From Candidatus Moraniibacteriota bacterium (lineage in GTDB: Bacteria > Patescibacteriota > Minisyncoccia > Moranbacterales > UBA2206): a stretch of DNA of 64,000 nt. Below, one piece after another: positions 1-64,000 of this stretch. The stretch spans positions 717 to 64,716 of the forward strand of contig JBAQNM010000006.1 of the NCBI GenBank assembly GCA_049303795.1. Direction: 5' to 3'. Below the pieces are notes generated by a model. The model had not been told where the DNA came from. It did no database searches and worked only from the letters and a program-made list of their open reading frames with translations. Made by a program: the position numbers and the translations under genes. The number at the start of each line of letters is the position of its first letter. Positions within the stretch are counted from its first letter, which is position 1.

Positions 1-44
1 GCATAATAAAAACTTTGCCGTTTATGGCAAAGTTTTCAATGGAT

Positions 45-860
45 TTATTTTATAGGTGGCGGTGGCATATTTATCGCTTCTGGCGGTGGCAGTGGAAATC
101 CCCCAGGAAATTGCCCTCCTGGGCTTGGAAGTATCGGCGGAATAGCAGGAAATTGTCCGTTCCAATCATCAGGGAATTGCCTTATTGCAAAGGCATGCAT
201 TAAAAAATCACCGGTTTTTTCACCCATAACTCCAACCTTTTCACCAGCAACAATCTGGACGTCATCGAACATTTCGGTTTTTTGATCATAATATATTTTC
301 CAATTTTGATCATCAAAGCTTTTTAAATCGAAATTGTTTTGGTCAATGTTGATAATTTCTCCTCCGATTAGCCCGTCTCCCGGTCGCTGCCACCGCAATC
401 CTCCCGGTCCAGTTAATCTATTAAATCCAGGGGCATTTCTGTGAAAAAATCCGCCCATCCGATTGTCTATTCTAAGAACATGACTGAGCACTCCGAAAAT
501 TGAAATGACAAGCACCACCAAACTGGTTATAAAAAGAGTGCTACGGCGGTAACCCCTAACTGTTTTGCGAAAAGCCAGGATGCCAAAGATAAGTGCTGAT
601 AATGATAACGCCATCCAAAGATATGGCGCTGTAATAAAAAGAATAAAGATAAATTTTTGCAAGCCCAGATACCTTAAAAGATCAGGATTTATGTCTATAA
701 GATTAAAAAACGCCATTGACAATGATAAAGCCCCAAAAATAATCAAACAAATCATGATGACCCAAAAAAGATAGCTTTTCCACAGCAATTTAAACTTTGA
801 TTCAGGAATAATATGAGCCGTTTTGATTTTTTCTGTTATCAATTTTGAAAAGTCTTTCAT
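45..860 (-). CDS. Putative membrane-anchored anti-sigma factor. Short cytoplasmic N-terminus, about four TM helices, and a Pro/Gly-rich C-terminal tail. Start set at the internal ATG (MKDFSKL...).
   Basis: Sits immediately downstream of the ECF sigma gene (7-nt gap). Hydrophobic helices are seen in the ORF translation. Pro/Gly-rich tail is GGQFPGGFPLPPPEAINMPPPP. Function is inferred from context only. Confidence 0.35.
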   Translation of the reverse strand: MKDFSKLITEKIKTAHIIPESKFKLLWKSYLFWVIMICLIIFGALSLSMAFFNLIDINPDLLRYLGLQKFIFILFITAPYLWMALSLSALIFGILAFRKTVRGYRRSTLFITSLVVLVISIFGVLSHVLRIDNRMGGFFHRNAPGFNRLTGPGGLRWQRPGDGLIGGEIINIDQNNFDLKSFDDQNWKIYYDQKTEMFDDVQIVAGEKVGVMGEKTGDFLMHAFAIRQFPDDWNGQFPAIPPILPSPGGQFPGGFPLPPPEAINMPPPPIK

Positions 861-867
861 AAAAATA

Positions 868-1449
868 TTATTGTATATTAAATTTACTTTTAGCCTCATT
901 AAAAAGTATTTTTCGGCCGCGATTGATAAGCGCCGCAACTGTTCCTTTTGGTTTTTGAACGATATCCATTATTTCTTCATAATTTTTCTCCTCCAAAAAA
1001 CGCAGAATCATCACTTCCCGATATTTAAGCGGCAATGTCTTGATGATATCTTGCATCTTATTTAGCCTATCTTTCGTTTCTATACTGATCTGCATATCAT
1101 AATCAGATCGCAAAAACTTAATCAGATCGTCTTGCTCGAAGCATACTGTCGACGGACGGGTTTGTTTTTTTCGTATAGCATCAATGGTGGTATTTCTGGC
1201 AATCTGGTAAAGCCAGGTTGAAAATTTCAAATCTGTTTCAAATATATTCAAACTTTTATAGGTTTTGATAAAAGTCTCCTGAACAATATCTTCAATATCT
1301 TCAAGACAGAAAAATGAGATTCTCCTAACAAAACGAGTGAGTTTATCTTGATACCGAAGAACCAGCTCACCGAAAGCATCCGGATTACTTTTGGAATCCT
1401 CGACTAGCTCATTATCCGTCATTTTCTTGAATGATCCAGATGCATTCAT
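868..1449 (-). CDS. RNA polymerase sigma-70 factor, ECF subfamily
   Basis: 193 aa. Region-2-like segment (DIVQETFIKTYKSL...TWLYQIARNTTIDAIRKK) and region-4 HTH (ALINRGRKIL) typical of sigma-70/ECF factors. Confidence 0.85.
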   Translation of the reverse strand: MNASGSFKKMTDNELVEDSKSNPDAFGELVLRYQDKLTRFVRRISFFCLEDIEDIVQETFIKTYKSLNIFETDLKFSTWLYQIARNTTIDAIRKKQTRPSTVCFEQDDLIKFLRSDYDMQISIETKDRLNKMQDIIKTLPLKYREVMILRFLEEKNYEEIMDIVQKPKGTVAALINRGRKILFNEAKSKFNIQ

Positions 1450-1740
1450 TTACTTATACGAGAAAAAATTAATTTGTTTGTAGATCAGATTATTAATCGC
1501 AATTTATTGAATATTTTAATATTACCACACTTAAAAAATATGTGTAATTAAACATAAACAAAGACTTTCTTATTCAGCATTTGAATTCTGGACATTTTAA
1601 GAGTTTCATAGCCTAATATGTTTTTATGCCTTCGCCAGTTTGAATCTCTTTCTCTAGTACCTGATTTTGAGAAAAACTGGATTAAAAAAATGGCTTTAAT
1701 AAGAGAGAATTAGTCTTACTCAAACCATTTTACTTGATGC

Positions 1741-1863
1741 GGAGAGAGAGGGATTTGGTCACGCATAAGTTTTCTTGCGAAAATTTGCTCGACCCCAACT
1801 CGCGCCGTCGCGCTCCGTCTTTCAAATCCCTCCGCAAGCCAAATCGTTGGCTTGCTTCTCTCC
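1741..1863 (-). tRNA. Atypical 123-nt tRNA-like element (possible disrupted, intron-containing or pseudo long-arm tRNA). Shares the 5' GGAGAG and 3' CAAATCCCTCTCTCTCCG ends with the adjacent tRNA-Ser.
   Basis: Reverse complement begins GGAGAGAAGCAAGCC... and ends ...GACCAAATCCCTCTCTCTCC. A 7-bp acceptor stem can be drawn. The internal GC hairpin CGCG-ACGG-CGCG resembles a variable arm. No canonical T-loop (no TTCRANT) and no clean anticodon stem were found by eye. Confidence 0.3.
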
Positions 1864-1880
1864 TTATTCACTTTGTTCAC

Positions 1881-1969
1881 GGCGGAGAGAGAGGGATTTG
1901 AACCCTCGAAGCCGGTTAAAGCTTGCCACCTTTCCAAGGTGGTGCACTAGACCACTATGCGACCTCTCC
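1881..1969 (-). tRNA. tRNA-Ser (anticodon GGA), long variable arm
   Basis: RC reads GGAGAGGTCGCATAGTGGTCTAGTGCACCACCTTGGAAAGGTGGCAAGCTTTAACCGGCTTCGAGGGTTCAAATCCCTCTCTCTCCGCC. Anticodon stem CCACC/GGTGG with loop TTGGAAA. T-arm GAGGG-TTCAAAT-CCCTC. 7-bp acceptor stem. Confidence 0.8.
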
Positions 1970-2008
1970 AAATTGTGAAACGTGATATTAACGTTTCACA
2001 ATAACATA

Positions 2009-3421
2009 CTATATATTTCTTATTCCGACAAGTCTCATTTTTTCACCTCCAGGAAACCTGCCTAAGATAACAACTACACTATCCCCTTCACTTAATTCTT
2101 TTCTCTCTTTTAATTCATCAACCATTGAATCGATTAATTCTTCCAATTTATCTTCCCTAGGAAATAAAAATGAATTTACACCCCAAACCATCGCCAATTG
2201 ATTATATGTTTTTTCGCTATTCGTAGCCACAAAAATAGTTTTTTCAGAACGTCCATGAGCTAATTTTCTAGCCGTAAAACCAGACTGACTAATAACTAAA
2301 ATTGCCTTAGTATCAGAATTTTTAGCCAAATCATGCGCACTACAAATAATTGCCATATATTCCTCCATTGGATTTCCATAACCACAATGTGGGCAACGAT
2401 TATCAAAAGGTGAATCTTCTGTGTCTATAATTATTTTTGCCATTGTTTCAACTGAAGCTACTGGGTATTCACCATTGGCAGATTCTCCTGAAAGCATTAC
2501 GGCGTCAGCATGATCAATTACAGCGTTTGAAACGTCGGAAACCTCTGCTCGTGTTGGAATAGGATTCTTGATCATTGAATCGAGCATCTGTGTTGCCACA
2601 ATCACAGGACGTGTTGCTGTTAGACATTTAGCAATAATTTGTTTTTGATAAAGCACCACTTTTGTTTCATCAAGTTCAATACCTAAATCTCCTCTAGCTA
2701 TCATAATCACATCGGAAGCTGAAATTATTTCATCAATATTTTTAAGCGCCTCTTTTCTTTCCACTTTTGCAACAATTTGGGGTAATTCAATTTCGCGTCC
2801 CAAGATGCTCTTTATTTTTTCTCTTGTTTCCTCAATTTCTTTTCCATTAGAAACAAAAGATAAAGCAATAAAATCCACTTCTTGAGAAAGAGCATATTCC
2901 AAATCTGCCTCATCTTTTTCTGTCACAGCGCCAAATTGCAACTCTGTATCAGGCATATTAACCCCTTTTCTCGGTTTAATTTTTCCTCCGCTGATCACCT
3001 CCGCCTTAATAATATCAGCTATTTTCTCGATTATTTTTACTTCCATTAATCCATCCTCAATCAATATTCTTTCTCCCACTTTCAAAGAATTACAAACTCC
3101 ATCAGAATCAATAACTAATTCTTTCTCATCTTCCTGCATTTTTTTATCACTAACAAAAATAATTTCACCTTTTTCAACAGAAAATTCTTCTTCATTTCCA
3201 ACACGAATTCGTGGTCCCTGCAAGTCAACCATGATGCCCAGACTAATATTCAATTCTGAACGCAACTCCTTTAAATTATTTATCAATTCTCCATTCGAGG
3301 AGTAATCTCCATGAGAAAAATTAATACGAGCAACATTCAATCCAGCTTGAATCATTTTTCGTAAAATATCTTTTGATTTAGAGGCGGGACCAATAGTTGC
3401 AACGATTTTTGTTTTTTTCAT
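2009..3421 (-). CDS. pyk: Pyruvate kinase
   Basis: 470 aa. N-terminus MKKTKIVATIGPASKSKDILRKMIQAGLNVARINFSHGDY and later MVARGDLGIE are canonical pyruvate kinase motifs. Confidence 0.95.
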   Translation of the reverse strand: MKKTKIVATIGPASKSKDILRKMIQAGLNVARINFSHGDYSSNGELINNLKELRSELNISLGIMVDLQGPRIRVGNEEEFSVEKGEIIFVSDKKMQEDEKELVIDSDGVCNSLKVGERILIEDGLMEVKIIEKIADIIKAEVISGGKIKPRKGVNMPDTELQFGAVTEKDEADLEYALSQEVDFIALSFVSNGKEIEETREKIKSILGREIELPQIVAKVERKEALKNIDEIISASDVIMIARGDLGIELDETKVVLYQKQIIAKCLTATRPVIVATQMLDSMIKNPIPTRAEVSDVSNAVIDHADAVMLSGESANGEYPVASVETMAKIIIDTEDSPFDNRCPHCGYGNPMEEYMAIICSAHDLAKNSDTKAILVISQSGFTARKLAHGRSEKTIFVATNSEKTYNQLAMVWGVNSFLFPREDKLEELIDSMVDELKERKELSEGDSVVVILGRFPGGEKMRLVGIRNI

Positions 3422-3533
3422 AAATTTTAATTTTCCTTTTAATTATAACTTAATCTATATTCCCATAATACAATAAAATAAGCAATCCTTTCAAGGACTG
3501 CTCATTTTTATCTATTTTCAAATTTAAAAGGTA

Positions 3534-4058
3534 TTAATTTTTATACATATCTTTCATTTGAAATAGAACATACCAACCAATAATTGCCCCAATAATACCA
3601 CCAATAATGCCGTGAATAGAAATGATACTTCCAATCAGGCTAACAATACTAACATAAAAAAGCAATCGCCAAGCACTTTTAGTTCGCTTAAACAAACCGG
3701 GTACAGCCATTAATTCCATTACAATAGTAATGACCGCAATGATTAGTGAAATAATAGCCCCGAATCCCCAACCGAATCCATATCCAAGCCCATATCCGCC
3801 CATCATTGCAAATGGCGTAAGAATTGCAGTGAGACCCATGGCTGCCAAAATAATCGGAAGGAGCATGATAGCAGAAAGAATAATCAGGTATGGTGAGACA
3901 GCAGCGATAAATTCCTTAGCTCCCAATGGCAAAGCAAACGGGGCTTTTTTAACCATATATTCTTCCAGAAATGATTCGAATTTATTCAATTCACCTTTAA
4001 AATCTGCCGCATTAGATTTTCCCTTATTTACTTGATCTTCATTTTTTTGTTCGTTCAT
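3534..4058 (-). CDS. Hypothetical small membrane protein with a glycine-zipper (GYGLGYGFGWGFG) segment
   Basis: 174 aa. Several hydrophobic helices and a Gly-repeat TM motif. No family recognised. Confidence 0.45.
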   Translation of the reverse strand: MNEQKNEDQVNKGKSNAADFKGELNKFESFLEEYMVKKAPFALPLGAKEFIAAVSPYLIILSAIMLLPIILAAMGLTAILTPFAMMGGYGLGYGFGWGFGAIISLIIAVITIVMELMAVPGLFKRTKSAWRLLFYVSIVSLIGSIISIHGIIGGIIGAIIGWYVLFQMKDMYKN

Positions 4059-4157
4059 ATTACACCTCCAATCTATTTTTATATTCTTAAGAGATTCCTT
4101 TTCCTCTTAATCCTATCTTAGCATGATTTATAAATTCCACAACTAACGATATAGCTA

Positions 4158-4892
4158 CTATTTTTTTGCGATTTTCCAAAGCAATTTAAAATAGCTCAGA
4201 TAAGCATCATGAATATCTTGACTGTCCATTTGAATAGCAAATATTTCCTTGCCGAAAGAAATTAATGTGACGCAATTATGCCAAATTTGAATTGAAATTG
4301 GAGTTGTGTGCTCTTGTCTCAAAAATCTGCATTCTCTATTTATTCTCTTAAGATTTATAGCTTCTTTTCTATATGCTTCACTAAATAATAATTTTGATTT
4401 TATATTTTTGTCTTGTCGCAGCTTATTGCTTTTCTCGAGAATTCCTCCAACTTCCAACATCTTAGTATGCTCCTCTGCTAAACAAGCCAAGATATATATT
4501 TCACTATTGGCTGGCATTTTTTCGTCATTTCGCAAAATAAGTTCGCGATAAGCCTGCGCCCCTTCATAAATTTTTATCTCCTGTCTGTTTGTCTGCCCTC
4601 CGAGTTTTTGATTAATTTCTTTTATAAGATTTTTAGCAATTTGTTCTTTAGTTTTTATATTATCAAAAATATTATCCGGATTAGAAATTTTATAATGATT
4701 GCGTCGTCCTTTTACCACGCCAATTACCATATTTTTTTCTATAAGACCCTTTAAGGCATCATAAATGACCTGACGATGTATTTTCAGTCTTTCAATTATC
4801 GGTCCAACTGTAACCTCCCCAACTTCAAGAAGGGTTTTATAAACTTTTATTTCATTATTAGTCAAACCAAGTTGTTTTAGTTCATTTTCCAT
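4158..4892 (-). CDS. TrmB-like winged-helix transcriptional regulator, paralog 1 of 9
   Basis: N-terminal LGLTNNEIKVYKTLLEVGEVTVGPIIERLKIHRQVIYDALKGL matches the TrmB-type wHTH. About 245 aa. C-terminus ends ...YFKLLWKIAKK, as in the other paralogs. Confidence 0.6.
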   Translation of the reverse strand: MENELKQLGLTNNEIKVYKTLLEVGEVTVGPIIERLKIHRQVIYDALKGLIEKNMVIGVVKGRRNHYKISNPDNIFDNIKTKEQIAKNLIKEINQKLGGQTNRQEIKIYEGAQAYRELILRNDEKMPANSEIYILACLAEEHTKMLEVGGILEKSNKLRQDKNIKSKLLFSEAYRKEAINLKRINRECRFLRQEHTTPISIQIWHNCVTLISFGKEIFAIQMDSQDIHDAYLSYFKLLWKIAKK

Positions 4893-5089
4893 TTTTTCTT
4901 GATGTCAGTTTAAAAATGACACCTAATTATTTTTTGGTTAATTATAGACCTATACTAGCGCAGTTTTTAACTGATGTCAAGTTTTGTCATCGGTTTTTTG
5001 TTGACAATATTTTTAAGATATGCTACTTTTCGCTGTTATTTACAACGCTAGATAGCTTACTTTAACAATCTAATAAAGGAAAATTAATC

Positions 5090-5431
5090 ATGACAACATC
5101 AGCTATGTTAAAAATCCATTTCCCTTACGTAAAAATTAACACCTTAAACAATTTAAATGAATTCTTAAAAAGTGAGGAAAATAAAATCCCTAATAATTTA
5201 TGTAGAGGTGGAGGAGGAGATCGCTATTATTTTTGTATTATTGAAAAAATCTCCTTATCTATGGTGTGTGATGAGTCTAAAGATATAGCCTTAGCAATAA
5301 CTTTGACACTAGTCGATGGCTATCACAGTAATATTTTTAAGGATGGCTTTTATCAATATGTGTCTGTTCGTGATAATTTTTTTAAAAAAATATCCGAAAT
5401 TATTGGTGACGACCATCCACTACGGGACTAA
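5090..5431 (+). CDS. Hypothetical protein (113 aa), divergent from TrmB-like paralog 1
   Basis: ORF with upstream AAAGGA-type RBS, followed by a strong terminator. No recognisable domain. Confidence 0.4.
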   Translation: MTTSAMLKIHFPYVKINTLNNLNEFLKSEENKIPNNLCRGGGGDRYYFCIIEKISLSMVCDESKDIALAITLTLVDGYHSNIFKDGFYQYVSVRDNFFKKISEIIGDDHPLRD

Positions 5432-5461
5432 TTAATAAAACTACAACATTAACTTACACAA

Positions 5462-5495
5462 AAGGACGAGAATTATCTCGTCCTTATTTTTTTAT
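5462..5495. terminator. Bidirectional rho-independent terminator (AAGGACGAGA-atta-TCTCGTCCTT followed by a T-run)
   Basis: Perfect 10-bp stem plus TTATTTTTTT. Lies between convergent genes 5090..5431(+) and htpX(-). Confidence 0.7.
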
Positions 5496-5511
5496 CTAAA
5501 GATTAGAGTTA

Positions 5512-6408
5512 TTACACATCCATCCCTCTTAACGCCTTTATTCTCTCTTCAATTGGTGGGTGGGTCATAAACATCTTCATCATTTTTTTTCCCTTGAAAG
5601 GATTGGCGATAAAGAGATGGGCGGTGGCGCGGTTAGCGGCTTCGAGTGGCTCCGTATCTTGAGAAATTTTTTCCAAAGCTTTTGCCAACCCTTCTGGATA
5701 GCGAGTGAGAAGTGCGCCTGAAGCATCCGCCAAAAATTCACGTTTACGAGAAATTGCCAATTGCATTAGCATGGCCGCAATAGGCGCTAAAATAGAAAGA
5801 ATGATTGCTACAATTATGAGAATCATTCGCAATTGTCCACCTTCACTGTTATTGTCTCTCGAGCGTCCTCCAAAAAAAGCCCAGTGACGAAACCAATCTG
5901 CCAAAAGTGTCACGAATCCCACCAGAATCACGATCACGGTTGAAAGTAAAATGTCGCGATTGCCAATATGTGATAACTCATGCGCAATCACGCCCTCAAT
6001 TTCCGTTTTTTCTAATCGTGAAATTATCCCAGTAGTGAGACAAATTACTCCATGCTGTGGATCACGGCCTGTGGCAAAAGCATTCATCGCTGAATCTTGG
6101 ATTATATATATTTTTGGCACTGGTAGTCCCGCCGTAATGCAAAGATTTTCCACAAGATGATAAATTTCCGGATTTTCAGAATGCTTTACCTCCTTGGCAG
6201 AACTCATCGCTAAAACTATTTTGTCACTCCACCAATATGAACCAAGACTCATAAGTGTTGAAAAAATAACTGCTCCATATAAAATTGCACTATTCCCCAT
6301 CGCCTGAGCAAAAACATAGCCCACACCAATAACAAAAATTAAAAAACCAGAAATATAAATCCAGGTAAGTCGAGTATTTCTATCTGATTGATCATATAAA
6401 GTCGCCAT
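5512..6408 (-). CDS. htpX: Zinc metalloprotease HtpX (peptidase M48)
   Basis: HELSHIGNRD (HExxH) motif and TM helices. The C-terminal FMTHPPIEERIKAL motif is typical of HtpX. Confidence 0.9.
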   Translation of the reverse strand: MATLYDQSDRNTRLTWIYISGFLIFVIGVGYVFAQAMGNSAILYGAVIFSTLMSLGSYWWSDKIVLAMSSAKEVKHSENPEIYHLVENLCITAGLPVPKIYIIQDSAMNAFATGRDPQHGVICLTTGIISRLEKTEIEGVIAHELSHIGNRDILLSTVIVILVGFVTLLADWFRHWAFFGGRSRDNNSEGGQLRMILIIVAIILSILAPIAAMLMQLAISRKREFLADASGALLTRYPEGLAKALEKISQDTEPLEAANRATAHLFIANPFKGKKMMKMFMTHPPIEERIKALRGMDV

Positions 6409-6423
6409 AAGAATATAATACCA

Positions 6424-7482
6424 CTAATTATTTAAAATTGTAAACTTTCCACCCATAATCGCCTTTTTTTCCTCGTTTTCAGGAATAAAATGCTGGGACA
6501 ATCGCTCAAAAATCAAATTCCTCTTCTGTTCATCAGCTAGAATTAATTGACCTTGTGAATTAAGATGAAGCACTTCTAGATAAAAATCAATTTTTTCCTT
6601 GGAAAGCGAGACTCCAACAGCCAACCTATTTTTAACATCCTCAGAAAAATATTGATCAAACACAAAATTCCCCAAAGAATAAAAAATAGCCTTATTTTTA
6701 TAAATTTCTATTGGTTGAATCACATGTGGATGCGATCCAATAATCAAATCCGCCCCACTATCAACAAAAAGATGGGCTAAATTCCTTTGTTTTTCATTTT
6801 CCACTGTCTCATATTCTTCTCCCCAATGTGTGTAGACAATCACAAAAGAAACTTGTTTTTTTATTTCTTTTATTTTCTGAATTACTTTATCAGATGTTAT
6901 TTTGGAAAATTGATTATAATTAACAAACCCAATTTTAATTCCGTTTATTTCTTTGATTAAAAAGTTATTCTCATCCATAGGACTACCGAAATAATCCACT
7001 CCAAAACTTTTTAAATTAGTTTCTGTCTCCAAGAGCCCTTCTTCCTTAAAATTAAGTGTATGATTATTACCAAGACTAACTAAATTAATTCGATTTCCCC
7101 CCAAGAATGCTTTTGTTGTCTTTGGGTCAAAAGTGAAAATAAAATGATTTTTTTCTGTTTGTAAAGCGTTAGAAGAAACAGAATTTTGAGAAGTAACTGG
7201 TCCTTCAAGATTAGTTACGATCACATCCTTTTTCAAAAAAATTTGTCGGACATTCTCAGTCAAAAAATCAACCCCCTTTCTTTGGACAATATTTCTAATA
7301 TAACGATCCAACATACTATCTCCTAAAAAAAGTATTTCAACAGTTTCTTCATTTATACTATTAAAAGAAACAACCCCTAACGAGGTTGTTTCTTTTTGAG
7401 AATAGGCAACTAAGCCGGTTCTTATTATTAAAATAAGTATAAATACAATAAACAGACCAGGAATAATAAATTGCTTTTTCAT
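6424..7482 (-). CDS. CapA/PgsA-family metallophosphoesterase (poly-gamma-glutamate synthesis-like)
   Basis: N-terminal TM anchor. FLGDSMLDR, GNNH and DLIIGSHPHVIQPIE motifs are typical of the CapA family. Confidence 0.7.
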   Translation of the reverse strand: MKKQFIIPGLFIVFILILIIRTGLVAYSQKETTSLGVVSFNSINEETVEILFLGDSMLDRYIRNIVQRKGVDFLTENVRQIFLKKDVIVTNLEGPVTSQNSVSSNALQTEKNHFIFTFDPKTTKAFLGGNRINLVSLGNNHTLNFKEEGLLETETNLKSFGVDYFGSPMDENNFLIKEINGIKIGFVNYNQFSKITSDKVIQKIKEIKKQVSFVIVYTHWGEEYETVENEKQRNLAHLFVDSGADLIIGSHPHVIQPIEIYKNKAIFYSLGNFVFDQYFSEDVKNRLAVGVSLSKEKIDFYLEVLHLNSQGQLILADEQKRNLIFERLSQHFIPENEEKKAIMGGKFTILNN

Positions 7483-7490
7483 TATTCTAC

Positions 7491-8042
7491 TTAGAATTCC
7501 ACCTTTACCACTTCCTTTTCTTTTTCATCTGCCTCAAAGAATTCTCTTTTAACAAAATTCAACATTCCAGCAATCATATTGGTTGGGAAAACCTCAATTT
7601 TTGTATTAAAGTCACGAACGTTGCCATTGTAAAATCTTCTGGAAGCCATGATCTTATCTTCAGTATCAGTTAATTCTCTTTGCAATTCTAGAAAGTTTTG
7701 ATTAGCCTTGAGTTCTGGATAGTTTTCTGAAACAGCAAATAACGACTTCAGTGTTCCACTAAGCATATTTTCTGCATCTGCTTTTTCTTGAGTTGAACCA
7801 GCATTCATTGCTCGCGTTCGTGCCTCCGTTACCTTTTCAAACACTTCTTTCTCGTGTGCTGCATAACCTTTAACGGTATTTATCAAATTAGGAATCAAAT
7901 CATAGCGTCTTTTAAGTTGAACATCGATATCGCTCCAAGCTTCATCTACTCTATTTTTTAGAGTAATTAACCCATTATACATTGCAATTATCCAGACTGC
8001 GATAACCACAATAATTCCGAGTAAAACTAATCCTACTACCAT
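7491..8042 (-). CDS. lemA: LemA family protein
   Basis: N-terminal TM followed by the LemA signature (NGLITLKNRVDEAWSDIDVQLKRRYDLIPNLINTVKGYAAHEKEV...). Confidence 0.85.
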   Translation of the reverse strand: MVVGLVLLGIIVVIAVWIIAMYNGLITLKNRVDEAWSDIDVQLKRRYDLIPNLINTVKGYAAHEKEVFEKVTEARTRAMNAGSTQEKADAENMLSGTLKSLFAVSENYPELKANQNFLELQRELTDTEDKIMASRRFYNGNVRDFNTKIEVFPTNMIAGMLNFVKREFFEADEKEKEVVKVEF

Positions 8043-8190
8043 ATATTTTTAAATTAATTAATTATACCCAAATCATAGCAGATTTTATTTATCATGTAAA
8101 ATACAAGAATTACCATCAAAATTTAAATAAATTTATACAAACAAAAAAACTATGCTATAATTTTGTAGTAAGAAAATAATAATAATTTAT

Positions 8191-8631
8191 ATGGATATTT
8201 TAAGGCCCTACTACATCTTTCTGATTCCAATGCTCGTTGGCGGTATCGTGCAAACAATCAAATTCATCGTGTATTCATTAAAACATGGTTGGAACATCCA
8301 ATACGCCATGACACACGGCCATATGCCAAGTGCTCATACTGGCTTTATCGTTTCACTTGTCACTTCAATTGGATATTATGATGGCGTGAACACTGGCGCT
8401 TTTGCCGTTGCAGTCGCACTCGCAATTATCGTAATCGACGACGCCGCCCGCCTTCGTATGTATATGGGTGATCAAGGCCGTTATCTCAATATGCTTATCC
8501 GTCAACTTAATATCAATGAGGAACAATTCCCAAGACTACAAGAAAGAGTTGGACACCGCATCAGTGAAGTGATTGTTGGGGGAATTTTAGGGTTTATTTT
8601 AACTTTGCTTATCGCAAGAATTCTTGGATAA
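8191..8631 (+). CDS. Divergent PAP2-family membrane protein (DUF212/YuiD-like)
   Basis: 146 aa. The GMPSAHTGFIVSL...DDAARLR pattern is typical of acid-phosphatase-related DUF212. Confidence 0.55.
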   Translation: MDILRPYYIFLIPMLVGGIVQTIKFIVYSLKHGWNIQYAMTHGHMPSAHTGFIVSLVTSIGYYDGVNTGAFAVAVALAIIVIDDAARLRMYMGDQGRYLNMLIRQLNINEEQFPRLQERVGHRISEVIVGGILGFILTLLIARILG

Positions 8632-8727
8632 AATTTGTTTTCTTTTTTATGAAAAAAACGGGCACTCTTTTGAGTAAATCCCGTTTTTTATTTTCAGGTT
8701 TTATTAAATTGTTAAAAATATTTTTCT

Positions 8728-9003
8728 CTAAATTTTTTTTCTGATCGCATAAAATTTTAGCGTCACCCTTCTTAGCAATGGCATCTTGAAAACATGGGCA
8801 TTAAAGCGAGGATTGATTTTATTTATTTGATCGCAGCACATTCTCGCAAATTTTTTTTTATTAAAATTTGCGATTCTGGTCCCGCCTACTATTTCGCCGC
8901 TTTCTTCATCAAAAAGATCAGCAAAAACCGCATAACGAAAGACTTTACCCCATTTAACTGCACCCTTAAATTCCAATCCTATTTCTGATTTAAATTTTTT
9001 CAT
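8728..9003 (-). CDS. Hypothetical protein (91 aa)
   Basis: ORF overlaps the upstream gene by ATGA (9000-9003), forming a two-gene operon divergent from TrmB-like paralog 2. Confidence 0.35.
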   Translation of the reverse strand: MKKFKSEIGLEFKGAVKWGKVFRYAVFADLFDEESGEIVGGTRIANFNKKKFARMCCDQINKINPRFNAHVFKMPLLRRVTLKFYAIRKKI

Positions 9004-9359
9004 TCTTCCGCCCCCTCGGGAATTTTCACCGCCAAAACATCAATACACCTAGTAGCTTCTCTGTCAGACAACTTATTCCTCAAAAAAATCATATTATTGC
9101 GATTATGCGAAAGAATTTCAACTGAATCGATGATCATTTCATCATAGATTATCTCTTCTTTTAGCCTATCAAAATATGAAATAAAAACAGTTTGCCCGAG
9201 ACGGCCCTGGAAAATATTTGTTATTTTTTTCGCCAAATCTTCAATTTGTTCATCGTACATCTCAAACACCAGTCTTGATGATCCACCACCTTTTATTTGC
9301 TCTAGCCTCCACCACATAATCTTGCACAATTCTGCAAAAAAATTATAAGTTTTCATCAC
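9000..9359 (-). CDS. Hypothetical protein (119 aa)
   Basis: ORF only; translationally coupled to 8728..9003. Confidence 0.35.
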   Translation of the reverse strand: MMKTYNFFAELCKIMWWRLEQIKGGGSSRLVFEMYDEQIEDLAKKITNIFQGRLGQTVFISYFDRLKEEIIYDEMIIDSVEILSHNRNNMIFLRNKLSDREATRCIDVLAVKIPEGAEE

Positions 9360-9417
9360 TCTCTCCTATCACCTTTTATTAAATTGTTTAAAGAACTTAC
9401 CATTATCCATCCACATA

Positions 9418-9446
9418 TTGACATTAGTAATATTTTGTAATATTGT
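9418..9446 (+). promoter_or_regulatory. Putative sigma-70 promoter for paralog 2 (TTGACA - 17 nt - TATTGT)
   Basis: Perfect -35 hexamer at 9418-9423. 17-nt spacer. AT-rich -10. Confidence 0.4.
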
Positions 9447-9475
9447 AAATACTGTCGTAACATTTCCACAACATT

Positions 9476-10243
9476 ATGAAACTAGACAATATTTTGAATC
9501 TATTTAATATTAGAGAAACAGAGAAAGAAATTTTTAAGATTTGCTTTGAATCTGATGGGATTGGGGCTAGCGAAATTGCCAAAAAAATAGGAATTAACCG
9601 CACTTCGACTTATGATTTTTTGGATAATTTGGTTAAAGCCGGTCTAATCATTGAATCACAAAAACAAGGAGTAAAAAAATTTTACGTCCAAAAACCGGAA
9701 AAAATCGAAGAGCTAATTAAAGAAAAAGAAGGAAAAGTTTCAGTTGCTAAAAAATCGATAGAGGATCTTAAAAATAATTTTTACCAAAATAAAAAAAGAA
9801 TTGCCCCAAAAATGCAGTTCTACGAAGGAAAAGAAGAATTACGACAGATGATGAAAGATTTGCTATTATATCAAAACATAACAATCTATTCATTCTGGCC
9901 AATTGAGAATATTATTCAAGCTCTTGGAAAAGATTTTTACAGAGAATTTCATGTAAAAAGAGTCGCTAGTAACATTAAAATTAAAGTTATTTGGCCACAA
10001 AAACATACTAAGCAAAAAGAGAAGCACTCTTTTCTTGAAGGATCTGAAAATTTCAAAAGAGAAATCAGAATCTTACCTGAAGATATAGACTTTAATCTCG
10101 GCTACACTATTTATAGTAATAATGTTAGATTTATGTCCTCTCAAAAAGAAGGCTACGGATTTATAATTGAGAGCCAAGAAATGGCAGATACAATGAAAAA
10201 ACAATTTGAGATTATTTGGAAAATATCTAAACCCTTATCTTAA
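9476..10243 (+). CDS. TrmB-like winged-helix transcriptional regulator, paralog 2 of 9
   Basis: N-terminal wHTH (EKEIFKICFESDGIGASEIAKKIGINRTSTYDFLDNLVKAGLI). C-terminal GYTIYSNNVRFMSSQKEGYGFIIESQEMADTMKKQFEIIWKISKP is shared with the other paralogs. Confidence 0.6.
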   Translation: MKLDNILNLFNIRETEKEIFKICFESDGIGASEIAKKIGINRTSTYDFLDNLVKAGLIIESQKQGVKKFYVQKPEKIEELIKEKEGKVSVAKKSIEDLKNNFYQNKKRIAPKMQFYEGKEELRQMMKDLLLYQNITIYSFWPIENIIQALGKDFYREFHVKRVASNIKIKVIWPQKHTKQKEKHSFLEGSENFKREIRILPEDIDFNLGYTIYSNNVRFMSSQKEGYGFIIESQEMADTMKKQFEIIWKISKPLS

Positions 10244-11544
10244 TTTAACTTTCCCAACTCTTCCAAAATAACTTTCTTCTCATTCCAAGGAATTCTTCGC
10301 TTGCCAATCGCCATCACCTCTTCCGCGCCTTTGCCGGTGATGACAAAAATATCTCCCGGCTTTGCAAGTTGCAAAGCCTTTTTGATTGCCTCGCGGCGAT
10401 CCATAATTCGAAATAAATTTTCACCAAGTTTTTTATTTTTTATCCCACCTAAAACTTCGTCAACAATCTGATTCGGATTTTCGTTATATGGATCTTCATT
10501 GGTGATAATTATATAATCCGCGTAGCGTGAAACTATCTCCCCCATTATTGGTCGTTTTCCACGATCCCTCTCCCCACAAGATCCAAAAACTGAAATAATT
10601 TTCGAATCAGCTTTTTTTATTTTAGAAATTAATTCATATAATTTTTCTAGACTATCTGGAGTCAGAGCATAATCAATAATAATTTCAATGCCTCTACTGT
10701 TAGGCACTTTCTCCATTCTCCCCGGTACTCCTTGAATTTTTTCTAGAGCTTTTTTTATAACATCTTCCGAGATTCCATAAGCCATTCCCACACAAGTTGC
10801 CGCCAAAGCATTTTCCACATTAAATAGTCCTGGCAAATTTATTTGATATGAAATTCCAGCTACTTCATATTTAGAATTATCAATTCCCAGTTCAATTTTT
10901 TCTGCTTTCACTATTTTTATTTTCTGTTCTTCTTTAATCAACTCTTGATTTTTAGCTGTATATCCAAAAATCGTCTCCGCTTTTGAATTTAGAAATTCTT
11001 CCGATTTTTCCATATCCAAATTCACCACAACTCTCTTAACGCCATTAAAAAGTTTTAACTTAGCTCGACGATAGCCTTCCATCGTCTTATGATAATCCAA
11101 ATGTTCACGTGTAATATTGGTGATTACTGCTGTATCATATTTAATTCCCCATGTTCGAAATTGATCAAGAGAATGCGATGATGTTTCAAGAACGAAATAT
11201 TCACAACCCAATTTAACTGCCTTAGTAATAAATTTTTGCACTTGAATACTGGAAAGAGTTGTGAATTTTGTTGCATTTACCCATTCTTCTTTATCAAGCT
11301 TAAAATTGATAGTCGAAGCCATTGCTACCTTCGCCCCAGATTCTTCCAAAATTTTTGTGATCATCTGAACAGTGGTAGTTTTTCCATTCGTTCCCGTCAC
11401 GCCAATTATCTTAATCTTACGAGCAGGCCTGCCCGCAATGCTACGCATAGCGTTGCAGGCGGGAAAACCATAAAAAATATTTGCAACAATTGCTTGCATT
11501 AAGTGATAATAATTTTTTAATTTTTGAGGAATATATTTTTTCAT
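10240..11544 (-). CDS. Mur ligase family protein (MurE-like: IIGVTGTNGKTTT)
   Basis: P-loop of the Mur ligase central domain, and a C-terminal Mur ligase domain. Lacks a long N-terminal domain. Overlaps the FemAB gene by 4 nt. Confidence 0.7.
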   Translation of the reverse strand: MKKYIPQKLKNYYHLMQAIVANIFYGFPACNAMRSIAGRPARKIKIIGVTGTNGKTTTVQMITKILEESGAKVAMASTINFKLDKEEWVNATKFTTLSSIQVQKFITKAVKLGCEYFVLETSSHSLDQFRTWGIKYDTAVITNITREHLDYHKTMEGYRRAKLKLFNGVKRVVVNLDMEKSEEFLNSKAETIFGYTAKNQELIKEEQKIKIVKAEKIELGIDNSKYEVAGISYQINLPGLFNVENALAATCVGMAYGISEDVIKKALEKIQGVPGRMEKVPNSRGIEIIIDYALTPDSLEKLYELISKIKKADSKIISVFGSCGERDRGKRPIMGEIVSRYADYIIITNEDPYNENPNQIVDEVLGGIKNKKLGENLFRIMDRREAIKKALQLAKPGDIFVITGKGAEEVMAIGKRRIPWNEKKVILEELGKLN

Positions 11545-12494
11545 TTAATTAAACTTTTTAGTTTTTGAATTATTCTATATAGCCAATATTTTATAGGATC
11601 AATAATAATATCATAACTTCCTGGAAATTCAACTGGTTTAGTTTTAGGTGAAAAACCCAATTTGAATCTAGTAACACCCTCCCACGATCTTCCTTTCTTT
11701 TCATTGATTTTTACTCCGCAAAAGTCATACTTAGTACAATTAGCCTTGCGCGCATCTTGAATTTGTTTCCATTGCAAAAGATAGGGTGCCATTAAATTTT
11801 TGTATTTATCATCAGAAGCTCCATGTAAATAATAGGCAGTGTCTTCGTAAAAAACAACGATATTGGCCGCAATAATTTTCTCGTCATATTCTGCTACATA
11901 TAATTTTATGATATCATTCGGAATAATTTCAAACATCTTTCGATAATATTTTTCCTTGTGTGTAGTAATCCCCTGTCTTTCAGCCATTATTTTTGTCAGT
12001 TTCAAAAATTCTTCAATGTTTTTTTTATCAGAAATTGCAATCTTAACTCCTTTTTTTTCTGCCAATTTAATATTATACCTCGTCTTACTTTTCATCCCCG
12101 CCAAAATTTCTTCTTCGCTTTTTGAAATATCCATTATCAAAGTTTCCTTCGGTTGCATATCATGCGGAGCCTTAATAATTTTATTTTTTATAGTCTTTTT
12201 AATCAACTTTAAAATATCATTATTTTCCGGATCAATTCGAATCCATCCCGCTTCGTTTTTTATCGCTAAATCTAGTAACTTTTTGAACTGTTCTTTGTTT
12301 ATTGATTCTTGCTCGCTAATTATTGGTCCATGTGGGATATATAAATACTTTCCAACTATTGGCAAGCTATGTTCGACTATGCTGGCTGAAAAATCACCAT
12401 CGCAAACACTAAAGATTTTCCGCTCTACTGCTTCTTGAAATTTCTGCCATTCGTTTGATTGAAGAAAATCTCTATTTTCAAATTTATTATGCAT
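11541..12494 (-). CDS. FemAB-family aminoacyltransferase (peptidoglycan interpeptide bridge formation)
   Basis: SNEWQKFQ, TRYNIKLAEKKGV, MAPYLLQWKQIQDARKANCTKYDFCG and FKLGF motifs match the FemAB family. Confidence 0.75.
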   Translation of the reverse strand: MHNKFENRDFLQSNEWQKFQEAVERKIFSVCDGDFSASIVEHSLPIVGKYLYIPHGPIISEQESINKEQFKKLLDLAIKNEAGWIRIDPENNDILKLIKKTIKNKIIKAPHDMQPKETLIMDISKSEEEILAGMKSKTRYNIKLAEKKGVKIAISDKKNIEEFLKLTKIMAERQGITTHKEKYYRKMFEIIPNDIIKLYVAEYDEKIIAANIVVFYEDTAYYLHGASDDKYKNLMAPYLLQWKQIQDARKANCTKYDFCGVKINEKKGRSWEGVTRFKLGFSPKTKPVEFPGSYDIIIDPIKYWLYRIIQKLKSLIK

Positions 12495-12496
12495 AA

Positions 12497-13738
12497 CTAG
12501 CTTATTTTAATATTAATATGTTTAGGAGAAATCTTTAAAAGAACAATCGCCACAATCGCTCCAAATATTCCCAATAGTCCGAAGGTATTATGATAACCGA
12601 AAGCATCAGCCATAATTCCAGCTAACATAGGACCGAAAATATATCCTAGGTTTGTAAAAAAATCTTCTGCCGCTTCAATTTCGCTTTCAAATTGAGGATT
12701 TTCTGAAATATAATCAGCATAAGCACTATTTATAGCCGGCAAAGATACTCCCAAAAAACAAGCCGCAATAAATGTCATCACAATAGCTGGCACTGTATTA
12801 TTCCCAATATAAATAAAAAATGTCATCATTAGAGACCCGATAAGAAAAGCAACGTAAGCTGTTTTCTTTTTGCCTAATTTATTAGTTATTCCACCTACAT
12901 ACCAGCCAAGTAAAACAGCTGGAATAAAGTATGCCATAACAAATAACCCATTAAACTGTCCCAGATTTAATTCTTCCGCATAAATAGGTCCTATTGTCCA
13001 AAAAAAAGCTTCAAATATATATACCATCATTGTCATGATTAGAGCGGGGAAAATTATTTTTGAAATTTTAACCATAATCATAATTTTCTTCGAAGAATCA
13101 ATAATCAAGCAGCTCTCTTCTTTATATAATGAGTTTTGATTTCTTGTTTTGATAAAAAGGACAATAAATGAAAAAACCGCTACTGCTAAAAAAACCCAGG
13201 AAAAAGTTATTGATCCAAAAGTAACTACCGCCATAGCAATTGTGAGCCCCGCAACCAAAGGCCCAATGATTGATCCAAGAGATCTAAACGCTTGAGTAAC
13301 TCCAAAACTTGAGGAATGATCCTCTTTTTTAGTATATCTACCGACAAAATCAAAAACTCCATAATTATACAGGTCATAATAAACTCCCCACAATGCCATA
13401 GCAATAATAAACATCCAAACCGTTTTAGCCTCCCATAAAATCAAAGGGTAAAAAAAACAAATAATAAACATCACAAAAAAAATTCTTCGGAAAGTGCTGT
13501 TTTTAACAAATCTGCAGAAAATAAAATCAAAAAATGCTCCAAAAATTGAAGAACTTCCAATTATTATACCCATTGCAGTATTGGAGAAACCTCTTTCAAT
13601 AAGAAGTAGCGGTGTGATATATGAAACAATACTATCAAAAACGGTAAAGAAGAAAATGATAAAACCCAAAAGATACAAGGACTGATGACTTGAACCGTAT
13701 TTTTTTATATGACTAAATAAATGATTTAGGTTGGGCAT
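12497..13738 (-). CDS. MFS-type transporter (12 predicted TM helices)
   Basis: 413 aa of repeated hydrophobic helices. The GR[FY]xD-like loop (FVGRYTKKED) between TM helices is MFS-like. Confidence 0.6.
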   Translation of the reverse strand: MPNLNHLFSHIKKYGSSHQSLYLLGFIIFFFTVFDSIVSYITPLLLIERGFSNTAMGIIIGSSSIFGAFFDFIFCRFVKNSTFRRIFFVMFIICFFYPLILWEAKTVWMFIIAMALWGVYYDLYNYGVFDFVGRYTKKEDHSSSFGVTQAFRSLGSIIGPLVAGLTIAMAVVTFGSITFSWVFLAVAVFSFIVLFIKTRNQNSLYKEESCLIIDSSKKIMIMVKISKIIFPALIMTMMVYIFEAFFWTIGPIYAEELNLGQFNGLFVMAYFIPAVLLGWYVGGITNKLGKKKTAYVAFLIGSLMMTFFIYIGNNTVPAIVMTFIAACFLGVSLPAINSAYADYISENPQFESEIEAAEDFFTNLGYIFGPMLAGIMADAFGYHNTFGLLGIFGAIVAIVLLKISPKHINIKIS

Positions 13739-13782
13739 TTTATTTTTTGAAAAAACTTTAAAAATTACACTTAGACCTATTA

Positions 13783-14355
13783 CTATTTCCTCCCTAAATT
13801 TCGAAGTGCCATCTTCACTCTTTGTCCCACATCTTTCACATCCAATGGAACAACTTTCAAGGCGTCACGCGCTTCGGTGACGCTGTAGCCCATCGTGATA
13901 AGCGCCTCAATAGCATCTGAATCGATTGTGGCTTCTTCTTTTTCGCCAGTCGTCATATCAGCTACTTTGTTTCGCAATTCCAAAATAACCCGTTCGGCGG
14001 TTTTTTTGCCGATGCCGGAAACCTTCGTAAGAATGGATGGGTCTTCATTAAGAATAGCTGTTCGAATAGTTTTCGGTGTGGCAATAGAAAGAATGCCCAT
14101 GCCGGCTTTTGGACCAATACCGGAAATAGAAATCAAAAGCTCAAACATTTCTTGTTCATCTGAAGTTAGAAAGCCATGCAGCGCCAAAGCATCTTCTCTA
14201 ACGTGAGTATAGATAAATAAATTAACATCTTCTTTTCCTGCTATCTTGCCGAAAGTATAAGCAGATAAATTCACTTTATAACCGACTCCGTTCACATCTA
14301 ATATCACGTAATTATTTTTAAGATATTCTATTTTACCTTTAAGATATGCAATCAT
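13783..14355 (-). CDS. ruvA: Holliday junction DNA helicase RuvA
   Basis: MIAYLKGKIEYL...VNGVGYKVNLS OB-fold start and a central HhH pair (ISGIGPKAGMGIL...VSGIGKKTAERVILEL). Confidence 0.9.
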   Translation of the reverse strand: MIAYLKGKIEYLKNNYVILDVNGVGYKVNLSAYTFGKIAGKEDVNLFIYTHVREDALALHGFLTSDEQEMFELLISISGIGPKAGMGILSIATPKTIRTAILNEDPSILTKVSGIGKKTAERVILELRNKVADMTTGEKEEATIDSDAIEALITMGYSVTEARDALKVVPLDVKDVGQRVKMALRNLGRK

Positions 14356-14527
14356 AAATTTATACTCTTTTTATCAATTATTCTATAAACATTTTAGCAC
14401 ACAGTAAAGACAGAAGCCAATTAACAATCCTCTTTCTAAAATACATCAAAAGAGCAGTCTTGATAGTATTTTTTACTATTTATTGCTATAATTAATTCAC
14501 AATCAATTATTACAATTTCAAAATTAT

Positions 14528-17251
14528 ATGTCAGAAAAGCCTAAAAAACTTATTCTCATTGATGGCAATGCGATCATTCATCGCTCCTATCATGCACTTC
14601 CACCCTTCACCACCAAAAAGGGCGAGTTAGTAAATGCGGTCTATGGTTTCGCTTCAACTGTTATTTCTATCATTGCAAAATTTCAGCCGGAATATATTAT
14701 TGCCACTTTTGATTTGGCCGGACCGACTTTTCGCCATCTGGATTATGCGGAATATAAAGCAACGAGAGTAAAGGCAGACGAAGCGCTTTACGCCCAAATC
14801 CCCCGCGTCAAAGAAGTTGTGCGAGCTTTTGGTATTCCAATTTGCGAAGCGTCTGGTTTTGAAGCGGACGATGTGATTGGAACGCTAACTAAAAAAGCGG
14901 AAGAGAGCACTGAAAATTTGGAAATCATTATTGTCACTGGTGACATGGACACTTTGCAACTAGTTAGTGATAAAACAAAAGTCTACACAATGCGCCGGGG
15001 TCTGACTGACGCAGTGCTCTATGGCAAGCCGGAAATTTTTGACCGCTATTCTCTTTTGCCAGAGCAGTTGATTGATTATAAAGGTCTGCGTGGCGATCCA
15101 TCAGATAATATTCCAGGAGTGAAAGGAATTGGAGAGAAAACCGCCATTGAGCTTTTAAAAACTTACGGTACATTAGAAGGTGTTTATGAGCACTTGGGTG
15201 AAATTAAAAAAAACCTCCAAGAAAAACTGGAGCATGATCGTATGATGGCAATCAAAAGCAAAGAGCTGGCCACTATTTCCAAAGGAGCGCCGGTCGAACT
15301 GGAATTAGAAAAATCCGTTACGCGCGAATATGACAAACCAACCCTGCTCGCCCTTTTTGATGAATTAAATTTTCATAGTCTCAAAAAAAGATTAGGAGGA
15401 GTAGAAAAAAATGCCGGAGAGACTGCTACTGAAAATAAAACTAAAAAAGAAACTGGTGTGAAAGATTTTAAATTTGAACTCGTTTCAGAAAAAAATGCTG
15501 ATGAATTATTAAAAAACATTTCTGAGCAAAGTGAAATCGCCTTAAAATTAAAAATAGTTGGTGAAACCACTCTTAATGCCAAACTACTTGGCATCTCTGT
15601 GGGCTATAAAGCCGGTCGTGTCGCCTATTTTGACTGTGAAGACAAGGCGATTTTTTCAAAGATAAAAACAATCATAGAAAATCCGGAGATTGAAAAAATT
15701 GGATATGATCTAAAAAATGATTTCAAGGTTCTGTATAAAGCGGGTGTAAGTTTGGCCGGCGAGTATTTTGATATTCTCATCAGTAGCTATCTTCTCAATC
15801 CTGGCCGAAAAGTAAACTTGGGTGAGTTAGTTTCTGAATATCTGCACGAGGAAATGGAAATGGAAAATAAAAAAGGCCAACTCGGATTAGAAATCGAATC
15901 GCCAGAAGAAGTGCTGAGAAAAATTTGCAGCGTTTCTGATTATATTTTCAAACTAAAAAAAATTCACGAAGAAGAAATAAAAAAAATCAGCGAAGAACAA
16001 GTCAAAAACAATAATCAAGCAAAAAATATTTTAACCGAAGTTTTTTCCAAAATCGAAATGCCACTGATTGAAGTTTTGGGACAAATGGAGTTGTGGGGTA
16101 TTAAATTAAACACGCTAATTTTCAAAGGCATCTCCGAAACAATCACAGAACGTCTAGCGAAACTCGAACAGTCCATCTATAAATTAAGCGGGGAAACTTT
16201 CAATATTGCTTCGCCTAAACAACTCTCTGAGGTATTATTTGAAAAAATGAAAATTTCGACAGAGGGCTTAAAGAAGGGAAAAACAGGTGTCATTTCTACT
16301 GCCTCGGCAGAGTTGGAAAAATTAAAAGGCGAACATAAAATCGTGGAAAAAATTGAAGAATTCCGCGAAATTTCTAAATTGAAAAATACCTATCTCGATA
16401 CACTTCCTTTGATGGTTGATGAAAATTCTCACTTGCACACCACTTTCAATCAAGCTGTCACGGCCACCGGACGATTATCTTCTTCTGAGCCTAATTTACA
16501 AAATATTCCTATTCGCACCGAACTCGGTCAACTTCTGCGCGTTGCTTTTGTCGCTGAAGATGGTTGGAAATTAATCAGCGCCGATTATTCTCAGATAGAT
16601 TTGCGCGTTGTTGCTCATGTCAGTTCTGATAAAAAAATGATTGAACTTTTTCATGCCGGCGAAGATATTCATCGCGCCACCGCAGCGGAGATAAATAAGA
16701 TTCCCCTTTCCCAAGTTTCCGATAAAATCAGACGAACCGCCAAAGAACTGAATTTTGGCGTGATCTATGGTATGGGTACTTTTGGCTTTGCTTCTCGCAC
16801 CGGAATTTCCAGAGAAGATGCTAAAAAATTCATCGACGCTTATTTTGAAAAATTCCAAGGCGTCGCCACTTATATGCGCGAAATAAAAGAATTTGCTAAA
16901 ACCAATGGTTATGTGGAAACAGAAATTGGACGACGCAGATATCTCCCGGAAATTAACTCCCCTAATTTTCAAGTCCAAAGTGGAGCAGAAAGAATGGCGA
17001 TCAATATGCCGATTCAAGGACTCGCTTCAGATATTATGAAAATTGCGATGCTCAAAGTTCACGAAGAATACAAAAATAATCCGGACGTGAAAATGCTTTT
17101 GCAAATTCATGATGAAATTATTTTGGAAGTGAAAGAAAATGTTGCCAAGGAAATTTCAGAAAAAATAAAAACCATTCTGGAAAACGCCTACACGCTTCGT
17201 GTTCCACTAGTGGCGAATGTGGAAATTGGAGATAATTGGGGGGAGATTTAA
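14528..17251 (+). CDS. polA: DNA polymerase I (5'-3' exonuclease plus polymerase domains)
   Basis: 907 aa. N-terminal 5' nuclease motifs (LILIDGNAIIHRSYHA, GDPSDNIPGVKGIGEKTA). Pol A motifs RRxxKxxNFGxxYG (RRTAKELNFGVIYG) and QIHDEIILE. Confidence 0.95.
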   Translation: MSEKPKKLILIDGNAIIHRSYHALPPFTTKKGELVNAVYGFASTVISIIAKFQPEYIIATFDLAGPTFRHLDYAEYKATRVKADEALYAQIPRVKEVVRAFGIPICEASGFEADDVIGTLTKKAEESTENLEIIIVTGDMDTLQLVSDKTKVYTMRRGLTDAVLYGKPEIFDRYSLLPEQLIDYKGLRGDPSDNIPGVKGIGEKTAIELLKTYGTLEGVYEHLGEIKKNLQEKLEHDRMMAIKSKELATISKGAPVELELEKSVTREYDKPTLLALFDELNFHSLKKRLGGVEKNAGETATENKTKKETGVKDFKFELVSEKNADELLKNISEQSEIALKLKIVGETTLNAKLLGISVGYKAGRVAYFDCEDKAIFSKIKTIIENPEIEKIGYDLKNDFKVLYKAGVSLAGEYFDILISSYLLNPGRKVNLGELVSEYLHEEMEMENKKGQLGLEIESPEEVLRKICSVSDYIFKLKKIHEEEIKKISEEQVKNNNQAKNILTEVFSKIEMPLIEVLGQMELWGIKLNTLIFKGISETITERLAKLEQSIYKLSGETFNIASPKQLSEVLFEKMKISTEGLKKGKTGVISTASAELEKLKGEHKIVEKIEEFREISKLKNTYLDTLPLMVDENSHLHTTFNQAVTATGRLSSSEPNLQNIPIRTELGQLLRVAFVAEDGWKLISADYSQIDLRVVAHVSSDKKMIELFHAGEDIHRATAAEINKIPLSQVSDKIRRTAKELNFGVIYGMGTFGFASRTGISREDAKKFIDAYFEKFQGVATYMREIKEFAKTNGYVETEIGRRRYLPEINSPNFQVQSGAERMAINMPIQGLASDIMKIAMLKVHEEYKNNPDVKMLLQIHDEIILEVKENVAKEISEKIKTILENAYTLRVPLVANVEIGDNWGEI

Positions 17252-17342
17252 AAAATATTATTGACTTTTTTGAAAATAAAAACGCTCGCCGGACCTTGCC
17301 ATTGAGCGTTTAAGCTTGTATTAATCTTTTTTAAACCAGTTT

Positions 17343-17903
17343 TTACTTCAAAACAAATATCAGTTCAACTCCGGATACTTTCAAGACTCTGACATTTTTC
17401 CGTTCGTGCGCAGGCATTTCTACCGGCTGTCCATCTGCACATTGGGACACTTCTTTCTCAACGAATTGTCCTCCGCAGGTCTCACAGATATCCCCGGATT
17501 TTTTCCATTGATTGATCTCTGAGTGGGGGCAGGGTGCTACGCTGATTTCTGCCTTAATAGTGGGGCTTACTTTTTTAATAAAAACCCCCTTGCTGTTGGG
17601 CACCATCGGATTGCCACTGCTCTCATCAAGAAGTTGTGCGGAACCGGAAATTTCGATGCTATGGAAATCCAGGTAGTGCTTTATTGACCATGCGAGATCC
17701 TTATCTTGCCTGACAATACTTTTCTCCGCTTTTTCTTCAAGAGCGTTCAGGCTATTTTCAAACTCCTCAATTTTTGCTTCGAATGCCTCGAATTCATCAT
17801 TCGCAGTAATTTCACCTTCCACCTCAACGCTTTTTTTGAGAACCTTCAATTGATCTTTCATCCCGTTGATTTTTTTCCGCAGAACATCCGCTTCTTCTTT
17901 CAT
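17343..17903 (-). CDS. Hypothetical coiled-coil protein with a C-terminal Cys-rich zinc-ribbon-like segment (CPHS...CETCGG...C)
   Basis: N-terminal heptad-rich acidic/lysine region. C-terminal Cys cluster. The 3' half of the gene is visibly GC-richer than the 5' half. Confidence 0.4.
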   Translation of the reverse strand: MKEEADVLRKKINGMKDQLKVLKKSVEVEGEITANDEFEAFEAKIEEFENSLNALEEKAEKSIVRQDKDLAWSIKHYLDFHSIEISGSAQLLDESSGNPMVPNSKGVFIKKVSPTIKAEISVAPCPHSEINQWKKSGDICETCGGQFVEKEVSQCADGQPVEMPAHERKNVRVLKVSGVELIFVLK

Positions 17904-17931
17904 AACCCTCTCCCTTTTTAAAATTAATAGT

Positions 17932-18510
17932 TTAAATCGAAAATCTCAATCCATGTGCTTCCAAGACATCCCCCAGCTCAGCTAAACCTTTTCGGCCGAA
18001 GTTTTTCATTTTCAACAGTTCACTCTCGGTTTTTTTGGTCAAATCTGCAATTGTAATTATATTGCAATTTCTCAAGATATTTACAACTCTCACTGACAAT
18101 TCATAATTGTCTTCAATCACAACCAGCTGTGAATTATCAAAAGATTCAGATTCCAACTCCCTTGATTTTATCGCAATATTTTCCAATTTTTTCAGCCTAA
18201 GAGGGTTTCTTAATCGCCGGACTGATCCCGCTATATGCACCCTAACAGCTGAAGGCGTTACGCTGTATATCATGGCTATTTCTCTTAAATTATGAGCTTT
18301 ACAATCCAAGCCAAATCTCAATTCTACGACCTCCCTTCGCGAAATCTTATTTGTCCTCTTTTTATTGTTATCGCCAACAAACCCCAGGGAATCAAGAATT
18401 CTTTTAACAATATCCTTATCGCTTTCACTAAGCGCTTTGATATTTTCTCTTGGAATTCCTGTGATTTCTGCCAAAAAAAATGCATATCCTCCTAAAAGCA
18501 TTTTTTTCAT
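17932..18510 (-). CDS. DNA-binding protein with a sigma-70 region-4-like HTH fused to an RNA polymerase alpha-subunit C-terminal-domain-like HhH module
   Basis: RREVVELRFGL...REIAMIYSVTPSAVRVHIAGSVRRLR resembles sigma region 4.2. LSVRVVNILRNCNIITIADLTKKTESELLKMKNFGRKGLAELGDVLEAHGL closely resembles the RpoA alpha-CTD (LTVRSANCLK...ELLKTPNLGKKSL.EIKDVL). Confidence 0.5.
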   Translation of the reverse strand: MKKMLLGGYAFFLAEITGIPRENIKALSESDKDIVKRILDSLGFVGDNNKKRTNKISRREVVELRFGLDCKAHNLREIAMIYSVTPSAVRVHIAGSVRRLRNPLRLKKLENIAIKSRELESESFDNSQLVVIEDNYELSVRVVNILRNCNIITIADLTKKTESELLKMKNFGRKGLAELGDVLEAHGLRFSI

Positions 18511-18619
18511 AATAATCCTCTTTTTATGGTTAAGCTACGGGTTTCTTGCCTATATAAATTGTCAATGAACGGACCCTTAATGTAAGCAAATATCCTTAAG
18601 TTTGTCAATTTTTTAAAGG

Positions 18620-19363
18620 CTATCTATGATTCACATACTGCTTCGACCTTTTCCAGATTATTTCAAACATTGCCGTTAAGGCATTCTTTACTTTAATATT
18701 TTCAATGACAATACACAGACTGTCTTCCGGAATCATAACAACAGTTTTATTTGAAAATAGATAAAGCATAATTTTAAAATCATCAAACATGGCGCTAGTT
18801 CGAATTTGAATTTTGTGATTTTGAATAACAAACTCATCTTTTTCACTGGAAGGAATAATGGTACGGGATTTTATTCCTAGCTTTTTCTTCTCTGTCAATA
18901 AGTCTTTCCAAAAATCATAGCCTAACTTGAAAGCAGAACGAATATCCCCTTCTATTGTTAATAGCTCGTCTTTTTCTGGATTTAAAACGATAATCTCTTT
19001 TAATGTTTCTTTCAGACCCGTGTTTGTATCATAAAATCTTATTTTATTTCCAGCCGATTTTTGCTCAAATGCATTTTCCAATTGAGGCATTAGAGCATCC
19101 AAAAGATAATACTGATCCTTGATTCGTGAGAGCAGTATCTTTGGATTTTTTATATAATACCTCTTTCTTTTTTTGATTATCTCCATGGCAATCAAATCTT
19201 TCTCTGCCATTTGATCAATCACTAAATATAGGGATGTTCTTTTGATTCCTGTATTTTTTGATATTTCCTGAAGAAATTGCGGTCCTTTTTGAAGAAGGGA
19301 AAGATAAATTTTTCCTTGACTGTCAGGCAAGCCAATTTTTTCTAGTTGTTCTTTTGTTATCAT
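18620..19363 (-). CDS. TrmB-like winged-helix transcriptional regulator, paralog 3 of 9
   Basis: N-terminal wHTH (GKIYLSLLQKGPQFLQEISKNTGIKRTSLYLVIDQMAEKDLI). C-terminus ...LTAMFEIIWKRSK. Confidence 0.6.
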   Translation of the reverse strand: MITKEQLEKIGLPDSQGKIYLSLLQKGPQFLQEISKNTGIKRTSLYLVIDQMAEKDLIAMEIIKKRKRYYIKNPKILLSRIKDQYYLLDALMPQLENAFEQKSAGNKIRFYDTNTGLKETLKEIIVLNPEKDELLTIEGDIRSAFKLGYDFWKDLLTEKKKLGIKSRTIIPSSEKDEFVIQNHKIQIRTSAMFDDFKIMLYLFSNKTVVMIPEDSLCIVIENIKVKNALTAMFEIIWKRSKQYVNHR

Positions 19364-19541
19364 AATAATGACGTCAATAATGACGATAAATTTATAATAT
19401 TATTCAATATAACCTTTAAATATAGTATGATATATTATTTAGTTTGTCAAATAAATTGACTAAATATAGAAATAACATACAATCAGACTATCTTTCAATT
19501 GGAAAGATGCACATTAACAATTTATAAAAAGGGAGAATACT

Positions 19542-20660
19542 ATGAAAATAGGAGACTTAGAAAGATTTCAGGCAACAAAAAGATTACCCAAAAGACTTAT
19601 TGAGGATATTCCTGATTTAGTAGCGGCAGTTATTAATCGGGAGTGCAATTTAAGTTGCAAACACTGTGGTTGGGCACCAAAAAATAGTGTTTGCGAAAAA
19701 TATCTCAATAGGGATGGCTGGGATAAGTTCATTGAAAGCTTTTGTCTAGTTGGGAATAAAAAAGAAGAAAAAACAATCGTGATTTCTGGGCGAGAGCCAT
19801 TATATGATCTGGATTCAAGAAAAAAACTCATATCTATTCTATTGAGCTCTCGAAAGCAAGGGATTTATTCCGGATTTATCACAAATGGAATTAATCTGCC
19901 TTTTTTGTTCGAAGAGTATCCTTATTTTATTCCGGATTTTATGGATATCAGCCTTGAGGGGCCAAAAGAAATTAATGATAAAATTCGAGGAGCAGGATCT
20001 TTTGAAAAAACTTTGGCTGGTCTAAAGATAGCTCTTAAAAAAGTGGAAAAATTGTTTATTTCCACCACTGTAACAGCTATTAACATTCAGACTATTCCGA
20101 ATTTTGTTCAGTATTTGGCTCGGTTGGGAGCTAAGCGGTTAGTTTTTCATTCTCTAATACCAGGAGAATTTGTTGCGCCAGGAATTCAGACTGAAGATGA
20201 CGACTTTCTTGAAATGATAAAGAAAATAAATCAATTAGCGATTAAGCTAGAATTAGAACAAGTCATTTTTGATTTATATCCACCGTCTTTTAAAAATTTC
20301 CCCATGGTAATTGAGAAAATAAAGCCGGAAAATCTATTTATTGATAATTATATCGTGATGCCACTAGCTTCAAATGTATTTATCCGATTTGTTAATCTCA
20401 TGGAGTCATACGCTATTTCTTTTCTGGTTTCTCCGGAAGGCTATACTATTACCCCGCTGGAAATGAGAATGATAAATTATCTCAAGAACAAGGAAAATTG
20501 CCATCATGTTCAAAATATTTTGGCTTGGGATGGAAACCCTTATGCTAATGAAATAGTAAAATTGGCAAAAAACATTCCTGATATTTGTTTTGAGCAAAAA
20601 TGTTTCAAATTTTGTCTGGGGCAAAACTCATTTTGCCCATTATCTAAAAACAAAAAATAA
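19542..20660 (+). CDS. Radical SAM enzyme with a C-terminal Cys-rich auxiliary-cluster (SPASM/twitch-like) region. Candidate peptide-modifying maturase.
   Basis: CNLSCKHC (CX3CX2C) at residues about 36-43. GGE-like ISGREPL. C-terminal Cys cluster NCHH...DIC-FEQKC-FKFC-LGQNSFC. Confidence 0.7.
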   Translation: MKIGDLERFQATKRLPKRLIEDIPDLVAAVINRECNLSCKHCGWAPKNSVCEKYLNRDGWDKFIESFCLVGNKKEEKTIVISGREPLYDLDSRKKLISILLSSRKQGIYSGFITNGINLPFLFEEYPYFIPDFMDISLEGPKEINDKIRGAGSFEKTLAGLKIALKKVEKLFISTTVTAINIQTIPNFVQYLARLGAKRLVFHSLIPGEFVAPGIQTEDDDFLEMIKKINQLAIKLELEQVIFDLYPPSFKNFPMVIEKIKPENLFIDNYIVMPLASNVFIRFVNLMESYAISFLVSPEGYTITPLEMRMINYLKNKENCHHVQNILAWDGNPYANEIVKLAKNIPDICFEQKCFKFCLGQNSFCPLSKNKK

Positions 20661-20674
20661 AGGAGGATTGTAAC

Positions 20675-20791
20675 ATGGAAAAAAATAGTACTAAAAAAAT
20701 TGAAGCTGGATCAATGGCTGGCAGTAAAGGTGGAGTCAAGAAACCGCAACAGCCGGAACCGAAGGAGAATGAAGAAAAACGCAAAGAATAA
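20675..20791 (+). CDS. Small ORF (38 aa, MEKNSTKKIEAGSMAGSKGGVKKPQQPEPKENEEKRKE) immediately downstream of the radical SAM gene. Candidate substrate peptide or small protein.
   Basis: Strong RBS AAAGGAGGA 5 nt upstream of the ATG. Followed about 30 nt downstream by a rho-independent terminator. Too short for the supplied ORF track. Confidence 0.4.
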   Translation: MEKNSTKKIEAGSMAGSKGGVKKPQQPEPKENEEKRKE

Positions 20792-20820
20792 AAAATAAAC
20801 CCTAAATATAAACAACCAGA

Positions 20821-20855
20821 AAAGGCTGCGAGTGAAACACTCAAAGCCTTTTTAA
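20821..20855 (+). terminator. Rho-independent terminator (AAAGGCT-GC-GAGTG-AAA-CACTC-A-AAGCCTTTTT), copy 1 of a repeated 3' module
   Basis: Nested stem-loop followed by a T-run. Near-identical copy at 22117..22150. Confidence 0.65.
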
Positions 20856-20942
20856 ATTTGTGTTATCGCCAATATTTCCTAAATCCGAGCTTTAGGATAT
20901 AAAATTATTTATTATTTATATATCGCTTCGACCTTTTCCAGA

Positions 20943-21692
20943 TTATTTTGTTAAGCTCCAAATCAAATCAAATTTGCTTTTCTCGCTTTTAGCTATTTCT
21001 TCACTTTCGATTTTAACGGCAATTAGCTCTTTTTTGGAGGTGAAAATTGCTACTGTATTTTGATATATTAAAACAAAAGATGGGTGATAAAAATCTGCTG
21101 GTAGAAATTTTATTTCTCGTAAATCGCTAGCATTTTTTTCACTCGAAAAAAAATCTTTAGGAAAAAATTCTGCCACTTCTTTCTCAAAATATAAAGCTTT
21201 TATCTTGGAATTATTTTTTATTCTTTCGGGAATATAGTATTTTTGATCATATTCTTGCCCAACTATTTCATAAATTTTTTTGAGAGATCCAATAGCTCGG
21301 ATAGTTTCGTTCATTTTTAATGATTCATTGGCAATTGAAATGTAACCTTCTTTTCCCTCATACATAGTCACTCTCGGCTTGTAATAAGAGTTTTTTTGAA
21401 TAGCATTAAGTTCAGGGATTATTTCATTGACCTCGCTCAATCTTTTTTTTAATTGATCAGAAAGCAAAGTTGGTGACGAAGCAACAAAACGCAAACCATT
21501 GGGTAATTTAAAATTTCCCATCAAACCTTTTTCTTCAAGATTTTTTGCAATCAAATATGCTGAACTTCTTTTAATCCCAGCTATTTTAGCGATTCTGGCT
21601 AGAGGTGCTTCGCCTAATTTCAAACCAGCCAGATATAGTCGTGTTTCTTCATTGCTTAGTCCATAATTTTTCAAAACTTGTTCAATATTCAT
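20943..21692 (-). CDS. TrmB-like winged-helix transcriptional regulator, paralog 4 of 9
   Basis: N-terminal wHTH (ETRLYLAGLKLGEAPLARIAKIAGIKRSSAYLIAKNLEEKGLM). C-terminus ...SKFDLIWSLTK. Confidence 0.6.
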   Translation of the reverse strand: MNIEQVLKNYGLSNEETRLYLAGLKLGEAPLARIAKIAGIKRSSAYLIAKNLEEKGLMGNFKLPNGLRFVASSPTLLSDQLKKRLSEVNEIIPELNAIQKNSYYKPRVTMYEGKEGYISIANESLKMNETIRAIGSLKKIYEIVGQEYDQKYYIPERIKNNSKIKALYFEKEVAEFFPKDFFSSEKNASDLREIKFLPADFYHPSFVLIYQNTVAIFTSKKELIAVKIESEEIAKSEKSKFDLIWSLTK

Positions 21693-21897
21693 ATTGTTGT
21701 TATTTATGACAACAGTATATCATGCTTATATTTAATAGTCAATAGTGGCTTAATTTAAGCAATAATATTACTTTAAATTTAATAAAAATAGTCATATTTC
21801 AGGACATAACTTTGACTAATAGCTACATTTCTGCTAGTATTAACAGTTAATAAAAAAGGATAGTTATTTAAAAATTTAATTGAAAAGGAGAAATAAG

Positions 21898-22098
21898 GTG
21901 AATGGAGACCTACTATTAATAAAACTACTAGCTTCTTTTGGAGTATCCATTATTATGGGAGTTATAATGACACTATTGGATCAAATGTTTGCGGTAAAAA
22001 GCGATATATTATATAAGGTAGCCCTCATGGGGTGCGGAGCGTGTTTATATAAAATTTTTTCCTTTATTTTTCTGTCAGAGGATAAAGATGAGAAGTAG
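21898..22098 (+). CDS. Small hydrophobic Cys-containing ORF (66 aa from GTG, ...KVALMGCGACLYKIFSFIFLSEDKDEK). Candidate precursor peptide or small membrane protein.
   Basis: RBS AAAAGGAG 6 nt upstream of the GTG (the ORF track starts earlier at TTG 21880). Its C-terminal acidic/lysine tail and 3' UTR/terminator are shared with the 38-aa ORF at 20675. Confidence 0.4.
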   Translation: MNGDLLLIKLLASFGVSIIMGVIMTLLDQMFAVKSDILYKVALMGCGACLYKIFSFIFLSEDKDEK

Positions 22099-22116
22099 AA
22101 AATAACATAAACACAA

Positions 22117-22150
22117 AAAAGGCTGAGAGTGAAACACTCAAGGCCTTTTT
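22117..22150 (+). terminator. Rho-independent terminator, copy 2 of the repeated 3' module (AAAAGGCTGAGAGTGAAACACTCAAGGCCTTTTT)
   Basis: Differs from the copy at 20821 by 2-3 substitutions. Flanks are also similar. Confidence 0.65.
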
Positions 22151-22448
22151 AAATTTGTGCGTATCATTGGGCTTAATCCACTTTGCATTTTGTTTTTATA
22201 TATGATTTGCGATTAGAGGTTATCGCATCGCTTCAAAGCCAAAAAGGCTTTCAATCGAAAAACAAGAAAGCAAGAAAAAGCGAGAAGTAAATTTTGATAA
22301 TAAAAAAACGGGCGATTCGCAATGAAATCGCCCGGGTCGTTTAAGTTATAAATTTTTTTAGAAAAATTAACCATATAAATGGATGATTGACCAGCTTTTC
22401 AATCAATTCAATTTTGTACAGACCTTCAAGTTAATCCGCCAGTAATTA

Positions 22449-22697
22449 TTAGATTTCTTTGAACTTTTTAGATTTGCTTTTCACTTTTTTTCTCCTATAT
22501 TTCAAAATGGTGTCTTTTTTATTCTGAAAAATATCCAGAGAGAACGCTATGAAAATAGCTATTAGCATTGTTGAATAAAAAGCTGAGAAAAAACGTATAT
22601 AGGGGTCTTCTGATAAAAAACTAATTGACCCCAAGGTAATTACGCAAACCATGATTATCTCTATACGAATTTTTATTGATTTACTGATTTTTTTCAT
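22449..22697 (-). CDS. Hypothetical small membrane protein (82 aa)
   Basis: Two hydrophobic helices with a lysine-rich tail. Terminator hairpin on the minus strand at about 22300-22340. Confidence 0.35.
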   Translation of the reverse strand: MKKISKSIKIRIEIIMVCVITLGSISFLSEDPYIRFFSAFYSTMLIAIFIAFSLDIFQNKKDTILKYRRKKVKSKSKKFKEI

Positions 22698-22699
22698 TT

Positions 22700-23359
22700 T
22701 TATCTCCTTGGCTTTTCCTCAATAGTTGCCATCAGGTCATCAATTATTTGATTTCCTGATTTTTCCAATAATTCCAACACTCCTTTTGCACCGTAATCCA
22801 ATAATGTTAGCTTGCCTTTATGATAGGAAAAATTTTCGGGGTTAGAAAAAGTGTGTCCGACTGCACCTATTTCTTCTCGGTATTCTTTTTTTGCAACTAT
22901 TTCCCAAAGTTTTCCAAAAGTAAATCTTTTTTTGACATTTCCTCTTTGATAATCGAATTTTATTTTGCCAGCGCCTTCTTCAAAGCGGTAGAAATTTATA
23001 AATCCGAGCGAAAAATACAACTTTGTCAGTAAAGGATGTTTTGTTTTGTGCCAGCATACGGCCTCTCTGTAGTTTTCCATTAAACCTAACGTCAACCATT
23101 CCCATATTATTTCGAGGCTTGAAATAATAGTTGATCTTTTTTCTCCTTTTAAAATATCCTTACAAAGACGACGGAGTTCTTGATATAAAAACAAAAGTCT
23201 TATCCTGGGTATTTTCATGACTATATTTCTTTTTGTCACTTTATTACTAAAATTACCATATTTTTCTTTTCGTATCTCTTTCACAGTTTTACTTTCAAGG
23301 ATAATTATTAGTCGGGTTGTACCTTCACTGCTAAACGTTATTTTCAGTTCATTTATCAT
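22700..23359 (-). CDS. Hypothetical protein (219 aa), divergent from TrmB-like paralog 5
   Basis: ORF only; no recognisable domain. Confidence 0.35.
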   Translation of the reverse strand: MINELKITFSSEGTTRLIIILESKTVKEIRKEKYGNFSNKVTKRNIVMKIPRIRLLFLYQELRRLCKDILKGEKRSTIISSLEIIWEWLTLGLMENYREAVCWHKTKHPLLTKLYFSLGFINFYRFEEGAGKIKFDYQRGNVKKRFTFGKLWEIVAKKEYREEIGAVGHTFSNPENFSYHKGKLTLLDYGAKGVLELLEKSGNQIIDDLMATIEEKPRR

Positions 23360-23426
23360 TTTTTATCTCCTATTTCTAAATAGATTGTTCGTTATGTTTT
23401 TAAATAACTTTGCCAAACGCCAATCG

Positions 23427-23455
23427 TTGACAATCAAGGGAATATACTATAATAT
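23427..23455 (+). promoter_or_regulatory. Putative sigma-70 promoter for paralog 5 (TTGACA - 17 nt - TAATAT), followed by palindrome CGTCA-tcc-GACG at 23477..23488
   Basis: Consensus -35 and an AT-rich -10. An inverted repeat lies between the promoter and the ATG at 23503. Confidence 0.45.
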
Positions 23456-23502
23456 CCAATGTATGTAAATATGTTGTCGTCATCCGACGAACAAGCAAAA
23501 AT

Positions 23503-24288
23503 ATGGATATAATAAAAATCTTAGAAAAAATCAATTGCACGGATTTTGAAGCCAGAACTTTCCTGGCGCTCTTGGAGGAATCAAAAGGCGCGAGCGTTTT
23601 GGGTTTGAGTAAAAAGTTAAATCTGCCTCGTCCTACAATTTATGGTCATATAGAATCTTTGATTGAAAAAGGGTTGGCAAAAAAAGGCGTGGGAGAAACC
23701 GGGGCAGTTTTTTATGCTGAAGATAAGGAAAATATTCTAAGCATTTATAATGAAAAAATTGAAGAAATGAAAAAGGCCCGGGAAAATTTTTCTGAGGCAT
23801 TTAAAAATAAAGATTATGGAGCCACTTATCAGCCAAAATTAATCCACTATTCCACTAAAGATGCTGCCAAATCAATTTTGCGCGATATTTTGAGATCAAG
23901 AGAAAAGGAAACTTATTGGTTCTGGCCTCTCAAAGAAATGCTGAAAGTAATTCCGGAAGAGGTTCTGCAAAATTTTAATGAAGAAAGGGTAAGAAGAAAA
24001 ATTTGGACAAATATACTTTGGCCACCAAAAAGAAAAATTGATATAAAAAAATATCCCTTGCTTGGGCCTTGGAACGAGAAAGAATCTTTGCGCAGGATAA
24101 AAATTTTACCGGAAAATATCGATCAGACTTTAGGTTATGCGATTTATGGCGACAAAGTAGCCTTCATTTCTTCCGATAGGGAAAATTACGGCATGATTAT
24201 TGACAGCCGAGAACTTGCCCAAACTCTGAAAGCTCAATTTGATTATTTTTGGAAAATATCAAGACTTATAAAACAAGAATCAGTCTAA
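23503..24288 (+). CDS. TrmB-like winged-helix transcriptional regulator, paralog 5 of 9
   Basis: N-terminal wHTH (FEARTFLALLEESKGASVLGLSKKLNLPRPTIYGHIESLIEKGL). C-terminal GYAIYGDKVAFISSDRENYGMIIDSRELAQTLKAQFDYFWKISR. Confidence 0.6.
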   Translation: MDIIKILEKINCTDFEARTFLALLEESKGASVLGLSKKLNLPRPTIYGHIESLIEKGLAKKGVGETGAVFYAEDKENILSIYNEKIEEMKKARENFSEAFKNKDYGATYQPKLIHYSTKDAAKSILRDILRSREKETYWFWPLKEMLKVIPEEVLQNFNEERVRRKIWTNILWPPKRKIDIKKYPLLGPWNEKESLRRIKILPENIDQTLGYAIYGDKVAFISSDRENYGMIIDSRELAQTLKAQFDYFWKISRLIKQESV

Positions 24289-24519
24289 CTTATTAAATCA
24301 AATTCTAGATCAATTTATACTATCATACTATTATTAGACTTAATTCATTTCAAACAAGCCTGGAATTAAAAAATTTAACCGAAGAGGAAATGAGTCTTTC
24401 TGTCGAAGAGTTTAGAAAAATCTTTTAATACCAATACTTTTTTACAAAATAAAAACGCACCCAAGGATTTTTTCCTGAGTGCGAATTTTTTTCGAATATT
24501 TTTTTTGGGAGCAGCGTTG

Positions 24520-25050
24520 CTATTTAAACAAGCTCTCGATTTCTGTCAGCGGTTCGAAAATATTTCGCTGGCCTCTGTTGAGCGAAAGATGGACGATTAT
24601 ACATACAAGAAATCTGTCTTTCGCGGAGTCATTTTTGGTGACAAGAAACTCTGAAACATACGTGGTCGTACCCTTGTCAGCCTCTTTTGAAACAACTGAA
24701 TAATCAGAGAAGACGAAATAGATCTCGCCTTTACCGCTTACCCATATTTTTTTTGGAGCCTCCTTGATGCCAGTACCCCTGAATTCATAGAACCAATCAT
24801 CTTTAAGAATCAAATTTCTTCCTTTCGGCGACTGCATGGGAACGTAGACCAAGAATCCAGCAAATTCCCATTCTGCATCCAGGAAAAATTGACCTTTGGG
24901 AGCTCGCATGACGACGTAGTAATCGCAGGTCGTATCAGGTCCTACAAATTTTGCGGCCAGGATATACTGATGAGTTTCCTCACAAAAAGCCGGGGTCACT
25001 ACCAACAAAACGATTGCCAATACTGCCATAACTAAAGTCGTTTTTTTCAT
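24520..25050 (-). CDS. Hypothetical secreted protein (signal peptide MKKTTLVMAVLAIVLLVVTPAFC)
   Basis: N-terminal signal-peptide-like segment. Bidirectional terminator hairpin at about 24456-24495. Confidence 0.45.
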   Translation of the reverse strand: MKKTTLVMAVLAIVLLVVTPAFCEETHQYILAAKFVGPDTTCDYYVVMRAPKGQFFLDAEWEFAGFLVYVPMQSPKGRNLILKDDWFYEFRGTGIKEAPKKIWVSGKGEIYFVFSDYSVVSKEADKGTTTYVSEFLVTKNDSAKDRFLVCIIVHLSLNRGQRNIFEPLTEIESLFK

Positions 25051-25340
25051 GAATCTTTCTCCCTGTTTTAGTTTTTAAAATAATAAAGTTAATTTTCATT
25101 TACCCCTTAAATCAAGGATTATTCCCGAAAATAAGGGGTAAATGGAAAAAGGAGAGATAAATTCGGTTGTCAATGAACGACGTGTAAATATAGAGTATTT
25201 AAAAGATTTTGTCAAACAAAAAATTTGGATCAAAACTGACATAAACATCTAACTATGCTAGAATTTTATCACTAATAAAGGACGGGCTATGTGATCATTC
25301 GCAATAATATCCCAAAAAATAATCCCCCTAAAATAATATT

Positions 25341-26195
25341 ATGCCGGAACTACCCGAAGTTGAAACAATCATTTCTGATTTGAATAAAAAAATTAAAGGT
25401 GCCGTAATCACTGATTTTTGGTCTGATTTTTCCAAAGCTATTAAAGGCTCCACGCTAGAAAAATTTAAACGTGAAATGCGCGGAAAAAAAATTCTCAAAG
25501 CAGAAAGAGTTGGTAAAAACATCCTTATCAATCTTTCTGACAATAAAACTTTACATATTCATTTGCGCATGACTGGACATCTCCTAGTTAAAGATAAATC
25601 AAAAAAACTTAACCAAAAAAACTTTGCTGATAAAGTCAATCAATATATTCATCATATTTGGAAATTAGATAAAGATAAAACTTTGGAATTTTCTGATTTG
25701 CGTAAATTCGCCACTATCACATTATTTGACACTAATGAAATTTCAAATTATCTCGCAGACAAAAAAATTGGCATTGATGCTTTGGATAAAAAATTTACAT
25801 TCGTAATATTTAATCAACTCTTGAACGCAAAACCTAAAATGCCAATCGGGATTTTTCTTCTTGATCAAAGCATTATTTCTGGTATTGGCAATATCTATCG
25901 CAGTGAAATTCTTTTTGCTTCCGGGGTTTTGCCAGAACGAAAAAATGAAAGCTTAAATAAAATTGAACGTAAAAAAATCTTCGTAAACACTGAGAAAATA
26001 TTAAAACTGGCCATAAAAATGCGAGGAACGTCTGACAGTGACTATCGTGATTCTTCTGGAGCGCCGGGACATTTTCAAAAAATGCTTAAAGTTTATCGCA
26101 AAGACAAAACGCCTTGCTCAAAATGTGGAAATATTCTTCTACGCAAAAAAATGGCGCAACGCAGTGTTTTTTATTGCGCAAATTGTCAGAAATAA
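25341..26195 (+). CDS. fpg: Formamidopyrimidine-DNA glycosylase (Fpg/Nei family)
   Basis: MPELPEVETI N-terminus with catalytic Pro2/Glu. H2TH region. C-terminal zinc finger CSKCGN...CANCQ. Confidence 0.85.
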   Translation: MPELPEVETIISDLNKKIKGAVITDFWSDFSKAIKGSTLEKFKREMRGKKILKAERVGKNILINLSDNKTLHIHLRMTGHLLVKDKSKKLNQKNFADKVNQYIHHIWKLDKDKTLEFSDLRKFATITLFDTNEISNYLADKKIGIDALDKKFTFVIFNQLLNAKPKMPIGIFLLDQSIISGIGNIYRSEILFASGVLPERKNESLNKIERKKIFVNTEKILKLAIKMRGTSDSDYRDSSGAPGHFQKMLKVYRKDKTPCSKCGNILLRKKMAQRSVFYCANCQK

Positions 26196-26313
26196 AAAAC
26201 TTTATTATTTCTTTTTTCTTTATTCTCTAACTTGAAGCCATTTTATGACTATTTTTGTCAAACCGTCTATTTGATGTATAATTAAAATATAATTCATTAA
26301 CCCTAAATAAAAA

Positions 26314-27474
26314 ATGGGCAAAAAACAAAAAGTCATTATTGTTATTATTGCAATTCTGATTGTCGGAGCAGGCAGCTACTTTTTTTCAAAGAGAAGCGCT
26401 AAAACAATAATTAGCAAACAGATTAATCTAAATCAAGATGAACAAATTCCTGAATTAATCAATACTGGTCCGGTTAGTCCAATCTCTGGTTTAAGTTGTG
26501 AAAATTGGAATCGCAGACCAATTGCAGTTATGCAGCCATCTGACATACAAGCCCGTCCAGCAGCCGGTTTTTCCGAGGCTGATATGGTAATTGAAATGCC
26601 AGCCTACACTTCATCAGTCACTAGGCTTATGGGAGTGTATATTTGTAATATTCCTAAAGAAATCGGAGCTATTCGCAGTTCTCGCCATGATTATATTGCT
26701 CTTGCAAGCGGACTTAACGCGTTTTTCATTCATTGGGGAGGATCACACTTTGCACTCGATCTTTTAAGTAAAAATGTAATCGACCATATTGACTGCATGA
26801 ACACTAGCTATTGCGAACGCTGGCCGGTTTCTGGAAATATGAGAATGGAAGATACTGGACACATCAAAGGAGAAAAAGCCTTATCAGCTATGAATAATTT
26901 AAAATTAGATATGACAAATAAATTTTCTGGCTATCGTCATCAAGCCGAAACCCCTATTGATCAGAGACCAAATGGTGGACATCTTCGAGTAGCTTTCGCT
27001 AAGCCATATGACGCAGAGTATGACTATGATAAAAATTCTAATTCATATCTTCGAACTTGGGGAGAAGCAGCTGACACAGACAGAAATAATAATCAGAGAA
27101 TTGCTCCAAAAAACATCGTGGTAATGTTCGCTAAATCTGAGCAAATAGTTAATACAAAAGACTATAAAGCACTGGGGTTACAAAATCCTTGGGAAAATGT
27201 TGAAGCAGTTAAAAATACCGGTGTAGAAAGTATTAGCGGAAGATATAATAATGTCCAGATTGGTGATCCTTGGTATGACGAATCTGACTCTGGAGAAGCG
27301 CATTATTATCTAAACGGAAAAGAATATACCGGAACATGGAAAAAAGACCGTTCGAAAATAGATAGCAAGCTTTTTTTCTATGATGCAAGTGGACAGGAAA
27401 TGAAATTTGTTCCAGGCCAAATTTGGGTAGAAATTCTAGAGCCAGGGCAAGCATTAAGATGGGAAATAAGTTAG
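26314..27474 (+). CDS. Secreted or membrane-anchored DUF3048-like protein
   Basis: N-terminal TM anchor. RPIAVMQPSDIQARPAAGFSEADMVIEMPAYTSSVTRLMGVY resembles the DUF3048 N-terminal domain (YerB-like). Confidence 0.45.
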   Translation: MGKKQKVIIVIIAILIVGAGSYFFSKRSAKTIISKQINLNQDEQIPELINTGPVSPISGLSCENWNRRPIAVMQPSDIQARPAAGFSEADMVIEMPAYTSSVTRLMGVYICNIPKEIGAIRSSRHDYIALASGLNAFFIHWGGSHFALDLLSKNVIDHIDCMNTSYCERWPVSGNMRMEDTGHIKGEKALSAMNNLKLDMTNKFSGYRHQAETPIDQRPNGGHLRVAFAKPYDAEYDYDKNSNSYLRTWGEAADTDRNNNQRIAPKNIVVMFAKSEQIVNTKDYKALGLQNPWENVEAVKNTGVESISGRYNNVQIGDPWYDESDSGEAHYYLNGKEYTGTWKKDRSKIDSKLFFYDASGQEMKFVPGQIWVEILEPGQALRWEIS

Positions 27475-27490
27475 TTTTAAAAAACATACT

Positions 27491-28462
27491 ATGCTTTTCT
27501 TTCTTTATGGAGAAGATTCTTTTCGCTCTTATGAAAAAGTCTTAGAAATAAAAAATAAGTTTCAAATGAATGACAAATCCGGAGCGGGTTTGTCTTCTTT
27601 TGATGCACAAGAAGAAAAAAAAATTCTAGAAAAAATTGAAGATAATATGCGCAATACTGGATTATTTTCTTCTAAAAAATTACTAATTCTCAAAAGAGTT
27701 ATTTCTCACTCTATAAGCGAAGAGCAAAAAAAAATTCTAGACTTCTTGAAAAAAAATATTGACACGTTGAAAAGCAACACCGATTGTGTGGTTATTTTTT
27801 GGGAGGAACAAATTCCGAGAAAAAATAATGCCCTCTTTAAGTTCCTACTTTTAAACGCCAAAAAGCAGAATTTTGAAAAATTAATTGGACCAAAAATTAA
27901 TCAATGGGTATTGGAAAAAATTAAAAAGTCGAATTCAAATACAGAAATTTCGAGAACAGCCCTGGATAAATTAGTCGTCTATACAAATGGAAACACAGCT
28001 ATCCTAAGCCAAGAAATTGAAAAATTAATCAGCTTTTCATATGGAAAAACGATTGATGATATAGCAATAGATTCACTAACAAAAGCTGATTTGGATAATG
28101 ATATTTTCAAAACGATTGAAGCTTTGGCTGGCAAAAATAAAAAGCTAGCACTAAAATTACTTCGTCAACATCTTGAACGTGGCGACGATCCATTCTATCT
28201 TTTCTCTATGTTTGTTTATCAATTTCGAAATCTTTTGCGCATTTCAGCATTGCAAGAAAATAAAATATTTAATGAATTTGAAATTGCTAAAATTACAAAG
28301 CTCCATCCCTATGTAGTGAAAAAAAGTTTTTCTCAGGCAAGAAATTTCGGCCTTCATAATTTAAAAGTAATCTACAAAAACTTAGGCGAAATTGACACTA
28401 ACATAAAAACGGGGAAACTGGATGCAAAACTAGCCTTGGATAAGTTTATAGTTGAACTTTAA
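27491..28462 (+). CDS. holA: DNA polymerase III delta subunit
   Basis: MLFFLYGEDSFRSYEKV start typical of HolA. Length 323 aa. Helical C-terminal domain. Confidence 0.65.
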   Translation: MLFFLYGEDSFRSYEKVLEIKNKFQMNDKSGAGLSSFDAQEEKKILEKIEDNMRNTGLFSSKKLLILKRVISHSISEEQKKILDFLKKNIDTLKSNTDCVVIFWEEQIPRKNNALFKFLLLNAKKQNFEKLIGPKINQWVLEKIKKSNSNTEISRTALDKLVVYTNGNTAILSQEIEKLISFSYGKTIDDIAIDSLTKADLDNDIFKTIEALAGKNKKLALKLLRQHLERGDDPFYLFSMFVYQFRNLLRISALQENKIFNEFEIAKITKLHPYVVKKSFSQARNFGLHNLKVIYKNLGEIDTNIKTGKLDAKLALDKFIVEL

Positions 28463-28463
28463 A

Positions 28464-29210
28464 TCAGATTAAATTTTTAGAATATACTTTTGCTCCACTC
28501 CATGATAACTCATAAACTTGACGCATAGCATCTGCAATAACTCTACTTTCAATAATTATTGACATATTTTCCGTATAATTCATAAAAGCGACTTTGTTTT
28601 TGTATATATTTACTTCAATTTGAGGATTGAAAATTTCTTCAGAAACAATAATTGTTTCTGATAACTCTTTTTTATCTAAGAATTTATGCTTTGTATCCCA
28701 CAAAGATCCTTGTCCAGCAATACGACGCGCCTTAATGTTTAAGTTAGTACGTTTTTCAATGTAATTATAATCCCTAGGAAAACGTTCAAAAAAAGCATTA
28801 GTATTCCATTCTAAAATTTCTCCTGGCTTTTCCCTGAGGGTATCTTCGTAAATATTGTGAATCGCATTTTCTCCTTCAAAAAAAAGAATCTTAGGTTTAG
28901 TTTCATTTTTATTATAGATCGCTTCTAGCTGAGGTAGGTTTTTTTTAATTTCAGCTTGAACTTCTCCAGCTATGCTTAAAAGTTTCTCCGGAGGTTCAGC
29001 TACAAATTTAGTTTTATTTTTTATTATAGTTTTTCCTACAACTCCACGATTTACAAGGTAACCCAAAACAGAATAGGCAGTGGTTCGTTTTAGATTAGCT
29101 TTTTTAGCAATGTCTTGCGCAGAGGATGTGCCTAATTCTAAAGAAGCCAAATAAATTTTTGCTTCATTATGGGAAAAACCAAATTTTTCTAAAATGTGTT
29201 CTATTTTCAT
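28464..29210 (-). CDS. TrmB-like winged-helix transcriptional regulator, paralog 6 of 9
   Basis: N-terminal wHTH (EAKIYLASLELGTSSAQDIAKKANLKRTTAYSVLGYLVNRGVV). C-terminus ...MRQVYELSWSGAK. Confidence 0.6.
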   Translation of the reverse strand: MKIEHILEKFGFSHNEAKIYLASLELGTSSAQDIAKKANLKRTTAYSVLGYLVNRGVVGKTIIKNKTKFVAEPPEKLLSIAGEVQAEIKKNLPQLEAIYNKNETKPKILFFEGENAIHNIYEDTLREKPGEILEWNTNAFFERFPRDYNYIEKRTNLNIKARRIAGQGSLWDTKHKFLDKKELSETIIVSEEIFNPQIEVNIYKNKVAFMNYTENMSIIIESRVIADAMRQVYELSWSGAKVYSKNLI

Positions 29211-29223
29211 AATGCTAAATTAA

Positions 29224-29317
29224 ATGACGAATTATTTGTCGTCATTATATAAAAATAAAACTCAATTGTCAAGGATATCTCCATAGAAAGGATAATGTAT
29301 GCTCGTCATTATTGACG
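29224..29317. promoter_or_regulatory. Two palindromic candidate operators upstream of paralog 6: ATGACGA-attatttg-TCGTCAT (29224..29246) and CGTCA-ttat-TGACG (29304..29317)
   Basis: Inverted repeats read directly from the sequence. The second 14-mer is identical to one upstream of paralog 3 (19372..19385, opposite strand). Confidence 0.45.
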
Positions 29318-29431
29318 AAAAAAATTGACATTTTATATCTATTTTCCTATAATAGGCTATCAAATTAAAAATAATTTGAAGTATGTTGATATGTAAACTT
29401 GCTTGTAATTTTAAAAAGGAGGAATGGAGCT

Positions 29432-29716
29432 ATGATGAGCATCGAGATTCATGGGTTTACTTGGCTAGAGGCAAGAAAAGTAAGGGAAGGAGTTATTGAA
29501 ATTATTGGAAAAAGAGATATCTTCAAAAGAGACGTGTCTGTTTCTATAATGCCAAAAACAATATGGTGCAGTAGACCAATATTGAGACTGAGAGCGCCTT
29601 TCTTTAGAATATTTGTTCCACCTGAAATTATAGATGAGGGCAATGAAGTCTCATTGTTGCTTAAGACTGTATTCGCCAGGGATATACAGCTTATGATTTT
29701 AAGTCAGATTATATAA
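29432..29716 (+). CDS. Hypothetical protein (94 aa from the ATG after RBS AAAAAGGAGG), divergent from paralog 6
   Basis: Strong RBS. The ORF track begins at an upstream TTG (29399). Confidence 0.35.
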   Translation: MMSIEIHGFTWLEARKVREGVIEIIGKRDIFKRDVSVSIMPKTIWCSRPILRLRAPFFRIFVPPEIIDEGNEVSLLLKTVFARDIQLMILSQII

Positions 29717-29731
29717 AATAAAATCAAATAA

Positions 29732-29770
29732 AAATCCGCAGGAGAACATTTCCCTGCGGATTTATTTTTT
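29732..29770. terminator. Bidirectional terminator (AAATCCGCAGG-agaacatttc-CCTGCGGATTT flanked by A/T runs)
   Basis: 11-bp perfect stem between convergent genes 29432..29716(+) and rpsT(-). Confidence 0.7.
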
Positions 29771-29779
29771 TCATGAAGA

Positions 29780-30052
29780 CTATTTTTTCAACGCCAAGGC
29801 TTTTACTTGCTTATTCAAACGGGATTTTCTTCTGGCAATTGTATTTTTATGTAAAACTTTTTTTTGTCCAGCTTTATCCAAAGCCTTGATTGACTTCTTG
29901 AGAGATTCTTGAGCTTTAGCGATATCAACTTTAGCAATTGCTTCTTTAGTTGATTTTATTGCGCTTTTGAAAGCTCCCTTAATTTTGCGGTTTTTTTCGG
30001 TTTTTCGCTCCGTTACCCGCATATACTTTTTAGCTGCTTTTTTAATTGGCAT
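29780..30052 (-). CDS. rpsT: 30S ribosomal protein S20
   Basis: MPIKKAAKKYMRVTERKTEKNRKIKGAFKSAIK... is a typical S20 sequence (90 aa, basic). Confidence 0.9.
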   Translation of the reverse strand: MPIKKAAKKYMRVTERKTEKNRKIKGAFKSAIKSTKEAIAKVDIAKAQESLKKSIKALDKAGQKKVLHKNTIARRKSRLNKQVKALALKK

Positions 30053-30232
30053 AGTTTTTTAGAATTATTTATAACCTACTTGTCTATTCTTTTTAGCATA
30101 GCTTTATGATTTTGGCAAGTTGCTTGTTTTTAAACGCGTCGATTTTAAAAAGCTATCGGGCGAAGGATATAAAAAACGGCAGGAATTTAAATAAACTCCT
30201 ACCGCAATCATTCTGTTGAAATTCACTTCTTT

Positions 30233-30727
30233 TTATAGCCAGCCTACGAGCTTCCAATTTTCCCCCGATGTTTGTGTTGGAGCCTTTTTTTGCCCCACTT
30301 GCATGGAAGCCTTTATCGCAGTCACGAATTCATCGTGACTAGCATTAACCCCAATCCAAGCGGTTACGCCTATCCGCTGATACGTACCAGAGTAGCATTG
30401 ATGATCTATGATAATAATTGGCACATTTTGGTACGCCTTTAAGGTGCGTATCATTTCAACGGTATCTTCCGTATTGATCCGCATATTATCACTTGAGCCT
30501 CTATATCCGGACATAATTATAAGATCAAAGGTATTTCTGTGGCTCAAGCTTGCTAAGCATTGCATCGCAATGTCAACGCCTGACATAGCCTGAACATAGT
30601 CATACATCTTCAAACTGCTCTCGTTATCCAACAAAAAGACATCATTCAAGACCCTGAACATATTGGACTCTACCACGCTTAAAGGCTCGCCAATAAGTAT
30701 GCGCGGTCTCCTTTCAAATTCTTTCAT
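30233..30727 (-). CDS. Hypothetical protein (possibly receiver-domain-like fold), in a GC-rich patch
   Basis: 164 aa. The alternating hydrophobic beta-strand pattern (RILIGEP...DLIIMSG...VPIIII) is reminiscent of CheY-like folds. Local GC is much higher than the flanks. Confidence 0.3.
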   Translation of the reverse strand: MKEFERRPRILIGEPLSVVESNMFRVLNDVFLLDNESSLKMYDYVQAMSGVDIAMQCLASLSHRNTFDLIIMSGYRGSSDNMRINTEDTVEMIRTLKAYQNVPIIIIDHQCYSGTYQRIGVTAWIGVNASHDEFVTAIKASMQVGQKKAPTQTSGENWKLVGWL

Positions 30728-30996
30728 TTGATCTTCCTCCTTTTATTCGTGACAATCTTTTTTGAATTCAGTCGATCAAGTGCAGTAAATATTTTTGCCG
30801 ACTCTTTGGTAACAATAGTTGTAATTCTTTTTATCAATGCCTTCTTGGATTTTTTAACTGAAGAAAATCTTCCAAGGGCTTCATATATCATTCTGCCTCC
30901 ATAGTGATTAGTAAAAATCACTGCTTCTAATCGTTCAACATTCACGACCAACTCATACTGACCGACTTGCGCCCTATAATATTCCGGGTCTCTCAT
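30724..30996 (-). CDS. Hypothetical protein (90 aa), translationally coupled (ATGA overlap) to 30233..30727
   Basis: ORF only. Confidence 0.3.
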   Translation of the reverse strand: MRDPEYYRAQVGQYELVVNVERLEAVIFTNHYGGRMIYEALGRFSSVKKSKKALIKRITTIVTKESAKIFTALDRLNSKKIVTNKRRKIK

Positions 30997-31174
30997 GATA
31001 TGATCCCAGCCATCTTTATCACTGAATACCTGTATAATCCTTCTCCTTTGCTGTTATTATAGATATTAAAAAATAAATTGTTAAACAACCCGCCATTGAC
31101 TCGTTAAGTCTGACCATGTATTCAAGCACATTTAATCGAAAAAGTCAATTTAATGTATGAGTTCCAAAATTTTT

Positions 31175-31618
31175 TTATTCACCTAGAGCAATCTTTCTCT
31201 CCTTTTCATTTAACCATTCAAAATTAATCCAAATTGCTCGAGCGGGAATTACTTTTTTTATCTTATCAGCCCATTCTATAATAGATATGTTTTTCTTATC
31301 AATCATTATTTCTTCCCAGCCAAGATTTAGAAAATCAATTTCTTCAACGCGATAAGCATCAAAATGATATACTTTTTCAATCCTAGCCTTCTTCGCATTA
31401 AATCTTTTTAGTATATATTCTTTCATCACAATGAAAGTTGGGCTTGTGTAGGGCTTTTCAGCACCCAATTCTTCCAATAGTCCTTGCGTGAAAGTTGTCT
31501 TGCCAGCACCAAGTTCACCAGAAAGGCAAATAATCTCTCCTCCATCCAATTCCCTAGCTAAAAGTTTGCCCAAATTTTGCGTTTCTCTTGATTTTTTAGT
31601 AATGAATATTTTTTGCAT
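31175..31618 (-). CDS. tsaE: tRNA threonylcarbamoyladenosine biosynthesis protein TsaE (YjeE)
   Basis: P-loop LSGELGAGKTTFTQG and about 147 aa are typical of TsaE. Confidence 0.75.
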   Translation of the reverse strand: MQKIFITKKSRETQNLGKLLARELDGGEIICLSGELGAGKTTFTQGLLEELGAEKPYTSPTFIVMKEYILKRFNAKKARIEKVYHFDAYRVEEIDFLNLGWEEIMIDKKNISIIEWADKIKKVIPARAIWINFEWLNEKERKIALGE

Positions 31619-31704
31619 ATTTCTATTTTAACCTAATTTGACATAAATTCCAATACTTGCTATTTTATACTATCAATCTAAAAAAACCAACTATTTGTTA
31701 TTCT

Positions 31705-32835
31705 ATGAGCCTATTGCCACAAGAACAACTGCATAAATTCATTGATAGCTCAAAAGAGATTATTATTTTTATTCCTGAAAATCCCAGCTTCGATGCTATC
31801 GGAAGTGCGTGGGCGCTGTCTATTTTTTTGAGCAAAAAAAATATTAAAACAACCATTGTTTCTCCGGATCAAGATGAAAATAAAGTTGCCTTTCTTCCTA
31901 GGCCAGAAAATGTCATTTCCACTATTTCTGGAGCAAGAGAGTTTGTTCTATCTTTTAATACTACTAGAAATAAAATTACCGGCTTGCGCCAAGAAACAGT
32001 TGGCGATTTTTTTAATGTCTATCTTACTCCTGAAAAGGGTTCGATTGATCCACGTGATTTTTCATTTATTCTCGCCAAATTTAAATATGACCTAATTATT
32101 GTTCTTGATAGTCCGGACTTGGAAAATTTAGGAAAGGTATATATTAATAATTCTGATCTTTTTTTTGAAGTACCAATTGTCAACATTGATCACCGTAGTA
32201 ATAATGAAAATTTTGGTCAAATAAATTTAGTTGATTCAAAGGCATCATCCTGCGCTGAAATTCTAAAAACTGCTTTGGAAAATATAGACAGCAATATTCT
32301 TGATGAGGGCATTGCCACTTGCCTTTTGACCGGAATTATAGGAGCGACTAATAATTTTCAAAGAAAAAACACCACTCCAAAAGCTCTTCTAAATGCAGCT
32401 GAATTGATGGATAAAGGAGCTGATCAACAAGGCATTATTCGTTTTATGTATAAAACACAACCATTAAATATTCTCAAATTACTTGGTCGCGTCATGAGCA
32501 AATTAAATTGGGAGGAAAAACATAAACTAGCCTGGACAACACTGTCGATTGAAGATTTTGTTCAAAGTCGCTCCACTTCAGAGAATTTACCCATAATTTT
32601 AGAAAAACTTCAAGAAAACTATACTGACGGACAAATTTTTATGATCATCTATAATGATAAGCCGGAAAGTTCTGTAGCAATTATCAAAACGACCAGTCTT
32701 GAGATTTCACAAAAAATAGCTTTGAATTTTGGCGCCTTACACAAGCAAGATTTATTAGAAATCAAATGCGCTCAAGGTGATTTAAATCTTGCCACAAGAC
32801 TTATTCTTGAAAAATTAGACAACATCCTACTCTAA
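31705..32835 (+). CDS. DHH/DHHA1-family phosphoesterase (NrnA-like) with partly degenerate catalytic motifs
   Basis: NPSFDAIGSAWAL corresponds to the NrnA motif NPDGDAIGS. NIDHRSNNENFGQINLVD corresponds to DHHxxxxFGD with DHH replaced by DHR. C-terminal DHHA1-like region. Confidence 0.5.
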   Translation: MSLLPQEQLHKFIDSSKEIIIFIPENPSFDAIGSAWALSIFLSKKNIKTTIVSPDQDENKVAFLPRPENVISTISGAREFVLSFNTTRNKITGLRQETVGDFFNVYLTPEKGSIDPRDFSFILAKFKYDLIIVLDSPDLENLGKVYINNSDLFFEVPIVNIDHRSNNENFGQINLVDSKASSCAEILKTALENIDSNILDEGIATCLLTGIIGATNNFQRKNTTPKALLNAAELMDKGADQQGIIRFMYKTQPLNILKLLGRVMSKLNWEEKHKLAWTTLSIEDFVQSRSTSENLPIILEKLQENYTDGQIFMIIYNDKPESSVAIIKTTSLEISQKIALNFGALHKQDLLEIKCAQGDLNLATRLILEKLDNILL

Positions 32836-32865
32836 TTCTCTTACATATTTAATATTCTTTTTTAA

Positions 32866-32892
32866 AAACCCTTAAAAATAGGGTTTTTATTT
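32866..32892 (+). terminator. Terminator hairpin AAAAACCCTtaaaaatAGGGTTTTTATTTTTT downstream of the NrnA-like gene
   Basis: Stem ACCCT/AGGGT followed by a T-run. Confidence 0.55.
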
Positions 32893-32917
32893 TTTAGTTT
32901 TCGTTTTTCATGCTAGA

Positions 32918-35900
32918 ATGAATTTAAGTAAACTATTTATTGAAAACAAAATTATGATAAAAATTACAAAAAAAGCTACTGGGGATAATGCTTCGAAAAA
33001 AGCTGTTTCTGAAAAACTCGTTTCGACCATGCGCCACAAGTCCGAGGAAGAAGAAGCGTCACGTTTTGCTGCCACACTTAATCTCCCCTATATTGATACC
33101 AATATCGTCCCGGTTTCTTTGGATAATTTAAAACTCATCGAGGAAGAAGATGCAAGAAGATTAAGCGTCGCTATTATTCAAAAAATAGGACGCATTATTA
33201 CCATAGTCTCAACGGATCCATCCAAAACAGAAACTAAAGAATTTATAAACAAATTTTGTAAAGAATTTGGGCTTGAAGCTAAGATTTTCGTTGTTTCACA
33301 TTATAATTTTGAAAAAATTCTAGAAAAATATAAAAAAATTGTTTTTACAGAAATTCTTGATCAACTCAGCCTAAATATCAACGACCGTTATGCCTCCAAT
33401 TTTGAAAAATCCCTTAGAGATTTAGTTATGTTAAAAGAAAGAATCAAAGAACTTCCTGTTACTCAAGTTCTTGGTATTATTATGGCCGGAGCAACTGAAC
33501 TCGGCGCATCTGATGTCCATTTTGAACCAGAAGAAAATGACTTTCGCTTACGTTATCGTGTGGATGGAGTTTTGCAAGATGTAGCTTTTTTTCCTATTAA
33601 TGTCTACAGGAGCATCATATCAAGAATAAAAATGATGGCTGGTATGAAATTAAACTTAAATGATATTGCTCAAGATGGAACTTTTGCTATAAATATTGGC
33701 GATAAAAAAATTGATACTCGCGTATCTTCTATTCCCGGGAATTATGGAGAATCACTTGTGATTAGAATGCTTGACCCTGCTGCTGCGCATGTTGATATTG
33801 AAGTTTTGGGTCTCCAAGGATTGGCATATGAAACAATTCAAAAACAAATCCAAGCCCCTAACGGAATGATTCTCACAACTGGACCAACCGGTAGTGGAAA
33901 AACGACCACTCTTTATTCCATCATCAACAAACTCAATACGCCAGACAAAAAAATTATCACCATTGAAGATCCAATCGAATATCAATTAAAGGGAATATCT
34001 CAAACTCAAATTGAAAAAGATCGCGGCTACACTTTTGCTAATGGACTTCGTGCTATTGTTCGTCAAGATCCTAACATAATTCTTGTTGGTGAAATTCGTG
34101 ATGATGAAACAGCTGATATTGCAATCAATTCAGCACTTACCGGCCATCTTGTATTATCCACTTTTCACACTAACAGCGCCATTGCTTCCGTTCCTCGTTT
34201 AATTGAAATGGGAGTAAAGCCTTCTTTTATTGCCCCTGCCGTTAACGCTATTATTGCTCAACGTCTAGTGAGAAAATTATGTTCCTGCAAAGAAGAATAC
34301 TTTCCTGCCAAAGAAACAATTGACTCACTTAAAAAAATTCTTTCCATTATTTCGCCTCGCGCTAAAGTGGAAATTCCCAAAGATATCACCAAGCTTTATC
34401 GACCAAAGGGCTGTCTTAAATGTAATAATACTGGATACAAAGGTCGTATTGGTATTTTTGAAGTGTTCACAATCAGTCCCGAAACAGAAAAACTGATTAT
34501 GGACTTGGCCGGAGAAACTGAAATCACCATGTCAGTTTTAGAAGAAGGTATGGTCACAATGCTTCAAGATGGCATTCTAAAAGCAATTAGTGGAATAACT
34601 TCTATTGATGAAGTGAAAAAAGAAACTGGACAAGGAGAATTTTTGGAAAATATATATGAAAAATTAATGTCACAATTACTTGGAAGCACACTAACTATCA
34701 AAAAAGACTTCTATGAAAAAGCGCTGGAAAATATTGATGACTTTTCTAAACTGCAAACATTATTTTCTGAAACCAAGATTATTGATATTATAAAAATTAT
34801 TTTTTCTGCTGCTCAAATTTTGGGTGTTGGCGATGTCCATATTGAACCAGAAAAAAATGATGTCAAAATTCGCTTCCGAGTTGATGGAATCTTACAAACA
34901 ATCGCTGTCATCCCCCTCACTGAATACACTACTTTCATAGGACAAATTAAACTCTTAAGTGGAGTGAAGACTGAGGTGCGCCAAGGCGTAATTGATGGTC
35001 GTTTCAGTGTTGTTTTCGATGATGAAATAGAAAGTTTAAAAGAAAAAACAGTTGATATTCGCGTCTCTATTATTCTTGGTGGATATGGAGAAACGATTGT
35101 AATGCGTTTGCTTAGTAAATCAACCGTTGAATTAAATCTGGATAAACTAGGAATCAGAAAGCAAAATCTGGATAGAATAAAACATGAAATTTCTAAGCCA
35201 AATGGGGTTGTGCTTAATACTGGACCAACTGGTAGTGGAAAAACGACAACGCTTTATGCTATTTTAAATTATGTCAACAACCCAAAGATAAAAATCATTA
35301 CTGTTGAAGATCCGATTGAATATCAAATGGAAGGCATCTTGCAAACACCAATCAATGAAAAAGAAGGCTACACCTTTTCTACAGCTCTACGATCACTACT
35401 CAGACAAAATCCTGACATTATGATGATCGGTGAAATTCGTGATGATGAAACCGCCCAAGTTGCAGTGCAAGCTGCGCTGACCGGCCATCTCGTGCTTTCC
35501 ACTATTCACACCAATGACGCCGCCGGAACAGTTACTCGTATAATTAATATGGGAGTTAACCCTCAAGATGTAACATCCGCTGTCAATGCCTTTATTGCTC
35601 AGCGTTTAGTTCGCAAACTCTGCACCTGCAAAACTAAAATCACCCCAACTGAAGAAGAAAAACAAAAAATTGAAGGTGTCCTAAAAACAATCAGTTCAAA
35701 CGCTAAAGTAGAAATTCCTAAAACTGATGAAATATACAAACCAAATGGCTGTGAAAAATGTAACCATCTTGGTTATAAAGGTCGCACAACTATCAGCGAG
35801 GTTTTTGTCTTGTCGCGAGAAATTCAAGCAGAAATTATGCGCGGAGCAATTACATCAGAATTAAAAGACAAAGCCATTGAAGAAGGTATGATTTCAATGA

Positions 35901-35974
35901 CTCAAGATGGAGTTTTGAAAGTTTTGGAAGGTGAGACGACTTTAGAAGAGGTGGAGAGGGTTACGGATCTTTAG
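32918..35974 (+). CDS. Tandem (duplicated) GspE/PilB-family type II secretion / type IV pilus assembly ATPase in one 1018-aa polypeptide
   Basis: N-terminal GspE-N-like domain. Two complete ATPase cores, each with Walker A GPTGSGKTTTLY (about residues 325 and 770), Asp box IITIEDPIEYQ / IITVEDPIEYQ, Walker B ILVGEIRD / MMIGEIRD, His box LVLSTFHTN / LVLSTIHTN and a tetracysteine CxC...CxxC motif. Confidence 0.85.
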   Translation: MNLSKLFIENKIMIKITKKATGDNASKKAVSEKLVSTMRHKSEEEEASRFAATLNLPYIDTNIVPVSLDNLKLIEEEDARRLSVAIIQKIGRIITIVSTDPSKTETKEFINKFCKEFGLEAKIFVVSHYNFEKILEKYKKIVFTEILDQLSLNINDRYASNFEKSLRDLVMLKERIKELPVTQVLGIIMAGATELGASDVHFEPEENDFRLRYRVDGVLQDVAFFPINVYRSIISRIKMMAGMKLNLNDIAQDGTFAINIGDKKIDTRVSSIPGNYGESLVIRMLDPAAAHVDIEVLGLQGLAYETIQKQIQAPNGMILTTGPTGSGKTTTLYSIINKLNTPDKKIITIEDPIEYQLKGISQTQIEKDRGYTFANGLRAIVRQDPNIILVGEIRDDETADIAINSALTGHLVLSTFHTNSAIASVPRLIEMGVKPSFIAPAVNAIIAQRLVRKLCSCKEEYFPAKETIDSLKKILSIISPRAKVEIPKDITKLYRPKGCLKCNNTGYKGRIGIFEVFTISPETEKLIMDLAGETEITMSVLEEGMVTMLQDGILKAISGITSIDEVKKETGQGEFLENIYEKLMSQLLGSTLTIKKDFYEKALENIDDFSKLQTLFSETKIIDIIKIIFSAAQILGVGDVHIEPEKNDVKIRFRVDGILQTIAVIPLTEYTTFIGQIKLLSGVKTEVRQGVIDGRFSVVFDDEIESLKEKTVDIRVSIILGGYGETIVMRLLSKSTVELNLDKLGIRKQNLDRIKHEISKPNGVVLNTGPTGSGKTTTLYAILNYVNNPKIKIITVEDPIEYQMEGILQTPINEKEGYTFSTALRSLLRQNPDIMMIGEIRDDETAQVAVQAALTGHLVLSTIHTNDAAGTVTRIINMGVNPQDVTSAVNAFIAQRLVRKLCTCKTKITPTEEEKQKIEGVLKTISSNAKVEIPKTDEIYKPNGCEKCNHLGYKGRTTISEVFVLSREIQAEIMRGAITSELKDKAIEEGMISMTQDGVLKVLEGETTLEEVERVTDL

Positions 35975-36024
35975 TCTGAACCACTGATTCGCACTGATTA
36001 ACACATGAACACACTTGAATTTTT

Positions 36025-36411
36025 ATGAACGACTATATTAACAATAAATATTATAAACCAGACGTCACTGCTAAAATTATCGGTTGCGCACATAAAGTCC
36101 ATCGTTTTTTAGGTAACGGATTTCAAGAAGTAATTTACCAAAGAGCTCTGGAAATTGAATTTGGAAAAGAAGACTTGAAATTCGAAAGAGAAAAAGAAAT
36201 GGATACATACTATGAAGATAATCTTATTAGAAATAGAAGGGTAGACTTTTTAGTTGATCAAGATATTATGGTTGAATTGAAAGCTATTACAAAATTAGAA
36301 GATGTTAATATTGCTCAACTTATAAATTATATCGAGGCTTATAAAGTAAGAATTGGACTTCTTATAAATTTTGGAGCAAAAAGTTTAGAAGTGAAAAGAT
36401 ATATAAAGTAA
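36025..36411 (+). CDS. GxxExxY-family protein (PD-(D/E)xK nuclease-like)
   Basis: IIGCAHKVHRFLGNGFQEVIYQRALEIEF...VDFLVDQDIMVELKAITKLEDVNIAQLINYIEAYKVRIGLLINFG matches the GxxExxY family signature. Confidence 0.7.
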   Translation: MNDYINNKYYKPDVTAKIIGCAHKVHRFLGNGFQEVIYQRALEIEFGKEDLKFEREKEMDTYYEDNLIRNRRVDFLVDQDIMVELKAITKLEDVNIAQLINYIEAYKVRIGLLINFGAKSLEVKRYIK

Positions 36412-36420
36412 TTAAAATTT

Positions 36421-36466
36421 CAGTGTAATCAGGATAATCATGTGCTAATCATATGGTTCAGACAAT
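36421..36466. repeat. Left copy of imperfect direct repeats (CAGTG..GATAATCAtGTG..GGTTCAGACA) flanking a high-GC islet
   Basis: Matches 37846..37871 (CAGTGATAATCACGTGGTTCAGACA). The left copy carries extra short internal duplications (taatca). Confidence 0.5.
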
Positions 36467-36500
36467 TAAAAAAGGCTTTCCCATTCGGGTTAGCCCTTTT
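36467..36500. terminator. Bidirectional terminator hairpin AAAAAGGCTTTCCCATTCGGGTTAGCCCTTTTTT. A near-identical copy lies at 59605..59640.
   Basis: Stem GGGCT/AGCCC with an internal CCC/GGG and T-runs on both sides. Confidence 0.6.
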
Positions 36501-36527
36501 TTGTCAGGTCCTCAATCCTGATCTTAT

Positions 36528-36902
36528 TTATTTTTTAAGGATTCTATATTGCCGACCGCCTATGTTAATATCGTAATCAGCGTCATCGGGAATTTGGATT
36601 TCCATTCCTGTAGTGGTCCATTTTATTTCCTTCAGCACCCAGCTACTCAGGAAACCCTCGTAACAATTCCTGCCCGATAAATTCCGTAAACCTTTTATGA
36701 ATATTATCTGTTTTTCATAATCCATAGAGGCCTCGTCACATACGACAACCAAGACAGGGTCATCAAGAAACATTACTGAACGAGAGATGGTAACAATTAT
36801 TCCCACATCTATTTCATCTATCGTTATCCGCGAGCCATTATCACAGCCCGCAAAACCCAGACCAAGAACAACAATCATCAGCATCAGCGTTATTTTTTTC
36901 AT
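36528..36902 (-). CDS. Putative lipoprotein (lipobox LGLGFAGC), first listed gene of the high-GC islet operon
   Basis: Start placed at the internal MKKITLMLMIVVLGLGFAGCDNG. The ORF track extends further 5'. Local GC is well above that of the surroundings. Confidence 0.4.
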   Translation of the reverse strand: MKKITLMLMIVVLGLGFAGCDNGSRITIDEIDVGIIVTISRSVMFLDDPVLVVVCDEASMDYEKQIIFIKGLRNLSGRNCYEGFLSSWVLKEIKWTTTGMEIQIPDDADYDINIGGRQYRILKK

Positions 36903-37234
36903 TTCCATCCCCTTTCTTTGTTTTCCCTGGCCTTCATCACGGCCAGCGAGATTAGGGCTCCCACAAGAAAAATCGTAGGGCCAATATAGACGACGTCTTT
37001 TGCCGATTGAATTATATCGTTTTTTTGCAACGCAATCCATATCGGCGCGTTGCCGATTCCTAATCCAATGGCAACAATAGAAAGTATCAGTACTGCTTTT
37101 TCTGTGGGCTCACTCCGTAATGTAAACGGAAAAAACACTCCCACAAAAAAGAACAATGGCCAGGAAAAATATGAGAAAAAACTCCCAATTGCCCCAACCA
37201 GCATCATTCCCAGAAAATAACCAGCGATACGCAT
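36899..37234 (-). CDS. Hypothetical membrane protein (111 aa) in the high-GC islet
   Basis: Three hydrophobic helices. ATGA overlap with the downstream lipoprotein gene. Confidence 0.4.
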   Translation of the reverse strand: MRIAGYFLGMMLVGAIGSFFSYFSWPLFFFVGVFFPFTLRSEPTEKAVLILSIVAIGLGIGNAPIWIALQKNDIIQSAKDVVYIGPTIFLVGALISLAVMKARENKERGWK

Positions 37235-37252
37235 TGCTTCCTCCTCCGCTCT

Positions 37253-37438
37253 TCAAAAATTTATTTTACATGCGACGAACCCCGTCACAATCAAAATCAA
37301 TTCGTGGGAAAGCTTTCCTGCTGTTGAAACATTCTCGATGGCCGTCTGAAATCCTGATGCATAATCGATCAGATAAACGATCATGCAACCAAACACCACA
37401 ATTCCCATCTTAACTGCTATCCTCGGATAGTCTATCAT
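37253..37438 (-). CDS. Hypothetical small membrane protein (61 aa) in the high-GC islet
   Basis: Two hydrophobic helices. Operon context. Confidence 0.3.
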   Translation of the reverse strand: MIDYPRIAVKMGIVVFGCMIVYLIDYASGFQTAIENVSTAGKLSHELILIVTGFVACKINF

Positions 37439-37475
37439 AGCATCCTCCCCCTTTTATCAGAAAAATTGTTTTTCA

Positions 37476-37787
37476 TTACTCAGCCGGAACAGTCGTTCCC
37501 GGAATCAACTCCACGGAAACAACATCACCATCCTCATCAAGAATGATGCAGCCTTTGAACTCGAATTTTGAGATTGACAATCGATGCTCGTGGCTGATTC
37601 CTTTGGAGAATTTTTCCATGTTGTTGTGGTGTCCCATTTCCATTATGCTCCACAGAGCAATAACGAAACCAATTATTAATGTTATTAAGATTATTTTTTT
37701 ACTGGTCTCAGATATAGAGGGCAAGACTAAAAACAAACAACAACCATAAACCATTAAACTTCCAATCACGGTGGCTATCGCATACAT
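37476..37787 (-). CDS. Hypothetical membrane protein (103 aa) with a His-rich loop (MEMGHHNNMEKF...HEH) in the high-GC islet
   Basis: Two TM helices plus a His-rich segment. Operon context. Confidence 0.35.
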   Translation of the reverse strand: MYAIATVIGSLMVYGCCLFLVLPSISETSKKIILITLIIGFVIALWSIMEMGHHNNMEKFSKGISHEHRLSISKFEFKGCIILDEDGDVVSVELIPGTTVPAE

Positions 37788-37845
37788 ATCTATCTCCTTC
37801 TTTTGTCAAAAAACTTGTTAATATTTCACGTGAAATCAATGACTT

Positions 37846-37871
37846 CAGTGATAATCACGTGGTTCAGACAC
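37846..37871. repeat. Right copy of the direct repeats flanking the high-GC islet. It lies between two CACGTG palindromes.
   Basis: CAGTGATAATCACGTGGTTCAGACA. Compare 36421..36466. Confidence 0.5.
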
Positions 37872-38107
37872 TAATCTGCAGGCAAAAATCTCAAACTAGG
37901 AGCCTGAGAAAAGGAACAAAATCGAGGTATAACGCAGCCAGTTCACTAAGAGCGAAAAAACCACCTTACCCATGTCTTGAAAAAAGTTCCCAATATTGAT
38001 GACAAAAGATAGAAGTCACCAATTGCCTGCAATTTACTGCTAGCCACTGCTTTTAGGAAAAAATCACAAAAAGCAATGACTAGCCAATTTAGCATAGTTT
38101 TTGCTTT

Positions 38108-38136
38108 TTGTCAAATGCGGTTATTTAGTGTATACT
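38108..38136 (+). promoter_or_regulatory. Putative sigma-70 promoter of ruvB (TTGTCA - 17 nt - TATACT)
   Basis: Near-consensus hexamers with a 17-nt spacer, about 40 nt upstream of the ruvB ATG. Confidence 0.5.
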
Positions 38137-38175
38137 TTACTTATAAGAACTAGCTAATATTCCCTAAATTACCCT

Positions 38176-39180
38176 ATGATCACTAATTCACATGAACAAT
38201 CTGAGGATATAACCCTGGATAACACGCTACGACCACAAAGCTTCAAGGAATATGTCGGACAAGAGAAAGTTAAAAAAAATCTTGATATTCTAATTCAATC
38301 AGCCAAAAAACGTCAAGAACAAATTGAACACGTTTTGCTTTATGGACCAGCGGGACTCGGAAAAACTACCCTTGCCAACATCATTGCTAAAGAATTAGGC
38401 GTAAATATCAAAACCACTTCTGGCCCAGCGATCGAGCGCGTGGGAGATTTTGGCTCGATTCTAACTAACTTGCAAGATGGTGACATTCTTTTTATTGACG
38501 AAATTCACAGACTTAATAAATCTATTGAAGAAATTCTTTATCCGGCTATGGAAGATTATAAGTTAGATATTATTATTGGCAAAGGACCATCAGCTCGAAC
38601 AATTCAACTGGACTTACCAAAATTCACTCTCATTGGCGCAACAACCAAACTAGGCTCACTTTCAAATCCTTTGCGCAACCGCTTTGGTGCCATTCATCGC
38701 CTGGAGTTCTATGAACAAGATGAGATCAAACGTATCCTAGAACGCTCGGGACGCATTTTGGAAATTCCCATGGAAGATTCCGGTATTTCTGAAATCGCCA
38801 AATGTTCACGTGCCACACCTCGTGTTGCCAATCGACTTTTGAAACGCGTGCGTGATTTTTCTCAAATCAAAAACTATCCTTCGATTGATAGTGCTCATGC
38901 CCGTGAAGCATTAGAAATGATTGATGTTGATCATATTGGCCTCGAACCATCTGACAGACACATCTTACGCACCATTATTGAAAAATTTTCTGGTGGTCCT
39001 GTTGGACTTTCCACAATTGCCGCAGCAACATCTGAAGAAGTTAAAACAATTGAAGATGTTTACGAGCCATACCTTTTACAAATCGGTTTTCTCGCAAGAA
39101 CTCCTCGCGGAAGAACCGCTACTGAATCAGCCTATAAACATCTTGGCATAGAATTTCCCAATAATAGCCTCCACTTTTAA
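38176..39180 (+). CDS. ruvB: Holliday junction DNA helicase RuvB
   Basis: Walker [22 protein letters not shown] sensor region. 334 aa with a typical RuvB N-terminus ([16 protein letters not shown]). Confidence 0.95.
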
Positions 39181-39202
39181 GTTAATTTTTTTTATTTAAT
39201 AT

Positions 39203-39442
39203 ATGTTCGCTATTGTCTATTCATTTTATGCCTTGCTTGTTTTAATGAATCTCGTCTTTTATATTTTTATTGTTTATCATTTAATTAACTACTCCGTAAA
39301 CACGCAATTTAGTCGTATTATGGTTTACATTTTCACCATCGGCTCTGTTATTTTAATTATTTCAAATATCACCTTATTTTCCATAGTTGATTGGAAAATA
39401 GCTTTGGAAAATGCATTTCCTAATAAAATTAACTTTCTTTAA
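39203..39442 (+). CDS. Hypothetical small membrane protein (79 aa)
   Basis: Two hydrophobic helices. Confidence 0.3.
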   Translation: MFAIVYSFYALLVLMNLVFYIFIVYHLINYSVNTQFSRIMVYIFTIGSVILIISNITLFSIVDWKIALENAFPNKINFL

Positions 39443-39444
39443 TT

Positions 39445-40032
39445 ATGGAACATTTTAATCGATATCATTTCAAAGGGCAAAAATTAAATGAGAAGATACT
39501 CATGGTTATTCATCGTCACTGGTTTGATATCTTAAGTCAATTTTTGGTTATTTTTGCTATGCTTCTTTTTTTGCTTGGTAGCTTCTTTTTGGGTCCTCAA
39601 TTTTTCCCCAATCTAGATAATCTCGTTAGCTCTGGTCTACTTTCTTTTTTGCAAAACTTTTTTCTACTCATTACTTGGATGCTCGCTTTTATCCTTTGGA
39701 TTGATTATTACTTTGATGTTTGGATTGTCACCAATGAAAGAATTGTTAATGTCGAACAAAAAGGTTTATTTTTCCGCAGTATTAGTGAATTAAAGCTGGA
39801 GAACATTCAAGATGTAACCGTAGAAGTGTCTGGAATCATTCCAACGTTTCTGAATTATGGAGACCTCTTTATTCAAACCGCTGCTGAAAAGGAACGCTTT
39901 GTTTTTAAACACGTCCCCAACCCATATGCCATTAAAGATTTAATTATGAATCTCCAGAAAAACTATGAGAAGAAAGAAGCTCGAGATCTAGGCGCAGCAA
40001 TTAGAAGAGAAATTCACGATGAATTAAGTTAA
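39445..40032 (+). CDS. Membrane protein with a bacterial PH-like (YdbS/YdbT-type) domain
   Basis: Two N-terminal TM helices followed by a domain of about 100 aa. The pattern is reminiscent of bPH_2 proteins. Weak call. Confidence 0.3.
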   Translation: MEHFNRYHFKGQKLNEKILMVIHRHWFDILSQFLVIFAMLLFLLGSFFLGPQFFPNLDNLVSSGLLSFLQNFFLLITWMLAFILWIDYYFDVWIVTNERIVNVEQKGLFFRSISELKLENIQDVTVEVSGIIPTFLNYGDLFIQTAAEKERFVFKHVPNPYAIKDLIMNLQKNYEKKEARDLGAAIRREIHDELS

Positions 40033-40047
40033 CTTAGAAAGTTTTTA

Positions 40048-41898
40048 ATGTCTTTTTTGAAAAACAAAAATAAATCTATCTTTGTTTTGGTTATTTTTTT
40101 CTGGCTAGTTTCAATAGCTAGCTTTTTTATTTGGGGGAAAATTTGCAAAGCCGAACCAATTTTAAAAATAACAAACGTTCAATTTAGTGGCGGAGCTGGT
40201 AAGACTGATGAAGATTTTATTGAAATCACTAATACAACAGAAAATGAGCTCAATCTTAATGAATACAAACTTGTCAAAAAAACATCTTCCGGAACACGAA
40301 CTAGCATAGTATCTTTTAGTAATGAAGATTCTATCCCTCCTGAAAAAACTTATCTCTGGGCTAGTAGTGAAAATGATGACTTTCCTAAAAAAATAGGCGC
40401 CGACATTTGGAGAGAAGAAACTATTTCTGAAAATAATGGCATTGCAATAATATTAGGCAACAAGGATACTGGAGTTATTATCGACAGCTTGAATTGGAAA
40501 AAAGAAGATGAACCAGAAGATGAAGATGTTCCACCAGAAGAAACCGCAGATTATTCAAAAATCAGAATCAATGAAATTTATCCGGCGCCTAACACTAAAG
40601 AAGACGAAGAAGAATTTGTAGAGATAATAAATGAAAGTGAAAAAACTCCTGATTTTTCCGATTGGACTATTAAGGATTCCAAGGGAGCCAAGGGAAAAAT
40701 TTCTCGGCACGAAAAAGACGGCGCTTTTATTGTTTTCTATGGTTCATTTTCACTCAATAATGATTCTAAGGGTGACACGGTTTTTCTTTATGACAAAAAA
40801 GACGCTTTGATTGCCAGTCAAAAATATGCCACCGGAAAAACTGCCTACTCCTATTCTTTTGACGGCTCCGCTTGGCGATGGACTCCACATATTACACCGG
40901 GCGCAGACAATGAATTTGCGGAAATTCTCTCTGGAAAAATCAAAAAGGATAAAACTATTTACGCCGGAGTTTATGCTAATTTTGAAGTCTCTAATAGCAA
41001 AAAAGCTAAAAAATTCACTTGGAACTTTGGCGATGGACATAAAAGCTATCTCAAAAAAACTCGTCATAAATATGAAAAAACTGGAAAATATACTGCCAGC
41101 CTAAAAATTACTGGTGACGGCGAAGATAATCTAATTGAATTTGAAATTAAAGTAGAAAAATATAATGCACCAAAAGTTCGCATAATAAGTTTATCAGCCA
41201 ATCCGAAGGGAAGTGATACGAAAAATGAATGGATTGAAATTGAAAATAAATCTAAGAAAAAAGTAAATCTTAAAGGTTGGTCAATTGCCACTGGCTGGAA
41301 AAAATTCATCAATCATCCCATAAGAGAAGATTTCGAAATCAAACCTGGAAAATCAAAAAAATTATTGCGCGATATCTGCGCTTTCTCCTTAACTAATACT
41401 AAAAATAAACTTGAACTCAGAAGTCCTGATGGAAAAACAATTCAAGATATGAAATACAATCATAAAGATGCTTCAATTTCTGATGATGAAATTTATCAGA
41501 AAAATAAAAGTGGCTGGGCTTGGGTAAAAGCGCCAATACTAATGGAAGATAGTGCCACAGAAAAATCCACCGTGAACAATCTAAGCGCCCCACAGCAGCT
41601 TGAAATAGAAGAAAACATTCAACCCCAAATTGATATTGATTTATCCTCCATAGGAAAATCTTCCAAAAATCCAAGATGGGAAAGGAAAAAAGATACTCAA
41701 ATTACTTTACTTTTTTCCAAATCAAAAATCGATTCAGCCAAGTTTTTAGATAAAACTCAGGGACAGGTCCTGGGCATTTCAACTATAAAACATCTTTCAA
41801 ATAGTCAGATAAAAACTGAGTCTGAAAAATCGAAACTATTCAACCAACTTTGGAAAAAAATCAATTCAAAATTGAACAAGTTAATACTAAATTTCTAA
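40048..41898 (+). CDS. Surface protein with an N-terminal TM anchor, three lamin-tail-domain (LTD) repeats and a PKD-like domain
   Basis: LTD signatures are read at three places: KITNVQFSGG..DEDFIEITNTTENELNLNEYKL, IRINEIYPAPN..EEEFVEIINESEKTPDFSDWTI and VRIISLSANPKGSDTKNEWIEIENKSKKKVNLKGWSI. PKD-like motif FTWNFGDGH. Confidence 0.6.
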   Translation: MSFLKNKNKSIFVLVIFFWLVSIASFFIWGKICKAEPILKITNVQFSGGAGKTDEDFIEITNTTENELNLNEYKLVKKTSSGTRTSIVSFSNEDSIPPEKTYLWASSENDDFPKKIGADIWREETISENNGIAIILGNKDTGVIIDSLNWKKEDEPEDEDVPPEETADYSKIRINEIYPAPNTKEDEEEFVEIINESEKTPDFSDWTIKDSKGAKGKISRHEKDGAFIVFYGSFSLNNDSKGDTVFLYDKKDALIASQKYATGKTAYSYSFDGSAWRWTPHITPGADNEFAEILSGKIKKDKTIYAGVYANFEVSNSKKAKKFTWNFGDGHKSYLKKTRHKYEKTGKYTASLKITGDGEDNLIEFEIKVEKYNAPKVRIISLSANPKGSDTKNEWIEIENKSKKKVNLKGWSIATGWKKFINHPIREDFEIKPGKSKKLLRDICAFSLTNTKNKLELRSPDGKTIQDMKYNHKDASISDDEIYQKNKSGWAWVKAPILMEDSATEKSTVNNLSAPQQLEIEENIQPQIDIDLSSIGKSSKNPRWERKKDTQITLLFSKSKIDSAKFLDKTQGQVLGISTIKHLSNSQIKTESEKSKLFNQLWKKINSKLNKLILNF

Positions 41899-41899
41899 A

Positions 41900-42421
41900 C
41901 TAAAGAAGGTTTTTGATTTTATTTTTTATCAATTCAAAATCATCATACTTATGATTATTACCTAAAATTTCTATCACTTTAATATTTTTCTTGTCTAATC
42001 TTTGAATCATTTCTTGAACTTCTTCAAAAGGAGTATAGGGATCATTTGAGTTTTGAATGATAACTGTTAGTATGTCATATTTTTCCAGCCAAATTTCCAA
42101 GGGAAAGTTATTTTCCTTTGCCCAGCTAATTGGCAACCCAACAAAGATACATCTCTTTGGTTTTACATCTCCATCAAAAACTCCATAAATAGAAAGCAGC
42201 GATCCAGCGGATTTGGCAAAAACAATATATTCTTTTTCATTTCCAATATTCTCTTTCAATTTTTTCAGTTCAATATCTAAATTGATTATTTCTTCGCCAG
42301 TATCCCAATGGGAATAATATTGTTCATATTGATCTTCAAAAATATCTAAAAAAGCTTGGCCGGCATCATCCGCCCATTCTTTATTTGCTTGGCCATTTCC
42401 TGGTAAAATAATTAGTTTCAT
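41900..42421 (-). CDS. Alpha/beta-hydrolase-fold serine hydrolase (YdeN/RBBP9-like)
   Basis: Nucleophile elbow FAKSAGS (GxSxG-like) and 173 aa. Confidence 0.45.
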   Translation of the reverse strand: MKLIILPGNGQANKEWADDAGQAFLDIFEDQYEQYYSHWDTGEEIINLDIELKKLKENIGNEKEYIVFAKSAGSLLSIYGVFDGDVKPKRCIFVGLPISWAKENNFPLEIWLEKYDILTVIIQNSNDPYTPFEEVQEMIQRLDKKNIKVIEILGNNHKYDDFELIKNKIKNLL

Positions 42422-42520
42422 GAATACATTATAGCACGGTAATAATATCCTTCCCTTGAATATTACATTTTCAAATGCTAAACTTAATTTATATTAATTA
42501 CCATTAACTTATTTACTACT

Positions 42521-43234
42521 ATGTCAGGACACTCACATTGGGCTGGAATAAAGCATCGCAAAGGGATAAATGATGCCAAACGTGCCAAGATTTTTACTAA
42601 ACTCGCCAAACCAATTGTTATTGCGGCACGTGAAAGCGGTGGTAACCCGGATACAAATTTCAAACTCAGAATGGCCATAAAAAAAGCCCAGGAATTTAAT
42701 ATGCCCAAAGACAATATTGACAAAGCGGTTAAAAAAGGAACGGGCGAATTAGGTGACGTAGAAATTTCAGAAATCATTTATGAGGCCATGGGTCCAGGCA
42801 ACATCATGATGCTCATCAAAACTTCCACTGACAATAAAAACCGCACAGTCAGCGAAGTCAAAAGCATTATCACTAAAGCTGGTGGAAAATTTGGTGAAGC
42901 TGGCAGTGCTATGTGGAATTTTGAACAAGTTGGTGGCATCATAATTGATTTGACTGGCAAAGATGCAGACGAGCTCGAAATGCTCGCCATTGAAGCCGGG
43001 GCCAAAGATACTAAAATTGAAGAAGATTTACTTTTCATCTACACAGAACCTCAGGACCTGCAAAAAGTTCAAGAAAAATTAATCGAAAAAAATATTGAAA
43101 TTTCTGAATCCAATCTAACCTTCTTGCCAAAAACTACTGTCGAAATTAATGAAAGCACTCAGGAAAGCTACGACAAACTTCTTGAAACTCTTGATGAACA
43201 AGAGGATGTGGAGGAAATTTTTGATAATTTATAA
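42521..43234 (+). CDS. YebC/PmpR-family transcriptional regulatory protein
   Basis: The N-terminus MSGHSHWAGIKHRKG...AKRAKIFTKL is diagnostic for the YebC family. Confidence 0.9.
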   Translation: MSGHSHWAGIKHRKGINDAKRAKIFTKLAKPIVIAARESGGNPDTNFKLRMAIKKAQEFNMPKDNIDKAVKKGTGELGDVEISEIIYEAMGPGNIMMLIKTSTDNKNRTVSEVKSIITKAGGKFGEAGSAMWNFEQVGGIIIDLTGKDADELEMLAIEAGAKDTKIEEDLLFIYTEPQDLQKVQEKLIEKNIEISESNLTFLPKTTVEINESTQESYDKLLETLDEQEDVEEIFDNL

Positions 43235-43242
43235 AATAATCC

Positions 43243-43806
43243 GTGAACATTTTTGAATCAATCCACGCAACACCCATAGAATTAATTGCCGGATTTGGAT
43301 ATTTAATCGGCCATTTTTTACTTTCAAATAAGCGTACTTCTGGATGGATTATTAAAATGATTGGTGCAATAGCTTGGACTACCTTTCTATTTCAAAATCA
43401 AAATTATATATTTATGTCAGTTTCTATTATTATAGTTTTAATGATGCTCTACGGTTTTTATAAATGGAAAATTGGCCAATATAACAAACAAACTAACATA
43501 GACAGATTTTTTGAGATTATTGCCGCAGTTGTGGCAATATCCATGATCTTAAGATTCGCCTTTTCTGGCATTTATCATTTAGGCCCACTTTTTGAAAGCC
43601 TAATCGTTACCGCAGAAATACTTGGAACAATCTTATTAGCAAACAAAAAAATAGCTGGGTGGTACTTTTATATCATCATGAGTATATTAGTAGGTATTTT
43701 AGTAATTTTTGTTAATCCAAAACCAGCAATAATTCTCGGCATCCTAGAAATGGCTTCGATTTATTTTTATTACAATGGGATTAAAAATTTTTCTAAAAAA
43801 ATATAA
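43243..43806 (+). CDS. Hypothetical polytopic membrane protein (possibly PnuC-like)
   Basis: 6-7 hydrophobic helices with Trp-containing segments. Weak resemblance to nicotinamide riboside transporters. Confidence 0.3.
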   Translation: MNIFESIHATPIELIAGFGYLIGHFLLSNKRTSGWIIKMIGAIAWTTFLFQNQNYIFMSVSIIIVLMMLYGFYKWKIGQYNKQTNIDRFFEIIAAVVAISMILRFAFSGIYHLGPLFESLIVTAEILGTILLANKKIAGWYFYIIMSILVGILVIFVNPKPAIILGILEMASIYFYYNGIKNFSKKI

Positions 43807-43815
43807 TATAAAAAA

Positions 43816-43852
43816 TCTAACTACGTACTAATGTAGTTTAGTTTTTTTTCTT
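43816..43852 (+). terminator. Terminator hairpin CTAACTACgtactaatGTAGTTTAG followed by a T-run
   Basis: 8-9-bp stem followed by TTTTTTTT. Confidence 0.55.
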
Positions 43853-43975
43853 AGAAAGTACTAAAAAATATTTGAAACACCTTCCCGCACAAGCCAAATT
43901 TTTTTGTAATAAATACAGATTTAATGCTACAATAAAGCTACGGTTTAGCTTAAGAAATCACAACTCAATCTCATT

Positions 43976-44530
43976 ATGAAAAACAATGCCCTAAAAATAC
44001 TCTTTATCTATAATGGTATTTTTGTTTTTGCTTCGGGACTACTCGGACCTCTTTATGCTATTTTTGTTGGAACAATTGATAAAAATATAATCTCCATAAG
44101 CATATCCTGGTCAGTCTTCTTGCTATCAACTACATTATCAATGTTATTCCTTAGAAATTACGGAGATAAAGTAAGGGAAAAAGAATACTTCCTTTTAGCA
44201 GGATTTTTGATTAGGGCCCTTGTGTGGTTCACATTCCCTTTTATTTCCACAATCTTTTTTTTAATTATATTGCAAGCATTACTTGGTATTGGAGAAGCCC
44301 TTGGTTCTCCTACGTTTGATACTATTTTTGCTGAACATCTCGATGATGGCAGACATATCAGGGAATATACTGATTGGAAGTTAATCTCCAACATTGCTAG
44401 CGCATTTGCAATTATTCTAGGTGGAATAATAATCAAACGATTTGGCTTTTCAATACTATTTTACATAATGGGAGTCTTGTCTTTAATTTCCTTTTTTGGT
44501 ATTTTATTTAAACCGAGAAAGTTATTATAA
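43976..44530 (+). CDS. Hypothetical membrane protein, MFS-half-like (6 TM)
   Basis: 184 aa. LLGIGEALGSPTF resembles an MFS motif. Confidence 0.3.
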   Translation: MKNNALKILFIYNGIFVFASGLLGPLYAIFVGTIDKNIISISISWSVFLLSTTLSMLFLRNYGDKVREKEYFLLAGFLIRALVWFTFPFISTIFFLIILQALLGIGEALGSPTFDTIFAEHLDDGRHIREYTDWKLISNIASAFAIILGGIIIKRFGFSILFYIMGVLSLISFFGILFKPRKLL

Positions 44531-44549
44531 AAAACTAACCAATCTCCTT

Positions 44550-44903
44550 ATGTTTAAAATAATAAAAATTTCTCACACATTAGTCTGGATTGTTATGGTT
44601 TCGGCCTGTTTTTATATTCTATACGCTGGCCTCACCAATACATTTGATTTAATTTTAGTTATTTCTATAATCTTACTCACTATAGAATCATTGGTGCTCA
44701 TATTCAATAACTGGACTTGCCCTTTCACTCCACTAGCAGAAAAATACACCACTGAAAAAAGTCATAATTTTGATATTTATATTCCAAGTTGGCTAGCTAA
44801 ATATAATAAACTTATCTTTGGGATAATCTTTGTAATGGGGATGATGCTGGTTATTTTTAATTGGATAACAAAATTCAAAACAATATGCACAATATCTTTT
44901 TAA
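44550..44903 (+). CDS. Hypothetical small membrane protein
   Basis: Start moved to the internal ATG (MFKIIKISHTLVWIVMV) to avoid overlap. Three helices. Confidence 0.3.
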   Translation: MFKIIKISHTLVWIVMVSACFYILYAGLTNTFDLILVISIILLTIESLVLIFNNWTCPFTPLAEKYTTEKSHNFDIYIPSWLAKYNKLIFGIIFVMGMMLVIFNWITKFKTICTISF

Positions 44904-45565
44904 TTCCTGGCTATGGGATACCTAAAAATATCCTAGAAGACGAAAATTATAATTTTTATTTAAAGCTGGCCTTTAATAAGATTTATAATTTTGTAGCGGA
45001 AAGCACCCCGGCAGAAACTCTAATTATTTGTTGTGGTGGAAAAACAGATATGATTAAGCCCTACAAACGAACCGAGGCTGATGAAATGAATAAGTTTTTT
45101 GCAGAATTAATTAAACAAAAACCATTTTTAGCTCCAATAACCAAAAACTGGGTTTTTATTTCTGAGAAAGAGTCACTATCAACCTTAGAGAATCTAATCA
45201 ACAGTAAGAAAATAATTGAAAAACAAAAAATTAAAAATGCTCGTATTTTTATTTTTTGCGAACAAACACGCGAAAAGCGTATTAAAACTTTAGCTAAAAA
45301 AATATTCAGCAGTGCTCACAACATTAAAATCATAGCGATTGATTTTGATCTATCCTCAAATAGATATTTATCACCAGAGTTTCTCGCTAAAAAAGAAAAG
45401 GCTAATCTAAAACATCTCTTATGGGCAATGCAAAGTCCGGAAAATCTAAAGAAGCATCGCGAGCTCCTTATTGAAAAAATAAACTACTTGCGCAAAGCAG
45501 GACCAAAAGCACATACCGACGCTGTAAAAAAATGGTGGGAACAAAAACTCAAGGAGTTAGACTAA
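44861..45565 (+). CDS. YdcF/ElyC/SanA-like (DUF218) protein
   Basis: IICCGGKTD...EADEM...ESLSTLENL pattern resembles the DUF218 core. Confidence 0.4.
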   Translation: MDNKIQNNMHNIFLIPGYGIPKNILEDENYNFYLKLAFNKIYNFVAESTPAETLIICCGGKTDMIKPYKRTEADEMNKFFAELIKQKPFLAPITKNWVFISEKESLSTLENLINSKKIIEKQKIKNARIFIFCEQTREKRIKTLAKKIFSSAHNIKIIAIDFDLSSNRYLSPEFLAKKEKANLKHLLWAMQSPENLKKHRELLIEKINYLRKAGPKAHTDAVKKWWEQKLKELD

Positions 45566-45614
45566 AACCCTAAAAGATTCATGCATAAATAAAAGAGTTG
45601 TATTTATATTTTAT

Positions 45615-46307
45615 ATGAAAGAAAATTTTAAAAAAATACCCAGACTTCCGCTATCAGCTTTGATTTTTTATTTGAGCATTCTTATTCTCTGGAAGTTTGG
45701 CTTCATTCCAAGCCCAAGCAATATCCTTGTTTTTTTAGAAAATTTATATACATCTTATGGATTAACTGGACTTTTCATCGCTTCCTTTCTTGAAGGAATT
45801 GTTTATCTTGGTTTATATTTTCCTGGCTCTTTTATCGTTGCCCTAGCAGTCATTTTATCAGATGGAAGCTTTACTTCCCTCCTCTTAATCAGTTTGATTG
45901 TTGCTTCTGCGCTAACAATAACTGCCTTAATAAATTATTCCTTTGGAAAAAAGATAGGAATTAATAAACAAAAAAATCAACTGCCACCTAAAGAAAATAG
46001 GGTTTTATCGAATGGATTGCTCATATCGATGTTACACCCAAATTCTTTAGCTTTCTATTTTTTTAATTCCGGCATAAAAAAACAAAATTTTCTAAAAATT
46101 TTATTCGTCCCTCTCGTTATGATTCCTTATGGACTTGCAGTTGGATATTTGCTTTATTCCATAAAAGGAGCTGTAAAGAAAGCCGTTGAAAGCCCTTATC
46201 TTATGATAACAATAATTTTAATTTGGATATTATTAGCTTTTGTAATAGAAATTAGAAAAACTTATCAAAATAATAACCATACAAAAGAATATGGGAAAGA
46301 TTTTTGA
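45615..46307 (+). CDS. Hypothetical membrane protein (DedA/SNARE-associated-like)
   Basis: FLEGIVYLGLYFPGSFIVALA motif and 5-6 TM helices. Confidence 0.35.
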   Translation: MKENFKKIPRLPLSALIFYLSILILWKFGFIPSPSNILVFLENLYTSYGLTGLFIASFLEGIVYLGLYFPGSFIVALAVILSDGSFTSLLLISLIVASALTITALINYSFGKKIGINKQKNQLPPKENRVLSNGLLISMLHPNSLAFYFFNSGIKKQNFLKILFVPLVMIPYGLAVGYLLYSIKGAVKKAVESPYLMITIILIWILLAFVIEIRKTYQNNNHTKEYGKDF

Positions 46308-46372
46308 TAACTTGGAATTTTAAAAGCCAAGTTCATGGAATAGCGAACCTGGCTTTTTAAATACTTCTTATG

Positions 46373-46546
46373 CTATGAGTAACCTAAGAATTTTTCATGC
46401 GGACTCGCTTCTTTCTTTCCACACTTAATACATGCTTTTTTTACCGCAAGCCAGTGCTCCCTTCGGCCGCAACCATTAGGTTGCGACCATTTCCATTTTT
46501 CTATTTGTACAAAAAAATGCTCACATTCCCCTTTCTTTTTTAGCAT
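46373..46546 (-). CDS. Unannotated small Cys/His-rich ORF (57 aa, zinc-ribbon-like, C-x-H...C...C-x2-C)
   Basis: Strong RBS AAAGGGGGT 5 nt upstream of the ATG. The ORF is GC-richer than its surroundings. Not in the supplied ORF track. Confidence 0.3.
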   Translation of the reverse strand: MLKKKGECEHFFVQIEKWKWSQPNGCGRREHWLAVKKACIKCGKKEASPHEKFLGYS

Positions 46547-46714
46547 GATACCCCCTTTTTTTAAAATAAACTACAATAAGAACTGTCCTTATAATAGTCA
46601 TTAAATTTTATAATTACAAAGTTTTTATTAATTACTTGACTAAAATAGCCATTATGTGCTATTTTTTTAATATTAAATAAGACGATATTGTCGTCACTTT
46701 AATATTAATCACCT

Positions 46715-47473
46715 ATGAACAGAATAGAAAAAATATCCAAGGCACTCAATCTTTCAATTTACGAAGCAAAGATATATATTGCGCTCCAACAAAATGGCCC
46801 TCTCCTGATAAAAACACTTTCTAGACATGCAGAAATTCCAAGAACAACTATCTATACTCCGTTGCAAAAACTCCTCAAAAGGGGATTCGCTTCAAAAACT
46901 GTTTTTGGAAAACGTACATATTATTCCGCAATTCAACCAGAATATCTTCTTGGATTTATTGATGAACAAAAAAATCTTCTTCAGCAAACGATTTTAGAAT
47001 TAAATGGATTGGGAAAAATTCAGTCAGAAAAAAATAATTTTGAAACTACCTTTCATAGTGGAATAAACGGAATTAAAACTGCCGGATTATTTTTTTTACA
47101 TAATACCAAAGAAAAAACATGGTACTCTTTTGAAAACCTAGACTTAATAACAGAAAAGGTTAGTTTTGAGTTTGAAACATTTTATATAAAAGAGCGTGTC
47201 GCAAGAAAAATTAAATCAAAAATGATTCTTTCTTTCTCGGAAAAATCTTTTATATCTAATAATTTTTTAAAAAATGACATAAAAGACCTAAGGGAAACCG
47301 TATTGCTTTCTCAAAATCAATACCCCTTCCAAACAACAGTAGTTGCTACAAAAGGATTGGCACTTCTAATAAATCCCAATGAAAATCCTTTTGCTTTGTT
47401 AATTCGCAATAAACATTTAGCCGATACGTTTATCACTATCCATAAATGTTTATGGGGAAAATATAAAGCATAG
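46715..47473 (+). CDS. TrmB-like winged-helix transcriptional regulator, paralog 7 of 9
   Basis: N-terminal wHTH (EAKIYIALQQNGPLLIKTLSRHAEIPRTTIYTPLQKLLKRGF). Palindrome GACGA-tattg-TCGTC at 46681..46695 immediately upstream. Confidence 0.55.
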   Translation: MNRIEKISKALNLSIYEAKIYIALQQNGPLLIKTLSRHAEIPRTTIYTPLQKLLKRGFASKTVFGKRTYYSAIQPEYLLGFIDEQKNLLQQTILELNGLGKIQSEKNNFETTFHSGINGIKTAGLFFLHNTKEKTWYSFENLDLITEKVSFEFETFYIKERVARKIKSKMILSFSEKSFISNNFLKNDIKDLRETVLLSQNQYPFQTTVVATKGLALLINPNENPFALLIRNKHLADTFITIHKCLWGKYKA

Positions 47474-47545
47474 ATAAAAAGTTCCGTTAATCTAATAAAA
47501 TCCTTTCCGAAACTTTATTTTGAGGTTATAATATAAACATAAATT

Positions 47546-47636
47546 ATGAATAATTTGCGAATTTTAGGCATCGATCCAGGCACCACGACAACCGGTTGGG
47601 CGATTATTGAAAAAAATGGCGATAAACTACTATGAT
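47546..47636 (+). pseudogene. Truncated duplicate of the ruvC 5' end (MNNLRILGIDPGTTTTGWAIIEKNGDKLL*)
   Basis: 35 nt (gggcgattattgaaaaaaatggcgataaactacta) are identical to ruvC at 49102, and the upstream ataatataaacata is shared. The reading frame ends after 30 codons. Confidence 0.7.
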
Positions 47637-47697
47637 AAATACAATAAAAGGGCTTGCATTTGCAAACCCTTTTTTTATTAAGCTCAACCTTCATATT

Positions 47698-48090
47698 TTA
47701 TTCAATGCTCTCTATTTCAGCACAAATATGCACTTCGATTTTAATACCAAGCTTTCCCAATAATCCAATAGCTCGTAACACCTCAGATACTTGACTTGCT
47801 GAGATAATTTTTGGCAAGACGTCTTCCATAATCAAATTTATTTTATATTTTCCAACATCCCTCACATCATAACTATCACCCTTAAACCTAATGGCTGGAA
47901 AGATTAATCGCAGTCCATCCTTATTACATCCCATTACTGTTTGAAGAGGGCTTATCCATTTTTCAGGCGCAACCCTCTTTCCTGAAATAATCTGACTCAA
48001 AAATGATCTAACGCCACTGAGATTTTTTCCTCCAATAAGGGGCATTAATTTTTCTGCAACTTCCTTTTGGCTAATTTTTAACATCATCAA
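47698..48090 (-). CDS. Hypothetical protein (130 aa), divergent from paralog 8
   Basis: ORF only. Terminator-like hairpin AAGGGCTTGCATTTGCAAACCCTTTTTT at about 47650-47680. Confidence 0.35.
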   Translation of the reverse strand: MMMLKISQKEVAEKLMPLIGGKNLSGVRSFLSQIISGKRVAPEKWISPLQTVMGCNKDGLRLIFPAIRFKGDSYDVRDVGKYKINLIMEDVLPKIISASQVSEVLRAIGLLGKLGIKIEVHICAEIESIE

Positions 48091-48302
48091 CTCCTCCTTT
48101 ATTTTATATTATTAAACAACTTTCCAAAAAAATACCTTTCTGGAAAATACTATACACCAATTCGAATAAAATATTGCCAGTAGCGTTATCTTTTAAAAAA
48201 CCTTAATAAGATAAGTTGCTATTATTAGCTTTAATATTGACTTTTTAAGCTATTTTAATTATAATAAAAATAACGACGAAAGTAGCGTTATTATAAAAAA
48301 TT

Positions 48303-49046
48303 ATGCTTTTAGAAAAATTACAAATTGCTGGGTTATCAGAAAAAGAGGCTAAGGTATATGTAGCTGTTTTGGAATTGGGAGAGGCAACAATCGCCGAAAT
48401 TACAAAAAAATCCAAGATTAAAAGATCCACTATTTATGACATACTTAATACTTTAAAGGAAAAAGGCATAATAAGTCAGACTCGCCTCAACAAAAGACCT
48501 ATCTTTTTAGCAGAAAATCCAAAAAAAATGCTTGAAAAATTGGAGGAGAAAAAAAGAGGACTCGAAGAAGCTGTACCAGAGTTGCTTTCGATTATGAATC
48601 TTTTGGATAAGAAACCGAAAATTCGCTACTTTGAAGGAATAGAGGGAGTAAGAGAGGTTTTTGAAGATACACTTCGATATCCCAATCAAGAACTTCTAAC
48701 CTGGTTTTCTCATCCTAATATTAATCTTGGTGAAGATTTTTTTTGGAAATATTACAATCCAGAGCGCTTAAAAAGAAAAATTTGGGGCAGGGCAATCGCC
48801 ACTGATACTCCGCAAAACAGAGCTCTGAACGAAACTTTTGGAAATAAATGGCTAGCAAAAATGAAAATTTCCTCCAATAAATCTCTTCTTAAACTTGATA
48901 TCGAAATAAAGATTTATGGGAAAAATAAGGTTGGAATTGTTTCATACAAAGAAGATCTGGGAATTGTCATTGAAAGTAAAAAAATATATGACGGACTAAA
49001 AGCAATCTTTGAAGTAATGTGGGATTTATTGCCGGAAATAAAATAA
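48303..49046 (+). CDS. TrmB-like winged-helix transcriptional regulator, paralog 8 of 9
   Basis: N-terminal wHTH (EAKVYVAVLELGEATIAEITKKSKIKRSTIYDILNTLKEKGII). C-terminus ...LKAIFEVMWDLLPEIK. Confidence 0.6.
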   Translation: MLLEKLQIAGLSEKEAKVYVAVLELGEATIAEITKKSKIKRSTIYDILNTLKEKGIISQTRLNKRPIFLAENPKKMLEKLEEKKRGLEEAVPELLSIMNLLDKKPKIRYFEGIEGVREVFEDTLRYPNQELLTWFSHPNINLGEDFFWKYYNPERLKRKIWGRAIATDTPQNRALNETFGNKWLAKMKISSNKSLLKLDIEIKIYGKNKVGIVSYKEDLGIVIESKKIYDGLKAIFEVMWDLLPEIK

Positions 49047-49101
49047 AAAGCGCTTTAAAGAAACTTGTTTTAGGACTATAATATAAACATACTCATAAGC
49101 T

Positions 49102-49629
49102 ATGAAAAAAAAATCTGAAACTTTAAACTCAACCTTGCGAATTCTTGGCGTTGATCCCGGAACAGCCACGACTGGCTGGGCGATTATTGAAAAAAATGGC
49201 GATAAACTACTACCTTTAGCCTATGGCCACATCAGTACTTCGAAAGACAACACTGACGACGAAAGAATTTTTGAGGTTTCCAATGATCTTGCAAAAATAA
49301 TTCAAAAACACAAACCGACTGAAGCCGCTATTGAAAGTCTTTTCTTTTTTAAGAATCAAAAAACCGTCATCCAAGTTGCCCAGTCAAGAGGCGCAATTCT
49401 CTTGACTTTATGCCAAAATAGTGTTACAGTGTCCAGTTATACTCCGCTCCAAGTCAAGCAGGCCTTGACCGGATATGGACGAGCGGAAAAAAAACAAATG
49501 CAGTTGATGACTAAAAATATTCTGCATCTAAGCTCACTACCCAAGCCAGATGACGTGGCAGATGCATTGGCAATTGCGGTTTGTCATGTTAATAGCAGAT
49601 TTCTAATCAATTTAAAAAAACACTCATGA
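49102..49629 (+). CDS. ruvC: Crossover junction endodeoxyribonuclease RuvC
   Basis: ILGVDPGTATTGWAII start, catalytic Asp/Glu pattern, and 175 aa. Confidence 0.9.
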   Translation: MKKKSETLNSTLRILGVDPGTATTGWAIIEKNGDKLLPLAYGHISTSKDNTDDERIFEVSNDLAKIIQKHKPTEAAIESLFFFKNQKTVIQVAQSRGAILLTLCQNSVTVSSYTPLQVKQALTGYGRAEKKQMQLMTKNILHLSSLPKPDDVADALAIAVCHVNSRFLINLKKHS

Positions 49630-50291
49630 ACGAAATTAATTTCAGCCTCAGTCCAATCTTGACTTTCTTTTTGGATAAAGGCGTCCCTTTTGAAACAATA
49701 AAATTGATTTTAATGCTTCCGATTATCGCCACTTTTATCGCATTCCTCCGTCAAGTGGTTGGAATCAAAGCTTTTGGAATTTATACTCCCCTTCTTGTCA
49801 CTTTTGCTTTCCTAGCAACAAATGGGTTACGCTATGGTATTGCAATTTTTATCACAGTCATTCTCGTTGGAATGTTTATGCGAACCGCTTTGAAATCTTT
49901 TCGCTTGCTCTATCTTCCTCGCGTTGCAATTATGATCACAGTGGTAGCACTCTCTATTTTAATCATGCTTGCAATTGGCGGTGGCTTTAAAAGAACTGGC
50001 CTTGCTTCTGTTTCAATCTTCCCCATTTTGATTATGATCACTCTAGTTGAAAAATTTATCGCTGTTCAAATTGAAAAAGGCGACCGCGCCGCAATCATTT
50101 TGGCGATTGAAACGCTGATCATCTCTATTGTTGGTTTTTATATTGCCAGCTGGCAAGCTCTTATTCATTTTATTGCTTATTACCCTTGGGTTATTCTTTT
50201 AACAATCCCTGTTAATATTGCTTTTGGTAAATGGACAGGGCTACGCCTTACCGAATATCTGCGTTTTGGACAAATCATAAAAAGAACTTAG
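49626..50291 (+). CDS. Polytopic (about 7 TM) membrane protein. Candidate 7TM partner of the RimK-like ATP-grasp / retropepsin system.
   Basis: 221 aa, almost entirely hydrophobic helices. Start overlaps the ruvC stop (ATGA). Immediately precedes the ATP-grasp/protease fusion. Confidence 0.45.
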   Translation: MNEINFSLSPILTFFLDKGVPFETIKLILMLPIIATFIAFLRQVVGIKAFGIYTPLLVTFAFLATNGLRYGIAIFITVILVGMFMRTALKSFRLLYLPRVAIMITVVALSILIMLAIGGGFKRTGLASVSIFPILIMITLVEKFIAVQIEKGDRAAIILAIETLIISIVGFYIASWQALIHFIAYYPWVILLTIPVNIAFGKWTGLRLTEYLRFGQIIKRT

Positions 50292-50300
50292 GTTTATTAT

Positions 50301-51731
50301 ATGTTTGAACTTATCAAAAAAAGCTTCATCTGTTATAAAGCAGGTCGCAATGTATTAGGAATGAATTCCAGAAATTTGGAATATATTCGACCATTTAATC
50401 GCATTAATGCTAAAAAAATTGCTGATGATAAGCTTCTAAGCAAAAGGGTTCTTAAAAAAGCCGAGATTGCTGTTCCAAAACTTATTGGAAAAATATCAGA
50501 TCTTGCTAGTTTAGATAATTTTGATTGGCAAACCCTGCCAGATAGTTTTGTTTTAAAACCCAATAAAGGTTTTGGCGGAGAAGGTATTGTCGTTGTTTAT
50601 GGTAAGAAAAAAAATAGATCTGATGCTTGGATAAAAGCCGATGGAACTCTTATTACCATTGAAGATTTAAAAAGCCATGTTCGCAATATTATTGATGGAT
50701 CATTTTCTTTATCTGGCGTTCCTGATATTGCTTTTTTTGAAGAACGCTTAAAACTGTTAAAGCTTTTCAAGCCCTACGCCTTCAAAGGAATTCCTGATAT
50801 TCGTATTATTGTTTTCAATAAAATGCCTATCATGGCCATGCTTCGCTTGCCCACTAGAGAGTCCAATGGAAAAGCCAATTTGGCCCAAGGAGCAATTGGT
50901 GTCGGAATCGACCTTGCCTCTGGGACAACTACAACAGCAGTAATGGGAAAGAAAAAAATTATTGAATATCTTCCCGGCACAAGACTGCTACTTTCCGGAA
51001 TTAAAATTCCCTATTGGATGGATATTCTAAACCTCGCTGTTCGCTCACAAGAAATTTCCGGACTTGGTTTTCTCGGCGCCGACATTGCGATTGATAAAGA
51101 ACTAGGGCCAGTAATTTTGGAATTAAACGCTCGTCCTGGTCTTGCAATTCAAGTTGCCAATCTTGACGGTTTAAAGGGTCGCCTAAAAAAAGCAGCTGGA
51201 ATAAAAATCAAGACAATTAAAAAAGGTATCAGAGTTGGCATGGATCTTTTTGGAGGAGAAATCGAAGAAGAGCTGGAAGAAATTTCTGGAAAAAAAGTAA
51301 TAGGTGCAATAGAAAAAGTGAAGCTAATTGGAAAAGATGAAAAAGAAATTGAAGTGGAAGCTAAAATAGACACTGGTGCTTATTCATCTTCGATTGATGA
51401 AGAATTAGCTAAGGAATTGGGGTTTTCCGAATTAATTGAAAAATTTGCAACAATCGATCTATCAAAATACACTATTACAGCCGAGAATGAAACCCTAATA
51501 AAAGAAGATGTTTTAAAAAATTATAAAAATCAAATGCCTTTACTTGAAGATGTGGCTGTGATTTTCTCAGCTAGTGGCTCATCAATCCGTCCAATGGTGA
51601 AAATTTCTTTTATTTTAGATGCAATAAACATTGAAACTAAGGTTAATATAACAGATCGAAAAACACTAGCCTACCCAATGCTTATTGGAAGAAGAAATTT
51701 GGGTAAGTTTTTAATTAATATAAATAAGTAA
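50301..51731 (+). CDS. Alpha-L-glutamate-ligase-related (RimK-like) ATP-grasp protein fused to a C-terminal retropepsin-like (putative Zn-protease family, DTGA) domain
   Basis: ATP-grasp motifs (FVLKPNKGFGGEGI, ILELNARPGLAIQVAN). C-terminal VIGAIEKVKLIGKDEKEIEVEAKIDTGAYSSSID resembles retropepsin-like aspartyl protease domains found next to RimK-like ligases. Confidence 0.55.
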   Translation: MFELIKKSFICYKAGRNVLGMNSRNLEYIRPFNRINAKKIADDKLLSKRVLKKAEIAVPKLIGKISDLASLDNFDWQTLPDSFVLKPNKGFGGEGIVVVYGKKKNRSDAWIKADGTLITIEDLKSHVRNIIDGSFSLSGVPDIAFFEERLKLLKLFKPYAFKGIPDIRIIVFNKMPIMAMLRLPTRESNGKANLAQGAIGVGIDLASGTTTTAVMGKKKIIEYLPGTRLLLSGIKIPYWMDILNLAVRSQEISGLGFLGADIAIDKELGPVILELNARPGLAIQVANLDGLKGRLKKAAGIKIKTIKKGIRVGMDLFGGEIEEELEEISGKKVIGAIEKVKLIGKDEKEIEVEAKIDTGAYSSSIDEELAKELGFSELIEKFATIDLSKYTITAENETLIKEDVLKNYKNQMPLLEDVAVIFSASGSSIRPMVKISFILDAINIETKVNITDRKTLAYPMLIGRRNLGKFLININK

Positions 51732-51735
51732 CCTC

Positions 51736-52692
51736 GTGAAAAAAGTTCTCATTCTTTTCGGAAAATCCGATTGGGAAAATAATACCCTTTTTTTAAATAA
51801 AGATTTTCAAGCATCCTATGAGTGTCTATATTCTTTGGCTAAAGAAAATGGCATTCAAATGTATCGCGCCTCCTATGAATGGTATGATTATGAAAGTCAT
51901 GTTTTTAAATATGCTTGGACATATGAAGACGCCTCTGGATGGAAAAGAGTTTATAATATTTCGCCTGATTTAATTTATGACAAAACAAGGGCTAGTATGG
52001 AAACTTATTTTAAAAAAGAACTCATTGCCAAGCGCTATCGTTTTGTTAATAGTTTGAGATTTACTTACATGCTAGATGACAAACTGACAACTAGCATGAT
52101 TTTTCACAAATGGAGCAAAAAAAGCTGGATTGTTAATAATCCAGAAAAGTTAAAAAAAATTCTTCCCAAAATAAACTCGCGTAGATTTGTGATCAAGCCA
52201 ATTTCTGAAAGTGGTGGGAAAAACGTTCAAATTCTTGAAAGAGAAGAGGCTTTAGAAAAAGTAACATTTAGTAACGACTATATTATTCAAGAATTTATTG
52301 ATTCTTCTTCTGGCATTCCTGGTATAAGCGAAAGCATGCATGATTTAAGACTTGTTTTTGTAAATAATAAAATCAGTTATGCCTACATGCGAGAACCAGC
52401 AGAAGGAAATTATCTAGCTAATCTTTCTCAAGGAGGATCACTTTCTATCGTTCCAACAAACGACATTCCAAAATCATTACACCCAATCATTCGTTGCGTT
52501 AATAGAGTTTTTGAAACATTTAACCCGCGAATTTTCTCAATCGATTTTATGTTTGATGAAAAAAAAAGACCTTGGATAGTTGAACTCAATTCTATGCCTG
52601 GACTTTATTTTACTCCACAAGAAAAACCTTATATGCTAGAATTATACCAAGAAATTATTGAAGTATTTTTGAAAAAATTAGAACTAAAATAA
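51736..52692 (+). CDS. ATP-grasp family ligase
   Basis: FVIKPISESGGKNV and WIVELNSMPGL motifs. Confidence 0.55.
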   Translation: MKKVLILFGKSDWENNTLFLNKDFQASYECLYSLAKENGIQMYRASYEWYDYESHVFKYAWTYEDASGWKRVYNISPDLIYDKTRASMETYFKKELIAKRYRFVNSLRFTYMLDDKLTTSMIFHKWSKKSWIVNNPEKLKKILPKINSRRFVIKPISESGGKNVQILEREEALEKVTFSNDYIIQEFIDSSSGIPGISESMHDLRLVFVNNKISYAYMREPAEGNYLANLSQGGSLSIVPTNDIPKSLHPIIRCVNRVFETFNPRIFSIDFMFDEKKRPWIVELNSMPGLYFTPQEKPYMLELYQEIIEVFLKKLELK

Positions 52693-52720
52693 ATTTTAAT
52701 TAAAGTTTATCTCAAAATTT

Positions 52721-53674
52721 ATGATTTCCTTAAAAGGCAAAAAAATAGCTATCTCAACACCAGTTATCGGAGGAATAGGAGGGGCAGAAAGAAACATTTT
52801 CAGTGTTATAAAAGCTTGTCATGATTGCAAAATTGATATTTATACAAACAATGTTATCGACAGTGAGTACATACCAAAAGTAAAAAATTTAACTATTTTT
52901 ATAAATAAAATTCAGAATTGGAAAACAAAAAAAAGAAAGCGGTACGATCTATATTTACACTATAACTTTCTTGATTCTACTTACTTAGGCGATAAAATAA
53001 ACTGCACGTTAAAAATATTAAATCCTTGCGGAAAAGAAGTTTTCGACAAAGAAGATCTTTTTGATTTTATAATTAGCCAATCACCCGATGGCATGAAATT
53101 ATTTAAAAATAAAAAGAAAAATATTTTACTTAGCCAGCCAATATGCATTGTTTCTGATAAAATAGAGCGTCCAGAGGGACTACCTGAAAAATATTTTTTA
53201 ACCGTTTTTAATCCCTACGGGGGAGAAAATAATCCAGTTAAGGGACAAGATATACTTTATGAGATATCCCAGAAGCTACCTTTCAAAATCGTTTGGTGCT
53301 ATAGTTTAAAAACTAAAAAATGGAAAGGGTTAAAAAAGACCTCTAAAAATATTATATATTTAGAATCAATACCTCAATCGCAATTAGCTTATCTTTATAA
53401 AAACACACTGGCGTATATTTCTTTTTCTAGAAAGGAGGGCTTTGGCTGGTCAATCGCAGACGCTCTGTTATATCAAAAATCCATAATTTCTAAGAAGGTT
53501 GGCGTGCTATCCTATTATAAAAAACCTCCTGAAGGAGTGTTTTTCTATAAAAATAAAGAAGAGCTAATAAGCCTTACAAAAAAAACTGATTTTTCCAAAA
53601 TAAAACCTCTCTATGATTTAGATTTTATCAAAGTTGAAAAATTCAGAGAAGAAATAGCTTCGCTTTTAAAATAA
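52721..53674 (+). CDS. Glycosyltransferase, GT-B fold (family 4-like)
   Basis: C-terminal SRKEGFGWSIADALLYQKSIIS matches the GT1/GT4 EX7E region. Confidence 0.55.
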   Translation: MISLKGKKIAISTPVIGGIGGAERNIFSVIKACHDCKIDIYTNNVIDSEYIPKVKNLTIFINKIQNWKTKKRKRYDLYLHYNFLDSTYLGDKINCTLKILNPCGKEVFDKEDLFDFIISQSPDGMKLFKNKKKNILLSQPICIVSDKIERPEGLPEKYFLTVFNPYGGENNPVKGQDILYEISQKLPFKIVWCYSLKTKKWKGLKKTSKNIIYLESIPQSQLAYLYKNTLAYISFSRKEGFGWSIADALLYQKSIISKKVGVLSYYKKPPEGVFFYKNKEELISLTKKTDFSKIKPLYDLDFIKVEKFREEIASLLK

Positions 53675-53698
53675 ACTTAATCAATTTAACTTTAAAAA

Positions 53699-54634
53699 AT
53701 GAGTGCATCTAAAAATCCACAAGTTTCAATTATTACTCCCGTTTTCAATCGAGAAGAATTAATCATTGAATGCATAGAAAGTATTCAAAACCAAGATTAT
53801 AAAAATTATGAACATATTATTGTCGATGATTGCAGTACTGACAATACCGCTGAAGTCGTCAAAGCTTATGCCAAAAAAGATCCAAGGATAGTTTTTGTAA
53901 AAAGTCCCAAAAATAGTGGTGGGAATATTGGAAAGGTAAGAAATATTGGAATAAAAATAGCTAAAGGAGAACTGATTGCTTTTTTAGATTCTGATGACAT
54001 GTGGGAAAAAGAAAAACTAAGTCTACAAATAACTCACTTACAGGAAAACAAACTCGATTTTTCCTATCACCCATTATCACGATTTATGAAAAACACTGAC
54101 GACACTCCAATGAGTTTTTGGGGAAGAGATTGCTTTCAAAAAGATTATTTTCGAGGATTATTTTTAAGTAATTTTATCTCAACTTGCTCAGTTTTAACAA
54201 AAAAGAAGGTACTTGAAGAAGTTGGTCTTTTTGACGAATCTCTTAAATATTCTGAGGATTATTGCTTATGGCTTCTAATCGCTTTGAAAAATTATAAAAT
54301 TGGTTTTCTGAACAATGTACTTGGCCGTTTCCGAAGAAGCGATCATGGAAATGTAAATGCTGTTTTAAATAAAAAGGAAAAACATGAATGCAGTATTAGA
54401 CTAAGAGAAAAAATTCTTTTTGAGCATTCACCTGAATCACTTCCCAGACTAATGAAAAGCGACCTAATCCATAATTATATTTATTATTATTATGAATTAA
54501 TAAAAACTGAGGATTCTCCTGAAAGAAAAAAAGAACTTTTTGTAAAAATTATTGACAGATTATTTGAGTTAAAGATATCACATCTATTTATTGAGGAATT
54601 GGAGTTTTTGACAAAATTAAGAAAAAATAATTAA
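53699..54634 (+). CDS. Glycosyltransferase family 2
   Basis: VSIITPVFNRE...IIVDDCSTDNT...FLDSDDMW (DxD) GT-A signature. Confidence 0.8.
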   Translation: MSASKNPQVSIITPVFNREELIIECIESIQNQDYKNYEHIIVDDCSTDNTAEVVKAYAKKDPRIVFVKSPKNSGGNIGKVRNIGIKIAKGELIAFLDSDDMWEKEKLSLQITHLQENKLDFSYHPLSRFMKNTDDTPMSFWGRDCFQKDYFRGLFLSNFISTCSVLTKKKVLEEVGLFDESLKYSEDYCLWLLIALKNYKIGFLNNVLGRFRRSDHGNVNAVLNKKEKHECSIRLREKILFEHSPESLPRLMKSDLIHNYIYYYYELIKTEDSPERKKELFVKIIDRLFELKISHLFIEELEFLTKLRKNN

Positions 54635-54635
54635 C

Positions 54636-55424
54636 ATGGAAAAAACTTTTTTATTGCCCAATAAAATAATCTGGCGAAGAGAAACAAGCAAAAATACTTC
54701 CGCTTGTTTTTATCCTTCTTTTTATAAAGACCTCGTGAAAAGAACGCCTTTTTTTCAAGAAAATTTTGATGTGCAATTTGTTGATGCTGATGAAAAAAAT
54801 ATGCGAGAATATTTTTTACCTCTTTATACTGAAGAAATAATGGCTCGCGAAGATTTCAAATTAGATCGAAATAAAATAACTGCTGATTTAATAAAAAAAG
54901 TTTCGGAAAATAAAAATTACAAATTCATGTTTATTTTCTATGAAAAAGAATTAGTCTCAGCTACGCTTTTTTCCATAAAAGATTCTGGTTTATTTGTTGG
55001 TTATCGAGCAATGAAAAAAAATTTCGATAGAAAATTAAGTCACAAGGCAACCGTGAGTCATTGGAACGAACAAATGATTTTTGATTTCGGCAAAAAAAAT
55101 AATGTCAGCTTTTTCTCTTACGGCAAAGATACACATCCTTTTCTAGCTAAAACCAATATTGGACGTCCGCTTTATAAAATTAAAACTGGCATGAAACCAA
55201 GATGCCCCATAGACAAAACTTCATTCGCAATGGAAGAAATTAGAGAGGAAGATTTAATTAAAAAAACAGAGCCCACACTTTTTTTCACTAATCCTGATAA
55301 AAATGGTTTGTATAAGTGTTGTTATTTATATTACCCAAAAGATTTTTTGGATGACTCCTATATTCATGAATTTAATAAAATTATGTCTTGGTCTGGTTTA
55401 GTTTTTAATCCTATAGCCTACTAA
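54636..55424 (+). CDS. Hypothetical protein (possibly acyl/aminoacyl-transferase fold) within the ATP-grasp/GT cluster
   Basis: ORF only. 1-nt spacing from the upstream GT2 gene implies an operon. Confidence 0.3.
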   Translation: MEKTFLLPNKIIWRRETSKNTSACFYPSFYKDLVKRTPFFQENFDVQFVDADEKNMREYFLPLYTEEIMAREDFKLDRNKITADLIKKVSENKNYKFMFIFYEKELVSATLFSIKDSGLFVGYRAMKKNFDRKLSHKATVSHWNEQMIFDFGKKNNVSFFSYGKDTHPFLAKTNIGRPLYKIKTGMKPRCPIDKTSFAMEEIREEDLIKKTEPTLFFTNPDKNGLYKCCYLYYPKDFLDDSYIHEFNKIMSWSGLVFNPIAY

Positions 55425-55431
55425 CAATAAA

Positions 55432-56892
55432 ATGAAAAAATATATTATCAACGATTTAGCGTCGTTAGAAAAATACGCTAAAACTATAAAAAATCCGATC
55501 ATTGCCGTAGGCGCTCGTCCATTCAATTTAACTATCGGCGTATATGATTTATTCAATCATTTTGAAGTTTTGGCCTGTAGGCGGTCAACAAAAGAAGCGT
55601 CTCTCTTGGAAGAAAAAATTAAAATTACCTATCTAAATGCTAAAAAAGAATTTAAGAATACAAAAAATTTCAAAACATACATCCCCCATATGCCGAAAGA
55701 TATCTTTAAAAACAAGGAGATAATGGATTACCTAGAAGCATATCGAGAAAAACCAGCCCTTCTTTTTTTCAGAATGTCGGAAGAACTGGAAAATATTTTA
55801 AAAAATAAAAAAGTTATTCCAGTCGGCACTGATTTTCGCATGTATGATAAATATGAAAACAAACTTAACTTTCAAAAACTACTTGAGCAATTGAAAATTT
55901 CCACTCCAAAATTTATAAAAGAAAAAGCTGCCAACTTAAATTACGCAAAACTAAAAAAAGAATTGGGTGATAAGTTTGTTGTTCAACTTCCAGTCACAGC
56001 ATTAGGCGCAGGAACTTTTTTTATTTTCGAAAAAACTGATTTTGAGAAAATGCTAAAAAAGGAAAATATCAAAAAAGCTATTGCTAAAAATGTTGATACA
56101 AAAATAGCCCGCTATATCGAGATGAGTTGCTCTCCTAGCATGACCGTTTGTGTCACAAAATTTGGAATCCTGCACACTAATCTTCAAAATCAAATAATCG
56201 ATGCCAAAGAAGTTCTTGAAAAAGGGAGAAGGTCTGGAGTTTTTTGCGGACACGACTGGAATAAAATTTTTAAAAAAGAAATTGAAGACCAGGCAATAAA
56301 AATTGCTGAAAAAATTGGCACATATCTCAAAGAAAAAGAAAACTTTGAAGGAATTTTTGGACTTGATTTTGTTCTAGAAAAAGAAACAAACAAGCTCTAT
56401 CCTATTGAAGCTAATGTCCGACTACTTGGATCATTTCCAATTTTACCAATGGTGCAAAAAAATGCTAACCAACCTTCCATTCAAGGATTACAAATTATTG
56501 AAAGTCTTAATAAAAAAGATTACGTATTGGACATCCAAGCACTTAATACTTTAATGCACCAACCAAAATCAGGCGCACACCTAAATATTCACGCCAGAAA
56601 CAAGCAACCAGTCTATGTTTCAGGAAGTATCAAACCAGGAATTTATAACATTGACGTAAAAAATAACAAAGTCTCTTATGCAAGAAAAGGTATATTTTTT
56701 AACGATCTAAAAAAACCAAACGAAATTCTACTTGTAAATGTGCCTTATAAAAATCGTGTTTTTGAACAACACAATGCATTATGCAAAATTATCACCAAAA
56801 GCACTTTTTTGAATGATAATGATAAGCTGAACAAATTAGCTAAATCAATGGTTAATTATGCCTATAAAAAGCTAGCCTTAAAGGCTATTTAA
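55432..56892 (+). CDS. ATP-grasp-like domain protein (486 aa)
   Basis: FVVQLPVTALGAGTFF and GIFGLDFVLEKETNKLYPIEANVRL resemble ATP-grasp B/C-domain motifs. Confidence 0.45.
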   Translation: MKKYIINDLASLEKYAKTIKNPIIAVGARPFNLTIGVYDLFNHFEVLACRRSTKEASLLEEKIKITYLNAKKEFKNTKNFKTYIPHMPKDIFKNKEIMDYLEAYREKPALLFFRMSEELENILKNKKVIPVGTDFRMYDKYENKLNFQKLLEQLKISTPKFIKEKAANLNYAKLKKELGDKFVVQLPVTALGAGTFFIFEKTDFEKMLKKENIKKAIAKNVDTKIARYIEMSCSPSMTVCVTKFGILHTNLQNQIIDAKEVLEKGRRSGVFCGHDWNKIFKKEIEDQAIKIAEKIGTYLKEKENFEGIFGLDFVLEKETNKLYPIEANVRLLGSFPILPMVQKNANQPSIQGLQIIESLNKKDYVLDIQALNTLMHQPKSGAHLNIHARNKQPVYVSGSIKPGIYNIDVKNNKVSYARKGIFFNDLKKPNEILLVNVPYKNRVFEQHNALCKIITKSTFLNDNDKLNKLAKSMVNYAYKKLALKAI

Positions 56893-56986
56893 ATAAATAC
56901 ACCAAAGCATAAAATTCCCTTGATAAATTCGCTAAAAAAAGCTAAACTATATATTGATTAAATCAATATTAATTTATTCAAATTTT

Positions 56987-59578
56987 ATGCGAAATATTTT
57001 TTCTCCTCAACTTTTTAACCCTTCCAAAAAAAGCTGGTTCAAAAGAAAATGGAATTGGAAGGCTATCTTTAAATTTATTGGGATTGGCCTTGGGATTGGC
57101 TTTATTGCAACTGTTTTATTGATAATCAGTGTTTTCGCTTATTTTTATAAAGACCTACCCAATCCAAACAACCTCAATACTCGTTTCATTGCTGAATCAA
57201 CTAAAATCTACGACCGCACTGGTGATCATCTGCTCTATGATGTTCATGGTGAAGAAAAACGTACTCAAATACCTTTTTCTGATATGCCTGATGTGCTCAA
57301 ATTTGCCACAATCGCATTGGAAGATCAAAACTTCTATACTCACCATGGAATACGCTTTAGCTCTATATTAAGAGCTGTTTTAAAAAATGTCCTAAATCGT
57401 GGAGTTGCTCAAGGTGGTTCAACTATTACTCAACAATTAATCAAACAGTCTATTCTCACATCTGAGAGAACTTTTTCACGAAAAATTAAAGAGGTCATTC
57501 TTTCTTTGGAATTAGAAAGAAAATTTTCCAAAGATGAAATATTAGCCATGTATCTAAATCAAATCCCTTATGGCTCAAATGCTTATGGTTCAGAAGCTGC
57601 TGCTCAAACTTTTTTTGGTAAAAACACTAAAGAATTAACTTTAGATGAATCGGCTCTTCTTGCCTCTCTTCCTCAAGCTCCTTCCTACTATTCACCCTAT
57701 GGAAGTCACACTGATGCCTTAAGAGGACGTCAACTATACGCTTTAACCCAAATGGCTAAATTAGGCTACATCACTGAAGAGCAGTCAGTAGAAGCTAAAC
57801 AGATTGACACGCTTTCTAAAATAAAAGTTGCTTCAGATAAGAATATTTTTGCTCCTCATTTTGTAATGTATATTAAAGAATATTTGAGTAATAAATACGG
57901 AGAGCAAGCGCTAGAGCAAGGTGGTTTAAAAGTCTACACAACGCTTGATTGGGATAAACAAAAGGCAGCTGAAAAAGCTGTTGCTGAAGGTGCAGAAAAT
58001 AATGCTAAACTATATAACGCTGGAAATGCAGCTCTTGTTGCTATGGATCCAAAAACAGGACAAATACTAGCCATGGTTGGAAGTAAGGATTATTTTAGAG
58101 AAAGTGAACCAAAAGGTTGTATATCGGGAAAGAATTGCGTTTTCGAAGCAAATGTCAATATTGCCACTTCACTTCTTCAACCAGGCTCTTCTTTTAAACC
58201 TTACGTTTATTTAACCGCTTTTGAAAAAGGCTACACACCAGAAACAAACCTTTGGGATGTTGACACTAATTTTTCCACTGATGATGGGAAGGAATATAAT
58301 CCTAAAAATTATGACGGAAAAAATAGTGGCCTATTACAAATGAAAGACGCGCTTGCTAGATCTCTCAATGTTCCTGCTGTCAAAACCCTCTATCTTGCTG
58401 GCGTAAATAATTCAGTTGATAATGCTCGAAAGATGGGAATAACTACTCTCACCCAACCTGATCGATATGGGTTATCCTTAGTGCTTGGAGGAGGTGAAGT
58501 AAGACTATTAGATCATGTTAATGCTTTTTCTACTTTTGCTACTGGCGGAATTCATCATGATAAAACAGCTATTTTGCGTATTGAAAATAGCAAGGGCGAC
58601 ATATTGGAAAAATATAACCAAAATGAAGGCAACCGTGCAATTGAAGAAAAATATATTGCCATGATTGATTATATTCTTTCTACAAATAGCTTAAGAGCAC
58701 CTGTTTTTGGTGAAAAAAATCCATTAAGCTTTACCGATCGTCCTGTTGCCGCCAAAACTGGAACCACTAATGAATGGCGTGATGGTTGGACAATTGGTTA
58801 CACTCCATCAATTGCAGTTGGTGTTTGGGCGGGAAATAATGATCACTCTATAATGAAACCAGGTGCTGATGGTGTTTTTGTGGCGGCTCCAATTTGGCGC
58901 AGTTTCATGGATCAAGTTTTATTAAATTATACCGTCGAACAATTTCCTAAATATGAACCTGAAGAAACAGGAAAAGACGTGCTAGATGGAAAACTTGAAA
59001 TGAAAAAAGAATTAAAGGTTTGTAAAATACCAGGTACTAAAAATGATTATTGCCTGGCAAGTTCAGCTTGTCCCGATGATGAGGTAGAAAAAAAGAAATT
59101 TTCTGATTCACATAGTATTTTGTATTATGTAAATAAAGATGACCCGCGCGGTGAAGATCCAAAAAATCCCGAAAAAGATCCCCAATTTAAAAATTGGGAA
59201 AAGGCGATAGAGAAATGGCTAGATAATGAAAAAGGTTATTCCACTAACTCGGCGCCAACAAAAGAGTGTGAGGATGATGACTTTTCTGATTATGAACTTG
59301 AGATAGAATCAATTTCTCCTTCCGACGGAGAAACCATAACCTCATCTTCTTTTAATATTTCAGTAAAAATCTCCGCTCCCTATGGGGTAAAAAAAGCTGA
59401 AATAAGCATAGATGGAGATAATATTGCCTCTAGTGATGACGAATCTTTTAGTGCTTCCTATTCTGTGCCAGATAATAAAAAGAATTCCAGTTTAAAAATA
59501 TCTGTTTATGCCGTAGATGAAAAGGGTAATTCGGATTCAAAAGAAATCACGGTTAAGACAGAAATTCCTACACCATAA
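56987..59578 (+). CDS. Class A penicillin-binding protein (transglycosylase plus transpeptidase) with a C-terminal Ig-like extension
   Basis: GT51 motifs (ALEDQNFYTHHGI, GGSTITQQL). Transpeptidase SGSSFKP (SxxK) and KTGT. Start placed at the ATG (MRNIF); the track begins at an upstream TTG. Confidence 0.85.
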   Translation: MRNIFSPQLFNPSKKSWFKRKWNWKAIFKFIGIGLGIGFIATVLLIISVFAYFYKDLPNPNNLNTRFIAESTKIYDRTGDHLLYDVHGEEKRTQIPFSDMPDVLKFATIALEDQNFYTHHGIRFSSILRAVLKNVLNRGVAQGGSTITQQLIKQSILTSERTFSRKIKEVILSLELERKFSKDEILAMYLNQIPYGSNAYGSEAAAQTFFGKNTKELTLDESALLASLPQAPSYYSPYGSHTDALRGRQLYALTQMAKLGYITEEQSVEAKQIDTLSKIKVASDKNIFAPHFVMYIKEYLSNKYGEQALEQGGLKVYTTLDWDKQKAAEKAVAEGAENNAKLYNAGNAALVAMDPKTGQILAMVGSKDYFRESEPKGCISGKNCVFEANVNIATSLLQPGSSFKPYVYLTAFEKGYTPETNLWDVDTNFSTDDGKEYNPKNYDGKNSGLLQMKDALARSLNVPAVKTLYLAGVNNSVDNARKMGITTLTQPDRYGLSLVLGGGEVRLLDHVNAFSTFATGGIHHDKTAILRIENSKGDILEKYNQNEGNRAIEEKYIAMIDYILSTNSLRAPVFGEKNPLSFTDRPVAAKTGTTNEWRDGWTIGYTPSIAVGVWAGNNDHSIMKPGADGVFVAAPIWRSFMDQVLLNYTVEQFPKYEPEETGKDVLDGKLEMKKELKVCKIPGTKNDYCLASSACPDDEVEKKKFSDSHSILYYVNKDDPRGEDPKNPEKDPQFKNWEKAIEKWLDNEKGYSTNSAPTKECEDDDFSDYELEIESISPSDGETITSSSFNISVKISAPYGVKKAEISIDGDNIASSDDESFSASYSVPDNKKNSSLKISVYAVDEKGNSDSKEITVKTEIPTP

Positions 59579-59604
59579 TAAACTTTTTCTATTCTACTAT
59601 AAAA

Positions 59605-59640
59605 TACTAAAAGGCTTTCCCGTTCGGGTTAGCCTTTTTA
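59605..59640. terminator. Bidirectional terminator hairpin AAAAGGCTTTCCCGTTCGGGTTAGCCTTTTTACTTTTT, repeat of the element at 36467
   Basis: 24/26-nt identity with 36470..36496. Confidence 0.6.
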
Positions 59641-59644
59641 CTTT

Positions 59645-60175
59645 TTAACAATAAACTACACCTATGATTGTTCCCAACCCTGCTGTAAATGCAAGCAGTG
59701 CAATAATAATGATAAAAAACTGCTCGATTAAACTCCACTCTTCTTCAAACTCTTTTTCTTTTAATCGAACAAGCGATAAAAATCTTATAATTTTTGCAAC
59801 AATAAATACCAAAAAACAAAAAGGCACAAAATGCAACAAAGAATGCAACCAGAAAAATATTTCCGCTCTAACTGTCGCACTCATTATCCACGCCTCTATC
59901 CATAGTCGAATGAACTGTCGGAATTTCCCAAAATCATCAAATCCAAAATAATACACAAGCAGTTTCTCTAATAATATAGGGTAAACTGAAACAAGAAGTG
60001 TTGCTACAGTTATTGCAAGTATTGCTTGAAATAGATTTGTTTTTTCTGCTACTTTTTTCGCAAAAATACATATAGTCAGTATAAAAAAGCAATAAGTAAT
60101 AATGACCACAACTGCAAGAAAAGAACACATAATTTTTGCAAAGTCCGCTACAAAAAACATCGCTATCATTTTCAT
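59645..60175 (-). CDS. Hypothetical polytopic membrane protein (176 aa), divergent from paralog 9
   Basis: 5-6 hydrophobic helices. Confidence 0.4.
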   Translation of the reverse strand: MKMIAMFFVADFAKIMCSFLAVVVIITYCFFILTICIFAKKVAEKTNLFQAILAITVATLLVSVYPILLEKLLVYYFGFDDFGKFRQFIRLWIEAWIMSATVRAEIFFWLHSLLHFVPFCFLVFIVAKIIRFLSLVRLKEKEFEEEWSLIEQFFIIIIALLAFTAGLGTIIGVVYC

Positions 60176-60330
60176 TTTTCCTCTCCTTTTTTTATATTTT
60201 TAAGAAACACTCGGCTTTCCCATAACAAACAAACTTACCATACCCGAATTACATCGTCAATATTTTAGACCTATTTTTGCAATAAATTTATATAAATCAA
60301 ATAAATACCTTGTTTGTGCTATTTTATAGC

Positions 60331-60375
60331 TTGACAAGTCTATTTTATTTGTCTATAATGTAGACTAATAGACTA
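60331..60375 (+). promoter_or_regulatory. Consensus sigma-70 promoter for paralog 9 (TTGACA - 17 nt - TATAAT). Inverted/direct repeats GTCTAT...TAGAC-taa-TAGAC overlap it as a candidate operator.
   Basis: Perfect -35 and -10 hexamers with a 17-nt spacer. Repeats GTCTATtttatttGTCTATaatgTAGACtaaTAGAC read directly. Confidence 0.55.
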
Positions 60376-60381
60376 AGCTAT

Positions 60382-61110
60382 ATGAAAAAAGAACTACAAA
60401 AGGCACTCTCATCTCTGGGAATAAACGAAAAACAAACCAGTCTATATTTGGCTTGTTTGGAATTGGGCTCAGCCAGTATTCAAGAATTAGCACAAAAATC
60501 CGGCATCAAAAGAACCAGCATTTATAATTTTCTTAAAGACCAGAAATTTAAAGAATTATTTTCTGAAATTGAAGAATCAGGCAAGGTTTTGTTAGTCCCC
60601 CAAAATCCTAAGATGCTCGTAGAAAAAGCCAGAAAAAATTTAGAAGAAATTAAATTTGCCTTGCCGGAACTTATGAGTATTTTTAATTTGCCTTCCGAGA
60701 AGCCACGCGTCCGATTTTATCAAGGTGAGGAAGGAATTAAAACGGCCTACCAAGATCTTCTTTTGGAAGGAAAAACCGTTTATGGTTTTTCCGATTATGA
60801 AAAAATGTTTGAGAGTATGCAACATTTTGATATGTGGAGAATTCCCAAGGAAAGAGTTAAAAGAAATATTAAGTTTTTTTGCATTGCAAAAAATGGCCCA
60901 ATGGGCCAAGAGGTGAAAAGAAAAGATAAGGAAGAATTACGCGAAACAAAACTCGTAGAAAATATTCAATTTGAAACAGAGATAAATATTTATGGCAATA
61001 AAGTGAGTCTCATAAGTTTTCGTGAACCTTTCGCCTGCGTGATCATAGAAGATCCCGCTATCTCTCAAACTCTAAAAAGCGTCTGGCAAAGTTGGTGGAA
61101 TTTGCTTTAA
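60382..61110 (+). CDS. TrmB-like winged-helix transcriptional regulator, paralog 9 of 9
   Basis: N-terminal wHTH (QTSLYLACLELGSASIQELAQKSGIKRTSIYNFLKDQ). C-terminus ...LKSVWQSWWNLL. Confidence 0.6.
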   Translation: MKKELQKALSSLGINEKQTSLYLACLELGSASIQELAQKSGIKRTSIYNFLKDQKFKELFSEIEESGKVLLVPQNPKMLVEKARKNLEEIKFALPELMSIFNLPSEKPRVRFYQGEEGIKTAYQDLLLEGKTVYGFSDYEKMFESMQHFDMWRIPKERVKRNIKFFCIAKNGPMGQEVKRKDKEELRETKLVENIQFETEINIYGNKVSLISFREPFACVIIEDPAISQTLKSVWQSWWNLL

Positions 61111-61185
61111 ATTTTTATTCTCAATTTATTTTTTTCCCACAAAAGTAATTTTTTAAAGCCAACTTTTGTTTCCCACTTTTTTATT

Positions 61186-62544
61186 TCAATCTTTTTTCCT
61201 TAAAACATAATACAAATTTTCATCATCTTTTCCAGTTTCCAGCTTCTCTTTTCTCACTTCTTCAATTTCAAAACCAGAAATTTGCGCTAGTTGCGATATG
61301 TCTTCCGAAGAATAAGCATAACGCGTGGCAAAATTTGTTCCATCTGGCGAGTCATAAATTGCGCCATAGCGAAAATTTTTAATTCCGTATTTTTTCATTT
61401 CGTACACATATTCTTCAACCAGCTCCTTGTATCCTCCTCTTTCTCGATTAGGAATGTCAAAAATAAATTTCCCCCCTCTTTTTAAAATTCTCGCCGCTTC
61501 CCTAAAAAATTGAGCTTGAGAAATAATGGAATAATCATGCAAAATATTTCTCCCCAAAGAATAAATCGCATCAAAGCTTTCATCTGCCAGCGCATTGTCA
61601 TACCAATCACCTTGAAAAACTTTTGCCTCAATTTTATTTTCTGCTAATTTTTCTTTCGTAATTTGCGCGTGACGCTCAGTATAATCATAACCACTAACAT
61701 CATACCCGGACTTCGCCAGCTCAATAATCAACCTTCCAGTCCCGCAACCCATTTCCAAAACTTTTTTATTTTTATCAATCACCTCTTGCAATAAAATCAC
61801 TTCCTTTTCATTCATCCTTTCATTAATTTTATAATCTTCAAATTTGATTTTAGTTTGATAGAATTCTTGAAGATTATAAATAGCTTCCTTATTATTATTA
61901 GGGGTGATAAAAGATCGTGCATATTCAAAATCGTCTACCTTTTTTTTATCACCATTTTGTTTATTCTCATAAATCAATTTATTCAATTTATTTCGCACTG
62001 TTTCCACTCCAACAAGATCAGTTGCCATTATGATAAGACCCGAGAATTGCCATTCATTAAAATTATTTTTATCCAAAATTGATAATATTCTCTCTAATGA
62101 ATATTCTGAATCATTCTTAAGAATCTGTATTATATCAAACATAAGAAGTGCTTCTCCGTCTGTTTGAATAAAAGATAAAACAAAATTAATTGCTTTTCGG
62201 AAACCAATTTTTGAAAGCATTTGAAATATATAATTAACATTTTCCTGATGATATTCTGCAATTGCATTTGGACCGGTGAAAACATCTTCTATAAAAGGTT
62301 GGTTTTTTTGAACGGCTTGTAAGAGATATCTTTCAGCTTTTTCACAAAAAATTTTATACGCCCTTTTTTCTATTTCATTTTTATCCAACTTATTATTCAC
62401 TAAAACACTTTGTATTAAATCTGCTTTCTTTTTATCATTGGCAGCCTCAAATTGTTCTAGAATATCTACTGCTGTTAATTTTTTTTCAATTTTTTGCTGA
62501 TCATTATCATACTTTAAATCTGTCAGTCTTAATTCTTGTCTCAT
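61186..62544 (-). CDS. Two-domain protein: unknown N-terminal helical domain plus a C-terminal class I SAM-dependent methyltransferase
   Basis: VLEMGCGTGRLIIELAKSGYDVSGYD (motif I), DAIYSL and GGKFIF motifs in the C-terminal half. Confidence 0.6.
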   Translation of the reverse strand: MRQELRLTDLKYDNDQQKIEKKLTAVDILEQFEAANDKKKADLIQSVLVNNKLDKNEIEKRAYKIFCEKAERYLLQAVQKNQPFIEDVFTGPNAIAEYHQENVNYIFQMLSKIGFRKAINFVLSFIQTDGEALLMFDIIQILKNDSEYSLERILSILDKNNFNEWQFSGLIIMATDLVGVETVRNKLNKLIYENKQNGDKKKVDDFEYARSFITPNNNKEAIYNLQEFYQTKIKFEDYKINERMNEKEVILLQEVIDKNKKVLEMGCGTGRLIIELAKSGYDVSGYDYTERHAQITKEKLAENKIEAKVFQGDWYDNALADESFDAIYSLGRNILHDYSIISQAQFFREAARILKRGGKFIFDIPNRERGGYKELVEEYVYEMKKYGIKNFRYGAIYDSPDGTNFATRYAYSSEDISQLAQISGFEIEEVRKEKLETGKDDENLYYVLRKKD

Positions 62545-62690
62545 AATTTTCTAATAGTTTATTAACCTTTCTAGTCACAATTATAATTATACTCTATTTG
62601 TGAAATATGGTAAAAAAAGCTTCTTGAAAAAAGAAAAAAGGCAGACCCGTAGATACAAGGTCTGCCTTAAATTATTTAAACTACTCCTTT

Positions 62691-64000
62691 TTATTTTACT
62701 GGAACAACAGCGTTCGTAATAAGAGGAAGGATTCCGCGAATTGTCTGAATTTCAATAACTTCCCATGCAATCAGCTGAAAACCAAATGCCTTAGAATCAA
62801 AACTTTGTTTGGCTTCATAGCTTCCTCGACGATACCATCCCCGACCTCGGCTTTCAAACACTCGATCAGGCAACCCAGCACAGATTGCCATACGTAAATC
62901 ATCTTCTTTCCCCAACTCATCATTAGGAGCAAAACCGAATCCACGCATACTAAGCATCAACTGACGAGCAACCATCCAAATATCTTTAACGGCTCGATAT
63001 GACACATAATTTTGTCGACACCAAGCCCCCAAAGACTCCCCACCTCTCTCCTCAGCAAGCCGGATAACTCGAACAGCTGTCCAGGCATCACATACTGAAG
63101 ATGTTTTAAATGCTTGATGTGCCATGTCTGCTCTGCGACCCTCTTCTCCTTTAGGTCGGTAAAGCAAACGCTTGCCTTGCTGATTAGCAATAGCAATTGC
63201 CATCTCGCGAAGACATCCGCGTTCTGCAGCCTTGAAAAGCATAGCTGCTTCACGAGGATCACATCCAAGTTCCACTGCCTTAAGGCCTAATTCGGTGATT
63301 TTTGCTTCGGGCGATTCGTCGACAAATCCAAGCATCTGAAGCTGAATCTTGGCTTCCTGCCAATTAGTCTTACCTGGATAATCAACGAGGCGAATGGGTT
63401 TGTTTTCCCTCGAAAGCTTCAGTGCTTTTAGGGTTAACACAACCTCACGAAGAGGCGTACGAAAAATTTCAGGTACTGTACGCTCAGACCTTTTTAAAAA
63501 GTTTTCTTCAGAGAATAATCCGACATACGTGCCAGATCTTACCCGTCCGCATCTGCCACGTCGCTGAATGATGCGATCTTGAGCAGTTTCTCGCACTTTA
63601 AGTGATGAAATATCAGAAACAGGATCATAACCCTTCTCGCGGGCAAGACCAGAATCAATCACCCAGCCAATATTTGGAAGTGTTGCTCCTGTTTCCACAA
63701 TATCAGTGGCCACAGTAATCGTAATTCCGCCTCGCTCTACAAATGGAGCATGGCGTTCATCGCCATTGAGTTCTCCGTGAAGCGGTAAAACTGTCACGCC
63801 TGAATTTTCCGGAAAAATTCGCTGAAGAGCTTCAACACTCATTGCGATTTCTCCTTTGCCAGGCATAAAAACCAAACCATTTCCCCTTTTCTCACCAACC
63901 AACCTTTGTGCTTCTCTACTAACAACTTTAAAAAAATCTTCATCACCGTCTTCCGAGATATATCGTTCTTCGATTGGAAAGTTAGTGACAAGATCGGATC
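62691..64000 (-). CDS. DEAH-box ATP-dependent helicase (HrpA/HrpB-like), C-terminal part. N-terminus lies beyond the window edge. Strongly GC-rich.
   Basis: LVFMPGKGEI, LPLHGEL, TVATDIVETGATLP, IQRRGRCGRVRSGT and the following HA2-like region. The reading frame stays open to position 64000 (no in-frame stop found upstream). GC content is far above the rest of the window. Confidence 0.7.
   Translation of the reverse strand, partial: SDLVTNFPIEERYISEDGDEDFFKVVSREAQRLVGEKRGNGLVFMPGKGEIAMSVEALQRIFPENSGVTVLPLHGELNGDERHAPFVERGGITITVATDIVETGATLPNIGWVIDSGLAREKGYDPVSDISSLKVRETAQDRIIQRRGRCGRVRSGTYVGLFSEENFLKRSERTVPEIFRTPLREVVLTLKALKLSRENKPIRLVDYPGKTNWQEAKIQLQMLGFVDESPEAKITELGLKAVELGCDPREAAMLFKAAERGCLREMAIAIANQQGKRLLYRPKGEEGRRADMAHQAFKTSSVCDAWTAVRVIRLAEERGGESLGAWCRQNYVSYRAVKDIWMVARQLMLSMRGFGFAPNDELGKEDDLRMAICAGLPDRVFESRGRGWYRRGSYEAKQSFDSKAFGFQLIAWEVIEIQTIRGILPLITNAVVPVK

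Follow-up and report, generated by a model that had tools for sequence, protein, structure and literature searches.

Nine TrmB-like paralogs of an ultra-small bacterium as probable local regulators of divergent accessory genes

The 64-kb stretch of DNA analyzed here (hereafter the window), from a MAG of Candidatus Moraniibacteriota, an ultra-small (CPR/Patescibacteria) bacterium, raises the question of what nine related TrmB-like proteins encoded close together might be doing. To our knowledge, gene regulation in CPR/Patescibacteria is essentially unstudied. An earlier note on this DNA proposed a modular system of regulators with variable cargo, in which each paralog may control a neighbouring accessory module or the family may have a non-canonical role. 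Our analysis indicates that the nine are probably one-component regulators that act locally, each controlling its own gene and the accessory genes beside it, and that they belong to a large branch of TrmB proteins spread across the CPR. This reading would give a first view of gene control in these bacteria that can be put to the test.

Homology and fold of the nine paralogs

The nine full-length paralogs (242-261 aa), which the earlier note had placed exactly, all pass the gathering threshold of Pfam TrmB (PF01978) over residues ~5-75, with E values from 3e-8 to 8e-17. They are T1 (4158-4892, minus strand, 244 aa; TrmB E 5e-14), T2 (9476-10243, plus, 255 aa; 8e-9), T3 (18620-19363, minus, 247 aa; 1e-9), T4 (20943-21692, minus, 249 aa; 4.5e-9), T5 (23503-24288, plus, 261 aa; 6e-10), T6 (28464-29210, minus, 248 aa; 5e-15), T7 (46715-47473, plus, 252 aa; 6e-15), T8 (48303-49046, plus, 247 aa; 8e-17) and T9 (60382-61110, plus, 242 aa; 3e-8). 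A six-frame profile search of the window found exactly these nine copies, and no tenth copy, fragment or pseudogene; the profile was built from the nine themselves, and the check was repeated with leave-one-out profiles. In each case the profile of the other eight recovers the remaining paralog at full length with E between 1e-32 and 1e-58 (T1, 1e-32; T2, 1.5e-55; T4, 1e-46; T5, 1.5e-49; T7, 1.3e-33; T9, 1.3e-52), while the C-terminal ~165 residues alone are recovered with E between 1e-12 and 1e-37, so that both domains are homologous across all nine. These searches thus relate the proteins both to one another and to TrmB, and the N- and C-terminal motifs quoted previously are recognisable in the alignment consensus. 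The shared C-terminal domain lies outside Pfam coverage: none of the nine matches the Pfam TrmB C-terminal model, nor does any reach the NCBIfam equivalog cut-offs for TrmB, TrmBL1 or TrmBL2.

Pairwise identity among the paralogs is 18-32% (mean 24%), slightly below the 25-35% estimated before, as against 49-87% between T1, T3 and T6 and their orthologs in other genomes (49-77% for T1; 64-87% in at least seven genomes for T3; 49-74% in 37 loci for T6). The sequence divergence supports the earlier view that the expansion is old. At E<=1e-30 the family comprises 4,465 clusters of 50% identity and is therefore large and widespread in CPR bacteria. A density "far beyond normal" holds for the window, which has nine regulators per 64 kb versus ~1-2 additional copies per 64 kb within the flanks of family members in other CPR genomes. 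Comparable clusters do occur elsewhere (five copies in 12.9 kb at locus L015 and three in 9 kb at L093).

A profile of the nine matches Pyrococcus furiosus TrmB (3qph) with E 5e-14 over positions 2-151, and TrmBL2 with E 3e-7. When the structure of T8 was predicted with AF2 (pLDDT 88.9), Foldseek ranked TrmBL2 chains at the top (E 1e-13), followed by TrmB (5e-10), with a match to the TrmB sugar-binding domain (2f5t) of E 3e-5 over 150 columns. The best match of the predicted fold is therefore archaeal TrmBL2, with a winged HTH, a coiled coil and one α/β domain. TrmBL2 has the same two-domain architecture and length, including the long coiled-coil helix that follows the winged HTH, whereas the sugar-binding end of TrmB has no counterpart in the paralogs, in which the C-terminal α/β domain is single. 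Tyr44 is invariant among the paralogs and aligns with Tyr50 of TrmB, which contacts DNA (PMC4158304); the adjoining residue of the recognition helix differs from one paralog to another.

Divergent partner genes and their turnover

The neighbours listed in the earlier note all exist, and its statement that nearly every copy is paired with a short lineage-specific ORF proved cautious, for a divergently transcribed partner stands beside each of the nine. Among those listed neighbours, only the radical SAM gene has a match in Pfam, PHROGs or PADLOC. T1 faces an orphan of 113 aa (5090-5431, plus strand; no Pfam or PHROGs match) that is led by a Shine-Dalgarno (SD) site with an anti-SD duplex dG of -5.7, and T2 a minus-strand operon (8728-9359) of two SD-led orphans, of 119 aa (9000-9359; dG -6.1) and 91 aa (8728-9003; dG -10.7), again with no Pfam or PHROGs match. 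The T3 partner locus (19542-20791, plus) combines a radical SAM gene (19542-20660; Pfam Radical_SAM E 1e-10) with an SD-led ORF for a 38-aa peptide (20675-20791), the motif of which, AGSKGGV(K/R)KP, is kept in L015; the same type of pairing is found again in L015, where two T3-like paralogs flank the radical SAM gene, and in L017. Sequence reading gives T4 a membrane-like ORF of 66 aa (21898-22098, plus) with a GTG start at 21898 after AAAGGAG (dG -8.9), and T6 an orphan of 94 aa (29432-29716, plus) with its ATG after AAGGAGG (dG -11.8), which is also called as 94 aa in L001. The partner operon of T5 (22449-23359, minus) encodes SD-led orphans of 219 aa (22700-23359; dG -7.3) and 82 aa (22449-22697; dG -8.3), neither with a significant Pfam match. 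T7 is accompanied by a Cys-rich ORF of 57 aa in the ORF list (46373-46546, minus; dG -11.5) that the earlier note had missed, T8 by an orphan of 130 aa convergent with T7 (47698-48090, minus; no Pfam, PHROGs or PADLOC match; dG -7.6), and T9 by a membrane protein of 176 aa (59645-60175, minus; no Pfam match; dG -8.9).

The contrast previously drawn with housekeeping operons applies to these variable divergent partners but not to the 3' sides of the regulators, several of which adjoin housekeeping genes (murE-like, holA, ruvC); the regulators are embedded in the core genome rather than in an island. Partner genes carry strong SD sites, whereas the regulators and housekeeping genes do not: scored against an assumed anti-SD, which may not match this organism's own 16S rRNA, all nine partners are SD-led versus 11 of the 52 other genes in the window (p=1e-5) and none of the nine regulators. 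The same dichotomy appears in other genomes, in which partners are SD-led in 67% of cases versus 19% (p=7e-8), or 45% versus 20% in a second set (p=0.005), with 6% and 9% for the regulators. SD-led genes also have atypical codon usage and GC3, while the regulators look native; the partners are mostly small orphans of slightly foreign codon usage.

Searches of the flanks, spanning +/-6-10 kb around each regulator, recovered the divergent arrangement in 19 of 26 cases elsewhere, against a base rate of 32% (p=7e-5), and in 51 of 69 in a second set. Neighbours vary in related genomes too, rather than forming conserved core operons: 60 of 89 partner genes are unique to one locus, even among orthologous regulators, which keep their operators while the partners differ from genome to genome. 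Ordinary targets are nevertheless found among these partners, such as solute-binding proteins, methyltransferases and radical SAM enzymes, and L093 presents three tandem pairs of a regulator and a LivJ-like binding-protein gene.

Promoters and candidate operators

A near-consensus sigma-70 promoter precedes each regulator gene, and a palindrome particular to that paralog is placed at the -10 box or immediately downstream of it. Promoter-like matches in general number 59 versus 47.9 +/- 6.8 in shuffled sequence, which is no significant enrichment. Palindrome scores are higher upstream of the nine than upstream of other genes (p=4e-4), and paired GACG/CGTC half-sites are nearly restricted to their promoters. 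The word GACGA/TCGTC occurs there ~13 times more often than expected (8 versus 0.62), a post hoc figure because the half-site words were spotted first and tested later; the T3 and T6 ortholog sets are independent of the choice of word.

The T6 locus carries two candidate operators. O1, TGACGA-N8-TCGTCA (29225-29244, minus), has as its first base the final base of the -10 box in the T6 promoter (29272-29244), and O2, TCGTCA-N4-TGACGA (29303-29318, minus), is separated by 6 bp from the -35 of the promoter that serves the partner (29325-29353), on its upstream side. Both promoters score 12/12 and are the sole consensus promoters of this score in 12 kb. Among 37 T6-type loci scanned in other metagenomes (~0.2 Mb), O1 was found with at most one mismatch in 29, once per locus and always at the regulator's promoter; it was undetected in the other eight, some of which carry inserted GC-rich elements. 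Its right half-site is invariant in all 27 distinct sites, whereas the left half has a G->T variant in seven sites with no compensating change on the right. O2 keeps a constant distance from O1, 71-75 bp on the upstream side, in ~15 orthologous loci.

Operator conservation was examined in two further subfamilies, T1 and T3; the exact T1, T3 and T6 sites each occur once in the window. The upstream T1 palindrome, TTGTCA-N12-TGACAA (4984-5007, minus; chance expectation 0.31 at <=1 mismatch), abuts the -35 (4971-4980) and is kept in the ortholog locus L010 despite a diverged spacer; a second, TGTCA-N9-TGACA, lies at 4903-4921 (minus). Both T3 elements, CGTCA-N7-CGTCA just before the ATG (19369-19385, minus) and AGTCAA-N5-TTGACAAACTAA over the -35 (19439-19461, minus), are conserved across seven genomes. 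Candidate sites of T4, T5, T7 and T9 each rest on a single sequence: TGTTGT-N8-ACAACA (21695-21714, minus) directly past the -10 of the T4 promoter (21742-21714); TTGTCGTCATCCGACGAACAA between the -10 and the ATG of T5 (23474-23494, plus), with TTGCCA-N12-TTGACAA upstream (23410-23433, plus); GACGA-N5-TCGTC between the -10 and the ATG of T7 (46681-46695, plus); and GTCTA-N5-TAGAC (60351-60365, plus), spanning the -10 of the T9 promoter (60331-60359). The T8 palindrome AATAACGACGAAAGTAGCGTTATT (48269-48292, plus), directly past the -10 of its promoter (48237-48265), matches O1 of T6 apart from a symmetric G->A / C->T substitution in the two half-sites. The weakest of the nine is the imperfect T2 candidate, TGTCGT-N9-ACAACA (9453-9473, plus; one mismatch), which follows the promoter at 9418-9446.

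Local control and its alternatives

From these sequences we infer that a dimer or tetramer of each paralog would bind its specific palindrome in the -10/transcription-start region of its own promoter. For T6, as for many of the T6 orthologs, it would also bind a site that lies ~72 bp, or ~7 helical turns, further upstream, beside the -35 of the divergent neighbour. Given these two positions, the bound protein would govern its own gene as well as the accessory gene or genes next to it. Repression is the likely mode, perhaps involving DNA looping; a putative signal sensed via the C-terminal domain might relieve it. Control of the neighbour, as proposed before, hence appears most likely from the conserved paralog-specific operators in shared divergent promoter regions, and the non-canonical role need not be invoked, as the layout is the classic one for local regulators that are divergently placed and control themselves. 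The slot for targets upstream of each regulator turns over fast in evolution, in line with orthologous regulators that have conserved operators opposite unrelated partners.

Wider regulons, global or distal, in which the site at the own promoter would serve for autoregulation only and the main target would be other than the divergent neighbour, are suggested by archaeal TrmB and TrmBL1, which control many promoters (PMC4158304); moreover, the scan covered only +/-6-10 kb around each regulator, and for most paralogs the evidence includes no second site beside the partner promoter. We consider such regulons unlikely, since the divergent arrangement exceeds its base rate more than two-fold in three independent data sets, O2 sits next to the partner's -35 at a conserved distance from O1, and the exact operators recur nowhere else in the window or the scanned flanks. 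The closest structural relative, TrmBL2, also counts against specific regulators, as it is a non-specific chromatin protein and global repressor (PMC4158304, PMC3031468) of the same architecture and length. That the paralogs coat DNA as nucleoid-associated proteins lacking sequence specificity is nonetheless highly improbable, considering nine divergent copies that each have a palindrome of their own, conserved and unique in its position, scores of <=29 bits against the cut-off of 530 for the NCBIfam TrmBL2 equivalog, and the variable recognition-helix residue beside the conserved Tyr.

The palindromes could instead act in mRNA, as 5'-UTR hairpins for stability or SD-independent translation. 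Sites that fall between the -10 and the start codon probably form part of the transcript, the regulator genes have no SD, and several sites could form short hairpins, a terminator scan having found CGTCATTATTGACG. However, SD-less genes other than these show no comparable element, and the half-sites keep their sequence while compensatory changes are missing (as in the G->T variant of O1). The T3 site is in several orthologs a direct repeat, which cannot pair, and O2 and the upstream T1 and T3 sites, placed at or upstream of the -35, fall outside the transcript; hairpins therefore have hardly any probability as an alternative to local operators. Mobile or duplicating cassettes, with regulator and cargo inserting together if the modular cassettes of the earlier note are read literally, would account for the local clustering of paralogs, the tandem pairs of L093 and the radical SAM gene between two T3-like paralogs in L015. 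They are very unlikely, because the regulators are native and stay put while partners change between genomes: no integrase, transposase or flanking repeat was recognised among the window ORFs read or scanned, the viral contigs searched held no relatives, codon usage is native in the regulators but not in the partners, copies are separated by housekeeping genes, and orthologous regulators of 64-87% identity, with conserved operators, stand opposite unrelated partners.

Homology and fold of the nine TrmB-like paralogs

All nine TrmB-like regulators listed in the earlier note were confirmed at their coordinates and strands, namely T1 (4158-4892), T3 (18620-19363), T4 (20943-21692) and T6 (28464-29210) on the minus strand and T2 (9476-10243), T5 (23503-24288), T7 (46715-47473), T8 (48303-49046) and T9 (60382-61110) on the plus strand, with proteins of 242-261 residues. 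A six-frame profile search found exactly nine copies and no fragments in the window; this profile was built from the nine proteins themselves, so the search was repeated with leave-one-out profiles, which recovered each paralog at E values of 1e-32 to 1e-58 over the full length; when only the C-terminal part was used, the values were 1e-12 to 1e-37. The view that the nine are old, diverged paralogs stands, but their pairwise identity, estimated by eye at 25-35%, is in fact 18-32% with a mean of 24%, indicating a greater divergence than had been supposed. The genes are interspersed with core genes that were annotated from reading of the translations and Pfam labels (pyruvate kinase, HtpX, LemA, a MurE-like ligase, FemAB, RuvA/B/C, PolA, Fpg and HolA, along with S20, TsaE, a PilB-like ATPase, YebC, PBP1A and an ATP-grasp cluster). 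The window has a G+C content of 30-40%, no integrase or transposase was recognised among the ORFs read or scanned, and it is not an obvious island.

The Pfam TrmB model (PF01978) covers the first ~75 residues of all nine proteins at 33.7-61.3 bits, above the gathering threshold of 25.6, which bears out the family assignment made from sequence inspection. The TrmB C-terminal model (PF11495) is found in none of the nine proteins at E<=0.01, and in the Pfam scan no model covers their remaining ~170 residues. The profile of the nine nevertheless aligns with Pyrococcus furiosus TrmB (3qph; E 5e-14) as far as position ~151-153, well past the HTH, and matches TrmBL2 at E 3e-7. An AlphaFold2 model of T8, computed from an alignment of 42 sequences (mean pLDDT 88.9), predicts a winged HTH at residues 1-70 and a long helix at residues 73-97, followed by an alpha/beta domain. 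When this model was compared with the PDB by Foldseek, the top eight matches were TrmBL2 chains (E ~1e-13, full length), followed by TrmB at E 5e-10, while the isolated sugar-binding domain of TrmB (2f5t) was matched at E 3e-5 over 150 columns.

Only R40, Y44 and W239 are invariant across the nine proteins, on which ground HKD-type catalysis by a PLD-like C-terminal domain was rejected. Y44 lies in the recognition helix and aligns with the tyrosine of the 'RVYD' sequence in 3qph, that is Y50 of TrmB, which together with Asp51 contacts DNA (PMC4158304). The residue following Y44 differs among the paralogs, being D, D, L, L, G, S, T, D and N. Against the NCBIfam equivalogs for TrmB, TrmBL1 and halobacterial TrmB the nine score 19-40 bits (cut-offs 500-650), and the best score for the TrmBL2 equivalog NF041141 is 29.2 bits for T7 (cut-off 530). 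Since no equivalog cut-off is approached, membership of TrmB sensu stricto and of the TrmBL2 equivalog was rejected, and T1-T9 belong to the broad TrmB family, with a TrmBL2-like architecture, outside every characterised subfamily. In the search for anti-phage defence systems with PADLOC, T8 showed only a wHTH-level resemblance to Csa3/CasR (E 9e-8 to 3e-4).

Beyond the window, the family comprises 22,716 clusters at 50% identity with E<=1e-3, 12,879 with E<=1e-10 and 4,465 with E<=1e-30, and its named sources are Moraniibacteriota, Wolfebacteria, Parcubacteria, Saccharibacteria and the 'Patescibacteria group'. Many members (database proteins P0060-P0101 and similar) are 370-1,079 residues long and consist of one wHTH followed by two to seven copies of the C-terminal domain, repeated with a period of ~135 residues; because these copies follow a single HTH, the C-terminal domain is an autonomous module. 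Judged against the flanks (+/-10 kb) of other family members, a biased baseline that holds ~1.9 further copies per 64 kb, and fewer in metagenome loci (86 members in 79 loci), nine copies per 64 kb represent a four- to nine-fold local excess. Comparable clusters occur in other loci with family members, such as five copies in 12.9 kb (L015) and three in 9 kb (L093).

Promoters and predicted operators

Each regulator is preceded by a near-consensus TTGAC(A/T)-N17-TATAAT promoter and by a palindrome that lies on the -10 box or immediately downstream of it, with the ATG 20-50 nt further on. In an independent consensus scan, the only promoters matching 12 of 12 positions in 12 kb were those of T6 and its partner, the small gene divergently transcribed upstream of the regulator, and the promoters of T3, T4 and T5 matched 10 of 12; promoter-like matches overall were not enriched over shuffled sequences, and only the top matches are informative. 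Information-weighted palindromes score higher upstream of the nine regulators than upstream of other genes (Mann-Whitney p=4e-4), including those with real intergenic upstream regions (p=4e-3). The half-site words GACGA/TCGTC occur eight times upstream of the nine as against 0.62 expected (~13-fold), but these words were picked after inspection of the data and independent tests were therefore needed, for which ortholog sets were gathered with subfamily alignments.

The set of T6 orthologs consists of 37 metagenome loci with 49-74% protein identity. The predicted T6 operator O1, TGACGA-N8-TCGTCA, is found in 29 of these loci when at most one mismatch is allowed in its 12 specified bases, once per locus and in every case immediately before the regulator gene; the rest of the 37 loci (~0.2 Mb) contains no further copy. 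In the window it lies at 29225-29244 and reads TGACGACAAATAATTCGTCA, whereas the consensus of the 27 distinct sites is TATAA-TGACGA-CGAAAAAT-TCGTCA, in which the operator overlaps the last base of the -10 box and the right half-site is invariant (27/27). The second predicted operator O2, an everted TCGTCA-N3-5-TGACGA, keeps a constant distance of 71-75 bp upstream of O1 in some 15 loci, and in the window (29303-29318) it lies 6 bp upstream of the -35 box of the partner's perfect-consensus promoter. In the T3 subfamily, compared across seven genomes whose proteins share 62-87% identity, the intergenic region has diverged except for two conserved elements: AGTCAA-N5-TTGACAAACTAA across the -35 box and YGTCA-N7-RCGTCA just before the ATG. 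The T1 element TTGTCA-N12-TGACAA abuts the -35 box and is retained in a 54%-identical ortholog despite a different spacer (two genomes), while the operators of the other six paralogs are predicted from a single sequence each.

For T6, T1 and T3, a search of the window for the exact site returns a single place, the regulator's own promoter. The site of T8, which at 32% identity is the closest paralog of T6, reads TAACGA-CGAAAGTA-GCGTTA and corresponds to the T6 operator with a symmetric change of G to A and of C to T in the two half-sites. A change of this kind is to be expected where the specificities of paralogous dimeric regulators have drifted apart.

Two other explanations of these elements have to be weighed. 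The palindromes could act as RNA hairpins, as their symmetry would allow; however, the left half of seven O1 sites carries a G to T change that is not compensated, direct repeats replace the palindrome at several T3 sites, and what is conserved overall is the sequence and not the pairing, so that the hairpin reading was rejected in favour of protein-binding DNA. The structural likeness to TrmBL2 would instead suggest a sequence-independent coating of the chromosome by the nine proteins, but the presence of specific, conserved predicted operators solely at the regulators' own promoters argues, if indirectly, against it. Starting from the homology, fold, arrangement and site conservation documented here, we infer DNA binding, the direction of control, looping and a ligand along the following lines. 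Each paralog would occupy the palindrome that covers the -10/start region in front of its gene and thereby repress itself by occlusion. At least in the case of T6, a further site would be bound ~7 helical turns upstream, next to the -35 box of the partner, so that a single oligomer could govern the two divergent promoters together, possibly by looping the DNA. Oligomerisation, signal sensing or both would fall to the C-terminal domain.

Other elements were seen in the same intergenic regions. Two further perfect palindromes lie at partner promoters and differ from the regulators' own sites: ATCTTTC-AATTG-GAAAGAT at 19490-19508, near the -35 box of the radical SAM gene, and TCAAATTA-AAAA-TAATTTGA at 29361-29380, just after the -10 box of the T6 partner. 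Several partners (5090, 9000, 19542, 21880 and 22700) share the upstream string TTAACAAT(T/C)TAWWAAAAGG, which can be read as TAACAAT, resembling a -10 box, and a leader of very few bases containing a Shine-Dalgarno (SD) sequence. In six loci with T6 orthologs (L033, L040, L043, L046, L051 and L063), GC-rich, hairpin-forming inserts of ~100 bp with inverted termini like GTCATTCC...GGAATGAC lie between the operator region and the start codon, and look like miniature mobile elements.

Partner genes and translation initiation

Every regulator of the window is divergent from a small gene (9/9). The partners are a 113-aa ORF for T1, 119- and 91-aa ORFs for T2, a radical SAM gene followed by a 38-aa ORF for T3, a 66-aa ORF with a GTG start for T4, 219- and 82-aa ORFs for T5, a 94-aa ORF for T6, a 57-aa Cys-rich ORF that the earlier note had overlooked for T7, a 130-aa ORF for T8 and a 176-aa membrane protein for T9. 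The arrangement recurs elsewhere, since in 21 non-redundant loci from representative genomes a divergent ORF lies within 500 bp upstream of 19 of 26 family members as against 91 of 281 other ORFs (p=7e-5), and in the 79 metagenome loci the ratio is 51/69. Apart from the radical SAM protein, the partners in the window have no matches in Pfam, PHROGs or PADLOC (seven cargo ORFs being tested with the latter), and a scan of viral contigs returned no relatives; an origin of the pairs from phage or defence systems was dropped because these scans were empty.

The identity of the partner varies. By BLAST, 60 of 89 partners are singletons, and the small cargo ORFs of the window have no homolog in ~0.4 Mb of regulator-flanking DNA of other genomes, where only the radical SAM protein and a 452-aa methyltransferase find relatives. 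Orthologs of T3 face a zinc-finger protein, unrelated proteins of 160, 163 or 209 aa, or a radical SAM protein. Some partners recur, namely radical SAM proteins with T3-like regulators (window, L015 and L017), LivJ-like solute-binding proteins, including three regulator and solute-binding protein pairs in tandem in L093, B12-type radical SAM proteins, a ~208-aa methyltransferase and a PIG-L-like deacetylase. The regulator with its operators is thus the stable element and the partner slot the variable one, which supports a regulator plus a variable neighbour and argues against a jointly moving unit. Of the interpretations put forward from the sequence, local control of variable neighbours gains support; the mobile cassette system is not supported, given that orthologous regulators have unrelated partners and that codon usage differs between regulator and partner; and neither is a non-canonical role, the functional anatomy being that of divergent autoregulated local regulators.

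Some of these loci show additional features. The window radical SAM gene and the SD-led 38-aa ORF, which encodes MEKNSTKKIEAGSMAGSKGGVKKPQQPEPKENEEKRKE, span 19542-20791 on the plus strand, and L015 (2892-4414) has a 38%-identical radical SAM protein followed by a peptide that carries twice the AGSKGGV(K/R)KP motif also present in the window ORF; the two genes may form a conserved pair of radical SAM enzyme and precursor peptide with a core lacking cysteine. The tandem array of L093 (139-8982), in which each of three TrmB-like regulators is divergent from a gene for a LivJ-like periplasmic solute-binding protein, suggests duplication of regulator and target pairs in that genome. The 452-aa methyltransferase gene (61186-62544, minus strand) is convergent with T9; in L021 (5925-6929) a homolog of 56% identity lies close to a member of the family, and ~208-aa relatives are divergent partners of T6 orthologs in L057, L058, L061, L062 and L066.

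Regulators and partners differ also in their translation-initiation signals. A Shine-Dalgarno sequence is missing (anti-SD duplex dG > -3.2) from each of the nine regulators and from nearly every housekeeping gene that could be recognised, whereas the orphan partners have a strong one, AAGGAG or GGAGG, placed 6-10 nt before the start. Nine of nine first-partner genes are SD-led versus 11 of 52 other non-family genes of the window (p=1e-5), calls that depend on duplex formation with an anti-SD which the 16S rRNA of the host, encoded outside the window, may not carry. This motif has been reported absent from the 16S rRNA of about half of Parcubacteria (PMC9297842). SD-led starts are found in 67% of partners, 19% of other ORFs (p=7e-8) and 6% of regulators in other genomes, and in 45% of partners versus 20% (p=0.005) and 9% of regulators in metagenome loci. 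Moreover, the SD-led genes of the window have a higher GC3 (0.34 versus 0.28, p=0.004) and a poorer codon-usage fit to known genes, whereas the regulators look native. Window-wide, genes fall into two translation-initiation classes, with about 19 mostly orphan genes strongly SD-led and most of these adjoining a regulator, for example 3534-4058, 17343-17903, 24520-25050, 30233-30727 and 37476-37787, all on the minus strand.

Relation to known regulators and wider reading

In structure the closest relative is TrmBL2 of Pyrococcus and Thermococcus (PDB 5bpd, 5bqt and 5box), which falls in the same length class of ~260 aa (TrmBL2 having ~264 aa) and likewise combines a winged HTH and a long helix with one alpha/beta domain at the C-terminus. 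The last ~70 residues of TrmB, bearing G320 and E326, which bind sugar, are absent from TrmBL2 and TrmBL3 (PMC4158304), and the CPR (Patescibacteria) proteins lack this region as well. Yet TrmBL2 is only ~18-21% identical to the nine and is a single, highly conserved and abundant archaeal chromatin protein of Thermococcales, binding non-specifically to coding and intergenic DNA (PMC4158304), as opposed to nine divergent bacterial paralogs, each with a specific predicted operator at its own promoter.

In logic the family is closest to TrmB/TrmBL1 and to the divergent autoregulated regulators of other bacteria. TrmB/TrmBL1 (Tgr), the sugar-sensing regulators of ~340 aa in Thermococcales and Halobacteria, share with the nine the PF01978 wHTH and its DNA-contacting tyrosine, and also the coiled-coil helix followed by the N-terminal alpha/beta sub-domain of the effector-binding domain (2f5t). 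They repress by promoter occlusion, control adjacent transporter genes and recognise a palindrome at the core promoter, TACT-N3-AGTA (PMC4158304); the CPR operators are likewise palindromic, and in L093 the CPR family is also paired with genes for solute-binding proteins. Differences lie in the absence from the nine of the C-terminal sugar-binding sub-domain, without counterpart of G320/E326, in their being ~90 aa shorter, and in a bacterial host with sigma-70 promoters and operators of the form TGACGA-N8-TCGTCA and related forms.

Among other bacterial regulators, TetR, MarR, LysR and GntR loci typically have the regulator back-to-back with its target, with palindromic operators over shared intergenic promoters; such regulators control themselves, and a genome may contain many paralogs, each with its own specificity. 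The functional anatomy of T1-T9 is the same, but the protein family and the effector domain are different, the present family seems to be one of the main groups of regulators in CPR genomes, the target slot changes between genomes, and target and regulator differ in translation-initiation signals. T1-T9 are regulators of an ordinary type in an unstudied branch; what goes beyond the ordinary is an unusually clear, testable operator set, a target slot that changes fast and a still unexplained link with SD-led orphans.

It is possible, if rather doubtful, that gene expression in CPR has two tiers, one of core genes and regulators without SD and another of SD-led accessory genes, each gated by its own TrmB-like repressor, with the upstream intergenic region as a recurrent 'landing pad'. 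The accessory genes may then be of fast turnover and often of foreign composition, and newly acquired genes may gain regulated expression at the landing pad. Were this so, these reduced genomes would have the short TrmB branch as their principal family of transcription factors, and paralog-specific operators would evolve by symmetric half-site changes. Patescibacteria account for a large share of bacterial diversity, and the mechanisms of their cell-state differentiation were called completely unknown in a 2024 perspective (PMC11665869). Our literature search found no publication linking TrmB to CPR, Patescibacteria or Parcubacteria, and on Shine-Dalgarno sequences in CPR only the ribosome paper was relevant. 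The association of the regulators with SD-led, atypical orphans suggests how very small genomes control variable accessory genes, and its SD side bears on the question of what explains the absence of the anti-SD motif from about half of Parcubacteria (PMC9297842). The cis-elements lend themselves to in vitro tests on synthesised proteins, for which no cultivation is needed; they comprise a 20-bp operator shared by dozens of uncultured genomes, a second site whose distance is fixed at ~72 bp, and the swap of specificity that T6 and T8 offer naturally.

Two other genes of the window were noted. Directly downstream of T3, an SD-led gene (17932-18510, minus strand) encodes a 192-aa protein that combines matches to Sigma70 region 4 and to the C-terminal domain of the RNA polymerase alpha subunit (Pfam E 4e-6 and 7e-14, respectively). 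The PilB/T2SSE-like ATPase (32918-35974, plus strand) has 1,018 residues and looks like two complete ATPase modules fused together; its relative in L016 has 558 residues, aligned over 557.

Follow-up and report, generated by a model that had tools for sequence, protein, structure and literature searches.

A free protein joining sigma region 4.2 to an RNA polymerase alpha C-terminal domain, with at least four paralogues, in a Candidatus Moraniibacteriota genome

A gene of an uncultured Candidatus Moraniibacteriota bacterium with a tiny genome (gene A) codes for a single 192-aa protein in which a sigma-70 region 4.2 helix-turn-helix is followed by an RNA polymerase alpha C-terminal domain (alpha-CTD). 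Of the polymerase modules, it is sigma region 4 and the alpha-CTD that read upstream promoter DNA, and transcription activators have their main targets in these two. Judging from its sequence, we propose, at a probability of roughly 0.55, that gene A codes for a small, free-standing regulator of transcription that binds DNA and is built from these two modules. The gene was analyzed within a stretch of 64,000 nucleotides of contig JBAQNM010000006.1, referred to as the window.

Domain composition of the gene A protein

Gene A and its downstream neighbour, gene B, are open reading frames located on the minus strand at the coordinates that the initial annotation had given. The features of gene A are:

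17932..18510, minus strand: gene A, open reading frame for the 192-aa sigma-region-4/alpha-CTD fusion protein; stop codon at 17932-17934
18343..18510, minus strand: residues 1-56, family-specific N-terminal helical region, then a lineage-specific loop at about residues 44-56
18169..18342, minus strand: residues 57-114, sigma-70 region 4.2 helix-turn-helix and C-terminal helix (LRFGL ... LRNPLRLKKL)
18124..18168, minus strand: residues 115-129, flexible linker, pLDDT below 50 at residues 117-125
17935..18123, minus strand: residues 130-192, RNA polymerase alpha C-terminal domain (double helix-hairpin-helix)

A Pfam search at E up to 1 returned only two families above curated cut-offs for the gene A protein: RNA_pol_A_CTD on residues 135-184 (51.8 bits, cut-off 23.8, E 6.9e-14) and Sigma70_r4 on residues 59-102 (26.7 bits, cut-off 24.1, E 4e-6). 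The initial annotation had claimed that both domains stand together in one free protein, a call that was to fall if the profiles gave no significant match; since both score above their cut-offs, the call stands. Among the NCBIfam models, those for RpoD/SigA matched residues 57-113, and the C-terminal part was matched by rpoA models only, over their last 60-85 positions and with scores far below the cut-offs. A phmmer comparison with PDB sequences gave matches to alpha-CTDs (E 4e-12) and to sigma region 4 (E 3.5e-5). When the family profile (see below) was aligned by hhalign with the C-terminus of E. coli sigma70, residues 59-113 corresponded to sigma70 556-611 (98.8% probability, E 5e-17). A primary-sigma-type region 4.2 helix-turn-helix, followed by its C-terminal helix, occupies residues 57-114.

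The AlphaFold2 model of the protein has a pLDDT of 81.6. Helices were modelled at residues 58-66, 75-81, 86-100 and 103-114 in the sigma part, and at residues 7-17 and 29-40 in the N-terminal region, where the pLDDT was 86-92 across residues 11-40. Superposition on the alpha-CTD of RpoA, proposed earlier as a check, was performed with Foldseek: the model matched structures 9zum, 3k4g, 1z3e and 3n97 with rmsd of 1.3-1.9 A and target-normalised TM scores of 0.72-0.87, the sequence identity to alpha-CTDs of solved structures being 42-46%. Together with the profile and PDB matches, these fits take the resemblance well beyond a generic helix-hairpin-helix, and residues 130-192 are a bona fide alpha-CTD. 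The two domains are separated by a disordered linker of about 15 residues and, with a pTM of 0.53, the model gives no relative arrangement of the two.

Within the same Pfam search no match was obtained to Sigma70_r2 or r3, to the alpha N-terminal domain (RNA_pol_L / RNA_pol_A_bac) or to the GerE profile. With neither a sigma region 2 nor an alpha N-terminal domain, the gene A product is neither a sigma factor nor an RpoA protein; the parts by which both modules attach to the polymerase core are missing, and 192 aa are too few to hold them.

A recurrent family with several members in one genome

A protein made up of nothing but the C-terminal parts of two larger ones could be a gene remnant or an assembly chimera, a non-functional piece derived from the 3' ends of rpoD and rpoA, and the gene list in the NCBI record of this contig has no gene at the position of gene A. 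However, its DNA is identical in four sources, the NCBI assembly and three independent Logan assemblies from different runs; the open reading frame is intact and preceded by a Shine-Dalgarno sequence; and the structural model is confident. The identity to RpoA of solved structures, given above, is too low for a recent fragment, and 40 proteins, as well as four paralogues, share this architecture. The remnant reading is effectively refuted.

The family was found by exhaustive HMMER search; a word-indexed homology search with gene A returned gene A alone. The order sigma region 4, then alpha-CTD, was present in 40 of the 274 fetched proteins, gene A included. Full-length alignments at 33-40% identity were obtained between gene A and P0010, P0009, P0022, P0053, P0077, P0107, P0115 and P0145. 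The family proteins, roughly 180-250 aa long, show an N-terminal motif (Y..L...VTG....D.LPL...D...I...L.SLG, common to gene A and its relatives), an LRFGL-type region 4.2, a linker of variable length and the alpha-CTD, an architecture into which gene A fits.

At least four paralogues of gene A, hence at least five family members, are present in the same Ca. Moraniibacteriota genome, which, to judge by its locus-tag numbering, would have in the order of 1,300 genes. The assignment to one genome is based on the prefix WAV31_, common to gene B and the genes flanking the paralogues, and on shared SRA runs. Four NCBI assemblies have these proteins in common; the MAGs include GCA_049286985.1, GCA_049296135.1 and GCA_049305975.1, and the source samples are those of SRR28062512 and related runs. 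Mutual identity between gene A and the paralogues is 26-39%. The four paralogues carry the NCBI name [quoted passage not shown]; they do not reach the Pfam Sigma70_r4 profile at E <1e-3, and their sigma region 4 was assigned by alignment to gene A.

The relative P0115 is placed within a grpE-dnaK-X-dnaJ cluster, in an organism whose rpoA retains its own alpha-CTD. Such a setting fits an accessory regulator and not a replacement subunit. Gene A itself lies outside any ribosomal-protein/rpoA/rplQ gene cluster. No conserved gene neighbourhood was found for the family, and the contigs of P0036 and P0136 are short and give no gene context.

Profile scanning of the genome contigs yielded 80 loci, all of them ordinary rpoA, the full-coverage matches being RpoA proteins of 340-370 aa; a further scan of these contigs with the family alignment gave pattern matches and no relative, and scans of metagenome contigs with the family alignment and with P0115 gave nothing useful. 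The alpha-CTD also turned up in other architectures: combined with TPR, combined with a helicase, and in tandem arrays.

A phage origin was considered and rejected: tblastn against 50,697 phage records produced alpha-CTD-sized matches only, most of which fell on rpoA from contaminating bacterial DNA or on gut contigs without annotation. Among the PHROGs, gene A matched a generic sigma-factor family only, via region 4; the BFVD fold search gave only weak phage-protein matches, all at E 5e-3 or above; and the PADLOC search for defence systems gave nothing for gene A. In the literature no natural sigma4-alphaCTD fusion was found described, nor were free alpha-CTD proteins or transcription regulators of Candidate Phyla Radiation (CPR) bacteria. 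The sigma4-alphaCTD proteins are a recurrent, uncharacterised family of wider metagenomic occurrence.

Conservation of DNA-contact and protein-contact residues

The residues of the alpha-CTD fold that would touch DNA are kept in gene A, where R141, N144, G172 and K174 correspond to R265, N268, G296 and K298 of E. coli alpha; R265 is a known DNA-contact residue (PMC5511352). Across the family, in E. coli numbering, position 265 is R in 38/40 proteins, 268 is N in 35/40, 296 is G in 37/40, 298 is K or R in 32/40 and 299 (S in E. coli) is S or T in 31/40. The DNA-contact residues of the alpha-CTD are the best-conserved positions of the family.

The consensus of the sigma part is of the primary sigma region 4.2 type. 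At sigma70 positions 585, 586, 588 and 589, which are established contacts to the -35 element, the family keeps E585 in 19, R586 in 29, R588 in 26 and Q589 in 29 of the 40 proteins. The five members from the Ca. Moraniibacteriota genome differ from one another at the equivalents of 584/585/586/588/589, which read PSARV in gene A and HAASQ, STAAR, GANAE and RPRDY in the paralogues. Most of the canonical -35-contact residues are missing from gene A's recognition helix, and no target is predictable from it. Conserved alpha-CTD contact residues combined with five different recognition helices argue for DNA binding with diversified specificity; for gene A, we infer DNA binding from residue conservation only.

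The initial annotation had thought of a decoy or adaptor. As a decoy, the free sigma-4 and alpha-CTD surfaces would absorb activators, anti-sigma factors or other proteins that contact the polymerase through them, and dampen activated transcription without binding DNA. Class I and class II activators classically target both domains, and the sigma-4 activator patch retains part of its basic residues, R98, R99 and R101 of gene A being the equivalents of sigma70 R596, K597 and R599. A decoy, however, has no need of the alpha-CTD DNA-contact residues that the family conserves best, nor of recognition helices that differ between paralogues, and it would be expected to mimic the host domains closely, which the identities among the paralogues and to solved alpha-CTDs do not bear out. 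The contact residues and the five recognition helices make a decoy or adaptor less likely, and we regard the decoy as improbable. A protein-binding role of some kind may nevertheless belong to gene A, since conserved surface residues of both domains double as protein-protein contact residues.

One such contact, between alpha D259/E261 and sigma70 R603, is documented at the proximal UP subsite (PMC5511352; PMC4496709), and PDB entry 3n97, according to its title, has the two domains next to each other on UP/-35 DNA. The equivalents in gene A are E137 (alpha E261) and R105 (sigma70 R603), and the contact pair may thus be retained. In the family, the R603 equivalent is R in 27 of 36 proteins and the E261 equivalent is D or E in 27 of 40; the two are weakly associated (Fisher p 0.03, uncorrected for phylogeny).

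The protein could instead dock on RNA polymerase, as an accessory factor or surrogate region 4 whose sigma-4 part would sit on the beta-flap tip helix and which, bringing an extra alpha-CTD, would retarget the polymerase to a subset of promoters. In a variant of this idea, it would complement a sigma factor that lacks region 4, in the way of split or two-subunit sigma factors like B. subtilis SigO-RsoA and phage T4 gp55/gp33. Region 4.2 and the C-terminal helix (equivalent to sigma70 604-611, LRHPxRxKxL) are kept in gene A as far as primary sigma factors naturally extend, the model helix 29-40 packs at the place expected of region 4.1, and NCBI annotation calls one longer relative a sigma-70 family sigma factor. 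The N-terminus, however, suggestive by eye as a sigma region 3.2/4.1, did not bear this assignment out, residues 1-58 being left unaligned to sigma70 by hhalign; no gene for a region-2-like partner lies beside gene A or the paralogues; and five paralogues with divergent recognition helices resemble transcription factors more than polymerase subunits. We consider docking rather unlikely.

The locus and gene B

The neighbours of the two genes include a TrmB-like gene (18620-19363) and a radical SAM gene (19542-20660, Pfam), as previously noted, and also polA and ruvA. No rpoA, sigma factor gene or paralogue was found elsewhere in the window. The features of the locus are:

18579..18608, minus strand: promoter-like TTGACA-18-TACATT within the 109 nt that separate gene A from the TrmB-like gene (consensus scan 10/12, a consensus match only)
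18516..18522, minus strand: Shine-Dalgarno-like AAGAGGA before gene A, read from sequence
17906..17914, minus strand: Shine-Dalgarno-like GGGAGAGGG before gene B, read from sequence
17343..17903, minus strand: gene B, 186-aa orphan protein with a helical (coiled-coil-like) N-terminus at residues 1-80 and a Cys/His cluster of C125, H127, C140, C143 and C155
17272..17311, minus strand: terminator-like hairpin AAACGCUC...GAGCGUUU with a U-run after gene B, tail-to-tail with polA and common to both

The two-gene operon of the initial annotation agrees with the arrangement of the locus: both genes are on the same strand, the stop codon of gene A and gene B are separated by 28 nt with no hairpin between them, and a terminator-like hairpin with a U-run occurs after gene B only and not after gene A. 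This hairpin folds at -13.8 kcal/mol (z -1.2), which is not significant alone; its position and U-run were read from sequence. Each gene has its own Shine-Dalgarno sequence, and the operon is what we infer from this layout. It is plausible that the two genes form one transcription unit, and gene B is probably co-transcribed with gene A. A candidate operator motif, ATTGACAA, has two copies upstream of gene A; it was rejected, as the window holds 6 copies for 5.65 expected and shows no enrichment. Upstream of the paralogues only ordinary TTGACT-17-TAnnAT promoter-like sequences were seen, and an Rfam search over 16800-19800 gave no credible non-coding RNA.

Gene B had been described as a coiled-coil zinc-ribbon protein. 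Its cysteines (125, 140, 143 and 155) are confirmed, with histidines at 127 and 166; the helical N-terminus comes from a low-confidence single-sequence AlphaFold2 model only, in which helices 2-29 and 32-80 have pLDDT 65-79 and the whole chain 50.7, too poor for a fold search. The zinc ribbon finds no profile or structural support: the nearest profile, Zn_ribbon_19, scored 11.7 bits against a cut-off of 30.8 (E 0.3) and none reached its threshold, while a single CxxC (C140, C143) with C125-x-H127 and C155, in a part of the model that is of low confidence, falls short of two zinc knuckles. A search of 5.8 billion proteins returned gene B itself as the only match, and no Pfam, NCBIfam or PHROG family was assigned to it. 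A link to defence was dropped, PADLOC having given only a weak coiled-coil match to LmuB (E 0.003).

The GC contrast reported within gene B is confirmed in part: the segment 17400-17549 has a GC content of 0.52, against a window mean of 0.34, and is in the top 0.5% of 150-nt windows. The two halves of the gene are, however, almost equal in GC3 (0.44 and 0.47) and differ at codon position 2 (0.21 vs 0.39). Position 2 reflects amino-acid composition, and the contrast is thus one between a K/E-rich helix and a G/P/A/C/S-rich tail; it is no evidence of a mosaic gene, and the mosaic origin suggested earlier is not needed. GC3 is raised across the whole of gene B in comparison with its neighbours, gene A having 0.35.

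Gene order and spacing like those of sigma/anti-sigma operons, an established pattern, together with the four cysteines and the predicted long helical hairpin of gene B, would suit a pair in which gene B binds and inhibits the sigma-4 part of gene A, with release on a redox, metal or other signal. Against such a pair, gene B has neither a homologue nor a match to an anti-sigma Pfam family. The zinc-anti-sigma motif HxxxCxxC is absent from it, with no His three residues before C140, and its cysteine cluster is C-terminal whereas the zinc anti-sigma domain is N-terminal. The difference in GC3 between the two genes also speaks against the pair, as does the absence of a gene-B-like neighbour beside all four paralogues and P0115. 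We consider the pairing very improbable. Gene B is a real-looking orphan open reading frame, not a conserved partner of the gene A family, and a functional link to gene A is not demonstrable.

Three of the observations reported here had no counterpart in the initial annotation: at least five paralogous genes in the genome, the wider metagenomic family, and the lack of conservation of gene B as a partner.

Proposed mode of action and significance

If gene A is a DNA-binding regulator, its helix-turn-helix would occupy a specific major-groove site and the tethered alpha-CTD the adjacent A/T-rich minor groove, so that one chain would reproduce the side-by-side layout of alpha-CTD and sigma region 4 that the holoenzyme adopts on UP-element/-35 DNA. 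Bound at or near promoters, the protein could repress by occlusion or modulate the recruitment of RNA polymerase. The paralogues, with their diversified recognition helices, would address different sites and serve, in a genome poor in regulators, as a transcription-factor family specific to the lineage.

A broader proposal, which we put forward tentatively as possible and well short of probable, is that sigma4-alphaCTD proteins are unrecognised trans-acting "upstream-promoter readers", fused free copies of the -35/UP modules that would compete with the holoenzyme for promoters, bookmark them or hand them over to it, and that at least one CPR lineage has expanded them, to at least five paralogues, into a principal regulator family.

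A natural, core-free fusion of just these two modules would, if confirmed, be a new way to build a promoter-directed regulator, and the family would show that polymerase parts can be recycled as transcription factors. To our knowledge, hardly anything is known about regulation in CPR bacteria, and they have few recognisable regulators; a family of five members therefore offers a concrete handle on gene control in this group. The proteins are small and predicted to fold well, which makes them easy subjects for DNA-binding assays. There is also a lesson for annotation: such genes can go missing from the gene lists of public contigs, and those that are annotated carry only generic "alpha C-terminal domain-containing protein" or sigma-factor names.

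Comparison with known systems

In the holoenzyme, alpha-CTD and sigma region 4 occupy adjacent DNA sites and touch each other (PMC4496709; PMC5511352). Gene A has both folds and the key residues of this pair (R141, N144, G172, K174, E137 and R105). It differs in being one 192-aa chain, with sigma region 4 N-terminal to the alpha-CTD; sigma regions 1-3 and the alpha N-terminal domain are missing, and the protein is therefore not built into the polymerase. Its recognition helix, with P, S, A, R and V at the equivalents of 584, 585, 586, 588 and 589, also differs from that of primary sigma factors.

With the sigma-70 family gene A shares the region 4.2 helix-turn-helix, its C-terminal helix and the motifs LRFGL and LR(H/N)P, and some longer relatives bear annotations as sigma-70 family proteins. 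Unlike these proteins and the split sigma factors, it has no region 2 or 3, and none is supplied by a neighbouring gene. We know of no characterised sigma factor with a fused alpha-CTD.

The "alpha C-terminal domain-containing proteins" of bacteria and phages, which are automatically named and uncharacterised, resemble gene A in having a free alpha-CTD outside RpoA. In gene A and 39 other proteins, sigma region 4 comes before this domain and the N-terminus carries a conserved motif.

Engineered chimeras of alpha and sigma region 4, made for bacterial two-hybrid assays, have established that region 4 on the alpha linker folds and works as a transplantable module. In those chimeras, region 4 takes the place of the alpha-CTD behind a complete alpha N-terminal domain, whereas gene A is natural, has both C-terminal modules and has no N-terminal domain.

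Regulators of the LuxR/GerE/NarL type have a small tetrahelical helix-turn-helix of similar fold, which serves as a free output domain for DNA binding and is joined to a second module. The sequence of gene A, in contrast, clearly derives from primary sigma region 4.2, and its partner is an alpha-CTD instead of a receiver or ligand-binding domain. By analogy, it is in the manner of these output domains that gene A most probably works.

Domain composition of gene A

Gene A encodes a 192-aa protein matching two Pfam families: Sigma70_r4 (PF04545) at residues 59-102, with 26.7 bits (cut-off 24.1), and RNA_pol_A_CTD (PF03118) at residues 135-184, with 51.8 bits (cut-off 23.8). The NCBIfam RpoD/SigA models cover residues 57-113, and the rpoA models match only through their C-terminal 60-85 positions. 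A PDB sequence search returned alpha-CTDs (E 4e-12) and sigma region 4 (E 3.5e-5); a 16-sequence family profile aligned to E. coli sigma70 556-611 with 98.8% probability, and identity to the Caulobacter alpha-CTD was 42-46% (Foldseek). These results agree with the initial annotation, which had read the protein as a chimera of sigma region 4 and alpha-CTD.

The AlphaFold2 model (pLDDT 81.6) consists of two helical domains and a disordered linker (117-125). Its predicted C-terminal domain superposed on solved alpha-CTDs at 1.3-1.9 A, again as the chimera implies, and R141, N144, G172 and K174 correspond to E. coli R265, N268, G296 and K298. Residues 1-56 form two confident helices in the model but show no alignment with sigma region 3.2/4.1.

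The Pfam search of gene A matched no sigma region 2/3, alpha N-terminal-domain or GerE family. Given the lack of region 2/3 and alpha N-terminal-domain matches, gene A was ruled out as a sigma factor or an alpha subunit.

Organization of the locus

Gene A and its downstream neighbour, gene B, belong to a metagenome-assembled genome of Candidatus Moraniibacteriota (Candidate Phyla Radiation).

Features of the gene A region
17932-18510, minus strand: gene A, ORF, 192 aa
17343-17903, minus strand: gene B, ORF, 186 aa, head-to-tail with gene A
Before gene A, minus strand: Shine-Dalgarno-like AAGAGGA, read from the sequence
Before gene B, minus strand: Shine-Dalgarno-like GGGAGAGGG, read from the sequence
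109-nt gap upstream of gene A, minus strand: promoter-like TTGACA-18-TACATT
9476-10243, plus strand: TrmB-family winged-helix regulator
18620-19363, minus strand: TrmB-family winged-helix regulator
20943-21692, minus strand: TrmB-family winged-helix regulator
23503-24288, plus strand: TrmB-family winged-helix regulator

The two-gene operon proposed earlier was upheld as regards strand and head-to-tail order. Co-transcription itself is plausible from the layout, since each gene has its own Shine-Dalgarno-like sequence, the 28-nt gap between them contains no stable hairpin, a hairpin with a U-run is found only after gene B (which lies tail-to-tail with polA) and a promoter-like site is located upstream.

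Two copies of ATTGACAA (18559-18566 and 18602-18609, minus strand), 43 nt apart, occur in the 109 nt that precede gene A, both adjoining an A/T-rich stretch. This sequence is not enriched across the window (6 copies observed vs 5.65 expected); the paired copies may represent -35-like elements in tandem or operators.

The neighbouring genes are ordinary chromosomal ones (Mur ligase, FemAB, MFS transporter, ruvA, polA, fpg), and the four TrmB-like regulators and a radical SAM gene are also nearby. The TrmB-family genes (about 250 aa each, within 15 kb, 35-39 bits each on Pfam TrmB) are a second expanded family of small regulators in this genome. The radical SAM gene (19542-20660, plus strand) has a TrmB-like gene on both sides; its product matched prokaryotic viperin (pVip) models of PADLOC (E 4e-8 and 1.5e-7), which could mean a viperin-like antiviral enzyme or no more than a generic radical SAM similarity.

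The NCBI record of the window's contig (JBAQEY010000068.1, locus L007, where 2394-2972 corresponds to window 17932-18510) has identical DNA with the ORF intact, yet its gene list is empty at the gene A position. Logan assemblies are the only source of the protein; PGAP may have dropped the gene or marked it as partial RpoA. That gene A is a remnant or an assembly artefact is very improbable, being contradicted by identical independent assemblies and by the recurrence of its architecture.

Analysis of gene B

The gene B product is listed at NCBI as 'hypothetical protein WAV31_06495'. No family match was found in Pfam, NCBIfam or PHROGs, and the sole PADLOC match was a weak coiled-coil one. A homologue search of 5.8 billion proteins returned nothing beyond gene B itself, and none of the ORFs near the gene A paralogues was similar to it.

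Of the coiled-coil zinc-ribbon protein described initially, the first part is consistent with a single-sequence model in which two long helices at the N-terminus have moderate confidence, the remainder being unreliable. The Cys/His cluster is present (C125, H127, C140, C143, C155; a single CxxC) but matched neither zinc-ribbon profiles nor the HxxxCxxC anti-sigma motif. It is improbable that genes A and B form a sigma/anti-sigma-like pair.

The GC-rich 3' half is real, with a peak of 0.52 at 17400-17549 (top 0.5% of 150-nt windows), but the mosaic origin drawn from it is not indicated, because GC3 hardly differs between the first half (0.44) and the second (0.47) and the contrast resides at codon position 2 (GC 0.21 vs 0.39), reflecting a helix rich in K/E and then a tail rich in G/P/A/C/S. 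Overall, gene B GC3 exceeds that of the neighbours (0.22-0.35), which would suit an orphan gene that is young or was acquired. Gene B shows no demonstrable connection in function with gene A.

Distribution of the family

An exhaustive HMMER search with gene A (1.84 billion representatives, E up to 0.001) yielded 4,507 hits, the majority matching the alpha-CTD alone. The full-length relatives P0010, P0009, P0022, P0053, P0077, P0107, P0115 and P0145 (180-250 aa, 33-40% identity) have in common an N-terminal motif, an LRFGL/LRHP region 4.2 and an alpha-CTD. Sigma-4 was directly followed by alpha-CTD in 40 of the 274 fetched proteins, some with two or more alpha-CTDs, and the precomputed Pfam annotation of the protein database lists PF04545 and PF03118 for many of the 40. 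Profile scans of named genomes for the family recovered rpoA genes only.

The closest relatives of gene A are paralogues within the same organism: P0010, P0274 and P0272, grouped together on a single contig, and P0009, on a different one.

Paralogues of gene A
L001, 1702-2349, 3969-4538 and 4626-5207: three paralogues, within 3.5 kb
L004, 6001-6741: the fourth paralogue

All four appear under the same set of four NCBI accession series, the locus-tag prefix WAV31_ is common to gene B and the genes flanking the paralogues, and the sequencing runs that contain the window's contig contain the paralogues too; hence this genome contains at least five such genes. With PGAP numbering locus tags in steps of five, tag 06495 suggests a total of roughly 1,300 genes.

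P0115 is encoded between dnaK and dnaJ, and the rpoA of that organism retains its own alpha-CTD, so P0115 appears to be an addition to the polymerase and not a replacement part. Its locus (L011 5001-5573, JGI 3300052918, Ga0480581_006270; also L012) is downstream of grpE, on a contig beginning with the rpoA alpha-CTD tail followed by rplQ, rplM and rpsI. Such a placement could connect the family with the regulation of chaperone operons.

A more distant member, P0168 (228 aa; L013 486-1172, JGI 3300009826), is accompanied on its contig by an MT-A70 methyltransferase and a T4SS-DNA-transfer/DUF87-like ATPase, and P0183 and P0185 have N-terminal excisionase-like and Cro/CI-like helix-turn-helix domains. 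On account of these neighbours and domains, part of the family may travel on mobile elements.

Conservation pattern and proposed role

Across the 40 sigma-4-then-alpha-CTD proteins, the positions at which the alpha-CTD contacts DNA hardly vary.

Residues kept in the 40 proteins (E. coli numbering)
R265 equivalent: R, 38/40
N268 equivalent: N, 35/40
G296 equivalent: G, 37/40
K298 equivalent: K or R, 32/40
S299 equivalent: S or T, 31/40

The sigma part plainly descends from a primary sigma factor, and the -35-contact equivalents are kept in 19 (E585), 29 (R586), 26 (R588) and 29 (Q589) of the 40. That gene A encodes a flap-docking accessory factor or a split-sigma component is unlikely. At the equivalents of sigma70 584, 585, 586, 588 and 589 the five paralogues all differ (PSARV, HAASQ, STAAR, GANAE, RPRDY); such diverse recognition helices would fit a transcription-factor family. 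P0010 has lost the R265 (W) and G296 (K) equivalents.

The best-supported reading, to which we assign a probability of about 0.55, is that gene A encodes a bipartite DNA-binding regulator. The helix-turn-helix would read a specific DNA site and the tethered alpha-CTD the A/T-rich minor groove beside it; a single chain would thus copy the side-by-side sigma-4/alpha-CTD arrangement on UP/-35 DNA seen in PDB entry 3n97. A decoy, as first suggested, is doubtful, weakened both by the conserved DNA-contact residues and by the divergence of the paralogues.

Sigma70 R603 and alpha E261 form a documented sigma4/alpha-CTD contact (PMC5511352; PMC4496709). Their equivalents, R105 and E137 in gene A, tend to persist or vanish jointly in the family (Fisher p 0.03, uncorrected for phylogeny), which is only a hint.

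Comparison with known proteins

In the full-text literature searched, covering few subscription journals, no natural sigma-region-4/alpha-CTD fusion or function was described. Free alpha-CTD-containing proteins are already recognised in bacteria and phages by automatic annotation, and some longer relatives of gene A are labelled sigma-70 family proteins. P0039 (408 aa; MEK6839820.1), which combines a sigma-4 domain with two alpha-CTDs, bears the annotation 'sigma-70 family RNA polymerase sigma factor'; its contig (813,862 bp) belongs to a MAG labelled as Nanoarchaeota archaeon. The explanation is either misclassification of the MAG or the presence, in a DPANN archaeon, of modules derived from bacterial polymerase.

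Other free alpha-CTD architectures were found in P0003 (1031 aa), P0004 (806 aa), P0005, P0008 (1396 aa), P0013 and P0152-P0159. They include a tandem array with 11 Pfam-scored copies in one protein, a ResIII helicase-like protein ending in four copies, proteins in which two to five copies at the N-terminus precede a sigma-4-like helix-turn-helix and a long C-terminal region, and, in Phycisphaerae, TPR with alpha-CTD. Beside these, we infer gene A to be a helix-turn-helix regulator built from polymerase parts, an architecture which is genuinely curious and easily tested.

Follow-up and report, generated by a model that had tools for sequence, protein, structure and literature searches.

The locus and its control region

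Within the 64-kb window, by which the whole stretch of DNA analysed is meant, a radical SAM enzyme of 372 aa is encoded at 19542-20660 on the forward strand. A TrmB-like gene (18620-19363, reverse strand) diverges from it, such that the two promoters lie back to back, and a 38-aa open reading frame (ORF; 20675-20791, forward strand) begins 14 nt past the enzyme's stop codon. This ORF encodes a candidate precursor or substrate peptide, MEKNSTKKIEAGSMAGSKGGVKKPQQPEPKENEEKRKE, with homologs in 11 lineages. The strong ribosome-binding site and terminator that had been ascribed to it are both present, as the Shine-Dalgarno sequence AAAGGAGG (20659-20666, forward strand) and an intrinsic-terminator-like hairpin with A-tract, stem and U-tract (20817-20862, forward strand; MFE -18.2 kcal/mol, z -3.9) that ends the enzyme-peptide operon. 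Judged by sequence, the two genes of this operon are translationally close-coupled. Further downstream lie a second TrmB-like paralog (20943-21692, reverse strand; PF01978, E 4.5e-9) and a hydrophobic 66-aa ORF containing MGCGAC (21898-22098, forward strand), read from a GTG behind AAAGGAG, with the TTG at 21880 as its start in the ORF listing. A second copy of the hairpin, 46 nt long and 93% identical, follows the hydrophobic ORF (22114-22159; -19.1 kcal/mol, z -4.6), and the window has two occurrences of the 42-nt hairpin pattern, where shuffles give an expectation of zero. Each feature described in the earlier note, including the MGCGAC ORF and the duplicated terminator, is found where it was placed.

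The divergent gene encodes a TrmB-family protein of 247 aa with an N-terminal wHTH domain (PF01978, E 1.3e-9; 38.2 bits against a cut-off of 25.6). By phmmer, it scores 316-443 bits against the upstream, divergently transcribed neighbour of the enzyme gene in L092, L008, L006, L009, L010, L097 and L098, and at most 75 bits against the eight other TrmB paralogs of the window. Of the two regulators described as interleaved with the cassette, the upstream one can be called cassette-specific by orthology, but the second, supposedly embedded, is conserved between loci neither in position nor in orthology. The upstream protein is presumed to regulate the divergent enzyme-peptide operon. Its full-length identity is 59% to the L010 copy and 64% to the L097 copy; the L097 enzyme is 29% identical to that of the window, making the TrmB protein the more conserved of the two, which a simple pathway-regulator role leaves unexplained.

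A promoter scan of the divergent control region (19364-19541) gives the promoter-like sites TTGACT-16-TACAAT (19456-19483, forward strand) and TTGACA-17-TACTAT (19450-19422, reverse strand), the back-to-back -35 boxes of which make the palindrome GTCAAATAAATTGAC (19446-19460). A direct repeat of AATGACG (19367-19373 and 19379-19385) adjoins the TrmB start. The GTCAA-N5-TTGAC palindrome is exact in the window, L092, L091 and L097, and has one mismatch (GTCAA-N5-TAGAC) in L006, L008 and L009. The ATGACG tandem repeat is also present in L006, L008, L009 and L092, with an imperfect version in L097, whose second copy reads TTGACG; the control region of L010 has neither element. We infer that the repeat and the palindrome would act as an operator.

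Neighbours other than the cassette genes vary from locus to locus, and no protease, transporter or immunity gene is common to the loci compared. The M48 peptidase near the cassette in L009 and the ABC genes near it in L091 and L094 are lineage-specific. By comparison of the loci, the TrmB-type regulator, the radical SAM enzyme and the tiny Lys-rich peptide make up a conserved but rare three-gene unit.

The radical SAM enzyme

The enzyme has a short N-terminal helical extension, followed by the radical SAM core and, at the C-terminus, a degenerate SPASM-like domain. The search against PF04055 that had been proposed for this ORF gives a match (E 1.3e-10; 42 bits against a cut-off of 29.5 bits), and membership of the superfamily is backed as well by fold matches. 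The [4Fe-4S] binding motif, C35-x3-C39-x2-C42 (CNLSCKHC; codons at 19644-19667, forward strand), is nearly invariant in an alignment of 27 family sequences, and both the GREP (GGE-like) motif and TNG are invariant there. The AF2 model has a pLDDT of 96.5; it shows only about 30 residues ahead of the cluster motif and no RRE, and there is no PqqD or RRE match from Pfam.

A profile search of the PDB with the enzyme family ranks CteB and anSME first, CteB and SkfB count among the nearest structures, and the five best structural neighbours all have peptides or proteins as substrates. Profile and fold place the enzyme in the SPASM/twitch branch, with its closest solved structures being peptide- or protein-acting. 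Its top NCBIfam matches are to the N-terminal halves of SPASM maturases and NirJ/Ahb enzymes, all far under cut-off, and the SPASM-family matches span only residues from about 20 to 235. A viperin structure aligns over 237 residues, but the pVip HMM scores 31 bits, in the core only, which does not make the enzyme a prokaryotic viperin. The C-terminal extension of viperin is nucleotide-binding and has no Cys cluster, whereas the enzyme described here has an additional Cys-rich SPASM-like domain.

Cysteines are found in the C-terminus at residues 320, 349, 354, 358 and 365, a five-Cys cluster which had been taken to suggest an auxiliary domain of SPASM or twitch type. The relation holds by profile and by fold, but only four of the five residues are conserved: C349-x4-C354-x3-C358-x6-C365 (codons at 20586-20636, forward strand) is kept among relatives, across A1 and A2, and C320 is not. 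The SPASM models fail to match the sequence directly, whether from NCBIfam or PF13186 (no match at E<=0.1 for the window enzyme, and matches to only 3 of 27 family members), and the seven-Cys SPASM motif for two auxiliary [4Fe-4S] clusters, CX9-15GX4C...CX2CX5CX3C...C, is lacking. The family profile aligns residues 296-370 with the anSME SPASM domain, 263-335 (domain i-E 2e-4), with the equivalences C349=C317, C358=C326 and G360=G328. Alignment by hhalign with a PF13186-bearing protein gives a probability of 99.5% over 292 columns, in the same register. The homologous SPASM C-terminal fold of beta-hairpin, helix and Cys-rich loops is present, and the fear that the Cys cluster would resemble no auxiliary-cluster domain is not borne out. 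P305 and N362 sit where anSME has C276 and C330, such that two Aux I ligand positions are lost; the assignment of the anSME cysteines to their clusters is reportedly given by Goldman et al. 2013. The four-Cys site is presumed to hold a single auxiliary Fe-S cluster, at the Aux II ligand position of anSME. A Twitch domain of the BtrN/MoaA type, a truncated SPASM with the N-terminal half and one cluster at the Aux I position, does not fit the enzyme.

The partner peptide

The 38-aa peptide carries the core motif S-M-A-G-S-K-G-G (20711-20734, forward strand), which is the proposed modification site. Across the family the repeat is M-A-S-x-A-G-S-K-G-G-[IV], in one to four copies per peptide, with a looser form of [M]-[A/G/P]-S-x-x-G-S-x-G-G and an invariant core of S-x-x-G-S-x-G-G. 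The only invariant side chains are those of two Ser spaced four residues apart. Ile or Val follows GG directly in 16 of the 17 core-clade repeats; in distant clades it becomes Pro or Cys, and Lys becomes His or Ala. The peptides are 22-94 aa long, very basic, probably disordered and essentially free of aromatic residues, and have at most one Cys each (0-1), at no conserved position. A leader is often missing, and the motif begins at the initiator Met or at residue 1-3 in L010, L091, L094, L097 and L100.

Five of the peptides have no Pfam match at E<=10, including to PF10685 (KGG repeat; GsiB/YciG), and the peptides have no NCBIfam match even at E=10. A peptide search of a protein database also gives no matches; with that search empty, orphan copies of the peptide apart from the enzyme may exist.

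The motif peptide lies at -14 to +24 nt from the enzyme stop in 11 of the 11 lineages with downstream DNA (the window, L092, L006, L008, L009, L010, L091, L094, L096, L097 and L100), over enzyme identities of 25-74%. A regular expression for the motif, run in six frames, has one match in the window and matches every family locus that continues beyond the enzyme gene, in each case shortly after it and on the same strand. The same search of 81 control radical SAM loci (671 kb) gives two chance matches, of which the one inspected, in L078, is an out-of-frame artefact. The first suggestion, of a radical SAM gene coupled to a gene for a short peptide as is typical of RiPP maturases, is borne out: the peptide adjoins the enzyme and co-varies with it. 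A distant enzyme clade (P0017, L099) has no motif peptide, and its enzyme gene overlaps a gene for an ABC substrate-binding protein. Therefore, the enzyme fold is not everywhere tied to the motif peptide.

A proposed peptide-maturation system

The earlier note had considered the Lys/Gly/Ser-rich ORF an unlikely substrate and preferred the CGAC peptide. The co-occurrence in all 11 lineages suggests the reverse, and the 38-aa peptide is likely to be the substrate of the enzyme. The cassette can be read, with fair confidence, as a motif-directed radical SAM peptide-maturation system comparable to anSME. In this system, the TrmB protein, divergent from overlapping -35 boxes, would regulate the two-gene operon. 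Given the missing RRE and the many leaderless peptides, the enzyme would most likely read the short motif directly, as anSME reads its sulfatase motif. The CX3CX2C cluster would cleave SAM reductively, the 5'-deoxyadenosyl radical would take a hydrogen atom within the motif, and the lone C-terminal four-Cys cluster would handle the electron.

Since the two Ser are the only invariant side chains of the motif, our best guess is abstraction at an invariant Ser, most likely of the C-beta or C-alpha hydrogen. This would yield either a formylglycine-type aldehyde, by oxidation, or an intramolecular Ser-linked cross-link; next in order come attack on the C-alpha hydrogen of a glycine and epimerisation. 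Ser oxidation by anSME/AtsB proceeds via abstraction of a C-beta hydrogen (PMC10114670). The loss of two Aux I ligand positions weakens a strict analogy to anSME, in which Aux I is thought to be the electron acceptor for oxidation. No protease or exporter is conserved with the cassette. What it makes is probably a small modified protein that is used within the cell or released non-specifically, rather than a classical secreted bacteriocin.

Alternative explanations

It is highly improbable that the small ORF is no real gene and that the conserved sequence reflects an antisense ORF, a 3' UTR element or a chance ORF. The opposite strand is open across the motif region at every locus, where it reads ...PPLLPA..., and wobble analysis cannot separate the frames, as antisense and sense third codon positions coincide. 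However, the first Ser of the motif is encoded by TCN in 12 and AGY in 5 of the 17 repeat units, and Ser is kept through such switches by the sense frame only, which argues for selection on the peptide reading frame. SD-like GGAG or GGAGG sequences and start codons are equally placed in most loci, a few nt apart in most of 12 peptide genes; the SD is weak in L097, and that of L094 suits an ATG 9 nt downstream of the listed GTG. The antisense ORFs extend into the enzyme coding region, Rfam has no family match, the 38-aa ORF is annotated as a gene in L002-L004, and peptide ORFs are called in several assemblies. Hardly any weight is given either to a thioether synthase of the sactipeptide or ranthipeptide type that acts on the MGCGAC ORF, even though this ORF exists with AAAGGAG before its GTG and the operon's terminator sequence duplicated behind it, and CteB and SkfB are near the enzyme in structure. 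The ORF has no homologs by tblastn in related loci or among 5.8 billion protein clusters, which also undoes its choice as a substrate; the source assembly does not annotate it as a gene, and an opposite-strand gene and a terminator separate it from the enzyme gene. Of the two small ORFs for which conservation was to be checked, the Lys-rich one is kept with the enzyme and the MGCGAC one is not, and by these comparisons the latter is outside the cassette. The Aux I cluster of CteB is where the substrate Cys binds, and the enzyme here is missing two Aux I ligand positions. The sactipeptide/ranthipeptide type was rejected because the real partner peptide has no conserved Cys to serve as donor.

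A non-peptide substrate for the enzyme is unlikely. The candidates would be a tetrapyrrole (as for NirJ, AhbC or AhbD), a nucleotide (viperin) or a sugar (BtrN, DesII), with the small ORF as an unrelated or accessory protein that shares only the transcript, such as a hydrophilin, a KGG-like stress protein or a nucleic-acid binder. Matches to such enzymes are limited to the generic N-terminal core and far under cut-off (48 bits against 650), and the best structural neighbours point to peptides and proteins instead. The peptide stays with the enzyme down to 25% enzyme identity while other neighbours change, it matches neither PF10685 nor another family, and no haem, nucleotide or sugar pathway gene is seen next to the cassette at any locus. 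It is quite unlikely, too, that the peptide serves as a sacrificial precursor to a small molecule or cofactor by the logic of PQQ and mycofactocin, in which motif residues are cross-linked or oxidised and housekeeping peptidases free one product per repeat. The PQQ and mycofactocin pathways require several peptidase or tailoring enzymes, but no peptidase or further tailoring enzyme is conserved with the cassette, and Ser and Gly provide little redox-cofactor chemistry. Motif-directed maturation of the peptide is the preferred reading.

Comparison with known systems

Pfam and NCBIfam have no model for either the peptide or the enzyme family, and no paper was found on them. The cassette looks like a peptide-modification system without prior description, and the enzymes probably form a new radical-SAM peptide-maturation family.

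Among the closest known systems, anSME/AtsB (PDB 4K36-4K39) has a full SPASM domain of 7-8 Cys with two auxiliary clusters, in contrast to the four Cys of this family, and is 17-18% identical in sequence. It targets (C/S)-x-(P/A)-x-R in a large sulfatase, whereas the cassette has S-x-x-G-S-x-G-G as its motif, in a Lys-rich peptide of 22-94 aa from the adjoining gene. Membership of the anSME family (TIGR03942) was rejected at 38 bits against a cut-off of 349, with a mismatched motif and no sulfatase gene near the cassette.

The radical SAM-SPASM/twitch RiPP maturases SuiB (streptide), CteB (SCIFF/thermocellin), SkfB and ChlB use an N-terminal RRE, which is wanting here, and leader peptides, which many of the motif peptides do not have. 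Their cores require Cys, Trp or Lys partners, in place of which the motif peptides have no conserved Cys and essentially no aromatics, and the enzyme is about 60-70 residues shorter. The epipeptide system YydF/YydG (EpeE; PDB 8AI1) likewise combines a radical SAM enzyme, with SPASM/twitch-like auxiliary Fe-S, and a small cationic peptide. In that system the targeted residues are Ile and Val, the ones that follow GG in nearly all of the core-clade repeats. An epimerase of this type was rejected, as the conserved H-donor Cys outside the clusters is not found.

Haft's 'rSAM-associated Gly-rich repeat' system (GRRM) of cyanobacteria (TIGR04260/TIGR04261) is said to place a radical SAM/SPASM enzyme beside a Gly-rich repeat protein. 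Of the 53 NCBIfam matches to the enzyme described here, all far under cut-off, the best 25 do not include the GRRM enzyme model. Host group, peptide length and motif differ between the two systems, but GRRM and the cassette described here share a concept.

Organization of the locus

The window, with a G+C content of ~33%, matches contig JBAQEY010000068 of the metagenome-assembled genome GCA_049286985.1. The radical SAM enzyme is encoded by a 372-aa ORF (19542-20660, + strand; PF04055), divergent from a TrmB-like ORF (18620-19363, - strand; PF01978) and followed by a 38-aa ORF (20675-20791, + strand) that starts 14 nt past the enzyme stop, behind AAAGGAGG. These three genes are referred to here as the cassette. 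Further along are a second TrmB-like ORF (20943-21692, - strand; PF01978) and, from the ORF listing, a hydrophobic ORF of 66-72 aa on the + strand, which starts at TTG 21880 or GTG 21898 and ends at 22098. The 38-aa ORF is followed by a terminator-like hairpin of 46 nt with an A-tract and a U-tract, possibly bidirectional (20817-20862; z -3.9 versus shuffles). A second copy, 93% identical, is found 1.3 kb from the first (22114-22159; z -4.6 versus shuffles). The hairpin pattern occurs only in these two copies in the window, with none expected by chance. An earlier note had described a radical SAM gene with two small ORFs, interleaved TrmB-like regulators and a repeated terminator; given that the ORFs at their places, the Pfam matches, the Cys residues and both hairpin copies were all verified, that observation is confirmed, and its view that the locus merited closer study was right.

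The two hairpin copies flank the second TrmB paralog and the orphan hydrophobic ORF, and they differ at three positions, two in the internal loop and one just upstream of the stem. No Rfam family was matched across 17000-25500. Beyond the upstream TrmB gene, an odd small fusion of 192 aa (17932-18510, - strand) joins sigma-70 region 4 (PF04545) to an RNA polymerase alpha C-terminal domain (PF03118), and is not kept beside the cassette in other loci. It is followed by a 186-aa protein without a family match (17343-17903, - strand), predicted as a gene in every near-identical contig, which has a coiled-coil N-terminal half and a zinc-ribbon-like Cys pair, CPHS...CETCGG, at its C-terminus.

Coupling of the enzyme to a motif peptide

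The enzyme and a small peptide with the motif S-x-x-G-S-x-G-G are tightly coupled, independently of lineage. DNA downstream of the enzyme gene is available for 11 lineages (the window and the related loci L092, L005-7, L008, L009, L010, L091, L094/95, L096, L097 and L100), over which enzyme identity ranges from 25 to 74%. In all 11, a motif-bearing small ORF starts between -14 and +24 nt from the enzyme stop, and in most it is preceded by an SD-like sequence. A six-frame regex scan for the motif gives exactly one match in the 64-kb window, and finds it in each family locus that reaches past the enzyme gene, always on the same strand and just downstream. The same scan of 81 unrelated radical SAM loci (671 kb) gives only two matches; the one of these that was examined, in control locus L078, is an out-of-frame artefact within nirS.

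The exception is a more distant enzyme clade (P0017, L099) without a motif peptide. The L099 family member (616-3422) has 28% identity and retains the four-Cys motif. Its stop codon overlaps the beginning of a gene for an SBP_bac_5 ABC substrate-binding protein, with permease genes next in line; the substrate of this clade may be another one, possibly imported. L092 (860-2866), the closest of the distinct lineages at 74% identity, has a frameshift that breaks its radical SAM gene into ORFs of 204 aa and 150 aa. Its motif peptide ORF is unbroken and is directly followed by an IS200-type Y1 transposase; the copy may be in decay or may have moved recently.

Members of the enzyme family are very rare: a search of 5.8 billion protein clusters gave only seven close relatives (41-74% identity), and one of 1.84 billion gave 30 representatives at E<1e-30. 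Three contigs of the JGI metagenome collection matched a DNA pattern for the C-terminal CF.FCLGQ...CP motif of the enzyme. Among the matches listed for a genome-collection scan with the enzyme alignment, there were only generic radical SAM genes, with at most 36% identity over the N-terminal core. The cassette has so far been found only in rare uncultivated low-GC bacteria, which from their low GC and gene content may be CPR/Patescibacteria-like.

The peptides and evidence for their translation

The peptides range in length from 22 to 94 aa, are leaderless in five lineages and have a pI of 9-10.8. The window peptide reads MEKNSTKKIEAGSMAGSKGGVKKPQQ... and that of L010 reads MASVAGSKGGVKKPPKKPKKEK. 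The peptide of L008 has four repeats (for example DMASVSGSKGGIKKPPTKK) and that of L009 has three, and L006 has two neighboring genes with two repeats apiece. There are two tandem genes in L097 (MGSGKGSAGGCAESKK...), and the L100 peptide reads MASMSGSHGGPELD...MASMSGSHGGPDLP.... The core S-x-x-G-S-x-G-G is invariant over all loci, and its two Ser residues are the only invariant side chains. His or Ala takes the place of the motif Lys in the most distant clades, and Pro or Cys that of the Ile or Val after the motif. Only one of 12 peptides has an aromatic residue, a single one, and Cys is not conserved.

The antisense strand is also open across the motif, and wobble analysis cannot separate the two frames because their third codon positions are the same. 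The Ser codons are more telling. The first motif Ser has a TCN codon in 12 repeat units and an AGY codon in five, and the second has AGY 16 times and TCT once; this favors the sense frame, given that the amino acid survives such switches only in that frame. The small ORF is called as a gene in several independent assemblies. The codon-family switches, the kept position of the SD-like sequence and start, and these gene calls together argue that the peptide is a real gene product. Querying a database with the four-repeat peptide of 94 aa gave no match at E<=0.01, which is probably due to the short query and its biased composition.

In L006 (7538-7723) and L009 (2305-2490), the peptide genes are followed by an acidic, aromatic-rich ORF of 61 aa (MSNPFTIMDE.HQRYWQNYDYSSRAS...NPYILPVSESESE) that is 80% identical between the two. 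Neither the window nor the other loci have it, and it matches nothing in Pfam or NCBIfam.

The upstream TrmB-like gene and the putative control region

In 10 of 10 lineages with upstream DNA, a TrmB-like gene lies divergently upstream of the enzyme. The TrmB at 18620-19363 has a clear ortholog in seven related loci (316-443 bits), compared with at most 75 bits against the eight other TrmB paralogs of the window; by these comparisons, it is part of the cassette. It is much better conserved than the enzyme in L097 (110-844; 64% identity, versus 29% for the enzyme) and in L010 (4365-5150; 59%, versus 43-44%), a comparison that cannot be calibrated for organismal distance because the contigs share no housekeeping gene. 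A role as a simple pathway-specific regulator does not explain conservation that exceeds that of the enzyme.

The divergent region contains a palindrome, GTCAA-N5-TTGAC (19446-19460), made of back-to-back -35 boxes, and a tandem AATGACG repeat (19367-19385) beside the TrmB start. An exact palindrome is shared by the window, L092, L091 and L097, and L006, L008 and L009 have it with one mismatch. The window, L006, L008, L009 and L092 carry the ATGACG repeat, as does L097, where the second copy is imperfect; L010 has neither element. Both elements are presumably regulatory.

The window has nine TrmB-like paralogs of ~245-260 aa, at 4158-4892(-), 9476-10243(+), 18620-19363(-), 20943-21692(-), 23503-24288(+), 28464-29210(-), 46715-47473(+), 48303-49046(+) and 60382-61110(+). 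They are mutually distant (22-85 bits) and represent an unusually dense expansion of one regulator family.

Genes outside the cassette

The earlier note had favored the hydrophobic ORF (21880/21898-22098, + strand), with its MGCGAC sequence, as the substrate, and had counted the second TrmB as part of the system. Neither proposal held. The hydrophobic ORF has no tblastn match in the related loci and no relative in the database of 5.8 billion proteins. It is not called in the source assembly, has an SD-like sequence and probably encodes two transmembrane segments; it may be an orphan gene or no gene. The second TrmB (20943-21692) scores only 36 bits against the TrmB that follows the L008 peptide gene, so that the two are not orthologs, and other loci have different genes at that position: PIN and amidase genes, M48 peptidase and LemA genes, a ValRS gene, ABC transporter genes or an IS200-type transposase. 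The loci compared have no protease, exporter or immunity gene in common. The lack of export and protease genes in the cassette suggests a modified small protein that stays inside the cell, or one that is released non-specifically.

Architecture of the enzyme

The CX3CX2C motif of the enzyme comprises C35, C39 and C42, and its last 55 residues include five Cys (320, 349, 354, 358 and 365). A first AlphaFold model, from eight sequences, was poor, with pLDDT <50 for residues 285-372; a model from a 68-sequence alignment has a pLDDT of 96.5 and a pTM of 0.93. The closest solved relatives of the fold are peptide modifiers. In the model, ~30 residues form two short helices ahead of the cluster motif, and with only these residues preceding the motif there is no room for a PqqD-like leader recognition domain (RRE).

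The Cys-rich C-terminus had been suggested to be a SPASM- or twitch-type domain. Its homology to SPASM stands, both by profile and by hhalign; Pfam SPASM does not detect it, and the site conserved in family alignments is one of four Cys, C349-x4-C354-x3-C358-x6-C365. The family profile aligns residues 296-370 of the enzyme to residues 263-335 of the anaerobic sulfatase-maturating enzyme (anSME), and hhalign against a PF13186-bearing protein gives the same register with 99.5% probability. C349, C358 and G360 pair with C317, C326 and G328 of anSME, C354 is two positions past the equivalent of C320, and P305 and N362 stand in place of C276 and C330. In the anSME structure, C317, C320 and C326 reportedly ligate the auxiliary cluster Aux II, and C276 and C330 reportedly ligate Aux I. 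From the alignment and this ligand assignment, the C-terminus seems to be a remnant of SPASM in which two Aux I ligand positions are gone and one four-Cys site, from the distal half, is kept. This site would presumably be occupied by a cluster, for a predicted total of two [4Fe-4S] clusters in the enzyme. A classical twitch domain keeps the opposite half of SPASM (PMC10114670).

Proposed chemistry

The enzyme probably reads the eight-residue motif directly, as anSME reads the sulfatase motif, and would then abstract a hydrogen atom within it, with the flanking Gly residues giving access to the backbone. If the peptide is the substrate, the top-ranked outcome is abstraction at Ser C-beta or C-alpha to give a formylglycine-type aldehyde or a cross-link through Ser, with a probability not far short of even. 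Two features speak against a literal anSME mechanism: Aux I ligands have been lost, and the motif is not the same. Chemistry at Gly C-alpha is unlikely, and epimerization, for which the family alignments offer no conserved non-cluster Cys as hydrogen donor, is quite improbable; other outcomes make up the remainder.

Taken together, the enzyme, the Ser/Gly chemistry, the leaderless substrate and the TrmB partner could represent a new class of ribosomal peptide modification, a tentative proposal that is rather more doubtful than not. Under that proposal, the enzyme would be a leader- and RRE-independent radical SAM protein whose SPASM remnant has the distal four-Cys site only, and its substrates would be Lys-rich, multi-core, leaderless peptides. 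The repeated S-x-x-G-S-x-G-G would carry an undescribed modification on Ser and/or Gly. The candidates are an aldehyde derived from Ser and a cross-link, by an ether or C-C bond, that joins the two Ser or runs to a Gly C-alpha. Given its unusual conservation, the TrmB-like protein may do more than regulate, and could bind the peptide in place of the absent RRE.

Radical SAM-SPASM enzymes beside short peptides have repeatedly been a source of new chemistry and of natural-product classes. To our knowledge, nearly all characterized cores depend on Cys, on aromatic residues or on set side-chain pairs (for example Lys, Arg, Thr and Gln). With an invariant core of only Ser and Gly, no leader and two Aux I positions lost, the characterized cross-link chemistries cannot be used as they stand, which leaves anSME-like Ser oxidation on a peptide or something new. 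Given that the system is small, with one enzyme and one peptide of 22-94 aa, it is directly testable. It would open a first functional view of peptide modification in an uncultivated, TrmB-rich bacterial group about which little is known, and it offers a case for the role of a lone distal SPASM cluster.

Comparison with known systems

Several other readings of the cassette were rejected. The peptides could be taken for KGG/GsiB-like stress repeats, and yet they have no Pfam or NCBIfam match even at E=10. A defense system is hinted at by a weak, generic match to the pVip core, the only one found, and no defense model fits; as for a phage or mobile origin, no phage relatives of the enzyme were found. 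In NCBIfam (June 2026 release), no model reaches its cut-off for the enzyme, with a best score of about 49 bits versus 650, and no NCBIfam or Pfam model matches the peptides. In the literature, the GSKGG motif was not found in a RiPP context, nor were radical SAM RiPPs of such a kind found described from CPR bacteria, and the assembly prefix JBAQEY turned up in no paper.

By the membership tests for each, the cassette belongs to none of the canonical SPASM, twitch, sactipeptide/ranthipeptide, anSME or epipeptide systems. The enzyme is nearest to anSME in being motif-directed. In its likely mode of action, the cassette resembles a radical SAM-SPASM peptide maturase, and its chemistry stands a reasonable chance of being new.
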